A stretch of DNA of 64,000 nt from Halorutilales archaeon Cl-col2-1 (GCA_041891055.1 CP169074.1:512001-576000), one strand, 5' to 3'. Shown: positions 1 through 64,000, counted from the stretch's first letter. Program-made: numbers and translations. The notes: generated by a model from the sequence alone, not told the origin.

Positions 1-2
1 CC

Positions 3-299
3 GGCGACTTCGACACCGTGCTACGTCTACTTCCGCCTCTCGGACCCTACCCGAAGGAGCTTTCACACACCTATCCTTTCAACGCCGAGGTTCCCGAAGA
101 GCCGAGCCACGACGAGGTGGGGGCTGTCTACGAGGGCGTCCTGCGTCTCGTACGTCTCCACGATACCGACGCAGTACTCGTCTCCCCATGGGATCACCCT
201 CTTCTCGGGGAGATAGAGGACGAATGCGTCGATGTGATACGCAGAAGTAACGGTTCCAAGACAAGAAACAGTAACACAGAAACGGAACAACAGACATGA
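3..299 (+). CDS. tgtA: archaeosine tRNA-guanine transglycosylase, C-terminal part (5'-truncated by window)
   Basis: LPPLGPYPKELSHTYPFNAEVP resembles the haloarchaeal TgtA C-terminus; ATGA overlap with arcS matches the known gene order. Confidence 0.7.
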   Translation, partial: GDFDTVLRLLPPLGPYPKELSHTYPFNAEVPEEPSHDEVGAVYEGVLRLVRLHDTDAVLVSPWDHPLLGEIEDECVDVIRRSNGSKTRNSNTETEQQT

Positions 300-2065
300 C
301 AGACTATTTCGAGGTAAGAGACCACGACTCGGCGGCAAGACTCGGCAAGCTACGTCTCGACGACCCAATTACGACGCCGGCTCTCGTCGGCGACGTACTC
401 AGAGACACATACAGCAGATGGACTCAAGCAGACTCCGACTCCAGCGAGGAGATAGAAGGCTCGTCGGACGCTGTGACGGTTCTGCCACACAGGGCGATGC
501 CTTCGGGAACCCCCGACGAGATTGTTAAGACAGCGTCATATACAAAGGAGAAGTACGACTTCCCGACCGCGGAGGTCGTCAACGTCGAGAACCCGGTCGC
601 GTCGGGACGTGACGTCTACATACTCACGGGTCTCCGGAAGGGACGCGCGAGACAGGTCGTCGACGCAGTAATAGGTGCGAGGAGAACACTCGAACCCGAC
701 TCCGCTCTTGTGGCTCCCGGGATTGCGACTCCACGTAACGTCGCCCTACTCGCCTACCTCGGTGTCGACGGGTTCGACGAAGACTACACCGCAGTACAGG
801 GCTATGGCGAGACCTACATGACGCGTGACCTCTCGGTCGACTTAGACGAACTCACCGAGCTACCGTGTTCTTGTGAGGTCTGTGCGGGATCAAGTCCCGA
901 CGACCTCGGCAGGGAAGACGTGGCTAAACATAACGTCTCTATGCTCCGCGCCGAACTCGCGACGGTGCGTGACAGGATACGTAACGGACGTCTCCGCGAG
1001 TACATCGAGGGACAGGTGAGGTCGGAGAGATGGCTCGTCGAGGCGATGCGTCTCGTTGACCAGGAGCGCGACTACATAGAGACGAGAACCCCCGTCGTCA
1101 GGAACACACGTCTCGACGCCAACTCGTCGGAGACGCTCGACAGGATTGAGGTAAAGAGGTTTGCCGAACGTGTCGTCGAGAGGTACAGAGCACCCCGAAC
1201 TGACGTCGGCGTCCTTCTGCCGTGTTCAGCCGGGAAGCCCTACTCCCAGTCGAAGTCACACCAGGACTTCCGGCAGGTCATAGGCAGACGTGGACACGAG
1301 GTAATAGTCACGAGCCCCTTAGGAGTCGTACCCAGAGAGCTCGAAAACATCTACCCCGCGGCGCATTACGACACTCCGGTCACGGGTCGGTGGGACGCGA
1401 AGGAGAGGGAGTTCGTCTCGTCGGTCTTCGAGTCGTACGTCGAGAACAATCCCTATGACCGTCTCGTAGCACATCTTCCCGAGGAGGGCTACGGAGAGAT
1501 AGTGCGTTCGGTCGTAGAGTCGAAGGACGTCGAGGTCGAGTTCACAGTCAAGGAGGACGAACATCCGCGTGACGACGACCCTCTCGAAAGACTCGGATCG
1601 GCACTCGACGGGGTCGAGAAGTCGCCCCACGGGATACTCGACAAATGGAACGTCAGAGGTGTCGTCGACTACCAGTTCGGGGAAGACGTCTTCGACTCCG
1701 AACTCGGGCTATCGGGAGTCGAGATAAGGGGAAGGCTTCCACGTCTCCGTCTCTTCGGCAGAGACGAGTACGAGGACGAACAGCTAGGCGCTCTCGTACC
1801 GACCTACGGCAGTCTCGCACTCACCGTGAAAGGTGCTGAGGTCTTAGACGTACCGAGAGTCGAGATAGACGCATTCGTGCCACACGGAAACGTCCTCGCT
1901 CCCGGAGTCTTAGACGCCGACGACGAAATACGTATAGGTGATGAGGTCTACTTCGAGGGCGAGAAGGCACGCGGCGTCGGAAGGGCGAAGATGTTCGGCG
2001 ACGAGATGGCGAGGAGCACGAGAGGAGTCTCGGTAGACGTACGACACGTCGAGGAAGTCGAGTAA
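296..2065 (+). CDS. arcS: archaeosine synthase subunit alpha (TGT-like, C-terminal PUA domain)
   Basis: AARLGKL..TPAL N-terminus, LPCSCEVC zinc site, LLPCSAGKPYSQSKSH motif, PUA domain (LAPGVLDADDEIRIGDEV). Confidence 0.92.
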   Translation: MTDYFEVRDHDSAARLGKLRLDDPITTPALVGDVLRDTYSRWTQADSDSSEEIEGSSDAVTVLPHRAMPSGTPDEIVKTASYTKEKYDFPTAEVVNVENPVASGRDVYILTGLRKGRARQVVDAVIGARRTLEPDSALVAPGIATPRNVALLAYLGVDGFDEDYTAVQGYGETYMTRDLSVDLDELTELPCSCEVCAGSSPDDLGREDVAKHNVSMLRAELATVRDRIRNGRLREYIEGQVRSERWLVEAMRLVDQERDYIETRTPVVRNTRLDANSSETLDRIEVKRFAERVVERYRAPRTDVGVLLPCSAGKPYSQSKSHQDFRQVIGRRGHEVIVTSPLGVVPRELENIYPAAHYDTPVTGRWDAKEREFVSSVFESYVENNPYDRLVAHLPEEGYGEIVRSVVESKDVEVEFTVKEDEHPRDDDPLERLGSALDGVEKSPHGILDKWNVRGVVDYQFGEDVFDSELGLSGVEIRGRLPRLRLFGRDEYEDEQLGALVPTYGSLALTVKGAEVLDVPRVEIDAFVPHGNVLAPGVLDADDEIRIGDEVYFEGEKARGVGRAKMFGDEMARSTRGVSVDVRHVEEVE

Positions 2066-2106
2066 GTACGGCGTACTCTTTTGAGTCTGAGTCACTAAGA
2101 CGGTGT

Positions 2107-3087
2107 ATGAATGGACTCGTGGATGGAGAATGGGTCGTGGGAGGCTACGACGAGACAGACGACGAGGGGAGATTCGAGAGACAGGAGGCGCGTTTCCACA
2201 GCGAGGTAAAAGATGATCCCGAAGCCGACTTTCCTGTCGAGTCGGGACGTTACCATCTCTACGTCTCGCTCGCGTGTCCGTGGGCTCACAGGACACTCAT
2301 CACACGTAAGCTCAAGGGTCTCGAAGACGTCGTCTCTGTCGACGTCGTCGATCCCTTCCGTGCCGAAGACGGCTGGGATTTTACTCCCGATAAGGACGGC
2401 TGTACTCCCGATACGGTCAACGGCGAGGAGTACCTCCGTGAGGTCTACCTCAAGGCTGACCCCAACGTGACGACACGTGTCACCGTCCCCGTTCTCTGGG
2501 ACAAGGAACGCGGGACTATCGTTAACAACGAGTCAGCCGAAATAACCCGGTTCCTCAACACGGAGTTCGACTCTCTCGCCGAGAACGACGTCGACCTCTA
2601 TCCCGAGGAACACAACGACGAGGTCGACCGGATAATAGACGCGATATACGAACCGATCAACAACGGCGTCTACAAGGCGGGATTTGCCGAGACACAGGAG
2701 GCTTACGAGGAGGCGGTCGACGAGCTCTTCGACGCACTCGACCACTGGGAAGGCATCCTCGCCGACCAGAGGTACTTAGCCGGAGACCGTCTCACAGAGG
2801 CGGACGTCTTTATGTTCACGACACTCGTGCGTTTCGACCGCGTCTACAACATACATTTCAAATGTAGCAGACGCCGTATAGACGACTACGAGAACCTCTC
2901 GGGCTACCTGCGTGACCTCTACCAGACCCCCGGCTTCTCCGAGACAGTCGACTTCGACCACATAAAGGAACATTACTACACCACCCATCCGAGCGTCAAC
3001 CCAAAACGTATCATAGCAGTCGACCCCGAGATAGACCTCGAAGACGACCACGGAAGAGACAGCCTACCCGGCTCTCCGCCTGTCTGA
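2107..3087 (+). CDS. glutathionyl-hydroquinone reductase / Xi-class glutathione S-transferase (YqjG/ECM4 family)
   Basis: GRYHLYVSLACPWAHR, VTVPVLWD, IVNNESAEI, INNGVYKAGFA motifs. Confidence 0.93.
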   Translation: MNGLVDGEWVVGGYDETDDEGRFERQEARFHSEVKDDPEADFPVESGRYHLYVSLACPWAHRTLITRKLKGLEDVVSVDVVDPFRAEDGWDFTPDKDGCTPDTVNGEEYLREVYLKADPNVTTRVTVPVLWDKERGTIVNNESAEITRFLNTEFDSLAENDVDLYPEEHNDEVDRIIDAIYEPINNGVYKAGFAETQEAYEEAVDELFDALDHWEGILADQRYLAGDRLTEADVFMFTTLVRFDRVYNIHFKCSRRRIDDYENLSGYLRDLYQTPGFSETVDFDHIKEHYYTTHPSVNPKRIIAVDPEIDLEDDHGRDSLPGSPPV

Positions 3088-3178
3088 GATGTATCTTACC
3101 ACTCTGAGGTTGTGGTACATGACTCGAAGACGGAGGAGCATCCAAAAACGCTTTAGGCACCCGCTACTAATAATGTAG

Positions 3179-3290
3179 TAGCACCGGCGAACTGGGTACT
3201 TACCGGTGCTATGCTGACGCCAAGTCAGCAAAACCAGCCCCCACCCCACCACCCCCCAACCCCCACACCACCATTCTCTGCGTCTTTTTC
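3179..3290 (+). ncRNA. candidate structured small RNA (intergenic)
   Basis: BRE/TATA-like AAAAACGCTTTAGG about 25 nt upstream; hairpins TAGCACCGG/CCGGTGCTA and TGCTGAC/GTCAGCA; C-rich tract then T-run. Confidence 0.3.
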
Positions 3291-3355
3291 TCTTCGTACA
3301 TCGAACCCGACGTCTGACCCAATCTTTATCCCCGCTCCCACGGTAGTAATAGAGT

Positions 3356-5065
3356 ATGCGTAAAGCCGACAGTGGGGAAGACGCCGTATCTGTAGTCATA
3401 GGTGCGGTGTTGATGCTCGGCATCGCCATAACCTTCCTAGCTATTCTTCAAACCCAGGCAGTCCCTGTCTGGAACGAGGACACCGAGTTCTCCCACAGTC
3501 AGAACGTCCAGGAGGATATCCAGAGCCTCGGAAGTGCGATAAGCTTCGTGTCTTCGTCAGGAACCCCGAGGTCGGTTACAGTCGACATGGGAACCGAGTA
3601 CACAGATAGGGTAGTCCTACAGAACCCTCCCGACGCTAGTGGCACTCTCCGGAGTATCGACGGATATATGAATATCTCTAATGCACAAGTCGAGACTTCC
3701 AGAGAGACCCGGGACTACTGGGACGGATCGGAGAAGCCGTTCGAGACTAGGATCCTCACGTACTCGCCAGACTACAACCGGTACCAGGACGCGCCCTCGA
3801 CGGTCTACGGCAACTCGATGGTCTACAATTACTGGTCGGGAATCGCCGACTCGCAGTACAACGCCAACCTGACCCTCTCAGAACAGTCGATGATTAACGG
3901 ACGTAACATAAACCTCGTCGTCCTCAACGGCTCTATCTCGACGGGACAGGTCGAGTCTAAGACTGTCTCTCTGAAGCCTAACAGCGTAATGGAGACTACT
4001 ATAGCCCCGACTGACGACGGCGATCCTATCACTATCACAGTCACATCGCCTCTGACGGCGGCGAACTGGACGAGCGCGCTACAGGATGAGATAGATAACG
4101 GAAACGTCGTCGATGTCTCGGACACGGGAAAATATAATGGACTAAATAAGCTGGAGATCACTCTCGAATCCGACAAGACCTATAATCTGCGTATGGCTGA
4201 GGTCGGTATACAGCAGGGCAGGGAAGTCCCCGAGTATTATCTGACTGACATCGAAGGTAACAACACAGATGGATCTCAGAATCTCGTCGCGGAGGTGCGT
4301 GATAAGTATAACAATCCCGTGAGTGGGGTGACCGTGAACGCGAGCGTAAAACAGGACGAGGGAAACTTTTCAAATGGAGATAACTTCACGGTAAAGACCT
4401 CCGATGCTAGTGGACAGACTACTTTCGACTATACAGCCTCTGATTCCACGGGAACGATAGAAGTCAACGTCAGCATGGATTCTAACGCTTCGAAGGCAGG
4501 AAGTAACTTCCAGCCGAGACAGAAGGAGAATGTGACGTTTTACTTAGATATTACTTCTGGTGGAGATGACGGAGATGGTGGTAATGGTGGGGGTGATGGT
4601 ACTGAAAGTGCTTCCTGTGTTCAAGGTATAACAGATGAAGGAAGTGGGAATACGAAAACTCTGAGATTTAGTATAACTAATAGTGGAAGCTGTAACTCAA
4701 TTACAGTTGACCAATTTAGCATTAATTCCAAAAATGAGGCAGATGTTTTGGACTTTATACAAGAATTTGAATATGACAGAGGGGAGGTTGAAGTAACAGG
4801 AGATGGGACTGGATATGCTGATGCTAATGATGAACCTGGTTTTGACTTTAATACAGATGGTACATTCTATAGTTTTGATAGTAAACCTACAATACCCTCG
4901 GGAGGAACTTCTACCTTTGATATGGGATACTTTAACGGAGATGATAACAATAAGATGAAATATGATCTAAATGGAGATGATATTACAGTAATCTTGGAAT
5001 TTAGTGACGGAAGTCAGAAGGAAGTTACATTTGAAGTGACTAATAATAACGATATCGACTGGTAG
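3356..5065 (+). CDS. pilin-like secreted surface protein with class III signal peptide and Ig-like (Big_1/invasin-like) domain
   Basis: DA|VSVVIGAVLMLGI prepilin-type N-terminus; VRDKYNNPVSGVTV..TSDASGQTTF Ig-like motif; many N-glycosylation sequons; Gly/Asp linker. Confidence 0.75.
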   Translation: MRKADSGEDAVSVVIGAVLMLGIAITFLAILQTQAVPVWNEDTEFSHSQNVQEDIQSLGSAISFVSSSGTPRSVTVDMGTEYTDRVVLQNPPDASGTLRSIDGYMNISNAQVETSRETRDYWDGSEKPFETRILTYSPDYNRYQDAPSTVYGNSMVYNYWSGIADSQYNANLTLSEQSMINGRNINLVVLNGSISTGQVESKTVSLKPNSVMETTIAPTDDGDPITITVTSPLTAANWTSALQDEIDNGNVVDVSDTGKYNGLNKLEITLESDKTYNLRMAEVGIQQGREVPEYYLTDIEGNNTDGSQNLVAEVRDKYNNPVSGVTVNASVKQDEGNFSNGDNFTVKTSDASGQTTFDYTASDSTGTIEVNVSMDSNASKAGSNFQPRQKENVTFYLDITSGGDDGDGGNGGGDGTESASCVQGITDEGSGNTKTLRFSITNSGSCNSITVDQFSINSKNEADVLDFIQEFEYDRGEVEVTGDGTGYADANDEPGFDFNTDGTFYSFDSKPTIPSGGTSTFDMGYFNGDDNNKMKYDLNGDDITVILEFSDGSQKEVTFEVTNNNDIDW

Positions 5066-5176
5066 ATTTCTACACGTGTTTGTCTGCTTTGAGAGTCTAA
5101 GAGAACATTTACTCCAGTATTGAGGCGATAGCTTACAGAGTTGCGGTCTTTGAGAGATTCTCAGACGGAGTCATAC

Positions 5177-5602
5177 ATGAGCATGAATAAAGACAGGCAC
5201 GAAGGTATAGAGATACCCGAGATACCCGAGGGTACGGATCTGATAATCACGTCAGAGTCCTGGGAAGAGTTCAAAGAGGGTTCGGTAGATAGAGCTAGGT
5301 CGTTAGACGAAGGAGAACAGCCACCCCACGTTGTCAACATAGAAGACCCAAGCGAGTTCCGTAAGCTACTCACATCCAAACGTCTCGAACTCATAGAGAC
5401 CGTCGTAGAAGACCCTCCCGAGAGCATACGTGATCTAGCCGACAAGCTCGACAGAGGTCTACGTGAGGTACACGAGGATCTTGAACTCCTCGAAGAGTAC
5501 GGTATAGTCAAGTTCGAGGAGGAGGGACGCGCTAAGAGACCCTACATCCCATACGAGACTGTCAGGATAAGCGGGGAGATCGCCAAGAAGCCCCAGACCT
5601 AA
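5177..5602 (+). CDS. HVO_A0114-like HTH DNA-binding protein (putative antitoxin)
   Basis: LLTSKRLELIETV..PESIRDLADKLDR..VHEDLELLEEYGIV..KRPYIPYE pattern. Confidence 0.8.
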   Translation: MSMNKDRHEGIEIPEIPEGTDLIITSESWEEFKEGSVDRARSLDEGEQPPHVVNIEDPSEFRKLLTSKRLELIETVVEDPPESIRDLADKLDRGLREVHEDLELLEEYGIVKFEEEGRAKRPYIPYETVRISGEIAKKPQT

Positions 5603-5688
5603 TACTCAGTCGTCACGACACCGAGCCCGTACTCAGGCTCTAATCTACTGTTCATCAATTGGCATCTCGTCGACTTCTACCCTACGCA

Positions 5689-5879
5689 TCACACCGAGTT
5701 AATCTACTGTTGAGTTCGTATAGCTCCTTCACGACGTCGCTCTCGGCTACACGGTAACGTGTAGGTGACGTCTCGGGCACCTCTTCGATGATACTCAGTT
5801 CGAGAAGTAGGTCGACGTAGTTGGCTACCGTCTGACGCGTCACGCCTGCGTGTTCGGCTAGCTCCGTCTTATCGAAGCC
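5689..5879 (-). pseudogene. 5'-truncated winged-HTH protein
   Basis: Minus strand reads GFDKTELAEHAGVTRQTVANYVDLLLELSIIEEVPETSPTRYRV...*; N-terminus replaced by the tnpB remnant. Confidence 0.65.
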
Positions 5880-6380
5880 GTGCAGGTTGACCCTCGAAAT
5901 ACGTCGAAGCGTTGCTCAACGTGTGGATTTACCCACGACCACAATCGGTCGGGCAGTCGTTTGAGTGTCAGCAGTGCGGATACGAGAACCACGCCGACTA
6001 CAACGCTTCGAAGAATATCGGTTTGCGGTATCTCCGTCGTCCCCAGAAATCGGAGATTTCTGGTGTGCGAACGAGACGCTTCGCGTCTCGTCAACGTCGG
6101 CAAAACGCAGACGATGGAGGCGTGCTCAAAAATCAAAGATTTTTGGTATGTCACTGAGCTTCGCTCAGTGAGCACACCCGTAGACGTGCGCTTGAATCGC
6201 GGGACGCTGAACGTGAGTGGAGAGTACAACCTTCCTGCCTCATCTGAGGCGTAGAACGGGAGTCCACGCGAAAGCCCTAGTGCAGGCACAAGCTTGCACG
6301 TCGTCAGACGCAGTCTGACGGGACCCTCAACGAGCGAGTGGGGCCATTGCCCCCGAGCAAAGTAGGGTAGGGTAGTTTAC
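5880..6380 (+). mobile_element. tnpB: IS200/IS605-family (IS1341-type) remnant: frameshifted tnpB 3' end plus right end
   Basis: [35 protein letters not shown] and PVDVRLNRGTLNV in shifting frames; end motif GTAGGGTAGGGTAGTTTAC matches the end at 14544. Confidence 0.85.
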
Positions 6381-6429
6381 CAGAAGCCCTTAGTATGACG
6401 GGACACGACTTCTACCGAGCAACTCACGA

Positions 6430-6834
6430 ATGCCATCTACTCAGACATACAGTAGGATATCGGAGACATGGAAGTACGCAGTCATCGCCGGAGCCGCTTC
6501 CCTCCCACTGACTTTCCTGAGGTTCTGGCTAACAGGGATGGAGTACTTCTCAGTCAGCATGGTCTTCTTCGGAGGGATACTCGCGGGATACTTAGCTGAG
6601 AAAAAGTCGTTGGACTCTAACTCCGTAGGAGCCCGCGCAGGTATGGTAGGAGGCGTCCCGGGCTCAGTGTGGGTCTTGGTAATGGCGTCACGTAACGACT
6701 TCGCAACGGGGTGGTCTCTGGCACCTACCGCAGCCATAACAGCCGTAGCGGCTGGCTTCGTACTCGTAGTCAGCGCAGTAATAGGTGTTATCGGGAGCGA
6801 GATAGGTGCTTGGATAGGCTCTAAGTTCGAGTAG
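6430..6834 (+). CDS. small membrane protein (DUF5518-like)
   Basis: Four hydrophobic Gly-rich segments; WKYAVIAG..GGILAGYL..GARAGMVG pattern. Confidence 0.7.
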   Translation: MPSTQTYSRISETWKYAVIAGAASLPLTFLRFWLTGMEYFSVSMVFFGGILAGYLAEKKSLDSNSVGARAGMVGGVPGSVWVLVMASRNDFATGWSLAPTAAITAVAAGFVLVVSAVIGVIGSEIGAWIGSKFE

Positions 6835-6904
6835 AAGATTCGGACTTACTGAAACTGACCTACAAAACTGAGGTTTTATAAATTAGGATATGTATTTATA
6901 ATGA

Positions 6905-8494
6905 ATGACCGGTAGAATATTGGTCTTTATTTCTAATAAATCTGACAAAAAAATGGTGGAGAGATGGGTAAAGGATGAAACTGATTACACACTCTCGCCT
7001 CAGTCTAACCCACAAACCCCCGAAAACTTAGACCTGACATTCGACCTCTGTATACTGGATGAAGACAGCTTCGAACAGCATAAAGACTGGATCAGAAAAG
7101 TAAAAGAACTTAGTTCGGTATTACTCCCTTTTCTGCTTCTATTCCCGGAAAGTCAAGCCAAGAACTTCGATAAGCCTCGGTTCGCTGACTCTGCTGAAGT
7201 TATCAGAAATACAGTTGATGAAATAGTAGCCACTCCCCTAAGCAAACACGAACTCGGTATCCGTATAGATAACCTTCTGAGAATGCGTAAACAGAGTCAC
7301 GAAGTAGAAACTAAAGAGCATTATAGAGAGCTAAGTGAACGACTCAAAGAGAGAGAAAAAACACTCGACATCATCCAATCTGTAAATAGAACCCTGATAA
7401 AGAAGACAGACCGTGAAGAGCTGATAACGTCTGTAGCTGAGACTATCGCGAAAAGCCAAAGGTTCGGATGTACATTCATCGCTCTTACCCGGGACAGACA
7501 GACAACATATGTGTGTGAATCAGAGTCGGACTATGCCCCTCAAAAGACCTCAGACCTCCACTCAAAAGATTACATAAACGAGGTATTTGACAAAGGCATT
7601 CTCGTTATAGAAGATGTCACTCAGCCTCCGTATAAACAGCATACTTCTGAGAGGGAGAAACACCAAGGTGTAGCTCTCGCATTAAGACATAATGGGCAGG
7701 AGTTCGGTGTGCTTACAGTCCATTTTCCCCCCGATTCGCCACCCACGGAGAAAGATAAGGATCTACTCAAACAGGTCTCGGATGACCTCGCAAACAGTCT
7801 GGATAGTATCCGTGAGAGAAACCTCCGAAATGAGCGTGAGACACTAATAAAGATCCTAGATCGTGTTCTACGACACAATATGCACAATAAGATGAATGTA
7901 ATTCTCGGATACAGCGATTTTCTGAAGAACCAAGTTTCTGAGACTGAACGAAAGAAAGTCAGTAATATCATACAGGCTGGGAAAAAGCTCGTGGATATCA
8001 CAAACAAGGAGAGAGAGGTCATTAATGTAATTACCGAAGAACCAGAGCCTGAACCTATTCGGATAGATAAAGTTACTCGGGATGTCGTGAGTGAGCTGAG
8101 AGATGAATACTCCGGTGCAGATATAGAGTACAGATCAGAGGAAGCCGAAGCTCTAGCACTACCTCAGATAAGGAAGTCTATAGAAGAACTCACACGGAAC
8201 TCGGTAATACACAGTGAGGAGAGTCGCCCTAAAGTAGAAATTAAGGTTAGGGAGACGGATCAGACAGTCCAGATACGGATTGCCGATAATAATCCGAGAA
8301 TACCTGAAGAGGAAATTAAAGTTGTAACAGATAAAGTGATCGATCCTCTGTATCACGGAAGTGGAATGGGGCTCTGGCTCGTCAACTGGGTTATTGAAAA
8401 GTCGAACGGCGAGCTTGAGTTCGAACAGAAAGAACCGAGAGGGAATGTAGTCAAAGCTAAAATACCTAGACCTGGCTTTGTGGAGTTGAGCTGA
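6905..8494 (+). CDS. sensor histidine kinase with degenerate receiver-like N-terminus and GAF domain
   Basis: FDLCILDE receiver-like segment; RVLRHNMHNKMN H-box; NSVIH, IADN, HGSGMGLWLV HATPase motifs. Confidence 0.85.
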   Translation: MTGRILVFISNKSDKKMVERWVKDETDYTLSPQSNPQTPENLDLTFDLCILDEDSFEQHKDWIRKVKELSSVLLPFLLLFPESQAKNFDKPRFADSAEVIRNTVDEIVATPLSKHELGIRIDNLLRMRKQSHEVETKEHYRELSERLKEREKTLDIIQSVNRTLIKKTDREELITSVAETIAKSQRFGCTFIALTRDRQTTYVCESESDYAPQKTSDLHSKDYINEVFDKGILVIEDVTQPPYKQHTSEREKHQGVALALRHNGQEFGVLTVHFPPDSPPTEKDKDLLKQVSDDLANSLDSIRERNLRNERETLIKILDRVLRHNMHNKMNVILGYSDFLKNQVSETERKKVSNIIQAGKKLVDITNKEREVINVITEEPEPEPIRIDKVTRDVVSELRDEYSGADIEYRSEEAEALALPQIRKSIEELTRNSVIHSEESRPKVEIKVRETDQTVQIRIADNNPRIPEEEIKVVTDKVIDPLYHGSGMGLWLVNWVIEKSNGELEFEQKEPRGNVVKAKIPRPGFVELS

Positions 8495-8520
8495 CGATCT
8501 ATCGATTTATCCGAGTGGAT

Positions 8521-11500
8521 TCAGGCAGTTTTCAGCTTCACTTTGAAGACAGAACCCTCTGGAACGTTGTCCTCCACCCAGACTTCGCCATTGTAACTGT
8601 CGACAAGAGTCTGGACTAGATAAAGACCGATACCCGTACCTCCACTCTCTAGTCCTTTCTCCCCTCTACCGAAGATCTCTTCCTTCTGTGAGTCGGGTAC
8701 CCCAGGACCGTTATCCGCTATGCTCACAACAACATCTCCGTCGGTTTCCTCAGCCGAAATTTCGACTTTTGGCGTTTCTTTGTCGTTATGCTGTACGGCG
8801 TTATTGAGTATATTTCTGAAGGCTGTTGAAAGTAGATCATTTGCTTTGACGGAGGTCTTCGGAAGTCCCTCTATACTGAACTCGGCTTCGTCGTATGCTT
8901 GTTTTCTTTTTTCGACGGAGTCCTTGAGTACTTTGGAGAGAACTGTGGGGCGGAGATCCATCTCTTCTTCCTGTTCAATCGCATCAACAAAGTCACGCGC
9001 CGTCTTCGTGAGGTCGACAACGTGCTGACTTGTACTTAAGACTGTTTCTAAGTACTCCTCACCCTCATCGTCGACGTGGTCTCTCAGCATGTCTCCCCAG
9101 CCTAAGACTAGGTTCATATCGTTACGTATGTCATGGCGGACGATACGGTTGAGCAGAGTTAACTCGTCTCTCTCGCTCTCAATCCTCTCCTCAGTCTCAA
9201 GCGTGTATAGGCCTATCGAGAGATCGTGCGCTATTTCCTCTAGAATTGTCCTCTCTTCGTCGGATATCCCTTCGACGGGAAGATGTAACGTCATAACCCC
9301 GTACTCTGTGTCTCGGTACTTCAGAGCGAGGGCTATTCCGGGATGGCTCTCCGTGTCTTCAGGATGTTGCTGATATGGTGACTGGGTCACATCGTCCATG
9401 TATAAAACGCCCTCGCCGAGAACCTCCTCTATGTAGTCCTCCGAATAGATACTCCGCCATTTGGATTCACAGTCCTCAGCTTCAGCTATCTTTCCGGCAT
9501 CGTAGACTTCGGAAAGATCACCGTCTTGATCTAGAACCCCAATCGCAGTACAGCCATACGTGTATCCCACTTCACTTCGAGAAGCCAGGGCTTCCTTTGA
9601 TGATTCAAGGATCTCCTCTTTAGTTTCTGCTTGGAGTATCCCCTGAGCGATATCCCGTATCGAGTTTAACATACTCTCCAGACGACTTTCCTTGGTCACG
9701 TCCTGTACAGTGCCGACCATCCGCACTGGCTCGCCGTCCTCGTAGTAAACATCGCCTTTCTCGTGTACTATACGTATTTCTCCGTCCGGGCGTATTATAC
9801 GGTGATCTATGTCGTAGTTGTCCTTTTCGAGAGCTTCGTCTACTGCCTCCTGTACTCTTTCGCGGTCGTCGGGATGTACGAACTCAAGCCACTTCTCGTG
9901 TGTCGGATCTATCCCACCAACTTCGACGCCGAATATCCTGTATACCTCGTCGGACCACTCGATGTTCTCGAAGTCCGAAACCCAGTGTCCTATATTAGCT
10001 ATTCTCTGTGCCTCTTGGAGTCGGTCACGTGTCTTCTCTAGCTCACTCTCGTACTCTACTCTTTTACTGATATCTCTCCCAATACCAACGACAACAGTAT
10101 TTCCTTCTTTGTCTTTTAGCCTATTAGCGATGAATTCGTAGGGTATCTCTTCTCCGTCCTTGGTCAAGAAGGTCTCTTCTGTTCTCACGCTGCCTGTTTC
10201 CATCACCTCTTTGAATACGTCTAGTACATTCTCAGTTTCCTCCTCGGGGAAGAAGCCGGTGGCGTGCATCGATCCTATCTCCTCATCCGAGTATCCAGTC
10301 ACCTCTGAGAAACTCTGGTTCCATCTTTTCATATACCCGTCAGAATCTAGTATATAGAGGGTATCCTCAATCGCGTCCAGTATAAGGTCAGTGTACTCCT
10401 TTTCGTCTTCAAGCTCCTGTTCACGCTTTTTTCTCTGAGTTATATCTCTGCTGTTAGATATGATACCGTTAATCGCGGGATTCTCAAGCTGGTTGTTGCC
10501 GCGAACTTCGAGCCAACGCCATTCTCCATCCGCTGTCTTGAACCTAGCTTCAAGAGTTACTCTTTCGTCGGGTTCGGAAATCAGCCTCCTGAATTTTCTC
10601 TTGGCCCTTTCTTCGTCCTCGGGATGGAGAAGATCGAACCCGTTCTTACCGACGAGTTCGCCGGGCTCATATCCGAGGATACGAGTGACTGACGGGCCCT
10701 GGTACTGTATCACTCCGGAGTCATCCTGGACTATGACTAAATCCGTCGACTCCTCAATATAGGCTTCATACCGCTGTAGCTCTTTCTGTCTCTCTTTACG
10801 TTCGGTAATATCCTCTCCCGAGCTGAGAACACTAACTATTTCGCCCTCCTCGTCGGTTATCACGGTATTACGCCAACTAATAACCCTCTCTTCCCCATCC
10901 TTAGTCAAGATGGGACTCTCAAACTCCTCCTCGTACTCTATCTCACCTGCCATTGCTTGAGAGAAGACTTCTTCAAGTCTGTCCCGTTCCCGCTCAGGAA
11001 TAAAGTTTTCAAACCAGTTTTTGCCTATGACTTCCTCTTTGTCATCATAGCCTAAGACCTCAGACCCTTTCTTATTAATTCGACTGACAGTGTGATCCTC
11101 ATCGATAACCACCATCATAACCCCCGCAGTATCAAAGTACTTCTGGGCTCTGTTTCTCTCCCCCTCTAACTCATCTTCATACTGTATACGCTCTGATATA
11201 TCTCTGAGTACAGTAAGTGTAGCAGGCTCGCCCTCGTACTTGATCGTAGAGACATTCATCTCAGCACAGATACTCTCCCCTTCTTTCGAGAGTACCTCCA
11301 CTTCGTACTTCTCAAGAGGCTCTTCACCCTCTAGTCTCTCTCTATATCTCTCCATCAGCTCTTCTCTATAATCGGGAGCTACGAACTCAGCGGGTGACTC
11401 TCCTATGATCTCGTCTTCGGTGTATCCCGTGAGTTCGAGGGTGCGTTCGTTGACGTATACTACTTCGCCGTCTTGGACTACGACTACGCCGTCGCGTATA

Positions 11501-11541
11501 TTCTCTACTATACTCTCGAATGTCTGGTCATCTCCTGTCAT
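8521..11541 (-). CDS. multi-PAS/PAC, GAF sensor histidine kinase
   Basis: Five PAS/PAC repeats (RDITERK-type ends); RHDIRNDMN H-box; NNAVQHND, DNGPG, GTGIGLYLV. Confidence 0.92.
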   Translation of the reverse strand: MTGDDQTFESIVENIRDGVVVVQDGEVVYVNERTLELTGYTEDEIIGESPAEFVAPDYREELMERYRERLEGEEPLEKYEVEVLSKEGESICAEMNVSTIKYEGEPATLTVLRDISERIQYEDELEGERNRAQKYFDTAGVMMVVIDEDHTVSRINKKGSEVLGYDDKEEVIGKNWFENFIPERERDRLEEVFSQAMAGEIEYEEEFESPILTKDGEERVISWRNTVITDEEGEIVSVLSSGEDITERKERQKELQRYEAYIEESTDLVIVQDDSGVIQYQGPSVTRILGYEPGELVGKNGFDLLHPEDEERAKRKFRRLISEPDERVTLEARFKTADGEWRWLEVRGNNQLENPAINGIISNSRDITQRKKREQELEDEKEYTDLILDAIEDTLYILDSDGYMKRWNQSFSEVTGYSDEEIGSMHATGFFPEEETENVLDVFKEVMETGSVRTEETFLTKDGEEIPYEFIANRLKDKEGNTVVVGIGRDISKRVEYESELEKTRDRLQEAQRIANIGHWVSDFENIEWSDEVYRIFGVEVGGIDPTHEKWLEFVHPDDRERVQEAVDEALEKDNYDIDHRIIRPDGEIRIVHEKGDVYYEDGEPVRMVGTVQDVTKESRLESMLNSIRDIAQGILQAETKEEILESSKEALASRSEVGYTYGCTAIGVLDQDGDLSEVYDAGKIAEAEDCESKWRSIYSEDYIEEVLGEGVLYMDDVTQSPYQQHPEDTESHPGIALALKYRDTEYGVMTLHLPVEGISDEERTILEEIAHDLSIGLYTLETEERIESERDELTLLNRIVRHDIRNDMNLVLGWGDMLRDHVDDEGEEYLETVLSTSQHVVDLTKTARDFVDAIEQEEEMDLRPTVLSKVLKDSVEKRKQAYDEAEFSIEGLPKTSVKANDLLSTAFRNILNNAVQHNDKETPKVEISAEETDGDVVVSIADNGPGVPDSQKEEIFGRGEKGLESGGTGIGLYLVQTLVDSYNGEVWVEDNVPEGSVFKVKLKTA

Positions 11542-14218
11542 TTGTATCTTCCTCCGGTCTCGGCAGTTTCATCTTGACTATGTTGCCTCTCGGATCGTTC
11601 CTCTCAAACCCGAGTTCCCCACCCGACTCCCTCACAATCCAGTTGACGAGCCACAGACCCAGGCTCCCGTGGTAGAGGGGTTCGATCCTGCCTTCGTGTG
11701 TCAGAACGCCTCTCTCCATCTCGGGTATAGTCGGTCCATTGTCCGAAATACAAACCTCCACCATCTCGTTTGGTTCTACTGAGAGGGTTACCTGAGGCGT
11801 ATCCATATCGTTGTGTATTACGGCGTTTTCCACGAGTTCGGTTATCGCTCTTCTAATCTCGGGTATGGCAGACACCTCAGTCCCCTGTCTGTCTCCGTCT
11901 CGGGTGTCATAGCTTATCTCAGCATCCGGATATTCCTCACTCAGGTCGTCGATTACGTATTGAACAACACTGTCGAGAGATACAGTTTCAGTGTCTCTAC
12001 TCTCCGATATTAGCTCGACTATCTCCGCCTCTTTATCAGTCGTCTTGACTAGGCTTTCGGCTTCTTTGTGTATCTGGAGGATCTGTTCTCTCTCTTCTCC
12101 TGACAGCTTATCCTCTAGGAGCTCGGAGTACCCGAGTATCACATTCATCTTGTTATGCATGTTATGCCGGAGAATTCGGTCAAATACTCGAAGCTGCTTT
12201 TCGCGCTGCTTCAGATCCGTTATGTCCCTCGCTATACTGAGTATGCGTTTCTCGCCTCTGTACTCGGTCACAGAAGCGTGTACCTCTGCTTGGAACTCGT
12301 ATCCGGTCTTAGTCAGAAAAATACCTTCAAAAGTTGCTTCTCCATCCTCCTCTAATTCTCGGTTTAATTCTGCGAACTCTTCCTTCGAAGAGAGAGTAAT
12401 ATCTTGAAGCTCAAGTTCGAGTAACTCTTCCTCTGAGTAGCCTAGCTTGTCGACAGACGCCCTGTTCACACTCACTAACTCCCCCTCCATCTCGTGGACG
12501 AAAACAGGGTCACTAATGCTGTTGTATAGACTCCTGTATTCCTGCTCGCGCTCCTCACGTAGCTCTCTTTGCTGTATGCTGTTCAGCGTCAGACCGATGT
12601 CATCCGCAAGATCATTGAGAAGATTGATCTCCTCGTTAGAGATTGATGACTGAGGCAGAGAATGTACTGTCAGTATCCCGTATCTCTCACCACCGTGGTG
12701 TATCGCGATTCCTACCCCTTCGTGCTTCCCCTTATCCATAGAATGCTGTTGGTATGGAGAAGAAGTCACATCTTCCATAACTAAGATGCCGTCTTCGAAC
12801 ACTTCTCGCACGTATTCGTCCGAATGGAACTCTTCTATCTCTTCCTCTGAGAGAACCGTGTCTCCTTTACCGATATGTGTCAACTCTTCGCCGTCAGTAA
12901 GACAGACGAAAGTACATCCGAAGAGTTCACTCTCAGAGATTATCTCAGCCGTCGAAGTAGCAATCTCTTCTCTACTGTCGTACCTGACGAGACACTCGTT
13001 GACTTCACGTACGACTTTCAGAACCTCTACTAGATCCCTCAGACGCTCCTGCTGTCGTTTATGTTCTGTAATATCCCGCAGTGCGCCAGCAATACCTCGG
13101 ATTTCACCTTCGTCGTCTCTTAAAGGATAGTACCGTATATCGAAGACTCTGTCCTCTCCCTCTGGGCTCTCACGCTCCATCTCGTACTCGACTGCCTCTC
13201 CGTCTAGGACTTCCTGGATATGTGGTTTTATTTCCTCGAACATCTCTTCTCCGAGAATGCTCGAAAGATTTTTTCCGACGATTTCTTCGGAGTTCGGGAG
13301 GTTGTACTTGATGTACGAGTCGTTGGCAAACAGGTAGTTGAAATCCCTATCGACTGCAGCGATTAGATCCTTCGAACTCTCTATTGCCTGTTTGTACTCA
13401 CTTAATCTCCTTTCACGTTTCTTACGCTCCGAGATATCTCTGCCTATACCTATTACAACGGTCTCTCCCTCAGGATTCGTTATTCTGCTCGATAAGAACT
13501 CGTAAGGGATCTCTTTACCATCCTTAGTCCTCAGAAGTGACTCTACCTTGATACCTCCTGTCTCGACGGCTTCCCGAACTGCGTCTCGTATAGACTCTTT
13601 GTCCTCTTCGGGGAAGAATTCAGTAACATTCCTCGATCCTATCTCTTCGTCTGAGTATCCCGTTACTTCGTTGACTCTCGCGTTCCAGTCTATCAGATCT
13701 CCTTCCGTGTCATGGATATATATAATATCCTCGAACGAGTCCTCTATCTTCTCACGGTACTTCTTTTCTTCCTTGAGACCTTGATTGGTTTCTTTGAGAC
13801 TCTTCTCGTACTTCTCTTTCTTACTCATCCAGCGGTAGATACCGAATACGATTAGTACAATACCTACTGACAGCCCCGTAGCCTCTAGTATCTCGAAATG
13901 CACGCCCGGCTCGTAGATGTCCTCTAATGCATCTACGAAGAAGCCTAAGAAAAACAGGGATATACCCGTGACTAAGGGACGGTAGATATCTTTCTCATCC
14001 GAGAGTCTTTGTACTCCTATAATCCCTGTGAATGAAACGACTGCTACGATAAATTCACCCAAGATACGTCCCCATATCACTCCTGTTTTGGGAGTAGACG
14101 TTAATGATGCCCGAAACCAAAGAAATACGGCTATTATCGAAAGAAGTAGGATAATAGCCCATCCTTTTATCTGGCTGGTTTTGTTTGTTATTATCCTCAT
14201 TTTCACCTTCACCCTCAC
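11528..14218 (-). CDS. membrane-anchored PAS/GAF sensor histidine kinase
   Basis: Four N-terminal TM helices, three PAS domains, GAF, RILRHNMHN H-box, ENAVIHN/DNGP; overlaps the next kinase gene. Confidence 0.9.
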   Translation of the reverse strand: MRVKVKMRIITNKTSQIKGWAIILLLSIIAVFLWFRASLTSTPKTGVIWGRILGEFIVAVVSFTGIIGVQRLSDEKDIYRPLVTGISLFFLGFFVDALEDIYEPGVHFEILEATGLSVGIVLIVFGIYRWMSKKEKYEKSLKETNQGLKEEKKYREKIEDSFEDIIYIHDTEGDLIDWNARVNEVTGYSDEEIGSRNVTEFFPEEDKESIRDAVREAVETGGIKVESLLRTKDGKEIPYEFLSSRITNPEGETVVIGIGRDISERKKRERRLSEYKQAIESSKDLIAAVDRDFNYLFANDSYIKYNLPNSEEIVGKNLSSILGEEMFEEIKPHIQEVLDGEAVEYEMERESPEGEDRVFDIRYYPLRDDEGEIRGIAGALRDITEHKRQQERLRDLVEVLKVVREVNECLVRYDSREEIATSTAEIISESELFGCTFVCLTDGEELTHIGKGDTVLSEEEIEEFHSDEYVREVFEDGILVMEDVTSSPYQQHSMDKGKHEGVGIAIHHGGERYGILTVHSLPQSSISNEEINLLNDLADDIGLTLNSIQQRELREEREQEYRSLYNSISDPVFVHEMEGELVSVNRASVDKLGYSEEELLELELQDITLSSKEEFAELNRELEEDGEATFEGIFLTKTGYEFQAEVHASVTEYRGEKRILSIARDITDLKQREKQLRVFDRILRHNMHNKMNVILGYSELLEDKLSGEEREQILQIHKEAESLVKTTDKEAEIVELISESRDTETVSLDSVVQYVIDDLSEEYPDAEISYDTRDGDRQGTEVSAIPEIRRAITELVENAVIHNDMDTPQVTLSVEPNEMVEVCISDNGPTIPEMERGVLTHEGRIEPLYHGSLGLWLVNWIVRESGGELGFERNDPRGNIVKMKLPRPEEDTNDRR

Positions 14219-14406
14219 CTTCGTCTGCGATAGGTTTCGCAGACTACACTGATGGCAATATACTATCCTATGTTTATGAAGCTAGGGGGGGATTGGCACA
14301 CTCTGGCAAAATACAACTCCTATCTGACTCCTTGACTCGAGATGCAAAGAGTCATTTTGTCAAGACCGGCGAAAGAGTAATACCGTCGGATCGGTAGTTA
14401 GGAGAT

Positions 14407-14543
14407 ATGCCGTTGCAACAAGGCTATACAACACGGGACGGCGAAAGGAAGGGCTACTATCGATGGGGTGACTCGGGGAAGAGGTATATCTATACTCCGG
14501 GTGACGACGAAGATAGAGAACGAGCTAAGGAGAAGGGTAACAT
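14407..14543 (+). pseudogene. small basic protein truncated by IS-derived element
   Basis: GGAGA SD then MPLQQGYTTRDGERKGYYRWGDSGKRYIYTPG...RERAKEK, running directly into an IS end. Confidence 0.55.
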
Positions 14544-14950
14544 GTCAACTACCCCACCCTACTTCGCTCAGTCTGACGACTTCGTCTCAAACTCTACGAG
14601 TTTGAGGGCTCGTGAATCTAAGATTCACGAACGCTCGTTGAGGGTAGGGCTTGTCCGTGTTCTCGCCCTCGACCGTAGTATTGTTCTATACTACGTGGGC
14701 GGTCAAACCGCACTCGGGGTCATCGTCCCGGACTTCGGGGCAAGTTGACTGTTGCCCGTCCATCCGAACAGCTGTTGGCTTGAATGGACGTGTCTTACTG
14801 TACTCCCTTGAGTCAAATAAGTGTACGTCTTCCTCCCCTCCCTACTCATCCGCTATCTCGTGAATCGGAGATTCACGAAGGTACGCAAATCTTTGATTTG
14901 CTTGAAAGCGGATTCCTTGAGGAAGGGGACTCCGCCTGAACAAGTTGAAA
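14544..14950 (-). mobile_element. non-autonomous IS200/IS605 (IS1341-type) derivative with nested hairpin insertions
   Basis: GTCAACTACCCCACCCTAC...GCTCGTTGAGGG is the reverse complement of the end at 6324-6380; subterminal hairpin at the other end; no transposase ORF. Confidence 0.75.
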
Positions 14951-15026
14951 CCGTTAGTTATCTCAGAGGGACACTCCAAGTTCAACTGCCGACACCTATT
15001 TAGCTCTGTAATACAAACGAGTACAC

Positions 15027-15257
15027 ATGTCGGAGAGTCTAAAACCAGTACAGGCACGTATACCTGAGAAAGTCGAGGAAGAGCTAGACGAACTCATAGA
15101 GACGGGCGAGTACGCAAGTCGGAGTGAAGTGATCCGTGAGGCTCTCCGGAAGCTACTCGCCGAGAACCGACGTGAGTCCCTACGTGAGTTAGCTGAACGC
15201 GCAGGCGTGAGTGAAGACGAGATGCTCGAAGAGCTCGACGAAGTTAGACACGGATGA
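15027..15257 (+). CDS. ribbon-helix-helix CopG/Arc-family antitoxin
   Basis: VQARIPE..LDELIETGEYASRSEVIREALR; ATGA overlap with the PIN gene. Confidence 0.88.
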   Translation: MSESLKPVQARIPEKVEEELDELIETGEYASRSEVIREALRKLLAENRRESLRELAERAGVSEDEMLEELDEVRHG

Positions 15258-15685
15258 ACTCCGGTAATCGTACTGCTTTCGTGGATACTAACGTTCTAAT
15301 CTCGGGGATCTTCTTCGATGGTCTTGAAGCTGAACTCTTAGACTCACGGAGTATATATCTCGTTACAGCTGAGGTCTGTCGTGATGAACTCGAAGAAGTA
15401 GCAGTACGTAAGTCAGGTACTTTCAGGATCTCCGAACAGGGAGCAGTTGAGGCTCTCGACACCGCGCTGATAGACATCGACATTATCCCCGAAGAAGAGT
15501 ACGAGGATCGATACGGTGAGGCAGTCGATGTATTAAGCGAAGGCAACGACGCTAAGGTCTTCGCCTCGGTGCTCGAAGCTAATCCGGATTACTTCGTCAC
15601 CGGTGACAAGGACTTTCACACGGATACTGTGGCTGAGAAGGTCAACGTCGTGCGTACACGAGAGGTCTTAGAAGAGATAGACTAA
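15254..15685 (+). CDS. PIN-domain (VapC-like) toxin
   Basis: FVDTNVLISG, NDAKV, YFVTGDKDF acidic PIN motifs. Confidence 0.9.
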   Translation: MNSGNRTAFVDTNVLISGIFFDGLEAELLDSRSIYLVTAEVCRDELEEVAVRKSGTFRISEQGAVEALDTALIDIDIIPEEEYEDRYGEAVDVLSEGNDAKVFASVLEANPDYFVTGDKDFHTDTVAEKVNVVRTREVLEEID

Positions 15686-15726
15686 CTGAGTTCTTCACCG
15701 ATAGTTCTCCTCACGGACTCGAAGTA

Positions 15727-15748
15727 TGCCACCTCCCGGATTTGAACC
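15727..15748 (-). repeat. att-like copy of the tRNA-Phe 3' end
   Basis: TGCCACCTCCCGGATTTGAACC matches 18330-18351 with one mismatch. Confidence 0.8.
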
Positions 15749-15854
15749 TCGGGAACGGAACCCTGAAATAAAGCCAGGAAATCCGCCGCTACCTGGCATT
15801 TCTGGAGAGAAACATTCCAGCGATTCTATCATTACTCCGCTCATGGTTCAGGAT

Positions 15855-16024
15855 ATGGGGGCCGTTCGACACGAGGGGTCGGGAACGTGGCACCTGATAG
15901 GGGCGCGAGAATGTGGTGCCGAACCCGAAGGCGCGACCGTCGAAGGAACTTGGGCCGAGGTGCGGAACCGTGTCGACCGCGATGCTGGCGAACGGTGTAG
16001 TCGGCCAACTGGCCAAGGAGTTAG
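15855..16024 (+). pseudogene. small Cys/His protein, apparently frameshifted near the C-terminus
   Basis: MGAVRHEGSGTWHLIGARECGA...GERCSR, then NWPRS* in another frame (suggests an original CSRCNWP). Confidence 0.4.
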
Positions 16025-16176
16025 AGCGGATCGCAAACTCACGCGTTTCGTGGATCGGTTTAGGCTCCAGTGGTATTGTCGGAGTCCTGGGTTCTTACTT
16101 GGGTGTGATTATACACAAATAACTAATTGTGTATAAGGACAATGTTTATAAACTTAGAGTAGGTAGTAAGGATCGC

Positions 16177-16653
16177 ATGTCGCCAAGTATGCATCTCGAC
16201 TCAGAGCTCTATGAAGCTCTGGGACAATATGGCAATCGAGACGAATCCTGGAACGATGTAGTTGCGCGTGTGCTCGAACACGTTGACGAGGAGGCGGCCC
16301 TTGAAGACAGGAATAACCGCGTGACGACCTATGAAGGTCAGTCATCGGCTACTGATGATAGCCCTCTCAGTACACTGGAGGATGGTACGGTGGTTCGCCA
16401 CGTGTACCAGCGTGGTGAATACAGTGGCGAGGATGTGGAGGCAACGGTACAGAGAGGTCGAATTAACGTTGAGGGCGATGAGGGACCGGAAGACCGCGCT
16501 ATCGAGACGAGAACACCCTCAGGTGCTGCCCGAGAAGCTGACAAACTCGTCCGGGGAGACGACGCCCGTGGTAGCGGATACAGCGGCTGGGAATGGTGGG
16601 AGTATCAGAATGAAGACGGCAATTGGGTTCCAATAGATACACTCCGCGAATAG
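16177..16653 (+). CDS. RHH-like N-terminus fused to RAMA/DUF4357-like domain
   Basis: TTTATAAA box upstream; LYEAL..RDESWNDVVARVL; TPSGAA...SGWEWW. Confidence 0.65.
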   Translation: MSPSMHLDSELYEALGQYGNRDESWNDVVARVLEHVDEEAALEDRNNRVTTYEGQSSATDDSPLSTLEDGTVVRHVYQRGEYSGEDVEATVQRGRINVEGDEGPEDRAIETRTPSGAAREADKLVRGDDARGSGYSGWEWWEYQNEDGNWVPIDTLRE

Positions 16654-16689
16654 GCCATCAAAGTGTCCGACATCACAAGGTGATAACCC

Positions 16690-16977
16690 ATGACATCAGA
16701 CAACAACGATGCAGAATTGACAATGCTTCCAGACGATACCGTGCTCCGCTTCAAGTACTACCGTACGGAGTACGAGGGCGTTGAGTACCATGCCCGTGTG
16801 AGGGATGGCCGAATCGAGTTCCAAGGGGAAACCTGGAGCCCATCAGGTGCCGCCCGCGAGGTTGATAATCTCATCCGAGGTGAGGACGCATCAACGTGGA
16901 ACGGATGGGAGAAATGGGAATGGAACCGGGGAGACGGAACCTGGGAGCCGATAAGCAGCCTCACTGCCGACGACTAA
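16690..16977 (+). CDS. stand-alone RAMA/DUF4357-like domain protein
   Basis: ARVRDGRIEFQGETWSPSGAA...NGWEKW; paralogous to the upstream gene. Confidence 0.7.
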   Translation: MTSDNNDAELTMLPDDTVLRFKYYRTEYEGVEYHARVRDGRIEFQGETWSPSGAAREVDNLIRGEDASTWNGWEKWEWNRGDGTWEPISSLTADD

Positions 16978-17050
16978 AGAGACACCCCTGTGCGAGAATG
17001 AGTGGAAACGGGAGGGGAAGGCTGGTTTCTGACCTTTCTGTTGAGGTCCA

Positions 17051-17275
17051 CTAATCGAGTCGTCGTTGTCGCTCCGCCCAGAACATGAGTTCGTCACGCA
17101 TCTCGTCGGGCACATCTCCAAAGAGACAGCCGAGACGGTTGCCGAGGTTTTGCCAGCTCAGAGTGTTGAGCGTCCCCTGTGTGTACGAACCATCTTCCAG
17201 TGCGTCGTCCCAACCGTCATGGAATGTGCGCTCGCGTCGTTTATCGAGTGGCTTGCGCTCGTCCTCGTCGTACAT
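17051..17275 (-). CDS. hypothetical protein
   Basis: Acidic, haloarchaeal-type ORF with a conserved-looking LSWQNLGNRLGCLFG segment. Confidence 0.55.
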   Translation of the reverse strand: MYDEDERKPLDKRRERTFHDGWDDALEDGSYTQGTLNTLSWQNLGNRLGCLFGDVPDEMRDELMFWAERQRRLD

Positions 17276-17358
17276 CAAAATGGTATCTGGTGACACCATA
17301 AACCGATATTTTCGGAGATCCAATAATAAATCTTACGCAGGGTGCTCGGGTTCTAGTC

Positions 17359-17544
17359 GTGGTTAAGAACCTCTTGGTAGTGATTGTGGAGGAGACCCGA
17401 GCGGACAAAGAGCGAAGTCGTATATTCTTCCATAAAGACGCTGAGATTGAAGATATCGACCGTTGGACGGAGTACCAAGACTGGTTCGTCGAGTGTGGCG
17501 AGTTATTCCATGAGCACTTCCACAACCGGATTCAGCGACTCTAA
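17359..17544 (+). pseudogene. C-terminal fragment of a DUF4268-like protein
   Basis: KERSRI...IEDIDRWTEYQDWF...FHEHFHNRIQRL resembles the DUF4268 C-terminus; no proper N-terminus. Confidence 0.5.
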
Positions 17545-17613
17545 TCTCTCACGCAGCTTCGAACAGACCGCTCTACTGTTTTATTGTCTGTCACTGAGAA
17601 GTTGTGGTCAGGC

Positions 17614-17913
17614 ATGTCCACCCCCGAGGAATCATACCACCGTGCTATGGAGACCCTCGTAATTGAAGGCCACCAGTACTATGCGCCGAACGCGACGACC
17701 CACACTGATTATCCAACGATGACGGTCCAGGGTGAAGCAGGGTACTCCGCCGAGAATCATGAAATCTACCTCGAATCAATCGGCCCGGGGAGAGGTGGAC
17801 CATACTCTCTCGTCTTTGAACTATCCGAGAAGCAGCTCAAACACGCTCATGGTGCGTACGATGACCAACAGGCTGCAGGAGTGGTCAATGATATCAGATT
17901 CCCGAGCGGGTAG
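17614..17913 (+). CDS. hypothetical protein
   Basis: Acidic ~99 aa ORF within the island. Confidence 0.45.
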   Translation: MSTPEESYHRAMETLVIEGHQYYAPNATTHTDYPTMTVQGEAGYSAENHEIYLESIGPGRGGPYSLVFELSEKQLKHAHGAYDDQQAAGVVNDIRFPSG

Positions 17914-18223
17914 GTCGTAAGCGCACCGAGTCAGGTGTAGCCCCGGTTTCTCGCTCCGGCCCCGATAGTTCTGTGACGGCGATAGAATTCGACTGGAATC
18001 GACCTGCTATCAACAACGGGCGACTATACTGTCCGCAAGGGCTAACGTCAAAAAGCTATCAATATCCCGATGATTTTTGGTAGGTTCCCCGCTTCCAATC
18101 TAACGAAGTACTGGACGGCAGAGGGCGCGTATTTTGACCGGTTCAAATCCTACCGCAAGAACAGGGTAATATACGACGTAATCCCTACGCCGTACCGTCA
18201 ATAGGAGAGGATCGGTAAGGGGA

Positions 18224-18244
18224 TGCCGCCTCCCGGATTTGAAC
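18224..18244 (-). repeat. second partial copy of the tRNA-Phe 3' end
   Basis: TGCCGCCTCCCGGATTTGAAC is identical to 18330-18350. Confidence 0.8.
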
Positions 18245-18329
18245 TTGATACGAGACTCAGTTCGTTCGTCTCGTGTAGTTCAAATATCGCTCGGGAGCAT
18301 TTTCACCTCTCACGTTGTTCGCAGGAAAA

Positions 18330-18403
18330 TGCCGCCTCCCGGATTTGAACCAGGGACAACTCGATCTTCAGTCGAGCGCTCTCCCAGGCTGAGCTAAGGC
18401 GGC
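18330..18403 (-). tRNA. tRNA-Phe (GAA)
   Basis: GCCGCCTTAGCTCAGCCTGGGAGAGCGCTCGACTGAAGATCGAGTTGTCCCTGGTTCAAATCCGGGAGGCGGCA folds as a cloverleaf; anticodon GAA; CCA not encoded. Confidence 0.96.
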
Positions 18404-18424
18404 TTCGTCTTACTGCATTACTTC

Positions 18425-18432
18425 TTTATAAG
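18425..18432 (-). promoter_or_regulatory. TATA box of tRNA-Phe
   Basis: CTTATAAA about 25 nt upstream of the tRNA 5' end. Confidence 0.55.
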
Positions 18433-18456
18433 ACTGGATGACATAACAGTTTTCAT

Positions 18457-19182
18457 TTAAGCCGTCTTGCCGCCGTCGACCGGGAGTACGACACCGGTCA
18501 CGAACTCCGACGCCGACGTGAGATAGACGACGGCTTCCGAGACGTCGTCCGGGGAGCCTATACTTCCGACGGGGATCGTCTCGGCGATACGTCTCTCCTC
18601 TTCCTCGTCCCTGTCGGGAGGCGAGAGGACTGTAGCGGGTGCTACGGCGTTTACGGAGATCTCGGGCGCGAGCTCCTTCGCCATCCCTTTCGTGAGAGAG
18701 ATCAGTCCCGCCTTCGAGGCGGAGTATGGGAGATAGCTCGGGTACGGCGTTATACCGCCGACTCCCGCGATGTTGACTATCTTACCCTCGTCGATGACTT
18801 CCGCCGCCCTCTGTGAGACGAAGAAGGGCGCTCTGAGGTTGACGTCTATGTTGTGGTTCCAGTCGTCTTCGTCGACCTCGCCGAAAGGAGTCTCGAAGAA
18901 GACCGACGCGCTGTTTACGACTATGTCGAGACCTTCGAATTCGTCGGCTACGTCGTCGACGAGAGACTCACACTCCTCGACCTCAGAGAGGTCTGCCTGA
19001 AACACCGACGACTCGACGCCTTTCTCACGTATCTCCTCAGCGGTCTTCTCGGCGGCGTCGCCACTCGTCCTGTAATGGACTCCGACGTCGGCACCTTCGT
19101 CGGCGAGAGCGAGCGCTATCTCCTTCCCGACGCGTTTAGCACTTCCCGTCACGAGGGCTGTCTTAGAGTCGAGTTCGGACAT
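18457..19182 (-). CDS. SDR oxidoreductase, pteridine reductase (FolM/PTR1)-like
   Basis: TGSAKRVG, VHY, VNSAS(VF), YSASK, LAPEISVNAVAP motifs typical of pteridine-reductase-type SDRs. Confidence 0.8.
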   Translation of the reverse strand: MSELDSKTALVTGSAKRVGKEIALALADEGADVGVHYRTSGDAAEKTAEEIREKGVESSVFQADLSEVEECESLVDDVADEFEGLDIVVNSASVFFETPFGEVDEDDWNHNIDVNLRAPFFVSQRAAEVIDEGKIVNIAGVGGITPYPSYLPYSASKAGLISLTKGMAKELAPEISVNAVAPATVLSPPDRDEEEERRIAETIPVGSIGSPDDVSEAVVYLTSASEFVTGVVLPVDGGKTA

Positions 19183-19271
19183 ACGTATACGACGGGGGGA
19201 AACCGGAAAACCGTACCGTCTGATGACAGAGGCTCCGTTCGGTTTATGAGTCGAGACCCACAAGACGGAGT

Positions 19272-19886
19272 ATGAAAGGGCTACTCTACAGCGGCGGGGT
19301 CGAGAGCGCCTACCTCCTACAGAGTCTCGATGGCGAGATCCAGCCCGTCTATGTCAGCTACGGCTTTCCGTGGGAGGAGTACGAGCGGAAGAAGGCGAGG
19401 CAGCACGTCGAAAGAGTAGAGAACGCGGAAGAACTCATGGAGATCGAGGTACAGCACGACGACCCTTCGAGGATGAGATATAAAGATGTCGACCCCGAGG
19501 ACAAGTACTTCACCTACATACACGGCAGGTCGAGTAGTCTCATAACAAACGCCTCGGTAGAGTTGACGGCTATGGGTGTCACGGATATCTACGAGGGGAC
19601 TCTCGCATCGGGCGACAGATCCTTCCGTGACTCGTCACGCGGATTCTACGACGCGATCGAGGACGCTCTCTCGACGGGGCTCGACGACGACCTGAGTATA
19701 CACACCCCGCTCTACGGCAGGGAGAAGGCGGAGATCGCCGCCGAGCTTATAACAGGAGAGTTCGAGGTGGGATTTGACGACACCGTCTCGTGTATACTCA
19801 CCGACGACCCCGACGGCTGTGGCGACTGTTACAAGTGCCACGAGAGGGAGAAAGCCAGAAAAGAGGCAGAGTCTCTTATCGACTGA
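19272..19886 (+). CDS. QueC-like PP-loop protein (7-cyano-7-deazaguanine synthase family)
   Basis: LLYSGGVES PP-loop; F.DS..FY; TVSC..CGDCYKC zinc site. Confidence 0.75.
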   Translation: MKGLLYSGGVESAYLLQSLDGEIQPVYVSYGFPWEEYERKKARQHVERVENAEELMEIEVQHDDPSRMRYKDVDPEDKYFTYIHGRSSSLITNASVELTAMGVTDIYEGTLASGDRSFRDSSRGFYDAIEDALSTGLDDDLSIHTPLYGREKAEIAAELITGEFEVGFDDTVSCILTDDPDGCGDCYKCHEREKARKEAESLID

Positions 19887-19907
19887 TTCCGTTTTCGTCT
19901 ACGTCTA

Positions 19908-21053
19908 CTATGAGTCTACGAGGTTGCCGTCCTTTATTACCAGCCTCTGGTTCCTCCAGTTCGAGACGTCTTCGAGGGGGTCTCCCGACAGTACGAGGAG
20001 GTCGGCTGTGTAACCCTCGCGCACGTATCCCACCTCGTCGTCGATGCCCAAGAGTTCGGCGGCGTTCGACGTCGCCGCATCGAGTACGGTCTTCTCGTCA
20101 ATGCCGTACTCCGACATGAGTTCTAACTCGTGGAGGTTCTCACTGTGGTAGTTGTACGACGTACCGGCGTCACTTCCCATTGCGACCCTGACGCCGTTCT
20201 CGACCATTCTGTCGACGACTGACTTCTGTCTCTCGACGGTTTCCTCCGCCTTACGTAACTTCTCGTCGGAGACTTTCTCGGGGTTCTCGATGGACATACG
20301 TGTCGGCTTGTGGGTCGGAACCCAGAAGGTACCGTTCCGCGCGAGCGTCTCGGCGGCTTCGTCGTCGGCGAACTTACAGTGTTCGACGCTGTCGACACCT
20401 GCCTCCGATGCGGCGAGTATGCCGTCTTTCCCCTCGGCGTGTGCCGCAGTAGGGACGTCCTTCATCTCGGCGACCTCGACAGCTGCCTCTATCTCGTCGC
20501 GCGTCATCTCCTGTGCGCCCCGTGTCGACGAGTAGGCACTCGAAGTCGTCATCAGCTTTATGACTTCGGCATCCCGTTCGATCTGTTCCCTCACAGCCTT
20601 TCTGACCTCTGAGACGCCGTCTGCCTCGCGACAGCTTCCCGAGAAATGTCCTCCCGTACACGATATACCCTGTCCACACGCCACGACGCGTGGACCGTCG
20701 ATCAGACCCTCCTCGACCGCTCTGCCGGCGTCTATCACCGACGGGTCGGGTGCGTTGAGGTCTCTGACCGTCGTCACTCCAGCAGAGAGGGTCTTCTCCA
20801 TGTTGTCGACGACTCGGTACCATCTCATCCTGTCGTCGCCGTGTCTGTTAGTCGGGAGACACTCCGAGACAAGATGTACGTGGCAGTCTATGACACCCGG
20901 GACGACGTAGTCGCCGTCGAGGTCATAGATCTCATCGTCTCCGTCAACATCGGAGATATCGGAGTCTATCTCATCTATCTTACCGTCACGTATCAAGACG
21001 TCGCCGTGTCTCTCGCCGTCTGAGTCGACTACTTTCGAATTTTTGAGGAGCAC
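19908..21053 (-). CDS. metal-dependent amidohydrolase (prolidase-like subgroup)
   Basis: PGVIDCHVH, GVTTVRD, AAHA, SVEH, GSDAG motifs. Confidence 0.9.
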   Translation of the reverse strand: MLLKNSKVVDSDGERHGDVLIRDGKIDEIDSDISDVDGDDEIYDLDGDYVVPGVIDCHVHLVSECLPTNRHGDDRMRWYRVVDNMEKTLSAGVTTVRDLNAPDPSVIDAGRAVEEGLIDGPRVVACGQGISCTGGHFSGSCREADGVSEVRKAVREQIERDAEVIKLMTTSSAYSSTRGAQEMTRDEIEAAVEVAEMKDVPTAAHAEGKDGILAASEAGVDSVEHCKFADDEAAETLARNGTFWVPTHKPTRMSIENPEKVSDEKLRKAEETVERQKSVVDRMVENGVRVAMGSDAGTSYNYHSENLHELELMSEYGIDEKTVLDAATSNAAELLGIDDEVGYVREGYTADLLVLSGDPLEDVSNWRNQRLVIKDGNLVDS

Positions 21054-21099
21054 ACCGGTTAATTAGCCCGAGATTCGTTAACCCTTCTGGTGTGAGGGT

Positions 21100-21640
21100 C
21101 AAGTGTGAAGTACCCCGCGCACGGTGGCGCGGGGCTTCGCCGTTTGGCCTCTCCCAACAGGGAGCGTAACGGCGGCAGGCGAATTTAATTTCCTCCGCAC
21201 TTCCCAGATGGGTCGTGTGGGAGCAGTAACACCCGAACACGCCGTGTCTCCTACCGCACTAGAGATCGTCTAGTGCTGCCGTAGGTGGCGTGTCCGTGGA
21301 GGTCGGCGGCTTCACCACCGCCCGACACACTTGAAGCCCGGCGCAACCTTGCGGTGTTTTGCGAGGCGGATACCGTGGCTCCCGTACTGTAAATATGGTT
21401 CGACAGCAACTTGAACATATGGATTGTGCAGCGGAGCGAACGCGCTTCACCCCCGCCCACGGTGTTGACGCAAATCAAAGATTTGCGAAAGTCCCGAGAT
21501 CTCCGATCTCGTGTACTCGCTAATCGGAGATTAGCGAAAGTTGTTAGATCTCCGATCTAACAGCCCGTGAATCTATGATTCACGAAGCCGAAAACCTGCG
21601 GTTTTCGGAAGGGCGGGGAACTCGCGCTGCTTTTCGTTTA
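21100..21640. mobile_element. non-autonomous IS200/IS605-derived element with a hairpin array nested in its terminal hairpin
   Basis: Subterminal GC hairpins CCCCGCGC..GCGCGGGG (left) and CCCCGCCC..GGGCGGGG (right); no transposase; boundaries approximate. Confidence 0.65.
21469..21608. repeat. tandem array of six 3-nt-loop palindromes (~24 nt period)
   Basis: CGCAAATC-AAA-GATTTGCG, CGAGATC-TCC-GATCTCG, CGCTAATC-GGA-GATTAGCG, TGTTAGATC-TCC-GATCTAACA, CGTGAATC-TAT-GATTCACG, CCGAAAACC-TGC-GGTTTTCGG. Confidence 0.9.
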
Positions 21641-21812
21641 GAGCATGATGTTGTGAAGAGGAGAATAGGATTTCAGCCAGTTTGAGGTTGATTTGACGAA
21701 CTGTACTTAATCGCCTCAATACCAACGCTTTCTCAGCGTGTCACAGAAGGCATCCCACGGTCTATTCATCCAGACCTCTTGAATTTATATACGTGATACA
21801 AGCGCGAATCGG

Positions 21813-22022
21813 TCACTCCCCAACCGGTTCGGTGTTGGGATCGAACAGCTCTTCGATCCGGCAATCGAAGTACTCAGAAAGTTTGAATGCCAACTCTAGC
21901 GATGGATCGTAGCGGTTACGTTCGACTGCGTTTATCGTTTGACGTGAGACGCCAACGGCTGTGGCTAAGTCCTCCTGACTTATCCCTTTGCGTTCGCGGT
22001 AAACATCTATTTTATTTTTCAT
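21813..22022 (-). CDS. XRE/Cro-family HTH transcriptional regulator
   Basis: SQEDLATAVGVSRQTINAVERNRYDPSLELAFKL. Confidence 0.92.
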   Translation of the reverse strand: MKNKIDVYRERKGISQEDLATAVGVSRQTINAVERNRYDPSLELAFKLSEYFDCRIEELFDPNTEPVGE

Positions 22023-22035
22023 GGATACGTCGCTG

Positions 22036-22473
22036 CTATTCGTACTGTCGTTTTACATACCAGTGAGCAGCTCCGAAGATAAACGTCAACAGGAGATAAC
22101 TCCAGATCGCTCCTCGGATAGCTGCGGGAGCGGTATACACGCCAGTCGTGCTGAGGACGACATCTGCCGGAATTCCGATGATAACGACAGCGGTAATGAA
22201 TGTCAATGTCGCTTGGCTTGCTTCCCGCTCCGTGTGCTGTTCGAATTCATCCCTGAGTACAACTTGCGAGTACCAGTATCCGATTCCCATTCCGATGGCA
22301 CCGAGCCAATAAAGCCCTAATCCGGCAAAGAGCACAAGCTGTTCTTCGGTGACCATCCATATCGCCGTCGCAATGAAGAAACTCGCAACACCGAACCCAA
22401 CGGATCTGTTGATCCACTTGGTGTACTGTTCGCGCTTCCGGACTTGTTGTTTCGCGGTGAGTTCTTCTGTCAT
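22036..22473 (-). CDS. DUF2178-like membrane protein
   Basis: Four TM segments with a DE...EREAS motif; typical partner of the XRE gene. Confidence 0.7.
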   Translation of the reverse strand: MTEELTAKQQVRKREQYTKWINRSVGFGVASFFIATAIWMVTEEQLVLFAGLGLYWLGAIGMGIGYWYSQVVLRDEFEQHTEREASQATLTFITAVVIIGIPADVVLSTTGVYTAPAAIRGAIWSYLLLTFIFGAAHWYVKRQYE

Positions 22474-22536
22474 TGGTACCAGGATGTAAAAGTCATCCGC
22501 GGGAAGTTTAAGGTGCTAACGGCTCCAACACCGGGC

Positions 22537-22925
22537 ATGGGAATCCTCTCGCGCGTCGTACATCGTGCGGTCGAAGGTCAACTTGGTGCTCAACCTCGCC
22601 GAGAACCCCGACGAGACGCTCAACTACTCCTACAAGCAGATGCGCGACCAGCTACAGGAGGTCAAGCAGGGCATCATCGACCTGATGACCCAGAAGAAAC
22701 GGCTGGAGATCCAAAAGCGTCGGCTGGAGGAGAAAGTCGAGAAACACAACGAACAGGCCCGCGAGGCCGTCCGGCAGGATCGCGACGACCTCGCTCGCGA
22801 GGCGCTGGAGAAGAAGAAGTCCAAGACGCAGGAGATCGAGGATCTAGAGATTTAGATCGCCGAACTCTAAGATTCACAGGATCGCCTCGTCGAGAAGAAA
22901 GAGGAGCTGCAGGATGACGAGTAAG
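22537..22925 (+). pseudogene. pspA: PspA/IM30 family pseudogene
   Basis: MGILSR start then a frameshift into RSKVN..AENPDETLNYSY.QMRDQLQ..DDLAREALEKK; in-frame TAG at 22853; truncated. Confidence 0.85.
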
Positions 22926-22975
22926 CCCAGCAGTTTTCCGGGGCGACGTGACACCTTTTTCAGGAGTGACCTCAC

Positions 22976-24025
22976 ATGAGTGACGACGACGTACCCGACG
23001 ATTCCCGGGGACAGACCCAGGACACGATGCGCGAGCGGGCGGAGGCAAGCACCCGGAAGCTCTGGCTGCTGATGACGGCTGACCGCCGGCTGATCACCTC
23101 GGGGATAGTCGGATTCCTGTTCGCCGGTGTCGTGATTGGCGGAATCCTCCACCCGACGGACGCCCACACCTTGATTGCCGACGGCGACCCGATGGAGACG
23201 CTCGCACAGGCGCTGGTCGGCTCGACGGTGACCGGCGTCACGTTGGTACTCACCCTTTCACAGTTGGTGCTTTCACAGGAACAAGGTGCTGTCGGCGATC
23301 AACGCAACCGGATGGAAGAGGCGATGTCGTTCCGGTCGGACGTGGCCGAACTGCTGGAAGAGCCCGTGAGTCCGACCGAACCCTCGGCGTTCCTCCGTGC
23401 GCTGGTACAGGCGACGCAGCGTCGCGCCGAGGAGGTCGAGTCCGCGGCTGAGGGACTGGATCAGGAGGTGACCGAACGCCTGACGGAGTACACTCGGGGC
23501 GTCCAGGAGAACAGCCAGGGCGTGCGCGAGAGCCTCGACGGTGCCAACTTCGGCGAGTTCGACGTGATCCGTGCGGCGCTCGACTTCAACTACTCCTGGA
23601 AGCTGTACGCTGCCCGGAAGCTCCGGGCCGACTACGAGGATCGACTTACCGACCATGCGATTGACCGGCTGGAGGCACTGTCGAGCGTGCTCGAACTGTT
23701 CGGCCCCGCCCGCGAGCACTTTAAGACGCTCTACTTCCAGTGGGAGCTGATCGACCTCTCGCGGTCTATCCTCTGGGCATCGCTGCCGTCGCTACTGGTG
23801 TCGATGTGGGCACTGTTGTTCTTCGACGCCACAGTCATGGCCGACACGCTCCTTGGTATTCCGCTCTCGCTGCTGGTAACCGCGGGGGTGGTCGCGATCG
23901 CGCTGCTGCCGTTTGCGGTGCTGCTCGCGTACATCCTCCGGATCGTCACCGTCACCAAACGGACTCTCTCGATCGGGCCGTTCATCCTCCGGGAGACCGA
24001 CCGAAACGCGGAGTTCGAGGATTGA
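22976..24025 (+). CDS. conserved haloarchaeal membrane protein
   Basis: 349 aa, N- and C-terminal TM pairs, AREHFKTLYFQWEL segment; visibly higher GC than flanks. Confidence 0.75.
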   Translation: MSDDDVPDDSRGQTQDTMRERAEASTRKLWLLMTADRRLITSGIVGFLFAGVVIGGILHPTDAHTLIADGDPMETLAQALVGSTVTGVTLVLTLSQLVLSQEQGAVGDQRNRMEEAMSFRSDVAELLEEPVSPTEPSAFLRALVQATQRRAEEVESAAEGLDQEVTERLTEYTRGVQENSQGVRESLDGANFGEFDVIRAALDFNYSWKLYAARKLRADYEDRLTDHAIDRLEALSSVLELFGPAREHFKTLYFQWELIDLSRSILWASLPSLLVSMWALLFFDATVMADTLLGIPLSLLVTAGVVAIALLPFAVLLAYILRIVTVTKRTLSIGPFILRETDRNAEFED

Positions 24026-24145
24026 CCGGACACACGCCGGCAACTCCCTTGGGAACTACTGCTGCCGCACGCCGGTGGCGGGCAGCCCCAGCTCCGCCAG
24101 CCACATCTCGCCTTCCGAGAGGTCGACGCGTCGCAGTGACAAGAG

Positions 24146-24190
24146 AGCTAACTAACATTTCTAATATTTCTCTAGAGACGTTGGTTAGCT
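24146..24190. repeat. spaced inverted-repeat site 1 (AGCTAACTAAC-N23-GTTGGTTAGCT)
   Basis: Read directly from the sequence; homologous to sites at 25398, 28364, 46302, 52356. Confidence 0.8.
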
Positions 24191-24537
24191 ATATTCGTAG
24201 TTTCCTTCCTTGACTCCGAGTAGAACTCAGATAGACATAGTCATAGATACTTCCATTCGAGGAAATAGCTTTTCCTCCCGTATTGCAGTTTCTTCTGCCG
24301 TGTTGAAGAGAGGTACAGCGTAGGGATTAATCGTTAGAGGATTAAGAATGAAGTCGAGAAGAGAATTTTATTTGTAGAGCGCGTTGAGTGTCATCTCGTC
24401 GACAGCAACACCTTTCTCCTCCATGGAGTTGATATCCAATTAATACGTGTTAGAAGGTAATAAAGCTATCGCAGAAACACACCGCCCATATAACACGAGT
24501 AAATAGGCTTAAGTATAATCCATTCGTACGTCGTTCT

Positions 24538-24936
24538 ATGGGTGGAGAGAGACCGCGACGCGAAGACGGGACTTTCGAGAAAACAGTCACCGAACAAGAC
24601 ATACTGAAGACACTCGACAGTGCCGACGCTCCTATAATGACGGCTAAGGAGATCGCCGACGAGCTCGACGCCTCGAATGTCATCGTAGGAGAAAGGCTCA
24701 AAGAGATGCATGACAGCGGGCTCGTAGGACGAAAGAAGACAGGTGCACGTGCCGTCGCATGGTGGGCTAAAGTCAAGCCCCAACCCGAGGTCGACGCCGA
24801 CATCGAGGATATGGACGCGTCCGACTTCCGCGGAATCATAAAGACAGACAAGACGGCTAAGCAACTCGTCGAAGAAGCCCGTGAGAAGGATCGCGAGCGC
24901 GAAGAACGTCTTATGGACGTAGCGAAGAATGAATAA
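24538..24936 (+). CDS. HTH protein, putative antitoxin
   Basis: MTAKEIADEL..RLKEMHDSGLVGRKKTGARAVAWW wHTH; overlaps the PIN gene. Confidence 0.8.
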   Translation: MGGERPRREDGTFEKTVTEQDILKTLDSADAPIMTAKEIADELDASNVIVGERLKEMHDSGLVGRKKTGARAVAWWAKVKPQPEVDADIEDMDASDFRGIIKTDKTAKQLVEEAREKDREREERLMDVAKNE

Positions 24937-25342
24937 CGAACGTATTGTCTTCGACACGGAACCACTCGTCGCACAAGCCGCCTCAGAAACGGGCGAGGAA
25001 GTAGTAGAGTCATACCTTGACCGCGTCAAAGAAGGCGACCTTGAAGGCTTCGTCAGTCCTGTTACCCTAACCGAGGTCAAGTACATAACACAGAGAGTTG
25101 AGACAGCTATACCGACCGACGTCTTCCTTAGTTGGATACAGACCCTACTACACAGAGTAGACGCGTCGGACTGTTGGAATGACGCAGCACGATACAAGGA
25201 AAAACACCAGGTCGCACTCGGAGACGCCTACTCTCTAGCAACCGCTAACTACGTCGACGGTACTCTCCTCGCCGGAGCTGACGACGACTTCGACACAATC
25301 GACGACGTCGACGTCGAGAGGTTCAGAGAAGATTCCGTATAG
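24929..25342 (+). CDS. PIN-domain (VapC) toxin
   Basis: IVFDTEPL, TLTEV, ALGDAY, GADDDF. Confidence 0.85.
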   Translation: MNNERIVFDTEPLVAQAASETGEEVVESYLDRVKEGDLEGFVSPVTLTEVKYITQRVETAIPTDVFLSWIQTLLHRVDASDCWNDAARYKEKHQVALGDAYSLATANYVDGTLLAGADDDFDTIDDVDVERFREDSV

Positions 25343-25345
25343 ATG

Positions 25346-25443
25346 TCATTACTCCCGTAGGTAGTCTATATCGTCCAAGGTTGTTCTGTCCTAGTATATC
25401 TAACCAACAGTCTCTAGATTATTTTCGAAAATGTTGGTTAGCT
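25346..25443 (+). repeat. ~98 bp dispersed direct repeat containing inverted-repeat site 2
   Basis: TCATTACTCCCGTAGG.AGTCTATATC.TCCAAGG..GTTCTGTCC...CTAACCAACA...TGTTGGTTAGCT recurs at 52305-52402. Confidence 0.85.
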
Positions 25444-25508
25444 CTCTATTCTCTCGTCGACGACATCACCATTCACCTCCCCAAAGTTGGTGTCTTGTAC
25501 CGTACCAG

Positions 25509-25889
25509 TCAAACCCCGAACGGGAGATTGAGGTCAAACTGATAATTAGAATTGAAGTCAGGCGTAGTCCCGTTAAGACCCTTAGAAGCTATGTTAATAT
25601 CCATCTCAATAATACGCTTATCATTCATTATACCATATGTTTCAAACTGAAATTTATTATCTGGCGATATAGGGTTTTTAAGCAGAGAGAAGTTCATATC
25701 AACCCCAATATAAGGACCACTCCCTATCTTAAAATCATAATTAGAACCATCAGAAGACACCCCAGACAAGTTACCCGTCTTGCTAAATGTACTATTATTC
25801 ATGTCAAATCCAGGATCCTGAGCTGTAGAAAGAGGTGGAGTTGCAACTATGCTTAAAATAGCCATCAGTACAAAAATTTGTCTGTTCAT
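25509..25889 (-). CDS. hypothetical secreted protein (AT-rich)
   Basis: Signal-peptide-like N-terminus, Asn-rich with sequons. Confidence 0.55.
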   Translation of the reverse strand: MNRQIFVLMAILSIVATPPLSTAQDPGFDMNNSTFSKTGNLSGVSSDGSNYDFKIGSGPYIGVDMNFSLLKNPISPDNKFQFETYGIMNDKRIIEMDINIASKGLNGTTPDFNSNYQFDLNLPFGV

Positions 25890-25944
25890 AGAGTCGAATA
25901 ACTAGGAGAGGGCAAAAAATCTTTGGCAACACAGAATACTGGGT

Positions 25945-27186
25945 TCAGCTTCGGTCACTTGTTATCTTATTTACTGCACTTGAGGCGAAGTTTCTGACGT
26001 CCTCGTTTCTCTCCTCGCGGATCATTCTGTTGAGGTCACCAACGGCTTTCTTAGCTCCTATCTTACCGAGTGCGAACGCAGCCATCTTTCTGACCTCGGG
26101 CTCTCTGTGTCTGAGAGCATCCGTGAGGTGATAGACAGCCGGCTGTCCTATCTCAGTAAGACTCGTGGCGGCTAGCCTTCTCACCTGTTGATCGTCGTCT
26201 TCGAGAGCGTCGATAAGAGGGTCTATCATTCTTCTGTTACCTATATGCCCCAACAACCATGCTGCATTTCTTCTTATAGGTGCTTGACTTGATTCTTCGA
26301 GAGCGGAGACAACAGGAGCTACACCCATCTCTGTATCCAAGTCTTCAAGGCGAGAAGCTATCTTCTCACGTATCCTGTGGCTCTCTTCGACGGGAGCCTT
26401 CGAAAGAATCTCTATCAATGCTATCGTGATACTCTCTCTAACCAGTACTTCGTCGTCTGTCAGAGAGTCGAGAAGAGGGTCTATAACTTCTTCACCTCCT
26501 ACACTACCGAGTGCATAGGCTGCGGTTTTTCGGACATAGAGGTACTCGTCGTTTAGAGCCTTTATCAGATCTTCAACTCCTTTTTTACTGCCTATGTCTT
26601 TGAGAGAAACCGTAGCCTGTCTCCGCACCTCCTGGTTTGGATCGTCTAAAAGACCGGTTAAGGGTTCGACGGCTCTCTCGTCTCCAAGACTGCCTAGACT
26701 ACGAGCGACGTTCTCTCTGACCTTGGGATCGTTGTCATCCAAAGCGTGTATGAGTGGCTTGAGTGCTCTTTTTTCACCTATGTGTCCTAGACCGAGTGCA
26801 GCAACAATTCGGATAACGGGTGATTCTGAGTCAAGTGCATTTATGAGAAACTCCGTTGAAGCTCTATCGTCGTCGTCCTGGGATAGCTTCGTGTCGTTCT
26901 CTGTCTCGTATTTACCGATAAGACGTCTGACCTTGTCTATGTCCGCAGACCACACTAGTGACTCAGCAGCAGCTTTTCGTACTTTCTGACTTCGGTCACC
27001 CACTGCTGTCTTGATCAGGATGTTTACTCTTTTTTCTTGGAGATCTTCGTCCTGTATTTCTAGGTCTCCGATGACCTCGGCTGCTCGTGTTCTGGCAGCT
27101 ACAACCGGGTTATTTTCTATATGCTCGATTAGACCAGAGATGTCACCATCTTTTTCAAGAGCAAACAGAGCCTCTTCACTAGACAT
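25945..27186 (-). CDS. HEAT repeat (PBS-lyase-like) protein
   Basis: Repeated VR..AA.ALG.IG...AV.PLI.AL.D motifs. Confidence 0.9.
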   Translation of the reverse strand: MSSEEALFALEKDGDISGLIEHIENNPVVAARTRAAEVIGDLEIQDEDLQEKRVNILIKTAVGDRSQKVRKAAAESLVWSADIDKVRRLIGKYETENDTKLSQDDDDRASTEFLINALDSESPVIRIVAALGLGHIGEKRALKPLIHALDDNDPKVRENVARSLGSLGDERAVEPLTGLLDDPNQEVRRQATVSLKDIGSKKGVEDLIKALNDEYLYVRKTAAYALGSVGGEEVIDPLLDSLTDDEVLVRESITIALIEILSKAPVEESHRIREKIASRLEDLDTEMGVAPVVSALEESSQAPIRRNAAWLLGHIGNRRMIDPLIDALEDDDQQVRRLAATSLTEIGQPAVYHLTDALRHREPEVRKMAAFALGKIGAKKAVGDLNRMIREERNEDVRNFASSAVNKITSDRS

Positions 27187-27582
27187 ATCCCTCTTCTGTG
27201 TGTACTGTTGATTTTACTGAGTCTTAATCATTTTGCCGAGATGTCGGTTTTTACAGGCAGTCGAGACGAATGCCCCGGGGTCGTATGCAAATCGAAGGTT
27301 TGCTTGCTCAAAAATCTAAGATTGATAAAGTCAGCTATGCGCCTCGAATCGTAGAGCCAGCACGCTCACATTCGAAAAATATGGAGAAGCATGATTATGT
27401 CAGTCAAAAAGATCCTAACCGAGAAACGGGCAAAGAGAGAGACAAAGATGTCTGTGACTACACTGGTACTGGGTATCTTTTCGGAGAAAATGCTTTCGCA
27501 GCTTGGTACAGATGGATGAGACGAGAAAAAAACCAATACGAGCGGTAACTTCATGTAAGGTAAGTGCATACTTCGGTACCGT

Positions 27583-28194
27583 ATGTCGCATGAACTGCCT
27601 GAACTGCCGTACGATTACGACGCTCTTGAACCGCACATAAGCGAACAGGTCGTCCGCTGGCACCACGACACTCACCATCAGGGATACGTAAACGGACTCA
27701 ACAGCGCCGAGGAGACGCTTGAGGAGAACCGCGAGGCGGGAGACTTCGACGGAAGTGCTGCCGCGATGAGAAGCATGAGCCACAACGGCTGTGGACATTA
27801 TCTCCACACTCTCTTCTGGGAGAACATGTCGCCCAACGGCGGCGGAGAGCCCGAGGGAGAACTCGCCGACCGCATAGAAGAGGACTTCGGAAGCTACGAG
27901 GCGTGGAAGGGAGAGTTCAAGGAGGCAGCCGGCTGGTCCGCGGGTGGCTGGGCACTTCTCGTCTACGACCCCGTCTCCGACTGCCTGCGTAACCTCGCTG
28001 TCCAGAAGCACAACGACGGCGCGCTCTGGCACACACATCCCATCTTCGCGGTCGATGTCTGGGAGCACTCGTACTACCACGACTATGGACCTGACCGCGG
28101 TGACTTCGTCGACAACGTCTTCGAGGTCGTTGACTGGGACGACATAGCCGAGAAGTACGAGAACGCGAAGAAGCTAGGCGAGCTTCACGGCTAA
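27583..28194 (+). CDS. sod: superoxide dismutase (Mn/Fe)
   Basis: LPELPYDYDALEPHIS, WHHDTHHQGY, DVWEHSYY. Confidence 0.97.
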   Translation: MSHELPELPYDYDALEPHISEQVVRWHHDTHHQGYVNGLNSAEETLEENREAGDFDGSAAAMRSMSHNGCGHYLHTLFWENMSPNGGGEPEGELADRIEEDFGSYEAWKGEFKEAAGWSAGGWALLVYDPVSDCLRNLAVQKHNDGALWHTHPIFAVDVWEHSYYHDYGPDRGDFVDNVFEVVDWDDIAEKYENAKKLGELHG

Positions 28195-28363
28195 GTGAGA
28201 AACACAGCGGTACGTCTATTTTTTGGCGAGCTGTACCGGCGCTGGGAGCGGTTAGATTTCTGGGCGATGTAATCACGCATCGAATCCATAGAGTTCGGGA
28301 CGGAGCTTTTCGATATCTTCGTCCTTAACATCAGAGTCTACGGACTTCAAAGACGAATCTCAG

Positions 28364-28403
28364 AGCTAACCAACGCCTTCTAGAGAAAAAATGTTGATTA
28401 GCT
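28364..28403. repeat. spaced inverted-repeat site 3 (AGCTAACCAAC-N18-GTTGATTAGCT)
   Basis: Read directly from the sequence. Confidence 0.8.
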
Positions 28404-28441
28404 CGCGGTATGTTATGCTCAAAATCAGGTATGTGTGTTTC

Positions 28442-28978
28442 TTAGACATATTCTTCTTTTGTTTTAGAAGGCAACTTTTCTGTGGCCTCTACGAGTTCGT
28501 CTCTGTCCCTCCATCTGTATAGTCTGTTGAGTTTGTCTAACTCTTTGAAGACTCCCTTGTGCATAGGACTGTACGGATCTTTCTCCTCGTACTCTCGCTT
28601 TAGGACATATGATTTCTTTTTTAGCCAGTCTGCGAACCGTATACCGCCTGATTCGAGCCTGAAATCTCCCTCTGAATCCTCTGCGACCCCGACTACATAA
28701 CTTGATATCTTAGCTATTAATTCGAATTTGTCTGTGAAGTTTCTCAGGGAGAGTAATATGTCACTCATCAGAAAAGCATAGGCATCCTTTCTTCTATTTA
28801 GTCTGTCTTTAACTAAATCTAGATTCCTTATTTTGCTGTAATTGCCGAGCACGAAGTAGCTTGTACCATATCTGAGCACAGGACGTATCTCATTTTGGTT
28901 AACCGTGTCAAGTATCTCGTTTAGCTCCTCTGGCTCGATCTCTTCAGTCATCTCTGTGGTATCTACGTCCTGACTCAT
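28442..28978 (-). CDS. hypothetical protein, possible NDT/TIR-like fold
   Basis: SYFVLGNY, YAFLMSDI, KFELI..SSYVVGVAE; homologous to 46903-47658. Confidence 0.65.
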   Translation of the reverse strand: MSQDVDTTEMTEEIEPEELNEILDTVNQNEIRPVLRYGTSYFVLGNYSKIRNLDLVKDRLNRRKDAYAFLMSDILLSLRNFTDKFELIAKISSYVVGVAEDSEGDFRLESGGIRFADWLKKKSYVLKREYEEKDPYSPMHKGVFKELDKLNRLYRWRDRDELVEATEKLPSKTKEEYV

Positions 28979-29054
28979 TATATTAGTTAATACATGACTT
29001 AGTAGCTAAGTTAGCCTACGTAAAGCTATAGTACTTGGAGACTGTAGATGACCT

Positions 29055-29450
29055 ATGAGCATCGAAGAGAGTGGGGATAGATCAACAGCACAAGACCTCA
29101 GTCTGATGCTTCAAGAGACTCGTCTTAAGATTCTTGAGCTCATAATCGGACATCCCAAGCAGTCTATAAGTATGGGAGAGCTCGACTACATGATCCCCGA
29201 TAAAAGCGAGGCAACTATCCGTAACCACATAGAGAAACTCGTTGATGCCGATATACTTGAAGAAAGAGAACTCGAAGACGAGAAAAAGTCTAATGACCTA
29301 CCCTACAAGTTCTATGAGATCTCAGATAAAGGGGGAAATCTGATTGAAGTTCACAACTTGATGAAAGCCGAGGATAAGCTGAACGAACTATATCAACGTA
29401 CTAAGAGAGATCGTATAAAGGACTATGAGAACGCTCCTCGTCCTGACTGA
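29055..29450 (+). CDS. ArsR-like winged-HTH regulator
   Basis: QETRLKIL..IIGHP..ELDYMIP..DLPYKFY; homologous to 46343-46798. Confidence 0.8.
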   Translation: MSIEESGDRSTAQDLSLMLQETRLKILELIIGHPKQSISMGELDYMIPDKSEATIRNHIEKLVDADILEERELEDEKKSNDLPYKFYEISDKGGNLIEVHNLMKAEDKLNELYQRTKRDRIKDYENAPRPD

Positions 29451-29539
29451 TATAGTCATCTACCCACGGCTAAATCCAGAATTCTTGACTAATATATTCT
29501 CCCGAAGAGTAATATACTTGTGTCAAGTAGGATGTAGCA

Positions 29540-30091
29540 ATGACAGAGACTCCTACAGATACAGACACAGACATAAACCAAGAGGTGACCTCAGGGTGGG
29601 TCGAGGAGACAACGCCCTTCGAGCGGATCAGGGAAGTGATGAAGAGAACGTATGAGCCTCAGGCGGCGTCTGCGATAGCCGACCGTGCCGAGACGACCTC
29701 GACGACGGCACGTAAGCATCTACAGCAGCTGTATGAGAGTGGATTCGTAGAAAAGACTTCACGAGAAGACAGGGATGCAACCCTTTACCGGAGATCTAGT
29801 GAGTCAGTCGTCCTTGAGCAAGCTCGTGATATACTTGACGAGATGGACTCTGGAGAACTCGTATCTCGTATACACGGGATGCAGGAAGATCTCAGAGAGT
29901 ACAGAGACGAGTACGGCGTCGAATCTCCCGAGGATGCGGTATTAGAGGATGTCAACATAGATGACGAGGAGCTACGCGACTGGCAGACTACGGAGCGTAA
30001 CCTGGGCATCGCCAAGGCTGCTCTAGCTCTTAGCGAGGCTGAGGACTCTGTGAGAATACAGACAAACAGTCCAGCAGATGTCCGGACATAG
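29540..30091 (+). CDS. winged-HTH protein (putative antitoxin of a haloarchaeal two-gene module)
   Basis: TTPFERIREV..IADRAETTSTTARKHLQQL; WQTTERNL. Confidence 0.75.
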   Translation: MTETPTDTDTDINQEVTSGWVEETTPFERIREVMKRTYEPQAASAIADRAETTSTTARKHLQQLYESGFVEKTSREDRDATLYRRSSESVVLEQARDILDEMDSGELVSRIHGMQEDLREYRDEYGVESPEDAVLEDVNIDDEELRDWQTTERNLGIAKAALALSEAEDSVRIQTNSPADVRT

Positions 30092-30548
30092 TAGTGAATC
30101 TCACGCTGTGCGTGGCGCGACGGATCGAGGTGCTCTTCTCGACTTCCGTGATACCTTCGAGGAGATGGAGCCGTTAGCGACGGCAGAGCTAGACGACTTT
30201 CTGAGTCCCGATGTACTCCGTATTCGTCTCGACGACGGTATAGGAGACGCTCAGAGCTCTAGAATCGACGTTGTCTGGACTGTCCACGGCGACTACAATA
30301 TCCATTATACCGACGATGCCGGTCGGGATTTTCGCTGGGATCTACATCCTCATGAGTATCCGAGACCAGCCGACGATAGACATTTTCATCCTCCTCCTGA
30401 CGCGTCGACGGATGCTGACAATGTAGAAGAGTCATGTATACAGGTTAGTGAGATCGAGCTAGTAGCACGTGCCGTACACAAACTCTGGCGAAGAGCCTAC
30501 GAAACGGGGTCGATAGACGATGTAAACGGCTACTCCAATCCTCCCTGA
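30078..30548 (+). CDS. hypothetical protein, putative toxin partner
   Basis: DYNIHY..FRWDLHPH..HFHPPP His-rich motifs; overlaps the upstream HTH gene. Confidence 0.65.
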   Translation: MSGHSSESHAVRGATDRGALLDFRDTFEEMEPLATAELDDFLSPDVLRIRLDDGIGDAQSSRIDVVWTVHGDYNIHYTDDAGRDFRWDLHPHEYPRPADDRHFHPPPDASTDADNVEESCIQVSEIELVARAVHKLWRRAYETGSIDDVNGYSNPP

Positions 30549-30563
30549 AAAAAGACTCGTCGT

Positions 30564-33356
30564 TCACCTGGTGTTACCGTTACTCGTCGTATTCGTCGCC
30601 GTCGAAGTACTGTTGGTCGCCGTCGATGTGGTGTTCGCCTGAGTCTGAGTCTGGGTCTGGTTACCCTGGTTCTGCTGAACTTCCTCCATCTCGACTTCTA
30701 TCGTCTCGCCGTCATAGACTGCCGACTCGGGAACTTCGGCGTTTCCGACGCTGCTGGCTCCTAAGACTGTTCCGAACGTAGGCACGTAGGCACCGCCCTT
30801 GTAGAGAGTGTAGTTGCCGGTCGCTCTCACACCTTCGTCTGTGCCTCCCTCAGAGACAGAGACGTCGTTTTCGGTCGGGTACGGTACCGTCATCGTGAAG
30901 TCGCCGTCGTCGTCGACTGAGACGTCCTGGCTGTAGGTGAAGTTACGTCCCGTGTTGGTCGTCTGGAGGTTGAGTATAGCGGTTATAGTCGCGTTCGAGA
31001 CGTTCTCCATGCTCACGCTTCCCGAGAACTCGGCACCTTCGACCTTCTCGTAGGTCTTGACGCGTGCGACCCCCTTTGCGTCGTAGACGAACGAGCTACC
31101 GCCAGCCGGGATTAGCTGGTTGCGCGTGTCGGTGTTTGCGAATCTGCTCGCGTTCCCTCTGTTGATTATACGGTTGAACGCCGTAATCTGTCCCTGCTGT
31201 CCCTGCTGTAGTCCCTGTCTGAGTATGTTGCCTATGAGCGAGTACTGCTGTGTCTCGTGGACGAGCCTGTAATGTGACATGCCGTTAGCGTCGTCGAAGT
31301 AGAGACGTGAGAGAGTCGTGTTCTCGTACTTCGAGTTGGTGGCAGGGAGATTCAGAGTCTGGTTGCCCTGACTCTGCTGGAAGCTCTGTCTCGACGTGTA
31401 CTCGTCGAACTGTGTCCACGTCGCTATCGCGCCGAACTTGCCCGCCGCCATCTGGTCGTCGATCATGACGTACCGCGTGTTGCGCTCCTGTCTCTCCTGT
31501 TCGTTCTGTGACTCGGCTACCGATCTCAGACGGTCGTTAGAGACGTTGCCCCAGTCTATCTCCTCGTCGTCCGCAGACGGGAGCGAGTCGAGGACTAAGT
31601 TCGCTCTCTCCTCGGACTGTGCCGTGAGGTACGCCGACGCGGGATTCGGTCCCTCCTGGAACGGGTTGGCGTTGGGTATACGTTCCGCCTGGTAGGTTAT
31701 CCAGTGTCCGTAGTCCCACCACGACTGGACTCCGTAGGCTTCTTCGGGATAGTCGAAGTCACCGTCCTGAGGCTTGTCGTAGTACCTGTCGTAGCTAAGC
31801 GGCTCCTCGGGAGTATTGTTCTGCATCCAGCTGAGTTCGTCGTCCCACGCGCCGTCGTATCCCGCGAGACGTGGTGCCTGACTCCACGCTGGAGACGTTC
31901 CCGCGACTGCGAGGACGTTACCCGGTATCACGAGGACTAACACGAGGACTATGGCTATCGCCTGGTAGCCCTTTATATCGCTCAGATCTGTGTCGTGTTC
32001 TATGCCTATCTGTTTTACGAGCCACCAGACGAAGAAGCCCGAGAGGACTGCGACTGTCACAGCCATGTAGTAGCCGAAACGTATCGACGTGAAGTACGCC
32101 GAGAACATCGTGAATCCGAAGACGAAGACTATGAGTTCGCCGGGATTCCTGTCAGATAGAGATCGGAAGAGTACGACTGCGAGTCCCGCGAGCCCGACGA
32201 AGAACATCGCCCCGAACGACCGCCACGCGTCCTGTATACTCGCAGGCTGTATCTCTGCGACTGTAAGACCGGACGCAGAGGTCAAGAGACCAAAGCTGTA
32301 CACACGGTTTATGAGAGACTGGAACTGAGGAACCGTGAACCACAGAAGAATGCTGCCGAGTACTGCACCACCTATTACAACCGCGGGATAGTACTCGGGA
32401 TCGTACTCGTCACGCATGTACTCCGAGAGATAATGTAGAACGACAGCACCTACGGCTACGCCGACAGCCGTGAGAGGCTGGAGAAGCGAGAATCCGGTGC
32501 CTTCGAGTGCGTAGGTCTTCGCGTAGAGTAGTGTCAGAACTGCTGTGACTCCAAGCGTCGCAGCCGTACCGAATGCGAGATACTCTGTCGAGACTCCGTC
32601 GTAATGGTCACGCGACGCCTGTAGGAGGACGAATATACCGAAAGCGAAGACCACCATCACACCGGGAGGCCAGGTCATCAGATACGACGCAACCGCTATT
32701 CCGCCGAGTACCGACGCGACTATCGGAGTCTTGAGTCCCTTCCAGTCGGAGTCCTTGAGATGTGCGACCGTCGGCTTCTCGGTGTAAGCTGTCTGTATAC
32801 CGTAGATGAATCCGAGTAGTGCGAGAGAGCCAAAGAAAGCCTCTGCCGACTGATGGTCGGGGTTTCCTACCATCGTCCTGTTGAGGAACTGTCCCGTGAA
32901 GAGCGCGAGGACGAACGCCGAGAAGACAGCAGTCCAACGGTCGGCGATCCTCTTGACTATGAAGAAGACGATGACTGCAGTTAGTGCTCCGAATGCCACA
33001 GGAGCTAGTGCCCCGACCGTCTCGATCGTGCGTGTCGACGGGTCACCACCGCCTGCTATGATCGCGAACAGCGCGATTATCTGGTCGAATAATCCGCCGA
33101 ATCCCGAGTGACGTCCCGTGCCGTAAGGAAAGTAAGACCACGGATCGAAGTCAGGTGTCGCGGGGAAGTTGGCGACAACGAGACGCACTATTCGCATGTG
33201 GTACCACGGATCGTTTCCCGAGAAGTATACTCCGCTCTCCGTCACCATCTCGTCGTACGGCATGGTACGTACCCACGCCATGAAGCCCACAATGGCAGCG
33301 AGCAACGGATACGGCGCGTACTTATACGCGAGAGACAGACTGTCGTCGTTATCCAT
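30564..33356 (-). CDS. aglB: archaeal oligosaccharyltransferase (STT3)
   Basis: GNDPWYH, DHQSAE, TVAE, SWWDYGHWI..ANPFQ motifs; many TM helices. Confidence 0.97.
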   Translation of the reverse strand: MDNDDSLSLAYKYAPYPLLAAIVGFMAWVRTMPYDEMVTESGVYFSGNDPWYHMRIVRLVVANFPATPDFDPWSYFPYGTGRHSGFGGLFDQIIALFAIIAGGGDPSTRTIETVGALAPVAFGALTAVIVFFIVKRIADRWTAVFSAFVLALFTGQFLNRTMVGNPDHQSAEAFFGSLALLGFIYGIQTAYTEKPTVAHLKDSDWKGLKTPIVASVLGGIAVASYLMTWPPGVMVVFAFGIFVLLQASRDHYDGVSTEYLAFGTAATLGVTAVLTLLYAKTYALEGTGFSLLQPLTAVGVAVGAVVLHYLSEYMRDEYDPEYYPAVVIGGAVLGSILLWFTVPQFQSLINRVYSFGLLTSASGLTVAEIQPASIQDAWRSFGAMFFVGLAGLAVVLFRSLSDRNPGELIVFVFGFTMFSAYFTSIRFGYYMAVTVAVLSGFFVWWLVKQIGIEHDTDLSDIKGYQAIAIVLVLVLVIPGNVLAVAGTSPAWSQAPRLAGYDGAWDDELSWMQNNTPEEPLSYDRYYDKPQDGDFDYPEEAYGVQSWWDYGHWITYQAERIPNANPFQEGPNPASAYLTAQSEERANLVLDSLPSADDEEIDWGNVSNDRLRSVAESQNEQERQERNTRYVMIDDQMAAGKFGAIATWTQFDEYTSRQSFQQSQGNQTLNLPATNSKYENTTLSRLYFDDANGMSHYRLVHETQQYSLIGNILRQGLQQGQQGQITAFNRIINRGNASRFANTDTRNQLIPAGGSSFVYDAKGVARVKTYEKVEGAEFSGSVSMENVSNATITAILNLQTTNTGRNFTYSQDVSVDDDGDFTMTVPYPTENDVSVSEGGTDEGVRATGNYTLYKGGAYVPTFGTVLGASSVGNAEVPESAVYDGETIEVEMEEVQQNQGNQTQTQTQANTTSTATNSTSTATNTTSNGNTR

Positions 33357-33409
33357 CGCACTAACCACGTTCCGAAGACGGTTTAACTTTTTACATCCTA
33401 TCCCGCCCA

Positions 33410-34336
33410 ATGAAGGTCTCGGTGGTTCTGTGTACCTACTCTCTCGAGATGTACGACGATTTTAAGGAAGCAGCCGAGAGTCTTCTGTCTCAGACCTACG
33501 ACGAACTCGAAGTCGTGGTAGTCGTCGACGGTACCGACGAGGTTTACGAAAGAGTCGAGGACGACTACGGCGGTAGAGACGGCGTAGTTATACATCTCAA
33601 CGACGAGAACATGGGTCTTCTAAGGAGTAGGAACAAAGGTGCCGAACTCTCGTCGGGTGACGTAGTCGCTTTCATAGATGACGACGCCGTCGCCGACGAA
33701 AAATGGGTAGAAGAACTCGTAGCTACTTACCAGAGACACGACGCTCTCGCCGCAGGAGGCAAGATGGTACCAGAGTGGGTCGCGGGAAAGCCCGACTTCC
33801 TTCCCAAGGAGTTCTACTGGCTCGTAGGAGTGACACACAGGGGCTTCGTCGACGACGAGGAAGAACAGGAGGTGCGAAACACCTTCGGATCGAATATCTC
33901 GTTCCGACGAGATGTCTTCCTCGAACTCGGTGGCTTCGACCCCAATATAGGTGGGCGTAAAGGCGACAAGAACTTACAGGGCGGCGAGACGGAGCTCTGC
34001 GCGCGCCTCTACGACGAGTACGGCGAACGCGTCTGGTACAATCCCGACGCCGAGGTCGCTCACAAGGTGTTTGATTACAGAACGAGTAAGAAGTGGTTGT
34101 TAGAACGTGCCTTCTGGCAGGGCTACTCTAAGAGAGCTATGGAGGTCCTTGTGCCTGAGTCAGGTGGGGAAGAGGACGAGTTTCTGGGTAAGCTATTACT
34201 GGATTTCATGCCCAACCGCCTCCGTAACGCAGTCGTGGATCTATCTCTGACTGAGGCGAAGAAGTTCGTTATGCTCGGTGTATTAACCATGTGTGTCGGG
34301 AGCGGGTATCTGTATGGATTCAAGAAATGGAGATAG
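33410..34336 (+). CDS. aglG: GT2 glycosyltransferase, AglG family
   Basis: MKVSVVLCTY, AFIDDDA, RNTFGSNISFRR, RAFWQGYSKR; divergent from aglB as in other haloarchaea. Confidence 0.8.
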   Translation: MKVSVVLCTYSLEMYDDFKEAAESLLSQTYDELEVVVVVDGTDEVYERVEDDYGGRDGVVIHLNDENMGLLRSRNKGAELSSGDVVAFIDDDAVADEKWVEELVATYQRHDALAAGGKMVPEWVAGKPDFLPKEFYWLVGVTHRGFVDDEEEQEVRNTFGSNISFRRDVFLELGGFDPNIGGRKGDKNLQGGETELCARLYDEYGERVWYNPDAEVAHKVFDYRTSKKWLLERAFWQGYSKRAMEVLVPESGGEEDEFLGKLLLDFMPNRLRNAVVDLSLTEAKKFVMLGVLTMCVGSGYLYGFKKWR

Positions 34337-34405
34337 ATCAATTGGATCAGATACTTCGCTTATCGCTTAGTAAGACCTTTGTCTTCTTCCACTGACACGA
34401 TAAAT

Positions 34406-35533
34406 ATGGAGATCTCCGAGCGCGGCATCTGTGTCGTGACACAGCCGGCACAGGAAGAGACGGAGAAGATGCATGCACACGCTCTCGCAAATATTCTTGC
34501 CGAAATAACAGGTGTCGTTGTCCTTACCGCTAACTTAGACGAGAGTTCGTCGCTGAGAGAACACGATATCGTGGAGTACGATAAAAGTGGTGTGGGTAGC
34601 AGTATCTTTACTGCCGCTGTTCGTTTCGTCCTCAACCAGATCAGGATATGTCAGGCTCTGCTGAGAAGAGATGAAGAGTTCGTTCTCTTCTTCGGGACGA
34701 CATCGTACGTCCTGCCGGTTATATTTGCACGCAGTATAGGTAAAACAGTGATTGTAGAGCCGCGTGGTGATGTACCTCTTACTTTACGTCTCCAGTGGGA
34801 AGAACGTATGCCTGTACCAATCGCACGTTTTCTCGCCGGGTCTGTAGCCACACTCGAAAGAGTATCGTACACGACAGCACACGCCATCGTTACCTACACG
34901 CCGTCAATGGCAGACGAACTCGGTCTGCGCAGGTACGACGATAAGCTCTACACCGACGGCGCGCGGTACGTCGATACTGAGCGTTTTCGAATTACAAAAC
35001 CTTACGAAGAGCGTGATAACACTGTTGGCTACGTCGGACGTCTTGACGAGGAGAAAGGTATAAAAGAACTCGCTGAGGTGGCGCGCCGCGTTGACGCCCG
35101 TTTCGTCTTCGTTGGCGACGGAAACGACCGCGGATGGCTTGAAGAAGAACTCGCAGACGAGATAGAATCCAGAGAAGTCGAGATAACCGGCTGGGTAGAT
35201 TACGACGAGGTCCCCGAACAGATGAATCGCTTGCGCCTCCTTCTTCTCAGGTCGGAGCCCACGGAAGGGCTACCGACAGTCATACTCGAAGCCTTCGCGT
35301 GCGGCACTCCGGTCTACGCAAATCCGGTCTCGGGCGTCCCTGACGTCGTGCGTGACGGCGAGACGGGCTTCGTGATGGATGACAAAACCCCGGACGAGAT
35401 AGCGCGGCGTGTAGACGGAGCCCTTGAGGACGGAATGGATGGGATGAGCCGTAGGTGCCGTGAACTCGTTGAGGAGCGGTATAGCTTCGACGCGGCGGTG
35501 GGTAGGTACCGCGACATAGTGAATCGGATATAA
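34406..35533 (+). CDS. GT4 glycosyltransferase
   Basis: YVGRLDEEKG, EGLPTVILEAFACGTPV. Confidence 0.9.
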   Translation: MEISERGICVVTQPAQEETEKMHAHALANILAEITGVVVLTANLDESSSLREHDIVEYDKSGVGSSIFTAAVRFVLNQIRICQALLRRDEEFVLFFGTTSYVLPVIFARSIGKTVIVEPRGDVPLTLRLQWEERMPVPIARFLAGSVATLERVSYTTAHAIVTYTPSMADELGLRRYDDKLYTDGARYVDTERFRITKPYEERDNTVGYVGRLDEEKGIKELAEVARRVDARFVFVGDGNDRGWLEEELADEIESREVEITGWVDYDEVPEQMNRLRLLLLRSEPTEGLPTVILEAFACGTPVYANPVSGVPDVVRDGETGFVMDDKTPDEIARRVDGALEDGMDGMSRRCRELVEERYSFDAAVGRYRDIVNRI

Positions 35534-35727
35534 TACAGCCGGCGCCTAGATAAGAAATCTATGTAGAAGGGGCATGATGAGAGGGTTTTATATTTTCGAG
35601 CCTTTCACGAGGGCCGGTGAGCAAACGCAGCTAGTTCTGAGGGTGTAATTTTCTACGAGATAGGCATAAGGATAACCACTTAATTGATACTTAGAATCGA
35701 AAACCCGCAAGCGGGATGGCTGAAGAT

Positions 35728-36855
35728 TCACCCCTGATTTTTGGATAATACCTCCTCGTAGAGGTCCACATACTCTTCTGAGATATTCTCCGTTGAGTAA
35801 TCCTTAGCGCGCTCTCGTGCCTTTTTGCCTAGTTCCTTCCTTTTCTCAGGGTTCTCGGTAAGTTCAACCACTCTTTCGGAGAGTGTTTCGGAATCGTCAA
35901 CGGGATGAAAAAGAGCGGCACCCTCGTACGAATGTTTAAATTCGCCGATATCAGAGAATATGCAAGCCGAACCTAGGCTCATAGCCTCAACGGCGGCTGC
36001 GCTAAAACCTTCCCACCGCGACGGCATCGCGTATATATCACACTCCTCCATCATTTTATAAGCTCTTTGCCTGTTTACAAAGCCAAGAAAGTGAACATTA
36101 TCCAGTATATCCTCATTCTTGGCTATGTTTTTGAGATGGTCTCGAAGTTCCCCATCCCCCGCGATGACGAGATGAATCTCTTCGTTTGTCTTCTTATTAG
36201 CACGTAATAGAGCCTGTATAAGCGTATCGTGTGCTTTCTGTTCAGTAAGCATCCCCGCAGTCCCCATCAACACGATGTCTTCGCTTATCCCTATCTCGTC
36301 CCTTACCGACCAGTCCAAATCCCGAAACTCTTCTATTCTTTCAATATCAACACCGTTATATATTATCCTAACGTCTCCGTCATCAATCAGAAGGTGTTCC
36401 CATTTATTGAACGATTCGTAGACTGACTGGGAGACACAGGTAATCCGATCAGCCCATGCATTAGTTATTCCGTTGGCTAACCTGCCTTTGCGGGTAAACC
36501 CTACGTGGTTGTTCTGTTCCGTTGATATCACCGGTATACCGTTTCTCAATCCGATTATCTTGGCGTAGGTTCCCGAGTGATTGTGGTGTGCTTGTATTAT
36601 ATCGTACTCTTTGAGAGTATCCCGTGCCTTTGCGTATGTCTCTCTACTCACTCCCAGTACGTTATCAGGCGCATTCACGCAACTGACATCTATAATATCG
36701 TCATTATCAAACTCGTCGGCGTTGAACCAAGCGAGTATATCCGCTTCAACGTCGGTATACCTTGTGATTGCAACGGCTATATCAGCAGGTACACTTGATT
36801 CCCCTACGGAGTTAACTACGTGACATACGCGTATATCTTCTTCATCTCTGCTCAT
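35728..36855 (-). CDS. GT4 glycosyltransferase
   Basis: IIYNGVD, QKAH, PSRWEGFSAAAVEAM. Confidence 0.9.
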   Translation of the reverse strand: MSRDEEDIRVCHVVNSVGESSVPADIAVAITRYTDVEADILAWFNADEFDNDDIIDVSCVNAPDNVLGVSRETYAKARDTLKEYDIIQAHHNHSGTYAKIIGLRNGIPVISTEQNNHVGFTRKGRLANGITNAWADRITCVSQSVYESFNKWEHLLIDDGDVRIIYNGVDIERIEEFRDLDWSVRDEIGISEDIVLMGTAGMLTEQKAHDTLIQALLRANKKTNEEIHLVIAGDGELRDHLKNIAKNEDILDNVHFLGFVNRQRAYKMMEECDIYAMPSRWEGFSAAAVEAMSLGSACIFSDIGEFKHSYEGAALFHPVDDSETLSERVVELTENPEKRKELGKKARERAKDYSTENISEEYVDLYEEVLSKNQG

Positions 36856-36960
36856 ATTTTATTTCGTGGGCACTCTAACGCCAGTAATACTAAATAGCTT
36901 TGGTAAATATATCGGTACGGAACCAAAGAAGATATTTGACCTTGGGAATGAGATGTGGTT

Positions 36961-37899
36961 ATGGAAAGCATCCTTTTGACCGGCAGTAGCGGCACGATAG
37001 GCGTTGAGTTGGGGAAGAGGCTACTTGATAGAGGTATAGAGTTACATGGCGTTGATAGTATACCTAACCGATGATCCGAAAGAGTTGATGAGGTGGGTGT
37101 TGAAGCTGACCTGGCAAAGAGTGATTCAGTAGAGGAACTACCCACGGATGTGGACACGATAATACACTTCGCTGCGAACGCACGTGTTCACAAGTTGGTC
37201 AAGGAGCCTGTTGGTGCAAAGAAGAACTTTGACATGACTTTCAATATACTTGACCACGCCCGAAAAAACGATATACGGAATATCGTATTTGCGAGTAGTA
37301 GGGAGGTGTATGGTAACAAAGGGAAGATGATATACAGCGAGGAGGATACTTATGTTGACGAGTGCGAAAGCCCGTATACCGCGAGCAAAGTAGGCGGGGA
37401 ATCGATGGTAAAGGCTTATGAGAACTGCTATGATATCGACTCGTGCATACTGAGGTTCTCAAACGTCTATGGCAAGTACGACTCGTCAGATAGGGTGATT
37501 CCACTGTTTATAGCACAAGCCTCTAGAGGACACGACCTGACTGTCTATGGCAGCCAAAAAGTTCTTGATTTCACGTATATAGACGACTGTGTTGATGGTA
37601 TACTGAGGACCTTAGATAATTTTAATAAAGTAAAGGATACGACGCTCAACATTGCTTCGGGCGAGGGGCCCTCAATTACGGAGCTCGCTGAGCTAGTTGC
37701 CCAGAAAACAGACAGAGACGTGGAAATAAACGTTGAGGAGAACAGAACAGGTGAGGTCAGCAGATACGTCGCGGATATCTCAAAAGCCAAGAAGGTTATC
37801 GGATATGAACCAACGTACAACCTCTCGGACGGTATTGATAAGACAGTCTCTTGGTATAATGAGAACGAGTACCTGTTTGATGAAATACTCGCGAGTTAA
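36961..37899 (+). pseudogene. NAD-dependent epimerase/dehydratase with internal TGA
   Basis: MESILLTGSSGTIG...PNR*SERV: in-frame TGA at 37072-37074; remainder intact (SSREVYG, YTASK). Confidence 0.8.
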
Positions 37900-38028
37900 T
37901 CTCTTATCCTGAGCCACCGAGTCATTTATGAACAGATACCGGATTTGTGGTATGCTCATTTTTCACCAACCGAACGAACCTGATACAACTAAATAGGAAG
38001 AAAAAATACTATGGAGCACCCTTGAGGA

Positions 38029-38898
38029 TTGACACCCAGATATGAAGTCGAAAAAAAAGAAAGGATTGGATATCAGGCGTGGAAGTCGGCTCTACAGAAG
38101 CTAACATCCTCAAGGAGTTCTAACCAGCTGGAGGAGCTATCCGCGACCGACTGGGACATACTGATAGTTCTGGACGCCTGTCGCGTGGATGTCCTCGAGG
38201 GATTAGCGAACTGGCCTGTCGATTCGGTGGTATCTCCGGCGAGTTGCACTCCCGAGTGGATTGGAGAGGTGTCATCTAGCCGCGTTCTTAGTGGGAGTAG
38301 GGTCGTCTCTGCTAACCCTCAGTATGAGAAAGTCGATGCGGACTTAGGCTGTGAAGAGATAGAGCCGTACTGGGAAACCCACTGGGACGATGACCTACAG
38401 ACGACCGTCCCCGAACAGGTACTTGACCGCGTAAGCGAGATATCCCAGAACTCGTCAGGCAGAGTTGTCGGTCATTTGCAACAGCCGCACTGGCCTTACA
38501 TAGCAAAGCTTGGCGACAGATGGCTCCTTGCGTACGATGAACTCGGCCCGTGGAACGACGACGAAGAGATAACTTCTCTACAGGTTGCGATGCAACGCGG
38601 CCTTGTGGATGTTGAGATGGCTAAAAAGGCGTACGAGTCCTCTATACACAGCGTGTGGAACGTACTAAAGACGTACCTTGCTGAGTGGGTGTCGGATGGG
38701 AATAATGTAGTTGTCACCGCCGACCACGGGGAGACCTTCGGTCGTTACCGCGAGTTTGGTTTTTATGAACACCCATGCAGGTGTCATGTGGCACCTCTCG
38801 TGAGGGTTCCTTGGATAGAAGTACGCGCTGATGACGGGGTTACAGAAACCTCGGATACAGTTGGAGAAAGACTACAAGCCCTTGGGTACGCCGAGTAA
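38029..38898 (+). CDS. sulfatase/alkaline-phosphatase superfamily protein
   Basis: DWDILIVLDACR, SANP, QPHWPY, TADHGE, RVPW, LQALGY. Confidence 0.8.
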   Translation: MTPRYEVEKKERIGYQAWKSALQKLTSSRSSNQLEELSATDWDILIVLDACRVDVLEGLANWPVDSVVSPASCTPEWIGEVSSSRVLSGSRVVSANPQYEKVDADLGCEEIEPYWETHWDDDLQTTVPEQVLDRVSEISQNSSGRVVGHLQQPHWPYIAKLGDRWLLAYDELGPWNDDEEITSLQVAMQRGLVDVEMAKKAYESSIHSVWNVLKTYLAEWVSDGNNVVVTADHGETFGRYREFGFYEHPCRCHVAPLVRVPWIEVRADDGVTETSDTVGERLQALGYAE

Positions 38899-38933
38899 CC
38901 GACTCCAAGACTGTATGTCCGCTGTGAGGTTGA

Positions 38934-39953
38934 CTACATATACCCAAGATCTTCCAACTGCTCCTTGACGCGTTCGCCCTCGCATCCCTCGTCTCTTTCG
39001 TAATCCGGCTTGTCAGGAATGTGTCCTCTTTCGAGTTCTTCGTTGACGACACCACGTAGGTCAAGTATCCCCTCCACGGATTCGACTATACTCGGATCGG
39101 TTGACGAGATGAAAGCCTCGTCCGTATGAACGCCGTCCTGCAGACCGTGGTCGCTGACGACGACAAGTTCGTCGTCTTCGCTGAGGTCGCCGCGTAACTC
39201 ACCCACGAAGTCGTTTAGCTCTTCGTAGGCGCGATCCTGTAGCTCGGGAAGGTCGTACGAGACATGTCCTATGAGGTCAAGACCGCTCGTGTACCCAAAG
39301 ACGAGTTCGTAGTTCATGCTTCGGAGCGCACGCCTGACAAGCGCGATACGCACCATGGACATCTCCATGCAGAGTTCGTAGAACTCGACGGGGTCGTCGC
39401 TCGTGTGGCCTCCTTTCGCGTCGGTATCCCTCTCGAAAAGCTCATCCATATCCCTCCTCAGTTGGTGCTCGCGGTCCTCGTCGTCGGGATCGGTTACGTA
39501 GTTGGGAACGCCTATCGCCTTTGCTTCTCGTCCGTCGAAGAGAGTTTCCAAACCGTTTTTATCGTAATAAGTCGCGGGCACCCTGAAGGCGTCCTGTTCG
39601 GTGTTGTTGAGGAGCCATGCTCCGATAAGTGTCTGCAAGCCGTCAGGGACGACGTAGTCGGCTACCTCGCTTCCTAAGTCTATAACCGGGTTCTCCCAAG
39701 AGACGCCCTCGTCAAGCTTCAGACCGTGCTCCTCGGGCGTTAGACCTGTGATTATACTGGGCCAGAGTTCGTGCGTCGAAGGCTCGCCCGCAGAGCTTAC
39801 GATGGTGTCTATGCTTGCGTGCGAACAGAGGGTAAGATGGGGGTGGTCATCTGGGTCAGCAAGCTCGGGATCAAGGGCGTCAATACCAAGAACTACGAGT
39901 GTCACATGCTGGTTAGAGTACTGTAGATTAAAAAGTTCACTATGATGACTCAA
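38934..39953 (-). CDS. alkaline phosphatase/nucleotide pyrophosphatase superfamily protein
   Basis: VLGIDALD, WPSIITG, DLIGH, VSDHG, LEDLGY; start uncertain. Confidence 0.8.
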   Translation of the reverse strand: MSHHSELFNLQYSNQHVTLVVLGIDALDPELADPDDHPHLTLCSHASIDTIVSSAGEPSTHELWPSIITGLTPEEHGLKLDEGVSWENPVIDLGSEVADYVVPDGLQTLIGAWLLNNTEQDAFRVPATYYDKNGLETLFDGREAKAIGVPNYVTDPDDEDREHQLRRDMDELFERDTDAKGGHTSDDPVEFYELCMEMSMVRIALVRRALRSMNYELVFGYTSGLDLIGHVSYDLPELQDRAYEELNDFVGELRGDLSEDDELVVVSDHGLQDGVHTDEAFISSTDPSIVESVEGILDLRGVVNEELERGHIPDKPDYERDEGCEGERVKEQLEDLGYM

Positions 39954-40320
39954 TTACGAGTGCTATATATGCAGCCTACGTGTCTAGATCTTTTTAAATC
40001 CTCTTCGATAGGTCATCCCTCCACAAGATAAAAGAATATATATCTACCACTGACGACTCAATTTATATGCTCGGTGCATATTCGAAAAGAGATCTAATTA
40101 AAGGCCTCAGAAATCCGCATCTTGTCAAAGAAGAAATGAGGGATATATGTCATTCTTTTCTACATTACCCTCGTCAAGTAGCCTTCTTGTATAACTATAA
40201 TGATTCTAACATTATCAATTATGACTGGGATAACTTAATCATTCTTGATGCTTGTCGTTATGATGTACTTGATGAGCTAGGCAAGTATGGCGATACAAAA
40301 TACAAAGTATTAGATTCGTC

Positions 40321-41311
40321 TGCTTTGTAGGATCGCTATAAGGCGTAGGATTTCACGATTTGACGGTTTTGTCGATGTTGTAGATAGCAGATTTTAGGAT
40401 CATTTCTCTGAACTCACGGTTCCAGAGGCGCGCACGCACGGCTGTGCCGAGCGTGCGCTTGATGGTTGAGAAGACAGTTTCACACATCCAGCGTTGATTG
40501 TAATCTTCATCTTTCATCCTAGCGTTGTGAGCCTTGTCTAGGTGTGTAAATTCACGATGCTTAATCAAGGGACGGACTCCGCTTTCGCGGAGGTCGTCCC
40601 GTAGCTTCTGCCAGTCATAACCTTTGTCTCCAGCGACGGAGAGCAGGTCATCAGCGTTCCGCTTAATGACCTGTTCTCCTATCTTAGTATCATGTTTCTT
40701 GGTTGTGGTTAAGCGAATCGGAGATTCGCGTACATCGTGAATCAAAGATTCACGAGATACAGTGAATGTCCAAGACAGAAAGTGTGTCAGTATCAACTAG
40801 AGCCGTTACTTTAAGCGAGCGAACACTGTAGTTCGCTCGCTGGCAGTAGTGTTTACTAGCTCTATCTCGATCGAATCCAGTGCTGTCAACAGCGACGTTT
40901 CTTTCGTCCTTAGACTCTGAGGATAGACGAAGAAAGAGCCTCATTGCTTTGATGTTTATCTTATCGAACCAGTCACAGAACGTAGTGAAGTGAGGGAGAT
41001 CGGTCACGGAGAGACCGATCTCCTCACGTATTCTCGGCATTTCTATCAAGAGATCTAGCGTTACTCTATAGGAGTCCTCTAGGTGAAGCCGTAATGAATG
41101 AAGTGCTATCATCGCCCACTCTGCGAACCCACCTCCGCCTTCCGGCGGGGCGGGTTCGTTCGGATTATCAACAGCGTTTTTAGCTAGCTTTACGCATCTT
41201 TCCGTGAAGCGACGGAGATTACTATCTACAATCATCATCAGCAATCTCTCGTCGCTTCTACCTATACTAAAATAGACCGATTCTAGCGCTGTCTAGCGAT
41301 CCTACAGGGCA
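40321..41311 (-). mobile_element. IS5-family (ISH1/ISH9-like) insertion sequence
   Basis: 18-bp TIRs TGCTTTGTAGGATCGCTA / TAGCGATCCTACAGGGCA; 8-bp target duplication GATTCGTC at 40313-40320 and 41312-41319. Confidence 0.92.
40353..41238 (-). pseudogene. IS5-family DDE transposase interrupted by a ~48 nt hairpin element
   Basis: AVDSTGF, AGDKGYD, YNQRWMCETVFS; frame broken at DIHC|TTTKKHD by an insert at 40711-40757. Confidence 0.88.
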
Positions 41312-42259
41312 GATTCGTCAAACAGCCCTGAATTCGTTGAGAATTATTTTTCAAATTGTACATATAACGACACCGTCTACGTTACTGCTAACCCGTTCGG
41401 GGCACAAGTTGACTCATCCACCTTTTATGAGACAGTAGTTACATTTAATAGTAGCATGGAGATAAACAAGAACAAGTCACAACTGGAGGATTTGGGAAAA
41501 AGTTGGTCTCCAAAGAGGGTTCACCAAGCTGCTTTAGAGTCCTTTGAACGTAATCCTAATAAGCGAATGATAGTTCATTTTATGCAGCCTCATGCCCCAT
41601 ATTTCGGCGAGAGAGCTAAAAGTATCCGAGATAGGCTACAGAATAAGGGGTATAAATTCTGGGCATGGACAGATGAAATAAATAAAGAAGAGAGAAGTGA
41701 AGATGATTATATATTAAGTCACTTACTTGACGCTGCTCAAAATGGACTTATTGGGGAAAATGAGCTCATTGCACTATATAAGGAAAATTTAAATTATGTG
41801 CTAGGATTTGTAGAGGAGTTACAAAATATAATAAATGGAAAGACAATTATAACCGCTGACCACGGAGAAATGCTAGGTGAAACCAAAGCTTTCTTGCCAT
41901 GTAATATGGGGGAATGGAAAGCTGTATTGGACATGGGCGTGGCATATATGTTGAAGAATTACGTAAAGTCCCTTGGGTAGCTCTCGATTATAACGAAAGA
42001 AGAACAATAACCGAAGGAGAGTCAGATAAAAAAACGGATGCCAAATTAAACGAAATTGATGGTCAGCTGAAAGCACTAGGGTATAAATAATTCCCCACAA
42101 CAATCGAGTTACACACTGGTTAATAAGTCTACTTCCAAATTCCTTTATGTAATTATAATTAGTTTATTAGTATATTGGTTTTTATAGTGAGTTAGTCGTA
42201 CTTTAGTATATGGAACTTCATAATGTATATATATACATGGTTAGCTATCCAATGATGGA

Positions 42260-43306
42260 ATGAAAATCGGTTTTTTCGCGTACCACCTCTCCGGTGCTGG
42301 CCCTCGTACTAGGTCACGAACATTAATTAACGCGTTAGCCAATAGGACGAACCATGATATTGTGGTTGTAACAAGTAAAGAGGAGGATTTTACCAATCAA
42401 AACGCCGAAGTGCATCATGAACTAGAGCTATCAGTGAGTGGACTTGTCAAAGGGTTATATAAAACGAGGGAGTATTTTAAAGAAGTGGATGTTGTTCATG
42501 TACCGGTAAATATAAAACAACTTATGTTTGTGCGTTTGATATATAACGGTTCTTTAGTTGCAGGTCCTGGGATACAACATGAATTATACTCCCGTACCTT
42601 AGCAAAGCGTCTGAATATTGATAAAATGGTGGAGACACACGAGTATATATCATATTTATGGAGGAAATCCGGTGTTGATTCAACTTATATCTATCCCACT
42701 ATTGACGAGGATATATTCTACCCTTTCGGAAGAGAGGAGCTTCGTGAAGCGAGAGAGGAAGTAGGAGTATCAGAAAAAGATACTGTCCTCCTCTTTGTAG
42801 GCAAGCTCAATAAATTCAAAGGCGCACATTTATTTTACCAATTAGTAAAAGAGCATTATAGTGGAGGGGATATTACCCCGGTAGTTGCGGGTAATGGCCC
42901 ACTAAGGGAGAAGTTTGAGGAGGATGGAGATTTCCTATATGCTGGATTTGTAGATAATGAAAACCTACCCATCTATTACAACATTGCTGACATAACGATA
43001 GTCCCCAGCAAGCATGAATCCTTCTCAATAGTTAGTCTTGAGTCTATAGCTTGCGGAACTCCTGTTATTACGACAACTTCCGATTCATGCGATATGTCAC
43101 GGATATTTCAAGACACAGGCGCGTACACTTGGACTGAAGAAAGGTCCCCTGAGTCAATAAATTCTGAAATTGACAACTTAACCTCGAATAAAAGCAAATA
43201 CAGACAAAAAGTGAAGAAAGGCTTCAAAACAATCCAGAATAAAGAACTAACCATCTCACATGTCATTAAAAACTATATTGATATATATAAGGAGGTGAGT
43301 GAATAA
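42260..43306 (+). CDS. GT4 glycosyltransferase (AT-rich)
   Basis: LFVGKL..KG, PSKHESFSIVSLESIACGTPV. Confidence 0.88.
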   Translation: MKIGFFAYHLSGAGPRTRSRTLINALANRTNHDIVVVTSKEEDFTNQNAEVHHELELSVSGLVKGLYKTREYFKEVDVVHVPVNIKQLMFVRLIYNGSLVAGPGIQHELYSRTLAKRLNIDKMVETHEYISYLWRKSGVDSTYIYPTIDEDIFYPFGREELREAREEVGVSEKDTVLLFVGKLNKFKGAHLFYQLVKEHYSGGDITPVVAGNGPLREKFEEDGDFLYAGFVDNENLPIYYNIADITIVPSKHESFSIVSLESIACGTPVITTTSDSCDMSRIFQDTGAYTWTEERSPESINSEIDNLTSNKSKYRQKVKKGFKTIQNKELTISHVIKNYIDIYKEVSE

Positions 43307-43307
43307 G

Positions 43308-45101
43308 TCATCCCTTCGACTGAATAGTGTATAGATCCGCGTATTCTCTGCCGTGGTCAAGAAGTTCCCCATGTGTTCCCGACTCGACTATCTCGCCGTC
43401 GTCAAGAGTATATATACAGTCAGCGTTCTTGACAGTCGAAAGTCTGTGCGCAATCGCTATAATACCGTAGTCCCGATCCATAGCCTCTATAGACTCCTGC
43501 ACCTCCTTTTCGAGATTTGTGTCAAGATCACTCGTCGCTTCGTCAAGTACGAGGAAGTCAGCGTCCTTGAGCAGGGCGCGTGCGAGAGCGATACGTTGTC
43601 GCTGACCACCTGAGAGACGTACACCTTCGTCACCTAGCTCAGACTCGTAGCCGTTCGGGAGGTCATCGACAAATTCGTCGACCTTAGCTATCTCGCAGAC
43701 ACGTTCAACCTCTTCGCGCGTCGCGTCACGTCTCGCAACCGTGACATTTCTTTCGAGAGTATCGTTGAAGATGAACGGTTTCTGTCGTACGACGGCAATC
43801 CGCGAACGCCAGTCTTCCATGTCGTACTCGTCTATAGGCACACCATCGCCACGTATCTCGCCGTCGTCAGGATCGTACATACGTGCGAGTAGTGAAACGA
43901 TAGTCGACTTACCTGCACCTGACTGTCCGACGAATGCGATAAAGTCTCCTCGTTCAACCTCGAATGAGATACCGGAAAGAACCTGTTCCTCTTCGTTGTA
44001 CGAGAAACGTACATCATCGAACTCTACGTGGTCAACTCCGGAAACACTGCGCGAACCGTCCTCTTCTTTCCGTCTCGCCAGTTCGACGAGAAATGTCTGT
44101 GTACGAACAAGATGTGAGATGTTACCCTCAACGTTGTATATCTGACTGTTCAGACGACTCACGAGCGGTGAGAGACGGAACATAGCTAGAAGGAAGATAC
44201 CGAGTGCACCTATCGAGAGACCGCTGTATGTGAATCCAATATAGATTAGAATAAAAAGCGCGAGCGATGTTGAGAGGTCGTAGAAGTTCTGAATAGCGGC
44301 TTTGTTCCTCGTTAGATCGATGCTCGAATGTGTGTACTGGCGGATGGCGTCTTTGAATCCTTCGAAGACTTCATCAGAGACACCGAAAAGCTTGACGTCA
44401 CGTATACCCTGTGTTCCCGCCTGTACCTTCTGTTGAACACGTTCGTTCGCTCTCGCAACCCGGTCTCCGACCGTGTATCCCGGCTCGATAACATACCTCA
44501 GCAGGAAGGTTATACCCCCAAGAAGAACAAACGCAAATACAGTCATCGCAGGTGCTATGTAGAACATAACAGCGAGATAGACTGATACTAGAAACGCCGT
44601 CTCCATCGACTGTACGGTATGTTGGATTACTTTCCCGGAGTAACGTGTCTCTGTTATTATCGAGTTGAGTATATTGTCCGAACCTTCATCGTCGAAGTAC
44701 CCGATCCTTGCATCAAGAGCTGTTTTGAAGGTTCGCGTACGCAGATCCTTCTCGTAATTCCTTCTCAAGTTCGCTTTGAGCCACGCGACGAGGAACGACG
44801 ATGTGAAACGTACCGTCATAACAGCACCGATGCCTGTCAGCAGGAACTCAAGTCTGAACGGTATACCGAGCATCTCGTATATGGACAGGAAAACTCCAAG
44901 TACACCACTAGCATCTTCTATCGGCTCACCCGCTTGTGCTACCTCTATGATAGGATATATGAAGCTCAGACCAACGCCTTCAAGAAAGGCTGTAAGACCG
45001 CCGAAGACAGCTATACTCGCAGTTAACTTGGGGTTGTAGCGAGCGACGCGTGCCAAAGCATCAATCTTCTCACGCCAAGTAATATCTTCTGAGTCAGACA
45101 T
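43308..45101 (-). CDS. ABC transporter permease/ATPase (MsbA/PglK-like, putative glycan flippase)
   Basis: TM domain plus GQSGAGKS, LSGGQRQR, LDEATS, IAHR. Confidence 0.9.
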   Translation of the reverse strand: MSDSEDITWREKIDALARVARYNPKLTASIAVFGGLTAFLEGVGLSFIYPIIEVAQAGEPIEDASGVLGVFLSIYEMLGIPFRLEFLLTGIGAVMTVRFTSSFLVAWLKANLRRNYEKDLRTRTFKTALDARIGYFDDEGSDNILNSIITETRYSGKVIQHTVQSMETAFLVSVYLAVMFYIAPAMTVFAFVLLGGITFLLRYVIEPGYTVGDRVARANERVQQKVQAGTQGIRDVKLFGVSDEVFEGFKDAIRQYTHSSIDLTRNKAAIQNFYDLSTSLALFILIYIGFTYSGLSIGALGIFLLAMFRLSPLVSRLNSQIYNVEGNISHLVRTQTFLVELARRKEEDGSRSVSGVDHVEFDDVRFSYNEEEQVLSGISFEVERGDFIAFVGQSGAGKSTIVSLLARMYDPDDGEIRGDGVPIDEYDMEDWRSRIAVVRQKPFIFNDTLERNVTVARRDATREEVERVCEIAKVDEFVDDLPNGYESELGDEGVRLSGGQRQRIALARALLKDADFLVLDEATSDLDTNLEKEVQESIEAMDRDYGIIAIAHRLSTVKNADCIYTLDDGEIVESGTHGELLDHGREYADLYTIQSKG

Positions 45102-45277
45102 CTGGATTAAACCATAGTTTTCTCGTTCGGATAATAAGAGTGCTGTTTCAAGACCAGCATTGATATACTCTAAGAGAGAAAATCCATATAACAAAGACCA
45201 GAAATACAAAGAGATAATGCCCTCAAAATCGATTATTCTCGTCAGAGTTTTATTGGAACCTATCGAACTTCAACAAA

Positions 45278-46264
45278 ATGAGCATACTCGTAACAGGAGG
45301 GGCGGGCTTCATTGGGGGACATCTCGCCGAGACTTTCGTCGAAGATGGACACGATGTCGTAGCTATAGACAACTTCGACCCCTACTACAGCGTAGGTCTC
45401 AAGAGACACAACGTCGACTGTGCGCGTTCTGCGGCTGAGGAGAGTGACGGCACGTACGAGTTAGTAGAGGGCGACATCCGTGACGAGAAAGTCATCTCCG
45501 AGTTAGTCGAGGACGCCGACTACGTCTTTCACGAGGCGGCACAGGCAGGCGTACGTACGAGCGTCGAGAATCCACAGAAGGTCAACAGCATAAACGAGGG
45601 AGGACTTCTCAATATACTCGAAGCCGCGAAGGACTCGGGTACCGAACGCATCGTAGTGGCGAGTTCGTCGTCTGTCTACGGCAAGCCAGAGTATCTGCCC
45701 TACGACGAGGAGCATCCCAAGAGTCCTGTGAGTCCGTACGGAGTCTCGAAGCTGGCTTCAGAGAACTACACGCGTGTCTACAACGAGTTACACGGGCTCT
45801 CGACCGTCGTCATACGTCCCTTCACAGTCTACGGTCCACGTATGCGTCCCAACATGGCTATAACCAACTTCGTCTCACGGTGTATCAACGGCAAGTCGCC
45901 GGTCGTCTACGGAGACGGCGAACAGACACGTGACTTCACGTATATCGAGGACATAGTCGACGCCCACCGCACTCTTCTTGATACTGACGAAGCAGACGGC
46001 GAGGTCATGAATATCGGCAGTACTGACAATATCTCGATAAACGAGCTCGCGAGGGAGATACGGGATGAGATAGATCCCGACCTCGACATCGAGTACGACG
46101 AGAGACACGACGCCGACGCCGAACACACCCACGCCGACATCTCGAAGGCTAAGAATCTTATAGGCTACGAGCCGAATACGGAGATACGTGAAGGCGTCTC
46201 GGAGTTCGTCGACTGGTACCGCGACAACAGAGACTGGTACGAGACCCTAGTTCTGGAGTCTTGA
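45278..46264 (+). CDS. NAD-dependent nucleotide-sugar epimerase (GalE/WbgU-like)
   Basis: TGGAGFIG, AAQAGVR, SSSSVYG, YGVSK. Confidence 0.9.
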   Translation: MSILVTGGAGFIGGHLAETFVEDGHDVVAIDNFDPYYSVGLKRHNVDCARSAAEESDGTYELVEGDIRDEKVISELVEDADYVFHEAAQAGVRTSVENPQKVNSINEGGLLNILEAAKDSGTERIVVASSSSVYGKPEYLPYDEEHPKSPVSPYGVSKLASENYTRVYNELHGLSTVVIRPFTVYGPRMRPNMAITNFVSRCINGKSPVVYGDGEQTRDFTYIEDIVDAHRTLLDTDEADGEVMNIGSTDNISINELAREIRDEIDPDLDIEYDERHDADAEHTHADISKAKNLIGYEPNTEIREGVSEFVDWYRDNRDWYETLVLES

Positions 46265-46301
46265 GTCTCCCGTGTCTTTAGGTAGCAGGTGCTGAGCTTT
46301 T

Positions 46302-46343
46302 GTCTAACCAACAGACTCCAATATTAGAAGTCGTTGGTTAGCT
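46302..46343. repeat. spaced inverted-repeat site 4 (GTCTAACCAAC-N20-GTTGGTTAGCT)
   Basis: Read directly from the sequence; abuts the stop codon of the HTH gene. Confidence 0.8.
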
Positions 46344-46798
46344 TACAAAGAAAGTCCCTGTTCAACAGTTTCTGGTAGTTCTGGACGGGGGGCATCCTGA
46401 TGCCTTTCTAATTTTTCAGACTTCTTTGTATTATCATAGACTGCTCTCAAGACCGGGACATTATTGAGGTACTGATAATCCCTTAGTACCTGAATACCTC
46501 TTTCAGTAAACCCATAGAAACGAGAAGGTAGGTCTCTCTTATCCTTGTTAGGAGGATACTCATATAGATCAAGTATCCCCTCCTCTATAAGATTATCAAG
46601 CTGATCGTCAATAGCCCCCTTGCTCTTAGGGATCATATAGTCTAACTCATCAAGAGACATGAGGTGTTTTGGATGTCCGAGAATATACCGTACTACTTGG
46701 TGGCGGGTTTCTTGAGAAAGCAGATCAAATAGCTGTCTCTGCTCCTCTAGTGGATCCTCTTTGATTCTCGTCCCGGTTTCGCTCATGTGTGTACTCAT
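46343..46798 (-). CDS. ArsR-like winged-HTH regulator
   Basis: QETRHQVV..ILGHP..ELDYMIP..DLPSRFY..APRP; paralog of 29055-29450. Confidence 0.8.
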   Translation of the reverse strand: MSTHMSETGTRIKEDPLEEQRQLFDLLSQETRHQVVRYILGHPKHLMSLDELDYMIPKSKGAIDDQLDNLIEEGILDLYEYPPNKDKRDLPSRFYGFTERGIQVLRDYQYLNNVPVLRAVYDNTKKSEKLERHQDAPRPELPETVEQGLSL

Positions 46799-46902
46799 AC
46801 AGTCTCACTGGATATAATACTTGGGCTTGACTAATGTAGTTTTTTCTAGAAATACTAAAGTGGTGGAGAAGTTATATCCGAATATAGGATAAGTGATTGG
46901 TA

Positions 46903-47658
46903 ATGGAGGATATATCAACACCATCGAACTCGGAGGAGATTTACCAACTCATAGACGGGATCTTACAGGACATAGATCTTGAGCCATTCGAGGCATCCAA
47001 GATAATGGGTTATGTAAATAGAGAGCTGCCACACTTACTACGCCCAGAGACAACATCCTACTTTGTTCTGGGTAGCTACGAATACCCCTATATACGAAGA
47101 CTCAGAATAGTTCATAACGAACTGAGCAGGAGAACAGGATCATATCCGTTCATAATGGGGGATTTGCCCCAGATAGATATAGATAGACTACCTGAGTTTC
47201 GTATAGAGTTTCACTTGCTCGGATTATCGACTGACTACATCGTCGGTGTATATGAAAAAAGAGGGGGCGGAGAAGTAACGGAGTTAGGTAAGATAACGGA
47301 GAAACCGTACTTCGAATACTCGCATATACTACCTCGGTACTACAGATGGTCTGAAAAAGACCAGCCGGAGAGTAAACTCGATATTCTTATAGAGGCTATA
47401 GAGATGGATTCTGAGAATGATCTCAACTCCAGTAGAATGGACAAGTTACTGGAGAAGGCAGAGGAGAATCACATAGATATAGACCGATCGGAGATACGAG
47501 AAGTAATCGATCAAAAGAACCTCGAAGAAGATGATATGCCTGAGTACAGCTGGGTACAAATGAATGAGTTCCGACAGTTTGAGTTACACGGGAGATGTTA
47601 CCCATGGACAACAGAGAAATCTCTCCGAAATCAACTGGATAACGTACCAAGATCCTAA
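46903..47658 (+). CDS. hypothetical protein, possible NDT/TIR-like fold
   Basis: SYFVLGSY, YPFIMGDL, STDYIVGVYE..GGEVTELG; paralog of 28442-28978. Confidence 0.65.
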   Translation: MEDISTPSNSEEIYQLIDGILQDIDLEPFEASKIMGYVNRELPHLLRPETTSYFVLGSYEYPYIRRLRIVHNELSRRTGSYPFIMGDLPQIDIDRLPEFRIEFHLLGLSTDYIVGVYEKRGGGEVTELGKITEKPYFEYSHILPRYYRWSEKDQPESKLDILIEAIEMDSENDLNSSRMDKLLEKAEENHIDIDRSEIREVIDQKNLEEDDMPEYSWVQMNEFRQFELHGRCYPWTTEKSLRNQLDNVPRS

Positions 47659-47746
47659 AGAAATATTCAGTTCTAACTTTCGCTCCTGTGTAAGTTCAAG
47701 TGTTGGTAAAAAACCAACAAGTAGCTACGATAGTCTGTATATGTAC

Positions 47747-47965
47747 TCAGTCCGAGTTCGAGACTTCACGAGGATCTTCTACTAGCTCATAGAGGCCTCT
47801 ATCTACTTTCTCTAAAATCCCGTGTTCTGTCAATCTCTTTATTCTTTGACTGGCATACTGCCTACTTACACCGATTCTATCTGCTAAATTAGCAGGGGTA
47901 TTTCTGCCTTCTCTAAGCTCATTTATTATTTTTGTATCCGTATCATTCAGATCAATATTTGCCAT
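47747..47965 (-). CDS. small winged-HTH regulator (repressor-like)
   Basis: LNDTDTKIINELREGRNTPANLADRIGVSRQY..RGLYEL. Confidence 0.85.
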   Translation of the reverse strand: MANIDLNDTDTKIINELREGRNTPANLADRIGVSRQYASQRIKRLTEHGILEKVDRGLYELVEDPREVSNSD

Positions 47966-48150
47966 TACTTATACATGGGGCATAGTCCATAAGTATATTC
48001 TGGTAAGTAAGTGACTGTTAGTAAAGTATAAGTGGTCGGCTACCATTAGGTAAGTTAAGAAGCGCGATACTCCGGACTACGGGGCTTAGTTCTCGTAGAA
48101 AGGGACGGGTGCGCCAACACCCGCCGAGCGCTTCTCGGAGTGAGAAGCAA

Positions 48151-48561
48151 ATGTATCATAGCCACGAGACTCGGAAAAACGTATCGTTATTAGAGCAACT
48201 CCTACATGGACTCCGCGTTGGAGTAGGAGAATCGCGTAACGAGATCGCTGTATGCGATAGCTGTGGAGTTCGTCTACGCGAAGGATCCGAAGCTACGGCA
48301 TACGCCAACTCCAGAGCGGGGGAGAGTAGCTGGCATACGAAAGGTGTCTACTGCCGTAACTGCTCGAAGACTCAGATAGAGACATCCACTAAGAACAACG
48401 AAGAAGTCGTCGTTCATGGACATATAGCTCTTCTCCAGGATGCTAAGTATCAGACGTCATCCCTCGTCCTCGTAGAGATAGAAGTCCTCGATTACAGTAG
48501 CGAGAAAGAAGGCGTCGAGACACAGACTCTTGCAGTAACAAAGAGCGACGGAGGTTACTGA
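48151..48561 (+). CDS. hypothetical zinc-binding protein
   Basis: CDSC and YCRNC pairs; first gene of a rightward operon. Confidence 0.6.
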   Translation: MYHSHETRKNVSLLEQLLHGLRVGVGESRNEIAVCDSCGVRLREGSEATAYANSRAGESSWHTKGVYCRNCSKTQIETSTKNNEEVVVHGHIALLQDAKYQTSSLVLVEIEVLDYSSEKEGVETQTLAVTKSDGGY

Positions 48562-48562
48562 G

Positions 48563-48742
48563 ATGGACTCGGAAGAACGTCTACGTAAACTCCGCTGTGA
48601 TCACTGTGGTGAGTATCCGTCGCTACACCGTGCCGTCGACAACCAAGAAGTACTCGTCGTTAAATGTGGATGTGAGTCCCCGAGAAGGCTCAGGCTCGGT
48701 ATTCGCAGACTGAAGCCCAAGTCGTGGAGGGCTGAGAGATGA
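48563..48742 (+). CDS. small zinc-finger protein (59 aa; below ORF-track cutoff)
   Basis: GGAGG SD; MDSEERLRKLRCDHCGEYP...VKCGC...; ATGA overlap with the next gene. Confidence 0.6.
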   Translation: MDSEERLRKLRCDHCGEYPSLHRAVDNQEVLVVKCGCESPRRLRLGIRRLKPKSWRAER

Positions 48743-50292
48743 TAGACATCGAAGATCTCAGCCTCGATCCAGAGAAGTACCAGGTCATGCCCGATCTTGA
48801 CGAGGAGGACTACGAGAAGCTCAAACGTGACATCGGTGACAACGGCATCCAGACTGCGATAGACGTCGACGACGAAAACAATGTAATCGATGGACACCAG
48901 CGTATTCGTGCATGTCGTGAACTCGGCATAGACGAGATAGAGGCACGTATCCACGTCGGACTATCAGAAGAGGAGAAGAAAGAACTCGCCTGGAGACTCA
49001 ACCTACAGAGGCGTCATCTCGAGGACGGTCAGAAACGTGATCTAGCGAGGGAGTATCTACTCGATATCTGGGACGGTGAGGCTACAGAAGAAGAAATAGC
49101 CGATACCCTCGGTATCCATAGAAAGACTGTCAACCGCGCCAAACACGACCTTCAAGAAGATGGTAAGCTCGGTCAGGTGACCGAACTTAACACATCTGAA
49201 AAACGTGAGATAGTCAGAGAATACATCGAGGACAATCCCGACGCCTCGAACCGCGAAGTGGCACAAGAAGTCGACTGCGATGTTTCCCACGTGACTGTCG
49301 GCAAATGGCGTAAGTCTGAGGATCAAAACAAAGAGAGCGACTCGAACTCTGACTCCGATGAATCTGAAGACTCCACTGACAAAAGCAGTAACTCCGAATC
49401 CGACTCAAGTTCGGACAAAGAAAAGACAGACTCAGAGCTTTCTTTGACTCTTCGCAACGCTGACTCGAAAGAAGTCAAGAAACTCCGGAGTCTCAGAAAC
49501 AAAGCCGATAAAGGCAACCAAACTGCCCAAGAGCAGCTACAGAGGATAGAAGACGACAGAACCTCAGTCCATACTGCTCACAAGAAAGTGGAAAAAGAGG
49601 AGGCAGAGAAAGAAGTAGAACAACAACGCCGGACAGACGGTGGAGAGACAGCCCCCAGTATAACCGCCAAACCCGCTCTGGAGTTCATCGAAGAGTACGA
49701 GAATAGAGCTGTCGACCTTCTGATCACCGACCCACCATACTGTACTGACGTAGACGATATCGACGGGTTCGCTCAAGGCTGGCTACCCACGGCACTCGAG
49801 AAAGTCAAAGACGACGGCTACGCATACGTCTTCATAGGCGGATACACTCAGGAGATCTATGCCTATCTCTCAGTGCTTGAGGAGATAGACAGGTTCGAGA
49901 GCCAGATCCTGGTCTGGGAGTACAAGAACACACTCGGACAGACTCCCGCAAACCGCTACACGCGTAACTATCAGGCAGTCCTCTTCTTACGCGGTAACGA
50001 GACCAGAGAGCTCAACGCCCCCAAGACCTCCGAACAGTGGGCAGTCCAAAACATCAATGCTCCTGACCCGAGGCACGAAGAGAAACACCACAAATGGCAG
50101 AAGCCTGAAGAACTCCTCGAGCGCTTCATCAGGCATTCGAGCCAAGAAGACGATTTAGTGATCGATCCATTCGCTGGCTCCGGGACTGTCTTGCTCACAG
50201 CAGCGAGTTTAGGCAGAGAAGCATACGGCTGTGACATAGACAACGAAGCCATAGAGACTGCCAGAAAGAGGGGGTGTGTCCTCGATGAGTAA
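48739..50292 (+). CDS. ParB/Srx domain - HTH - DNA N6A/N4C methyltransferase fusion
   Basis: VIDGHQRIRAC ParB motif; HTH segments; TDPPY motif IV, QKPEEL, DPFAGSGT motif I (beta-class order). Confidence 0.88.
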   Translation: MIDIEDLSLDPEKYQVMPDLDEEDYEKLKRDIGDNGIQTAIDVDDENNVIDGHQRIRACRELGIDEIEARIHVGLSEEEKKELAWRLNLQRRHLEDGQKRDLAREYLLDIWDGEATEEEIADTLGIHRKTVNRAKHDLQEDGKLGQVTELNTSEKREIVREYIEDNPDASNREVAQEVDCDVSHVTVGKWRKSEDQNKESDSNSDSDESEDSTDKSSNSESDSSSDKEKTDSELSLTLRNADSKEVKKLRSLRNKADKGNQTAQEQLQRIEDDRTSVHTAHKKVEKEEAEKEVEQQRRTDGGETAPSITAKPALEFIEEYENRAVDLLITDPPYCTDVDDIDGFAQGWLPTALEKVKDDGYAYVFIGGYTQEIYAYLSVLEEIDRFESQILVWEYKNTLGQTPANRYTRNYQAVLFLRGNETRELNAPKTSEQWAVQNINAPDPRHEEKHHKWQKPEELLERFIRHSSQEDDLVIDPFAGSGTVLLTAASLGREAYGCDIDNEAIETARKRGCVLDE

Positions 50293-50893
50293 GAGTAGAG
50301 GATGGAGGGGCGACCTCAGACAGAGTGCCGACGCTTTCGAGAGAGTCGTCTATCCCGAGATAGCCGACGAGATCGGCGTAGGCGGAGGAGAGCTACTCTC
50401 GGTAGAGAGAGCCGATCCTGACGACCCGGAGAGTCAGAGGATAATAGAGATGCTCGATAGCTATGCTGGGATCGATTACCTACATAAAGACACCGACGGG
50501 ATAGTACGTGGGATAGCGAGTCGCGTGCAGAGATCGACCGACTACGGTAGCTTTACAGTTCGTCTAAAACGTGAAAGTCACAAACCCACCGAGTTCGGCA
50601 AGCGTCTCAAGTCGATTGAGTTCGGCGGGTTACACCCACAGATCACCTCTCAGGCGTATGTGCGTGATGGAGAATTAATCAACGTCGGACTCTGCCGTAC
50701 ACAAGGTCTCATCAACTACATCGTAAACGGAGAGATCAACACTCACTATCTCTTGAATCAAGTAGACGAGAACGGAGAGGCCCATTTTGTCGTCGTCTTT
50801 TGGGAGGACTACGCTCGGTACACGGACAGCTACCTCCACGTACACGACGAAAAAGAGTACCACAGATCCGCCGAGGAGATAGCTCCAGCGTGA
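50285..50893 (+). CDS. hypothetical protein, possible PD-(D/E)XK-like nuclease
   Basis: AGIDY..GIASRVQ..SFTVR..TEF.KR pattern; overlaps the methyltransferase stop. Confidence 0.55.
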   Translation: MSKSRGWRGDLRQSADAFERVVYPEIADEIGVGGGELLSVERADPDDPESQRIIEMLDSYAGIDYLHKDTDGIVRGIASRVQRSTDYGSFTVRLKRESHKPTEFGKRLKSIEFGGLHPQITSQAYVRDGELINVGLCRTQGLINYIVNGEINTHYLLNQVDENGEAHFVVVFWEDYARYTDSYLHVHDEKEYHRSAEEIAPA

Positions 50894-50935
50894 TCTGACT
50901 AGACCACCTCTATCCCATCATTTTTCAGAATATCT

Positions 50936-51964
50936 ATGACAAAGACAACAGCAGGTTCTGAGGTATTAACTCCGAGTATAGATCTGAGTCTCTCCGAGCT
51001 AACACGCAGGGAGTTTCATGAGAGTTTTTGGAGGGACAACTTCGATCTACTCGGTCGAGCAGTCAAGAGGATCGTCGAAGACCTCGAACTCACGACCTGG
51101 AGCCGACTGCCGTCATATCTCTGGCGTAACGGCGTAACCGAGATGAACCACGAGTACGCCCTCGATATGGTCTCTTATGAGTTCGAGAAAGAGACCTCGG
51201 TAGAGAGACTCAAAAACCTCACTCTCGCACTCGGATCAGGTAAGAGGATCAGCCCCGTCGACGAAGAGCTATATGGCACATACAACACAACAAAAGACGA
51301 CGTCTTCGCTCCCTTCAAGATCCTCGATATAGCCGGCATACAGCCCGAAATCGAGATAGATATACCCTCCAGAGCGGTGGGTGGGATCGATAGAGAGTTC
51401 TTCGACGAATTGGGCGAATACGTCGACTTAGGGATAGAGGTCAGCCTTGGAGACACAGACGAGCCTACCCAACTACCAGAGTATGTCCATATAGATTTAG
51501 ATACAGGTCACTCGAAGAGAGACAAACATGGCTACTGGCATAAAAGACAAGATCTCCACAAAGCCGTAGAGACTCCGGACAGGGCTCTGAGAGTACTCGA
51601 GGACATAGCCGATGATCTACAGACCAAGAGCAACGACTACGAGTACAACTATGAGCAACTACAGAAACTAACCGACCTCGACAGGAGTACTCTGATAACG
51701 TATACAAAGCTTCTAGAGGCGAACCGACTCGTAGAGAAGGATAAGGACGAAAGACGTGTAAAGATCTCTCTGACCGACGTAGGTGTAGCTTTCACGAGTC
51801 TAGTGATGGACATCGGTGTAGAGAAGACAGCCAGATTCAGATCCTCTCTTTCAGGTTTCTTCGTAGAAGGTCTTGACTCAGAGAAAGAAGTTAGTAAGAC
51901 CGATACCAGCAGAAGAAGACAGAGTAAGCCACCTCCAAAGACAAAGAAGAGCAAGGTGACTTAG
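50936..51964 (+). CDS. hypothetical protein with C-terminal winged HTH (possibly truncated replication protein)
   Basis: YEQLQKLTDLDRSTLITYTKLLEANRLVE..ISLTDVG; basic low-complexity tail. Confidence 0.55.
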   Translation: MTKTTAGSEVLTPSIDLSLSELTRREFHESFWRDNFDLLGRAVKRIVEDLELTTWSRLPSYLWRNGVTEMNHEYALDMVSYEFEKETSVERLKNLTLALGSGKRISPVDEELYGTYNTTKDDVFAPFKILDIAGIQPEIEIDIPSRAVGGIDREFFDELGEYVDLGIEVSLGDTDEPTQLPEYVHIDLDTGHSKRDKHGYWHKRQDLHKAVETPDRALRVLEDIADDLQTKSNDYEYNYEQLQKLTDLDRSTLITYTKLLEANRLVEKDKDERRVKISLTDVGVAFTSLVMDIGVEKTARFRSSLSGFFVEGLDSEKEVSKTDTSRRRQSKPPPKTKKSKVT

Positions 51965-52304
51965 CCTTACACCGACGCCTTACAGCAGTTTGTTAGCTTT
52001 CGTCTCGTTAGAGGCATCTCCGAGAAACTCTCCGCTCACTCTCCCACGGAGTCTCCGTCTTCTTGCGATTCTGGTGAAAGTAACCTAGACCGACCTTTTC
52101 TGAGAACAACGTCGAGAACCATACCAAAAATCCATCCTCAGCTCATTCTACGGATCCTCTGAGAAGGTCTTCTATAGGGTCTCTACCTAACTCCATTTGT
52201 CTGTTCTCAAGAAAAATCAAAGACATCGTATACATAGTGCTATATGTAGTGCTATTCTCCTCTCCACGAGACCTACAGATAGAATTCTATCTCTTCTCTA
52301 GAGA

Positions 52305-52402
52305 TCATTACTCCCGTAGGCAGTCTATATCCTCCAAGGTTTGTTCTGTCCCATTAGCTAACCAACATTCCTAGATAATTTTCGAAAAAATGTTGGTTAG
52401 CT
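52305..52402 (+). repeat. ~98 bp dispersed direct repeat containing inverted-repeat site 5 (AGCTAACCAAC-N25-GTTGGTTAGCT)
   Basis: Homologous to 25346-25443. Confidence 0.85.
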
Positions 52403-52480
52403 ACGTTCTAATCGGCTAGGATCGATTCTATCCACGATGCCGTCGGAATCAGCGTAAAGAATCCTCAGGATAGTGCAGCA

Positions 52481-53770
52481 TCACCAGGTAAGACCCTCGT
52501 ACTCGATACCTTCTCTGGGTTCGATGACTCGACGTCCGTCGATTACCACTTTCTGGTTCATCGTATCGAACTCGTCGTCGAGTGCCGCGAACTCGTCCCA
52601 GTCGGTGACGACTACTGCGGCATCGGCGTCTTCGAGTGCGTCTTCATCAGAGTCAGCATAATCGATGTCGCCGAAACGTTCTCTCATGTTGTCGACTGCG
52701 ACGGGATCGTATGCGACTACCTCTGCGTCTCTGTCTTTGAGACCCTCTATCACGGGTATCGCACGTGAGTTTCTTATGTCGTCTGTGCCCGGCTTGAACG
52801 AGAGTCCCAGGACGGCGACTCTCTTATCCTCAGGATCTATATGTCTATCGAGTAGCTGGAGGAGACGTTTTGGCTGTTTGTCGTTGACTTCGACGGCGGA
52901 ATGTAGCAACGAAGGATCGTATCCTTTCTCCTCAGCGGCGGCGATGAGTGCCTTGACGTCCTTCGGGAAACAGCTACCTCCCCAGCCTACTCCGCTTCTC
53001 AGAAACTCCGAGCTTATGCGATGATCGAGTCCTATAGCGTCGGCGACCTCGTAGGCGTCGACTCCGTACTCCTTACAGATGTTGCCGAGTTCGTTTATGA
53101 GACTGACCTTCGAGGCGAGGAAGGCGTTGTTGGCGTACTTGATCATCTCCGCCTCTCTAACTCCCGTCTCGACTACTGGTACGTCGTCGTTGCGTTCTAC
53201 GAGAGGATCAAAGACCCGTCTTAGCTCCTCGTTGTCTTGGTTCTGCCCAAGGACTATCTTGTCGGGATGTAGAAAGTCGTCTACCGCGGTGCCTTCACGC
53301 AGGAACTCGGGGTTCATCGCCACGCTAAAGTCTTCTCCTTCTTCTTTGTCCGAATTTTCTTCTATGATCGGCGTGAGAACCTCCTCGGTCGTACCAGGCA
53401 CTACAGTACTCTTGACTACGACTGTGTGGCTGTCATCCTTATGTCCCAATGCCTCGCCGAGTGACTCCGCTCCCTTCTTCATGTAAGTTAGATCGATACT
53501 GCCATCGTCGTTCGACGGCGTGGGGAGAGCGAGAAACGTCACCTCTGTGTCGTTGACGGCACTGTAATCCGTCGTCGCTGTGAGACGGTCGCCGCCGTGT
53601 TCGGCTATAAGGTCGTCTAACTGAGGCTCGTGTATAGGTGCTTCTCCCGAGTTTATGCTCTCTACTACGTCTTCGTCTATGTCTATGTTCGTGATATCAT
53701 GTCCGAGGTCGGCGAAACACGCTGCCACCGTCGTACCCACGTAGCCACTCCCTACGATGCTTATCTTCAT
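52481..53770 (-). CDS. aglM: UDP-glucose 6-dehydrogenase
   Basis: [42 protein letters not shown]. Confidence 0.93.
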
Positions 53771-53914
53771 TATATATGGGTCTTTACGCAGATTGCTTAA
53801 TACTTCTCTTTAGTTGGCTTCACAGGAAGGTTAGCAAAACAAATATCAATGTGATTTCACTAACTGTGTATAAAGAATAAGCTTTAACATAGAAGCCGAA
53901 GCACTAACGGAGTG

Positions 53915-54781
53915 ATGGAAGTCTCGAAAGCAGTGATACCGGCTGCTGGGTTTGGTACTCGTTTCTTACCTGTGACAAAAGCCCAGCCCAAAGAGATGAT
54001 GCCTGTTTTAGACAAACCAACTATACAGTACGTTGTTGAGGAAGCTGTAGACTCAGGTATAGATGATATTCTCATCATTACAGGAAGGGGGAAGCAGGCT
54101 ATTGAACGACATTTCGATAAGTCATACGAACTTGAAGAAGAACTCAAGTCTGCGGGAAAAGAAGACAGGCTTGACAGAGTCCAGGAGATTTCCGATTTAG
54201 CAGATATCCATTATGTCCGACAAAAAGAGCGTGAGGGTCTGGGCGATGCTGTCCTATATGCTCAAAAGCATGTTGGCAACAAGCCATTTGCACTTCTTCT
54301 TGGAGATACGATAATTAAAAATGAAACACCATGTACTGAAAACCTTATCACACAAGCTGAGAAACATGAGTCATCCGTAATTTCCTTAGAAAGAGTACCA
54401 TGGGATCAGGTTACCTCATATGGAGTAGCAGATATTGAAGATACAGAACCGGCAGCAGAAAGCTTTCCAGTAAACGACTTCGTTGAGAAACCTCCTGAAG
54501 ATCAAGCACCATCAAACTTAGCCATTACCGGAAGATATATTCTCAAGCCTAAGGTCTTCGATATACTTGAGAAAACAGAAAAAGGAGTTGGTGGCGAACT
54601 TCAGCTAACAGACGCAATAAGAAAGCTGGACGATGTGCGTGGAGTAGAATTAGAAGGTGATCGGTATGATATCGGAAATATTCCAAGCTGGCTACGGGCT
54701 AATATCGAGATGTCACTTCAGCACGACGATGGTGATATGAACAACGCAGTAGAGGAATTATTAGAAGAGGAATTGGCATGA
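53915..54781 (+). CDS. galU: UTP-glucose-1-phosphate uridylyltransferase (AglF/GalU)
   Basis: KAVIPAAGFGTRFLPVTKAQPKEM, GLGDAV, VEKP, GELQLTDAI. Confidence 0.92.
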   Translation: MEVSKAVIPAAGFGTRFLPVTKAQPKEMMPVLDKPTIQYVVEEAVDSGIDDILIITGRGKQAIERHFDKSYELEEELKSAGKEDRLDRVQEISDLADIHYVRQKEREGLGDAVLYAQKHVGNKPFALLLGDTIIKNETPCTENLITQAEKHESSVISLERVPWDQVTSYGVADIEDTEPAAESFPVNDFVEKPPEDQAPSNLAITGRYILKPKVFDILEKTEKGVGGELQLTDAIRKLDDVRGVELEGDRYDIGNIPSWLRANIEMSLQHDDGDMNNAVEELLEEELA

Positions 54782-55710
54782 GTCGTATATTAGTAACTGG
54801 TGCGGCGGGATTTCTAGGATCACATCTCTGTGATCAGTTGCTTGAAGAAGGTCACAAGGTTATCGGGATGGATAATAGAGTAAGCGGGAAAACAGAAAAC
54901 CTAGATAAAGCGTTTGAAAATGATCGTTTCTCATTTTATGAACACGATGTTACAGAGTTTATTCATGTTTCTGGAGAGTTAGACGCAGTTATGCATCTGG
55001 CAAGTCTGGCATCGCCAAAATTCTACCGAGAACACCCAATTAAGACGCTGAAAGTAGGTGCTCTTGGAACACATAAGACATTGGGACTCGCAAAACAAAA
55101 GGACGCTACATACTTTTTCACATCGACAAGCGAAGTATACGGTAATCCTGAAGTGAACCCACAGCCAGAGGATTACCGCGGAAACGTAGATCCTTACGGT
55201 CCAAGATCGTGTTATGATGAGTCAAAACGATACGGTGAATCATTAGTTCGCGCATATCGAGACGAACATGATTTGGATGTACGTGTTGCTCGTATCTTCA
55301 ACACGTACGGTTCTCGGATGCGTATTGACGATGGTCGTGTAATCCCGAACTTTATGAAACAGGCATTAACAGACAAAGATCTAACTGTGTACGGTGATGG
55401 AAAGCAGACACGAAGTTTCTGTTATGTCTCGGATATGATAGATGGATTGATTGCACTTTGGGAATCGGATGTTCAGACACCCGTGAATATCGGCAATCCC
55501 GATGAAAGAACAATAAACGAACTTGCCGAGGTAGTATTAGAGGTGACAGAAAGTGAAAGTGGAATTACGTATGAGGATTTACCCCCTCAAGATCCTGAGG
55601 TACGTCGGCCGGACATATCAAAAGCTCGAGATAAACTAGATTGGGAGCCAAAGATTTCGTTACGTGAAGGACTAGATAAATCTATTCAGTATTTTAATGA
55701 ACGTATATGA
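54778..55710 (+). CDS. UDP-glucuronate decarboxylase (UDP-xylose synthase) family
   Basis: GAAGFLGSHL, HLASLASP, STSEVYG, GPRSCYDESKR, DDGRVIPNF. Confidence 0.9.
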   Translation: MSRILVTGAAGFLGSHLCDQLLEEGHKVIGMDNRVSGKTENLDKAFENDRFSFYEHDVTEFIHVSGELDAVMHLASLASPKFYREHPIKTLKVGALGTHKTLGLAKQKDATYFFTSTSEVYGNPEVNPQPEDYRGNVDPYGPRSCYDESKRYGESLVRAYRDEHDLDVRVARIFNTYGSRMRIDDGRVIPNFMKQALTDKDLTVYGDGKQTRSFCYVSDMIDGLIALWESDVQTPVNIGNPDERTINELAEVVLEVTESESGITYEDLPPQDPEVRRPDISKARDKLDWEPKISLREGLDKSIQYFNERI

Positions 55711-55794
55711 GACTCAAATAGAGTGGCATATTGTCTGAGACATTTTTCAAATCCCATCATAGTTTATTTGCATGATGATTCCTAAATTGAATGT

Positions 55795-56712
55795 ATGAAT
55801 AAAATACTAGTTACGGGGTCAAGCGGATTCATAGGGACACATCTCTGTCATGCGTTAGTTGAAGAAGGATATAATGTAGAGGGTGTGGATATTTCGCAAC
55901 CTAAATTTGAATTGCCTGAGTCCATAGAGACACATATAACTGACTTAACAGAGCCTACAGAGCTCCCTGAATCCGATATAATAGTCCATCTCGCTGCACA
56001 TTCACAAGTCCAGCCAGTTGTCGAAAGTCCAGAATTAGCTCTTGAAAACATTCAAATGACTCAGAATATACTAAGTGAAGCAGATCGGATGGATGCCTCT
56101 GTTATTAATATATCAAGTCGGGATATATATGGAAATTCTCTACAGCCTTCTGAGGATGAATCCACTATAGACAGCCCAAATGGATACGCCGCAAGTAAGA
56201 TAAGCTCTGAAGCTCTATCAAATGCTTTCCGACATACTATGGATGTTTCTGTTACTTCACTTCGTTTAGCTAATGTCTATGGTTCAATGGACACAAATCA
56301 ACGAGTTATCCCCATATTTATTGCTCTTGCAGACGCTGGCGAAGAACTAACCGTATTCGGTAAACAGAAATTATTGGATTTCATCCATGTCGACGACGTC
56401 TGTCGTGCAATACAATCTACGATTAATCGGTCTGAAATAACCGACGGTGAAGCAATAAATATCGGGTCGGGAGTGGGGACATCTCTACCAGAAATAGCAT
56501 CTTATATTTCAGAATCAATTGAATCTTGTCCCGGATGGAGTGTCTCTGACAATAGAACAGGAGATGTTGGACAGTACGTATCAGACATTTCCAAATCGAG
56601 ATCGATACTCAATTTCGAACCTGAAATTTCTCTAAATAAAGGAATGGACAAAACAATAGATTGGTACTTAAATAGCCCTGAGATGTTAGAGACTATTAGA
56701 TCAAAGTTATAG
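55795..56712 (+). CDS. NAD-dependent epimerase/dehydratase
   Basis: TGSSGFIG, SSRDIYG, YAASK, RVIPIF. Confidence 0.88.
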   Translation: MNKILVTGSSGFIGTHLCHALVEEGYNVEGVDISQPKFELPESIETHITDLTEPTELPESDIIVHLAAHSQVQPVVESPELALENIQMTQNILSEADRMDASVINISSRDIYGNSLQPSEDESTIDSPNGYAASKISSEALSNAFRHTMDVSVTSLRLANVYGSMDTNQRVIPIFIALADAGEELTVFGKQKLLDFIHVDDVCRAIQSTINRSEITDGEAINIGSGVGTSLPEIASYISESIESCPGWSVSDNRTGDVGQYVSDISKSRSILNFEPEISLNKGMDKTIDWYLNSPEMLETIRSKL

Positions 56713-57032
56713 CATGCTCTTATGAAAGGGATTGTTGGTAGCTAAGAAGTATTAGTCTGAGAAGGAATATCTGCTATTTTATGCGGTAAGAAAAGCTAAT
56801 CCAATTTAAGGAACTCTGTGTGAAATAACCAAGCAACTTCTACCAATAATCTACTTCACATGAGCGAACTAAAAAAGTCTGACCGAATCCAACAGTAGGC
56901 CTATTCTAACGCGCTGTTTGGAGAAGTTGGTTTAGGAGTCGACAATCCCAAGGTCGCCATATGATACATAAACTCAAGACGATGTCGAAACTTCCAAAAG
57001 CTAATAGAGATCATCTGTCTTCGACTTCTTCC

Positions 57033-57863
57033 TCAGAATCCCCCCACCGACTCGTGCTTCCATACAAGATCAAAGTACTTCTCGGTTCCCGCCACGAGAC
57101 TCGGGTTGTCGGTGATAGCCGAGTCACGCAGCGAGAGAGGTTCGTCGCCTTCTACGACGAAGATTGCCTTCCCAGTCGTGTAGTCCATAGTCGGGTCGAC
57201 TATCGATCCTCTCAGGGGTAGCTTCGAGTTCGAGTACCGCAGAGACGCCTCGGGTATCTCTTCCTCGATCCTCTGAGTGATCTCTTCCTGTACACGTCGG
57301 TTCGACTCCTCCAGACGTGACGGATGCAGAAAGAGAATACGCAGATCCACGCCGCGGTCGACTGCGTCCCTGAGAGACTCCGAGACCGAGTCGTAGTACT
57401 CCATTGACTTCGTGGCGATGTCTATGCTGTCCTCGGCGTCATCGTAGAGATCGCGTGTCTCACGTTCACTCGGCTCCCCGACGGGCACGAGTCTTAGAAG
57501 ACTCCTCTTCTCGGCTTCCGTCTCGTCGTCGGGTAGGACGTCGACTAGGTCGTCCGACTTCGACTCTATCCTCTCGACCTCGCACTCGTACTTGGCGCGC
57601 CGGTTCGACTTCATAGTCTCGACTATCTCGTCGGGGTTCCTGGGTGAGTAGATCTTGGGTCTACCGGGTTCGACGTCGACAAAGCCTCTCTCGACTAAGT
57701 CGTCGAGAACGCCGTATATACGTGCCTTCGGGACTCCGCTCGCACGCGAGAGGTCGGGAGCCTTCGACTCTCCCATCTCAAGCAGATGAGCGAGTGACTT
57801 GGCGTGGTACTCCTTGAATCCGAGGTCTTCGAGGAGATCCGCGGCTCGGTTTATGTCTGACAT
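57033..57863 (-). CDS. TrmB-family transcriptional regulator
   Basis: LGFKEY..LSRASGVPKARIYGVLDDLVERG..GRPKIY, followed by the C-terminal effector domain. Confidence 0.9.
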   Translation of the reverse strand: MSDINRAADLLEDLGFKEYHAKSLAHLLEMGESKAPDLSRASGVPKARIYGVLDDLVERGFVDVEPGRPKIYSPRNPDEIVETMKSNRRAKYECEVERIESKSDDLVDVLPDDETEAEKRSLLRLVPVGEPSERETRDLYDDAEDSIDIATKSMEYYDSVSESLRDAVDRGVDLRILFLHPSRLEESNRRVQEEITQRIEEEIPEASLRYSNSKLPLRGSIVDPTMDYTTGKAIFVVEGDEPLSLRDSAITDNPSLVAGTEKYFDLVWKHESVGGF

Positions 57864-57913
57864 AGGTGACCTATGCAAAGCTTTAAGATAATAGTTACTC
57901 ATTATCTGAGTAA

Positions 57914-59056
57914 ATGTCTGTCTTAGTCACAGGAGCAGACGGATACGTCGGATGGCCCCTCTCGTTACGTCTTTCGAGGAGACTCGATGAGAGAGTGATC
58001 GGAGTCGACAGCCTCGACAGGAGGAGATGGGTCGAGGAGTCGGGAAGTGTCTCGGCGGTTCCGATCGACTCGCCCAAGGAGAGGTTCGACGCCGAGCCCA
58101 ACCTCAGCTTTATAGAGGGAGACCTCGCCGACAGGGAGTTCGTCAAACAGATACTCGAAGTCCACGAGCCAGACACCGTAGTCCACGCCGCCGCACAGCC
58201 GAGTGCTCCCTACTCCCAGATAAACGGCGAGCGTGCCCTCGAAACCCAGAGGAACAACAACTCGATGAACGTCAACCTCCTCTGGGGGCTCCGCGAGGCG
58301 GGTCTCGAAGACACCCATTTCATAGAGACGACTACGACGGGTCTCTACGGAGCACCCGAGTTCGAGATACCTGAGGGCGGCTTCGAGGTCGACCGTAACG
58401 GCGAGTCCGACGAAGTTCCTTTCCCCAACATGGGTGGTTCGTGGTACCACGCCACGAAGGACTTCGACGCCGCCAACATGCGTCTCGCGTCGAAACAGTG
58501 GGATCAGCCCGTGAGTGACGTACGTACTGCGATCGTCTACGGCACAGAGACAGAGGAGACACGTGAGACGGGACTCGGGACGAGGTACGACTTCGACTAC
58601 TACTTCGGGACGGTAGTCAACCGGTTCTGTGCACAGGCTGTCGCGGGATATCCTCTCACGGTCTACGGAAAGGGAGAACAGAGAAAGCCGATGGTGAGCT
58701 TAGAGGACGCGGTCGAGAGTCTCGTGAACCTCGTCGAAGAGGGACACGGAGGCGACGGATTAGAGGTCTACAACCAGGTCACGAGACCCGTAGCTATAGT
58801 AGAGCTCGCCGAGACTATCTCGGATGTCGGCGACGAGTTCGGTTTAGACGCCGACGTCGAGCATTTCGAGAACCCGCGTGAGGAGGACGAGGAGCACGAG
58901 ATGGAGATGGAAAACGACCGTTTCATGGATCTTCTCGGCGAACAGAGGCAGACACTCGAGGAGGGGGTTCGTGGCATACTCTCGACACTCGACGACCGCA
59001 GCGACGTAGTCGAGGCACACGAAGACCGGTTCCTTCCGGGGGTGCTTCAGGATTAA
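57914..59056 (+). CDS. UDP-sulfoquinovose synthase (SqdB/Agl3 family)
   Basis: GADGYVGWP, AAQPSAPYS, GSWYHATK, RYDFDYYFGTVVNRF, LTVYGKGEQ, ENPREE. Confidence 0.85.
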   Translation: MSVLVTGADGYVGWPLSLRLSRRLDERVIGVDSLDRRRWVEESGSVSAVPIDSPKERFDAEPNLSFIEGDLADREFVKQILEVHEPDTVVHAAAQPSAPYSQINGERALETQRNNNSMNVNLLWGLREAGLEDTHFIETTTTGLYGAPEFEIPEGGFEVDRNGESDEVPFPNMGGSWYHATKDFDAANMRLASKQWDQPVSDVRTAIVYGTETEETRETGLGTRYDFDYYFGTVVNRFCAQAVAGYPLTVYGKGEQRKPMVSLEDAVESLVNLVEEGHGGDGLEVYNQVTRPVAIVELAETISDVGDEFGLDADVEHFENPREEDEEHEMEMENDRFMDLLGEQRQTLEEGVRGILSTLDDRSDVVEAHEDRFLPGVLQD

Positions 59057-59993
59057 GGTACTCGTCACCGGAGGCGCGGGCTACGTAGGCAGTGCAGTCG
59101 TGCCGATGCTTCAGGAACGCGGTCACGAAGTCGTGGTTCTCGATGACTTCTCACTTTCGTCGCCACGGAACCTCGCGGGGAGCTTCGGCAGTAGTAACGG
59201 CGATACCGACGGTATCGAGTTCGTCAGAGGCGACATACGTGACACAGAAGCCGTGAGACGTGCGGTAGACGGAGTCGACAGTATCATACATCTCGCGGGA
59301 ATCACAGGAGCATCGGACACCCACGAGATACGTAAGAAGACTATCGAGGTCAACCACGAAGGTGTAGAGAAGGTACTAGACGAGTCGGAGTCGGAGGATG
59401 TCGAGCGATTCGTCCTCGCTAGCTCGTGCAACGTCTACGGCGGAAGCTACTCCGACGATCTCACAGAGGACGACGACCCCGACCCTATGAACCCCTACTC
59501 AGAAGCGAAGCTGATGGCAGAAGAGAGATGTAAGGAGTCGGAGGTCGAGACGGTGAGTCTCAGACTCGCCACCAACTACGGCTGGTCGCCGGGTGTACGT
59601 TTCAACCTCGTCGTAAACAGCTTCGTATTCCGCGCGCTCGCAGACGAGACTCTCACCGTCTACGGCGACGGCAGTAACTGGAGACCCTTCATACACGTCA
59701 AAGACGCAGCACGAGCCTTCGTCGAGGCTCTGTCGTGGGACGAGGGAGTCTACAACACGGGAGGCGAGAACTACACGATAGATGGAATCGCCGAGACTGT
59801 GTCCGAGGTGGTCGGGACTGATGTGAAGACAGAGTACCTGCGTGATGAGAACCCCGGACCGTCGTACCACGTATCGTTCGACAAGGTAAGTGATCAGGGA
59901 TTCTCACTCGAACACAGCCTACGTGAAGGAGTCCGTGATCTCAGAGACAGGTTTTTAGCCGACCGAGCCAAGACTAAGGAGAAACAGATATGA
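59052..59993 (+). CDS. NAD-dependent epimerase/dehydratase (probable ATT start)
   Basis: In-frame IKVLVTGGAGYVG lies upstream of the first GTG/ATG; YSEAK, RLATNYG. Confidence 0.75.
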   Translation: MKVLVTGGAGYVGSAVVPMLQERGHEVVVLDDFSLSSPRNLAGSFGSSNGDTDGIEFVRGDIRDTEAVRRAVDGVDSIIHLAGITGASDTHEIRKKTIEVNHEGVEKVLDESESEDVERFVLASSCNVYGGSYSDDLTEDDDPDPMNPYSEAKLMAEERCKESEVETVSLRLATNYGWSPGVRFNLVVNSFVFRALADETLTVYGDGSNWRPFIHVKDAARAFVEALSWDEGVYNTGGENYTIDGIAETVSEVVGTDVKTEYLRDENPGPSYHVSFDKVSDQGFSLEHSLREGVRDLRDRFLADRAKTKEKQI

Positions 59994-60937
59994 CAGAGAC
60001 ATATAAGATAGGAGTCACAGGAGCGGGTGGATACATAGGTTCACGTCTAACAGCGAACCTACTCGAAGAAGGACACGAGGTCGTACCGACAGACAACTTC
60101 TACAACGCGAAGGTCGACGAGGTCGAGGGAGTCGAGATACGTGACTTAGACGTACGTGACAGGGACGGTCTGCGGGAGACGTACGAAGACGTCGATGTGC
60201 TGATGCATCTCGCGGCTGTGAGTGGTGTCGACTCGTGTGATGACAATCCCGAACTCGCCTTCGACGTCAACGTCGGAGGCACCGAGAACGTCGCTTGGGT
60301 CTGCCGTGAGAACGGTATACCACTCGTCTTCCCGTGTAGCATGGCTATAATCGGTGATCCCGTCGAGTTTCCGATCACCTCTGACCATCCGAGGAAGCCA
60401 CTCAACACCTACGGTCTCACTAAGTCGATGGGTGAGGACGACATCTACTCGCTCTCGCACGGCGAGTTCCCCGCTCACGTCTACATGAAGTCGAACCTCT
60501 ACGGACACCACGAACTCGGCGGTAAGGAGATAGGAAAGAACACCGTCATAAACATATTCGTCGACAAGGCACTCGACAGGGAGCCACTCACAGTCTTCAA
60601 GCCCGGGACACAGGCGCGCGACTTCATACACGTAAAGGACACAGCACGTGCCTACGCCGACTCTCTCGACGTCATACTCGACGAGGAAGACGGTGCGACG
60701 ACGTATCCGATAGCGAGCGGAGACTGCCGCAGCATACTCGAAATCGCCGAGACAGTACAGGAGGTAGTCGAGGATGAGAGAGGCTACTCCCCAGAGGTAG
60801 AACTCGTCGACAACCCACGTGAGGACGAGACACTCGTGGACGACTTCACTGTCGACACGACGAAGGCACGCGACGGGATAGGCTTCGAGGCGGAGTACGA
60901 CATAGAGAGGGCAGTGAGGGAGATGGTATCCGAATGA
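59990..60937 (+). CDS. NAD-dependent epimerase/dehydratase
   Basis: TGAGGYIG, HLAAVSG, YGLTK, RDFIHVKD. Confidence 0.88.
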   Translation: MTETYKIGVTGAGGYIGSRLTANLLEEGHEVVPTDNFYNAKVDEVEGVEIRDLDVRDRDGLRETYEDVDVLMHLAAVSGVDSCDDNPELAFDVNVGGTENVAWVCRENGIPLVFPCSMAIIGDPVEFPITSDHPRKPLNTYGLTKSMGEDDIYSLSHGEFPAHVYMKSNLYGHHELGGKEIGKNTVINIFVDKALDREPLTVFKPGTQARDFIHVKDTARAYADSLDVILDEEDGATTYPIASGDCRSILEIAETVQEVVEDERGYSPEVELVDNPREDETLVDDFTVDTTKARDGIGFEAEYDIERAVREMVSE

Positions 60938-62127
60938 AGGCGGTAGTCCTCGCCGCGGGTGAGGGAACACGTATGCGCCCGGTCACACGGACGCGTCCGA
61001 AGCCGATGGTGCCCGTCGGAGGCAAGCCCCTTCTCGAAGAAGTCTTAGACGCGTGTTCGGAGTACGTCGACGGCTTCGTAATAGTCGTCGGATACGGCTC
61101 CGAAGACGTGAAGGAGTACTTCGGCGATGAGTACGATGGGAAGCCAGTCGAGTACGCCGTACAGGACGAGCAAGAAGGCACCGCCCACGCGATAGGCACG
61201 GCGGAGCCCTACGTCGACGAGAGGTTTATAGGACTCAACGGGGACGTTGTAGTCTTCCCCGAACTCGTCGAGAGACTCGTCGAGCACGAATCCGCGGTCA
61301 CGGTCAGAAGAGTCGAAAACCCGACGGAGTACGGCGTCGTGGGAGTCGAAGACGGTGAGGTCTCCTCTGTCGTCGAGAAGCCCGACGACCCGCCGTCGAA
61401 CCTCGCCAACCTCGGTCTATACGTCTTCAAACCCGACGTCTTCGACTACATACGTGAGACGCCCAAGAGCGAGAGAGGAGAGTACGAGATCACTGACAGT
61501 ATACGTGCGATGGTAGATGACGGCTTCAGTTTCGACGTCGTCGAACACGACGGCGTCTGGCTCGACGTCGGACGTCCGTGGGAGATACTCGAAGCCAACA
61601 CCGAGATCCTGTCACGTAACGACACTTCGGTAGACGGCGATGTCGAGGACGGCGTCGTAGTAGGCGACGGAAAGGTCGTCGTCGAGGAGGGCGCTAAGAT
61701 CAAGTCGGGGACACGTATCGAGGGCGACGTAGTCGTGAAGTCGGGTGCAGTCGTAGGACCCAACGCATACGTGAGGGGCTCGACGACAGTAGGAGAGAAC
61801 GCCAAGGTCGGAAGCTCCGTAGAGGTCAAGAACTCCGTACTCATGGAGGGCGCGACAGCAGGACATCTGTCGTACGTCGGCGACTCAGTCCTCGGAGAGG
61901 ACGTCAACTTAGGCGCGGGTAGTATGGTCGCAAATCTGAGACACGACGGCGAGAACGTCAGAATGAACGTCAAGGGTGAGTCTCTCGACACAGGCAGGCG
62001 TAAGCTAGGCGTCGTCCTAGGAGACGGGGTCAAGACTGGAATCAATACGAGTCTCAACGCCGGAGTCAAGATGGCACCGAAGGAAACATCCAAGCCTGGG
62101 GAGACAGTAATGGAGGACAGAGTATGA
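60934..62127 (+). CDS. glmU: archaeal bifunctional sugar-1-phosphate nucleotidylyltransferase/acetyltransferase
   Basis: LAAGEGTRM, hexapeptide repeats, HLSYVGDS, ANLRHD, GRRKLG. Confidence 0.88.
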   Translation: MKAVVLAAGEGTRMRPVTRTRPKPMVPVGGKPLLEEVLDACSEYVDGFVIVVGYGSEDVKEYFGDEYDGKPVEYAVQDEQEGTAHAIGTAEPYVDERFIGLNGDVVVFPELVERLVEHESAVTVRRVENPTEYGVVGVEDGEVSSVVEKPDDPPSNLANLGLYVFKPDVFDYIRETPKSERGEYEITDSIRAMVDDGFSFDVVEHDGVWLDVGRPWEILEANTEILSRNDTSVDGDVEDGVVVGDGKVVVEEGAKIKSGTRIEGDVVVKSGAVVGPNAYVRGSTTVGENAKVGSSVEVKNSVLMEGATAGHLSYVGDSVLGEDVNLGAGSMVANLRHDGENVRMNVKGESLDTGRRKLGVVLGDGVKTGINTSLNAGVKMAPKETSKPGETVMEDRV

Positions 62128-63284
62128 AAGCCGTAATCCTCGCCGCGGGGGAAGGTAGACGTCTCAAGCCTCTCACGAACCTGCGCCCAAAGCCGATGAT
62201 ACCCGTCGCCAACAAGCCCCTTCTCGAACACGTCGTCGAGGCGGTCGCCGGGGCGGGTATCGATGAGATTGTGATAGTCGTCGGATACAAACGTGAGAGG
62301 ATACAGAGCTACTTCGGAGACGGAAACGACTGGGACGTCTCAGTCGAGTACGCCGTACAGGAGAGACAGCTAGGTACGGGACACGCAGTTCTACAGGCTG
62401 AGGAGTACGTCGACGGCGACTTCGTCGTACTCAACGGAGACAGGATGATAGAGTCGGACGTCGTAGAGAGTATCGTAGACGAACACAGGGACGGAGACGG
62501 CACTGTGGTCGCAGTCACACGCGCCGACGAGCCGAGTGACTACGGAGTCGTAGAAACCGAAGGAGACGAGGTCGTTAGCATAACTGAGAAGCCACCCGAG
62601 TACGAGACACAGACAGACGTGATAAACGCAGGAGTCTACGGATTCGACGTCTCTGTCTTCGGCGAGATACGTGATACTCCGACGGGTGCCGACGGAGAGG
62701 TATCTATAACCTCGACACTCAGCCGTCTGATAGACCGGAGTCAGAGAGTCAGGGCGGTGAGATCGGAGATGTGGATAGACGTCTCGTACCTCTGGGATCT
62801 CATACAGGTCAACTCGGACGCGATAGACAGAGGGTACGAGGGGATCGGTGACAGCCGTGTCGACGGGGAGGTAGTCGGATCGGTCTGTGTCGGCGACGAC
62901 TGCCGTGTCGGACACAACGCCACAGTTATGCGGGGAACGTCTCTCGGGGACAACGTACGTGTCGGAGCGAACGCTGTCGTATCTAACTCCGTCGTGCTCG
63001 AAGACGCCTACATAGGAGAAGGTGCGGTCGTCAAGGACGCCGTCGTGGGTGCTAACGCCGTTATAGAGCCCAACAGTACCGTCGCAGGCGGTAAATCCGA
63101 CGTTGTCGTCGAGAACGAGGTACACGAGGACGTCCGTCTCGGCGGTGTCATAGGCGACAACTCACGTATAGGCGGCGGAGCGATAGTCGAAGCAGGTACG
63201 GTAATCGGAGACGGGACGACAGCCGAGGAAGGTGTTAGACTCTCGGGAGAAGTACCGTCGAACTCAGAGGTGAGGAGGGGATAG
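62124..63284 (+). CDS. second GlmU-like sugar-phosphate nucleotidyltransferase
   Basis: LAAGEGRRL, QLGTGHA, left-handed beta-helix C-terminus lacking HLSYVGDS. Confidence 0.85.
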   Translation: MKAVILAAGEGRRLKPLTNLRPKPMIPVANKPLLEHVVEAVAGAGIDEIVIVVGYKRERIQSYFGDGNDWDVSVEYAVQERQLGTGHAVLQAEEYVDGDFVVLNGDRMIESDVVESIVDEHRDGDGTVVAVTRADEPSDYGVVETEGDEVVSITEKPPEYETQTDVINAGVYGFDVSVFGEIRDTPTGADGEVSITSTLSRLIDRSQRVRAVRSEMWIDVSYLWDLIQVNSDAIDRGYEGIGDSRVDGEVVGSVCVGDDCRVGHNATVMRGTSLGDNVRVGANAVVSNSVVLEDAYIGEGAVVKDAVVGANAVIEPNSTVAGGKSDVVVENEVHEDVRLGGVIGDNSRIGGGAIVEAGTVIGDGTTAEEGVRLSGEVPSNSEVRRG

Positions 63285-63285
63285 T

Positions 63286-64000
63286 ATGTGTGGGATAGTG
63301 GGATACACGAGCGACGACGGCTCCGAGGCTCTCGAAGTCCTCGTCAACGGACTCCGGAACCTCGACTACAGGGGATACGACTCGGCGGGTGTCGCGCTCT
63401 CGTCCGACAGTCTCGATGTCTACAAGAAAAAGGGCAAGATAGACCGTCTCGAAGAGGTACTACCCGAAACCGGGGAAGCCAAGACAGGTACAGGTATTGG
63501 ACACACCCGGTGGTCGACCCACGGAGAGCCCACAGACGAGAACGCACATCCGCACACCGACTGTACGGGTGAGATAGGCGTCGTTCATAACGGCATAATC
63601 GACAACTTCGACGACCTGAAACACGAACTCGCGAGCCACGAATTCAGTAGCGATACCGACACAGAGGTCATACCACATCTCATCGGAGAAGAGATCGACG
63701 CCGGCGCGGAGTTCTTCGAGGCATTCCGGAAGACGGTCGGGAGAATAGAGGGAAGCTACGCTGTCGCAGCAGTCTCCTCGTCGAACGACGAGATCGCGGT
63801 CGCACGTCAGGACAGCCCTCTGATACTCGGTTACGGAGACGACGAGAACTACGTCGGAAGCGACGTCACGGCTTTCATAGATTACACTGACGAAGTCACC
63901 TACCTCGAAAACGGTGACGTCGCCCTCGTAACACCCGACGGCGTCGAGATATACGACTCCGAGAGAGGTGAGAGGGTCGAACGTGAGGTCGAGACAGTCG
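63286..64000 (+). CDS. glmS: glutamine-fructose-6-phosphate transaminase (3'-truncated by window)
   Basis: MCGIVGY..LDYRGYDSAG..GIGHTRWSTHG..NAHPH..VHNGII. Confidence 0.96.
   Translation, partial: MCGIVGYTSDDGSEALEVLVNGLRNLDYRGYDSAGVALSSDSLDVYKKKGKIDRLEEVLPETGEAKTGTGIGHTRWSTHGEPTDENAHPHTDCTGEIGVVHNGIIDNFDDLKHELASHEFSSDTDTEVIPHLIGEEIDAGAEFFEAFRKTVGRIEGSYAVAAVSSSNDEIAVARQDSPLILGYGDDENYVGSDVTAFIDYTDEVTYLENGDVALVTPDGVEIYDSERGERVEREVETV

Follow-up and report, generated by a model that had tools for sequence, protein, structure and literature searches.

Five spaced inverted repeats lie between genes in the window (the whole stretch of 64,000 nucleotides analysed, C1:512001-576000 of Halorutilales archaeon Cl-col2-1), and they are probably bipartite, double-stranded protein-binding boxes from the maintenance or regulatory backbone of haloarchaeal secondary replicons, with a small, plasmid-borne, DUF6788-related protein as their likely binder. 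The boxes and the features around them, in window coordinates, are as follows.

24146..24190, unstranded: site 1, a box of 45 bp between a GC-rich 349-aa ORF, 121 nt upstream of it, and an HTH gene, 348 nt downstream
25340..25397, minus strand: short copy of the R2 flank, about 55 nt
25344..27423, unstranded: insert specific to this genome and absent from its congener, which includes a HEAT-repeat gene and a weak DUF7332-like ORF as well as site 2
25398..25443, unstranded: site 2, a box of 46 bp; the PIN gene stop lies 55 nt upstream
28364..28403, unstranded: site 3, a short-spacer box of 40 bp; the 3' end of a 178-aa gene is 39 nt away
46302..46343, unstranded: site 4, a 42-bp box, the only one of the five without CTAG
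46343..52355, unstranded: island between sites 4 and 5, holding a wHTH/253-aa gene pair, ORFs of 150, 205 and 342 aa, a ParB-N/methyltransferase gene and the R2 flank
52158..52355, minus strand: long copy of the R2 flank, adjoining site 5
52356..52402, unstranded: site 5, a box of 47 bp whose 11-bp arms are perfect; the stop of a UDP-glucose dehydrogenase gene is 79 nt away

All five repeats named in a preliminary description of this DNA are present at these positions, with AGCTAACCAAC arms and their complements starting at 24146/24180, 25398/25433, 28364/28393, 46302/46333 and 52356/52392 with zero to two mismatches; that description understated how many there are across the genome. The exact full pattern matches once in the window (site 5) against 0.00 expected from 100 shuffles, and the 11-mer at up to two mismatches matches 28 times against a shuffle mean of 10.97 and a maximum of 18. 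Across the whole genome there are 31 paired sites at up to two mismatches and none for a reversed control pattern; a GC-rich regex match at C1:1745868 with four arm mismatches was left out as chance. Because the matches lie far above both the shuffles and the reversed control, chance is excluded for the five sites. Twenty of the 31 copies lie on a 116-kb plasmid-like contig, one on a 10-kb contig and ten in low-GC islands of the chromosome. The boxes are thus distributed in a replicon- and island-specific way.

The conserved core is TAACCAAC-N23/24-GTTGGTTA, or TAACCAAC-R-N22-Y-GTTGGTTA when the spacer edges are included, and in this genus and Haloarcula it extends to GCTAACCAAC...GTTGGTTAGC. 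Pairing between the arms is perfect over 10-11 bp, without bulges, in sites of 40-47 bp, and the spacer between 10-bp arms is 18-28 bp long, mostly 23-25. Of 157 distinct core sites drawn from many genomes, 138 are 39-40 bp long, with half-site centres 31-32 bp apart, a distance of three helical turns. The first spacer base is A in 87% of these 157 sites and the remaining positions are near uniform; positions 2-10 are unconserved and the spacer centre is A/T-enriched (position 11 is A at 0.42 and T at 0.29). This combination of three-turn spacing and free spacer sequence is more in keeping with a protein-binding site in double-stranded DNA than with a hairpin or a recombinase core. Haloarcula boxes have identical arms and unrelated spacers, and spacers at orthologous loci drift through point changes, a pattern suggesting that selection acts on the arms only.

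The preliminary description had called the spacers variable and had noted CTAG in four of the five; the CTAG count is correct, but within the genome under study (G000) the spacers share a conserved asymmetric pattern, with one TTTCGAAA-like half and one TCTAGAG-like half. Spacers are also conserved between unrelated loci in G000 and its congener (G001), which recognition of the arms only does not explain. Between unrelated loci of these two genomes, identity amounts to 83-97% over the full 45 bp, spacer and all, and the unit has sharp borders, as would be expected if the boxes were a selfish palindrome of the REP or MITE kind spread by a transposase acting in trans. We consider this origin highly improbable, since in Haloarcula and other genera the copies share arms alone and whole-length likeness is confined to this genus, no target-site duplication is visible in the flanks, and boxes occupy stable orthologous positions across species. 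Nor is there an excess of decayed copies: next to 31 good sites only three candidates appear at five mismatches, against five in the control. Like REP/BIME (RAYT) elements, the boxes are short extragenic palindromes in tens of copies that often follow gene ends, but their arms are conserved across families and their loops are free in sequence and fixed in length.

A scan of relatives, as the preliminary description had proposed, finds that 19 of 41 related genomes contain the core box, the number per genome reaching 25. No box lies inside a called gene, either among the 31 sites of G000 or among 84 genomic sites elsewhere. Gene orientation around the sites is random: convergent, tandem and divergent contexts number 10, 14 and 7 in G000 and 19, 43 and 16 in the other genomes, near the 1:2:1 ratio expected from random intergenic placement.

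The box co-occurs with a small protein of about 107-118 aa in which a helical N-terminal part and an acidic linker precede a C-terminal segment rich in Tyr, Trp and Arg (motif YYYWQWREG). With a strong protein match defined as E ≤ 1e-10, 17 of the 41 genomes have both box and protein, two the box only, one the protein only and 21 neither, although these counts are not independent because the genomes are related. At nearly every small-protein locus examined, a box lies 1-20 nt upstream of the gene's own start codon. Both intact genes and one pseudogene copy in G000 start 1 nt from a box (3/3), five of seven Haloarcula genes start 2 nt from one, and among 20 homologs from 14 other genomes, a complete box ends 13-20 nt ahead of the ATG in 18 and the remaining two retain the proximal arm. 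No copy of the gene was detected in the 120-contig assembly of G001 despite its 10 core boxes. In one further genome (G006), the small-protein genes carry boxes of the TTAACCAAC type, and GCTAACCAAC boxes lie on small contigs without a gene of their own.

This placement is also what one would see if each box were no more than a compact promoter cassette, possibly active in both directions, whose TATA element lies midway between the arms. The A/T-enriched spacer centre lies about 22 nt from the outer edge, which fits archaeal TATA-to-start spacing, and the small gene begins 1-20 nt after the box. Nevertheless, convergent gene ends flank 10 of the 31 boxes here and 19 of 78 elsewhere, no fewer than by chance, spacer positions 2-10 are unconserved, and ten-base arms identical across families are not a known basal promoter element, all of which leaves a promoter cassette very improbable. 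About a quarter of boxes are flanked by convergent gene ends, so not every copy can have promoter control as its role. At the type-B boxes of G000, a TTTTATA stretch, read by eye from the sequence, precedes the box-abutting ATG by 27-33 nt.

The small protein has no match in Pfam. None of 20 members matches the PF20586 (DUF6788) model at E ≤ 1, and that model has no match in the protein's own genome; true PF20586 matches in relatives nevertheless coincide with weak matches of the small-protein query, and a language-model search places the protein near DUF6788 clusters with a score of 0.96. It is therefore better regarded as a distant relative of DUF6788 than as a member. Sister subfamilies that are true PF20586 members or close kin also have boxes: all eight genes carry a palindrome of the same geometry, which abuts the start codon in seven and lies about 35 nt upstream in one. 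These sister boxes are multi-copy (1-7 per genome, reversed controls 0), and their arm classes, CCTTATGTAAC, CCTTGTACAAC and TCTTACCAAAC, are each paired with a C-terminal motif of their own. The TAACCAAC arm class likewise has a distinct C-terminal motif class, read from the TTAACCAAC form in other genera, and a variant of this motif is seen in the Haloarcula and G000 proteins that go with the GCTAACCAAC form. Arm sequence thus covaries with protein subfamily over 28 loci, from which the four arm classes were assigned by eye, and three box specificities coexist on one contig of another genome (G031).

Covariation does not prove that the small protein is the binder, because orthologous orc1/cdc6 paralogs could covary with the arms too. 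An orc1/cdc6 gene lies within about 1.5 kb in 15 of 20 small-protein loci and three of eight sister loci, both orc1/cdc6 genes on C2 have boxes at their ends, and inverted arms around an A/T-richer centre loosely resemble the layout of an origin. The boxes might then be mini-ORB-like sites for replication control or silencing, recognised by the neighbouring Orc1/Cdc6 paralog, with the small gene a merely regulated neighbour. We think this quite improbable: the position of the box is fixed relative to the start codon of the small gene, whereas its position and orientation relative to orc1 vary, orc1 is absent from five of the 20 loci and five of the eight sister loci, and a 23-bp spacer is far below the length of known unwinding elements. 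According to passages of PMC3528665, haloarchaeal ORBs carry a G-string; the box has none, and a term search of PMC3528665 for the strings aaccaac and gttggtt gave no match. Other neighbours include parA, found beside the box or gene in three of 20 loci, two of eight sister loci and three to four Haloarcula loci but not next to the G000 copies, and frequently a PadR gene.

Half-sites at a fixed helical phase with a free spacer, a copy at the gene's own promoter and covariation with protein subfamily are features of an operator, and a model based on the preferred reading, a box bound by the small protein, can be outlined. The protein would act as a dimer or higher oligomer, each C-terminal module reading one 9-11-bp arm. 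With arms three turns apart on the same face of the DNA, spacer length would be constrained and spacer sequence free. The box that covers the protein's own core promoter may mediate autoregulation, presumably by repression. Other intergenic boxes on the same replicon or on islands derived from it could serve as operators or as centromere-like docking sites comparable to KorB/ParB boxes, which would imply a part in partition or replication; the five copies in the window would be satellite boxes in plasmid-derived islands integrated in the chromosome.

KorB of the IncP plasmid RK2 is a ParB-family global regulator and partition protein whose O_B boxes are contiguous 13-bp palindromes. As in that system, a replicon-encoded DNA-binding protein (here a predicted one) is associated with about a dozen palindromic boxes in intergenic replicon DNA, some overlapping promoters, including that of its own operon, and others far from promoters, and there is a link to a ParA-type ATPase. 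In contrast to KorB, the small protein is unrelated to ParB, the box is bipartite with a free 23-24-bp spacer, the host is an archaeon and parA is present in only some loci. AspA of the Sulfolobus plasmid pNOB8, a PadR-type winged-helix protein with a single 23-bp palindromic centromere site, is likewise a small archaeal plasmid protein with a palindromic site just upstream of its own gene in a maintenance cassette that includes parA, but the small protein belongs to another family and its boxes are multi-copy and widely spaced. A broader proposal, which we regard as doubtful, is that boxes and DUF6788-related proteins form replicon-identity systems with several mutually exclusive specificities that also set the seams of module exchange. 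If so, these systems, beside orc1 and parA, would keep secondary replicons together by partition or copy control, and the boxes would define where haloarchaeal plasmids, minichromosomes and chromosomal islands exchange modules. This would amount to an archaeal cassette-exchange system based on a novel type of site and a novel protein that recognises it, whether or not the small tyrosine recombinase takes part.

The link between boxes and module borders, central to the preliminary description, is real. When two site flanks are homologous right up to the site (a flank pair), homology does not continue beyond the box in 42 of 95 pairs, against three of 49 for pseudo-sites placed 260 nt further out. 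Many of the breaks at 80-84% identity trace back to a single conserved family of gene plus box, where similarity persists in the coding sequence alone. Among pairs with at least 90% identity, breaks number six of 30 at boxes and none of 29 at pseudo-sites. In the block syntenic between G000 and G001, four of six indels carry or abut a site. Only one of these four is bounded by two sites; the other three have one internal site, an empty allele without a site and fuzzy junctions.

Such borders could be made by a recombinase, for instance a tyrosine recombinase of about 200 aa, that cuts at the arms and shuffles, inverts, inserts or deletes site-carrying cassettes. Beyond the excess of breakpoints, recent events have their break precisely at an arm, as with C2:106988 and C2:111482, whose flanks are 99% identical and whose spacers are unrelated. 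The spacer is inverted beside the same flank in two comparisons (C3:8146 with C68 of G001, and C2:109762 with C2:34083), and the C2:94029 paralog retains only the outer GTTAGCT of an arm. On C2, a site and a recombinase gene form a segment that is circularly permuted relative to the 10-kb contig, the break lying 3 nt from the edge of the site, and one toxin-antitoxin cassette of G001 sits between two sites where G000 has one. All three copies of the small recombinase gene in G000 lie within 125 nt of a site, and close homologs (E < 1e-30) occur only in box-positive genomes (7/7). Nevertheless, canonical tyrosine recombinases act on a core with an identical overlap of 6-8 bp, with which an unconserved spacer of 23-24 bp is incompatible. 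A recombinase homolog (E 1e-5) is absent from five of 19 box-positive genomes, including those with 19 boxes (G031) and eight (G022), and outside the genus the gene lies 0.6-8 kb from the nearest site. The 80-84% breaks, the three indels with siteless empty alleles and the stability of orthologous boxes also speak against it, and microhomology-mediated joining at arms of 10-11 bp would yield the same junctions without a dedicated enzyme. We therefore judge cutting by a recombinase to be unlikely, though it is the alternative to which we give most weight, and the small protein, with a box at its own promoter, is a better partner for the sites than the recombinase. On the preferred reading of a protein-binding box, arms would be favoured as rearrangement junctions because they are the sole sequence common to otherwise unrelated modules.

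The specific mechanism first suggested for these sites, of the attC or Xer/pdif kind, does not agree with their fixed three-turn spacing, lack of a conserved central region and perfect unbulged arms, and cassette shuffling by such a system does not agree with random gene orientation or with the siteless empty allele of three of the four indels. The boxes resemble attC sites in their imperfect AAC...GTT-type inverted ends, in that many adjoin gene 3' ends, in having toxin-antitoxin cassettes as neighbours and in the homology breaks. However, attC sites vary in length (about 57-141 bp), pair imperfectly (R''-L''/L'-R') and have extrahelical bases, whereas boxes have perfect arms within 40-47 bp; attC arrays consist of co-oriented, mostly promoterless single-gene cassettes that each end in a site, whereas box contexts are mixed, as in two stretches of C2 where sites lie about 1 kb apart among genes in mixed orientation. 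Sites of the dif type have an 11-6-11 layout of 28 bp with a central region of 6-8 bp, compared with about 10-23-10 in the boxes. Acinetobacter pdif sites are also palindromic and flank small plasmid accessory modules, including toxin-antitoxin pairs, but those modules are bounded by sites on both sides and box modules usually on one. Membership in attC, dif and MITE families was rejected on the features tested. A search for an IntI/XerA-like gene, also proposed earlier, found the recombinases of about 200 aa beside three G000 sites but no array platform (IntI/attI/Pc); the genome has 11 PF00589 matches, none of them in the window, as the preliminary description had said of recombinases there. 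Rfam gave no match at the sites at gathering thresholds in the window, nor at E ≤ 1 in 24000-28500, which covers sites 1-3, although the presence of an attC model in the Rfam copy used was unconfirmed.

The surroundings of the individual sites agree with the earlier account. Site 1 sits at a drop in GC content from 0.643 (23001-24000) to 0.510 (24001-25000), within a 1,984-bp stretch (22492-24475) that is absent from G001 and from metagenome contigs. Sites 1 and 2 enclose the HTH gene (24538-24936) and the PIN gene (24929-25342). Site 2 lies 55 nt inside the left end of the 2,080-bp G000-specific insert, and a metagenome variant has a differently spaced box 19 nt from the junction at this end. 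In G001 the ortholog of site 3 is followed by a 579-bp VapB-type/ParE-like cassette and then by a second, degenerate box. Site 4 lies between the stops of an epimerase gene (38 nt) and of the 151-aa wHTH gene (0 nt). Sites 4 and 5 enclose the ParB-N/HTH/N6_N4 methyltransferase gene (48739-50292) within a 6.1-kb stretch, the right two-thirds of which has paralogs at C1:1037736-1039735 and C2:89767-94029; homology with C1:1038301-1039735 (88%) stops exactly at the outer edge of site 5.

The R2 flank is a conserved sequence found next to sites 2 and 5 and next to two further sites of the chromosome, each time on the TCTAGAG side. No convincing ORF was found in its long copy, and the fold z-score over 52150-52410, a range that includes site 5 itself, is −2.38. 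The duplicated wHTH/NDT-like module is genuine, the 178-aa and 253-aa proteins being 36% identical (E 4e-15) and the 131-aa and 151-aa wHTH proteins 34% identical (E 2e-23), and sites 3 and 4 do adjoin module 3' ends, at 39 nt from the 178-aa gene and 0 nt from the 151-aa gene. These two genes are different members of the duplicated pair.

All five spaced inverted repeats of the preliminary description were recovered in the window, at exactly the positions it gave for them.

Site 1: 24146-24190
Site 2: 25398-25443
Site 3: 28364-28403
Site 4: 46302-46343
Site 5: 52356-52402

The perfect full pattern occurs once in the window versus 0.00 expected from 100 shuffles, and the 11-mer arm with at most two mismatches occurs 28 times versus 10.97 expected and a shuffle maximum of 18. 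The neighboring genes, CTAG content, GC step and duplicated module reported for these sites were all borne out, as was the absence of a recombinase gene from the window. The source genome (G000) totals 2.06 Mb and consists of C1 (the chromosome, 1.935 Mb, 55.4% GC), the plasmid-like C2 (116 kb, 49.6% GC), C3 (10.3 kb) and C4 (3.3 kb). We found 31 boxes in it, ten on C1, 20 on C2 and one on C3, and none with a reversed control pattern; one further regular-expression match was left out as a chance occurrence because it is GC-rich. The ten C1 boxes are grouped in four places, and the 5-kb surroundings of eight of them lie at or below the tenth GC percentile of the chromosome (0.512). Solitary arms followed by the first few spacer bases but lacking a partner arm are present at C1:363136, C1:368565, C1:1229173 and C2:24063, and may be decayed boxes or rearrangement scars.

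The motif scan of this genome and its relatives that the preliminary description called for revealed a multi-copy box across haloarchaeal genera. Among 41 genomes, the GCTAACCAAC form (two mismatches at most) reaches 11 copies in the congener G001, 18 in G019 and 11 in G006, the latter two belonging to other families than G000; single variant copies occur in four further genomes and none in 33. Scanning one genome per prokaryotic species for exact matches gave 65 loci, 61 of them haloarchaeal (many Haloarcula species, Halonotius, Halorhabdus, Halorientalis and Natronocalculus, often on plasmids) and four in unrelated bacteria, which is roughly chance level. Five box loci were found in IMG/VR. 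Outside this genus the arms are identical and the spacers unrelated. The core TAACCAAC...GTTGGTTA occurs in 19 of the 41 related genomes at 1-25 copies each (controls 0) and measures 39-40 bp in 138 of 157 distinct sites, so that half-site centers lie 31-32 bp apart, or three turns of B-DNA. The base following the arm is A in 87% of these 157 sites, and the remaining spacer is unconstrained. From this geometry, the strongest single argument on the point, we infer recognition of double-stranded DNA by a two-headed reading protein; it makes a hairpin substrate or recombinase core less likely.

Within this genus the spacer is more elaborate. Once oriented, 26 of the G000 boxes have in common an asymmetric spacer, one half of which resembles TTTCGAAA and the other TCTAGAG, and the conserved spacer with TTCGAA and TCTAGA palindromes is confined to the genus. 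Five boxes of G000, here called type B, share a different spacer together with ~390 bp of one flank. Most G000 box pairs are alike over the ~45-bp unit only, with sharp borders, and some are also alike in one flank, namely R1 (75 nt), R2 (55-550 nt) or further flank types. R1 has its own palindrome with 14-bp arms and adjoins six boxes (within C2:39134-58860 and at C1:1326771 in G000, and on contigs C7, C74 and C77 of G001); in the one case read through, a cassette on G001:C7, R1 separates the box from the 3' end of a PIN toxin gene. R2 adjoins window sites 2 and 5, and no convincing ORF was found in it beside site 5. The hairpin of site 5 dominates the fold of 52150-52410 (z-score -2.38). CTAG is depleted in the G000 chromosome (observed/expected 0.38) but 23 of 31 boxes have it, and 19 of the genome's 215 TCTAGA occurrences fall within boxes, which may reflect a link to modification or restriction directed at CTAG.

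We assigned gene contexts with a home-made codon log-odds caller trained on long ORFs, on which all context counts rest. No box falls within a called gene, either among the 31 of G000 or among 84 genomic boxes elsewhere. Convergent, tandem and divergent contexts number 10, 14 and 7 in G000 and 19, 43 and 16 elsewhere, near the random intergenic expectation; boxes thus favor neither the promoter side nor the terminator side of genes. The NCBI annotation of plasmid pHsi55 confirms a box in the gap between two convergent genes, which end 42 and 11 nt away from it, and the sole box of pNG400 lies 28 nt upstream of a gene. A role as terminator or RNA hairpin was rejected because the loop keeps a constant length of three helical turns, a U-tract is absent outside this genus and gene starts as well as gene ends adjoin boxes. 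Rfam gave no match at boxes either at gathering thresholds over the whole window and three C2 loci or at E <= 1 over 24000-28500.

Clustering of box-neighboring proteins from many genomes gave Orc1/Cdc6, ParA, PadR, small wHTH regulators and several family-less small proteins as recurring neighbors. For a small protein of 107-122 aa the start codon lies 1-2 nt from a box in G000 and Haloarcula. G000 carries this gene intact twice on C2 and once as a pseudogene at C1:263-603, with a type-B box in front of all three. In 14 other genomes the full box (N)TTAACCAAC...GTTGGTTAA(N) ends 13-20 nt before the ATG at 18 of 20 homologous loci, and the proximal arm alone is kept at two. Core box and a strong match to the small protein occur together in 17 of the 41 genomes, and 21 have neither. 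Two genomes (G001, whose assembly is fragmented, and G005) have the core box without a strong match to the protein, and one (G020) has the protein without the core box but with a near-box, one mismatch away, 88 nt upstream of the gene.

The small protein had no match in Pfam or NCBIfam. A language-model search placed it next to DUF6788 clusters, and the PF20586 model misses it but matches the query's weaker matches in relatives, which therefore constitute a sister subfamily. Profile searching of the PDB gave chance-level matches only (best E 0.26), and a sequence-atlas query with the C-terminal part gave no usable match. A profile search returned 426 cluster representatives, nearly all stand-alone small proteins; DUF6884 was present in two of nine longer proteins (200-554 aa) scanned as fused forms, which is uninformative. 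Full-text literature searches for the arm strings and DUF6788 returned nothing relevant, a result confined to those searches and no wider claim of absence from print.

A palindrome (arms of 10-14 bp, spacer of 20-26 bp) precedes all eight sister genes examined; in seven it stops 0-3 nt short of the start codon, and in the eighth ~35 nt short. Four of these genes have CCTTATGTAAC arms, two have CCTTGTACAAC arms and two have TCTTACCAAAC arms, and each arm class is paired with its own version of a C-terminal Tyr/Arg-rich motif. Boxes of the CCTTATGTAAC class (4, 3, 2 and 1 copies in four genomes) and of the TCTTACCAAAC class (5 and 7 copies in two) are multi-copy, with no reversed-control matches for either. 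A common architecture with class-specific arms, always at the protein's own gene start, is expected of an autoregulated, sequence-specific DNA-binding protein with a regulon or docking sites, the binding itself being predicted. We lean towards the boxes being docking or operator sites of the small protein. This would open a first way into the function of an uncharacterised protein family and, if binding is true, the four specificity classes would serve haloarchaeal genetics as ready-made orthogonal pairs of protein and operator. On a 316-kb contig of a related genome (G031:C2) three box classes lie side by side, with the TCTTACCAAAC class clustered within 26 kb.

An orc1/cdc6 gene lies within ~1.5 kb of the small-protein gene at 15 of the 20 loci and at three of the eight sister loci, and parA is nearby at three and two, respectively. 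In three or four Haloarcula loci parA lies opposite the box, and both orc1/cdc6 genes of C2 have boxes at their ends. These neighbors place the box system in the replication and partition neighborhood of secondary replicons. The box system may regulate these replicons, help to segregate them, or do both in the manner of KorB on RK2. If binding is true, this proximity makes it worth asking how haloarchaeal genomes with several replicons regulate or segregate the additional ones. The tag TAACCAAC-N23/24-GTTGGTTA, together with the sister boxes, marks secondary-replicon DNA and derived islands across haloarchaeal genera. The haloarchaeal ORB description in passages of PMC3528665 does not match the box, and those passages do not mention the motif. 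Near a box-flanked orc1/cdc6 gene, C2 carries a CRISPR array (Rfam CRISPR-DR24; L016:19526 to L017:1624, or C2 ~99.5-101.6 kb) with no fewer than 31 repeats, and a single ORF of ~3,250 aa (C2:540-10292, minus strand) directly follows a type-B box.

The boxes had originally been proposed as attC/Xer-like substrates of a tyrosine recombinase that mark the borders of accessory modules. Their position at borders held up. Among site pairs with homologous 200-nt flanks up to the site, homology ends at the site in 42 of 95 versus 3 of 49 at pseudo-sites 260 nt further out, and at >=90% identity in 6 of 30 versus 0 of 29, although the pairs are not independent and the control positions fall mostly within genes. 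Many pairs of 80-84% identity represent one conserved unit, an 83-aa gene plus a box, whose remaining similarity is limited to the coding sequence. The recent junctions are the informative ones. In one, a 99%-identical flank adjoins an unrelated spacer; two others keep the flank but have the spacer inverted; and in several the whole box travels with one flank and homology ends at the outer edge of the box. One C2 paralog retains just the outer seven bases of the arm. A C2 segment comprising a box and a small (~200-aa) tyrosine recombinase gene is a circular permutation of the C3 arrangement, broken 3 nt from the box.

A dedicated recombination system acting at the boxes would account for such junctions, and all three G000 copies of the small recombinase lie within 125 nt of a box, its close homologs occurring only in box-positive genomes (seven of seven). 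However, no homolog was found at E 1e-5 in five box-positive genomes, including G031 (19 boxes) and G022 (8), and the box architecture fails every tested defining feature of attC and dif, which speaks against the proposed attC/Xer-like membership. It likewise fails the tested features of MITE/REP elements, the MITE being an alternative named at the outset. We therefore consider a dedicated recombination system unlikely. If the boxes are instead docking or operator sites of the small protein, module junctions would be a secondary consequence of short identical arms common to unrelated modules, joined by microhomology repair or by some further enzyme. Given true binding, breakpoint enrichment at boxes would supply a concrete mechanism for the mosaic structure of haloarchaeal secondary replicons.

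Comparison with the congener supported the expected coincidence with synteny breakpoints in part: four of six differences between window 19248-34296 and the syntenic contig G001:C7 involve a site, but in three of these four the empty allele lacks a box.

G000-specific insert, 1,984 bp, carrying site 1
G000-specific insert, 2,080 bp, with site 2 at 55 nt from its end
G001-specific MazE/PIN cassette, 985 bp, with one box
G001-specific VapB-type/ParE-like cassette, 579 bp, with the site 3 ortholog on one side and a degenerate second box on the other
~21102-21636, indel of 533 bp, holding no site
~29444-30111, divergent stretch, holding no site

Only the 579-bp cassette resembles a filled site, and the single G000 box is not a hybrid of the G001 pair; at the three other site-bearing differences the junctions are fuzzy. 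Four metagenome contigs (X1-X4) confirm the allele of the G001 type, add a further variant at the site 2 junction, and contain no joints that would require recombination between window sites. Metagenome loose ends at 24144 and 24190 correspond to plasmid boxes resembling site 1. C2 genes of 328, 253 and 151 aa were rejected as paralogs of window genes of equal length.

The 46302-52402 island is flanked by an epimerase gene (45278-46264) and a UDP-glucose dehydrogenase gene (52481-53770), and G001 lacks these flanking glycosylation genes. Paralogs of the flanking genes, 95-97% identical, lie ~450 kb away at C1:1000912-1007096 in a different order and without boxes. A tRNA gene (18330-18403, minus strand) precedes the first G000-specific insert by ~4 kb and may once have served as an integration target. 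Short palindromes of a second family (direct-repeat families D3 and D5), namely GTGAATC-N4-GATTCAC and related forms that include GCAAATC...GATTTGC, occur at five places in the window, and some of them fall in the 533-bp stretch skipped by G001-type contigs.

14598-14628, second-family palindrome
21462-21583, second-family palindrome
22847-22877, second-family palindrome
27296-27326, second-family palindrome
40723-40753, second-family palindrome

Segments of ~100 bp from window 14544-14846 are repeated at 81-90% identity at no fewer than eight chromosomal places and on C2, and may represent a small mobile element.
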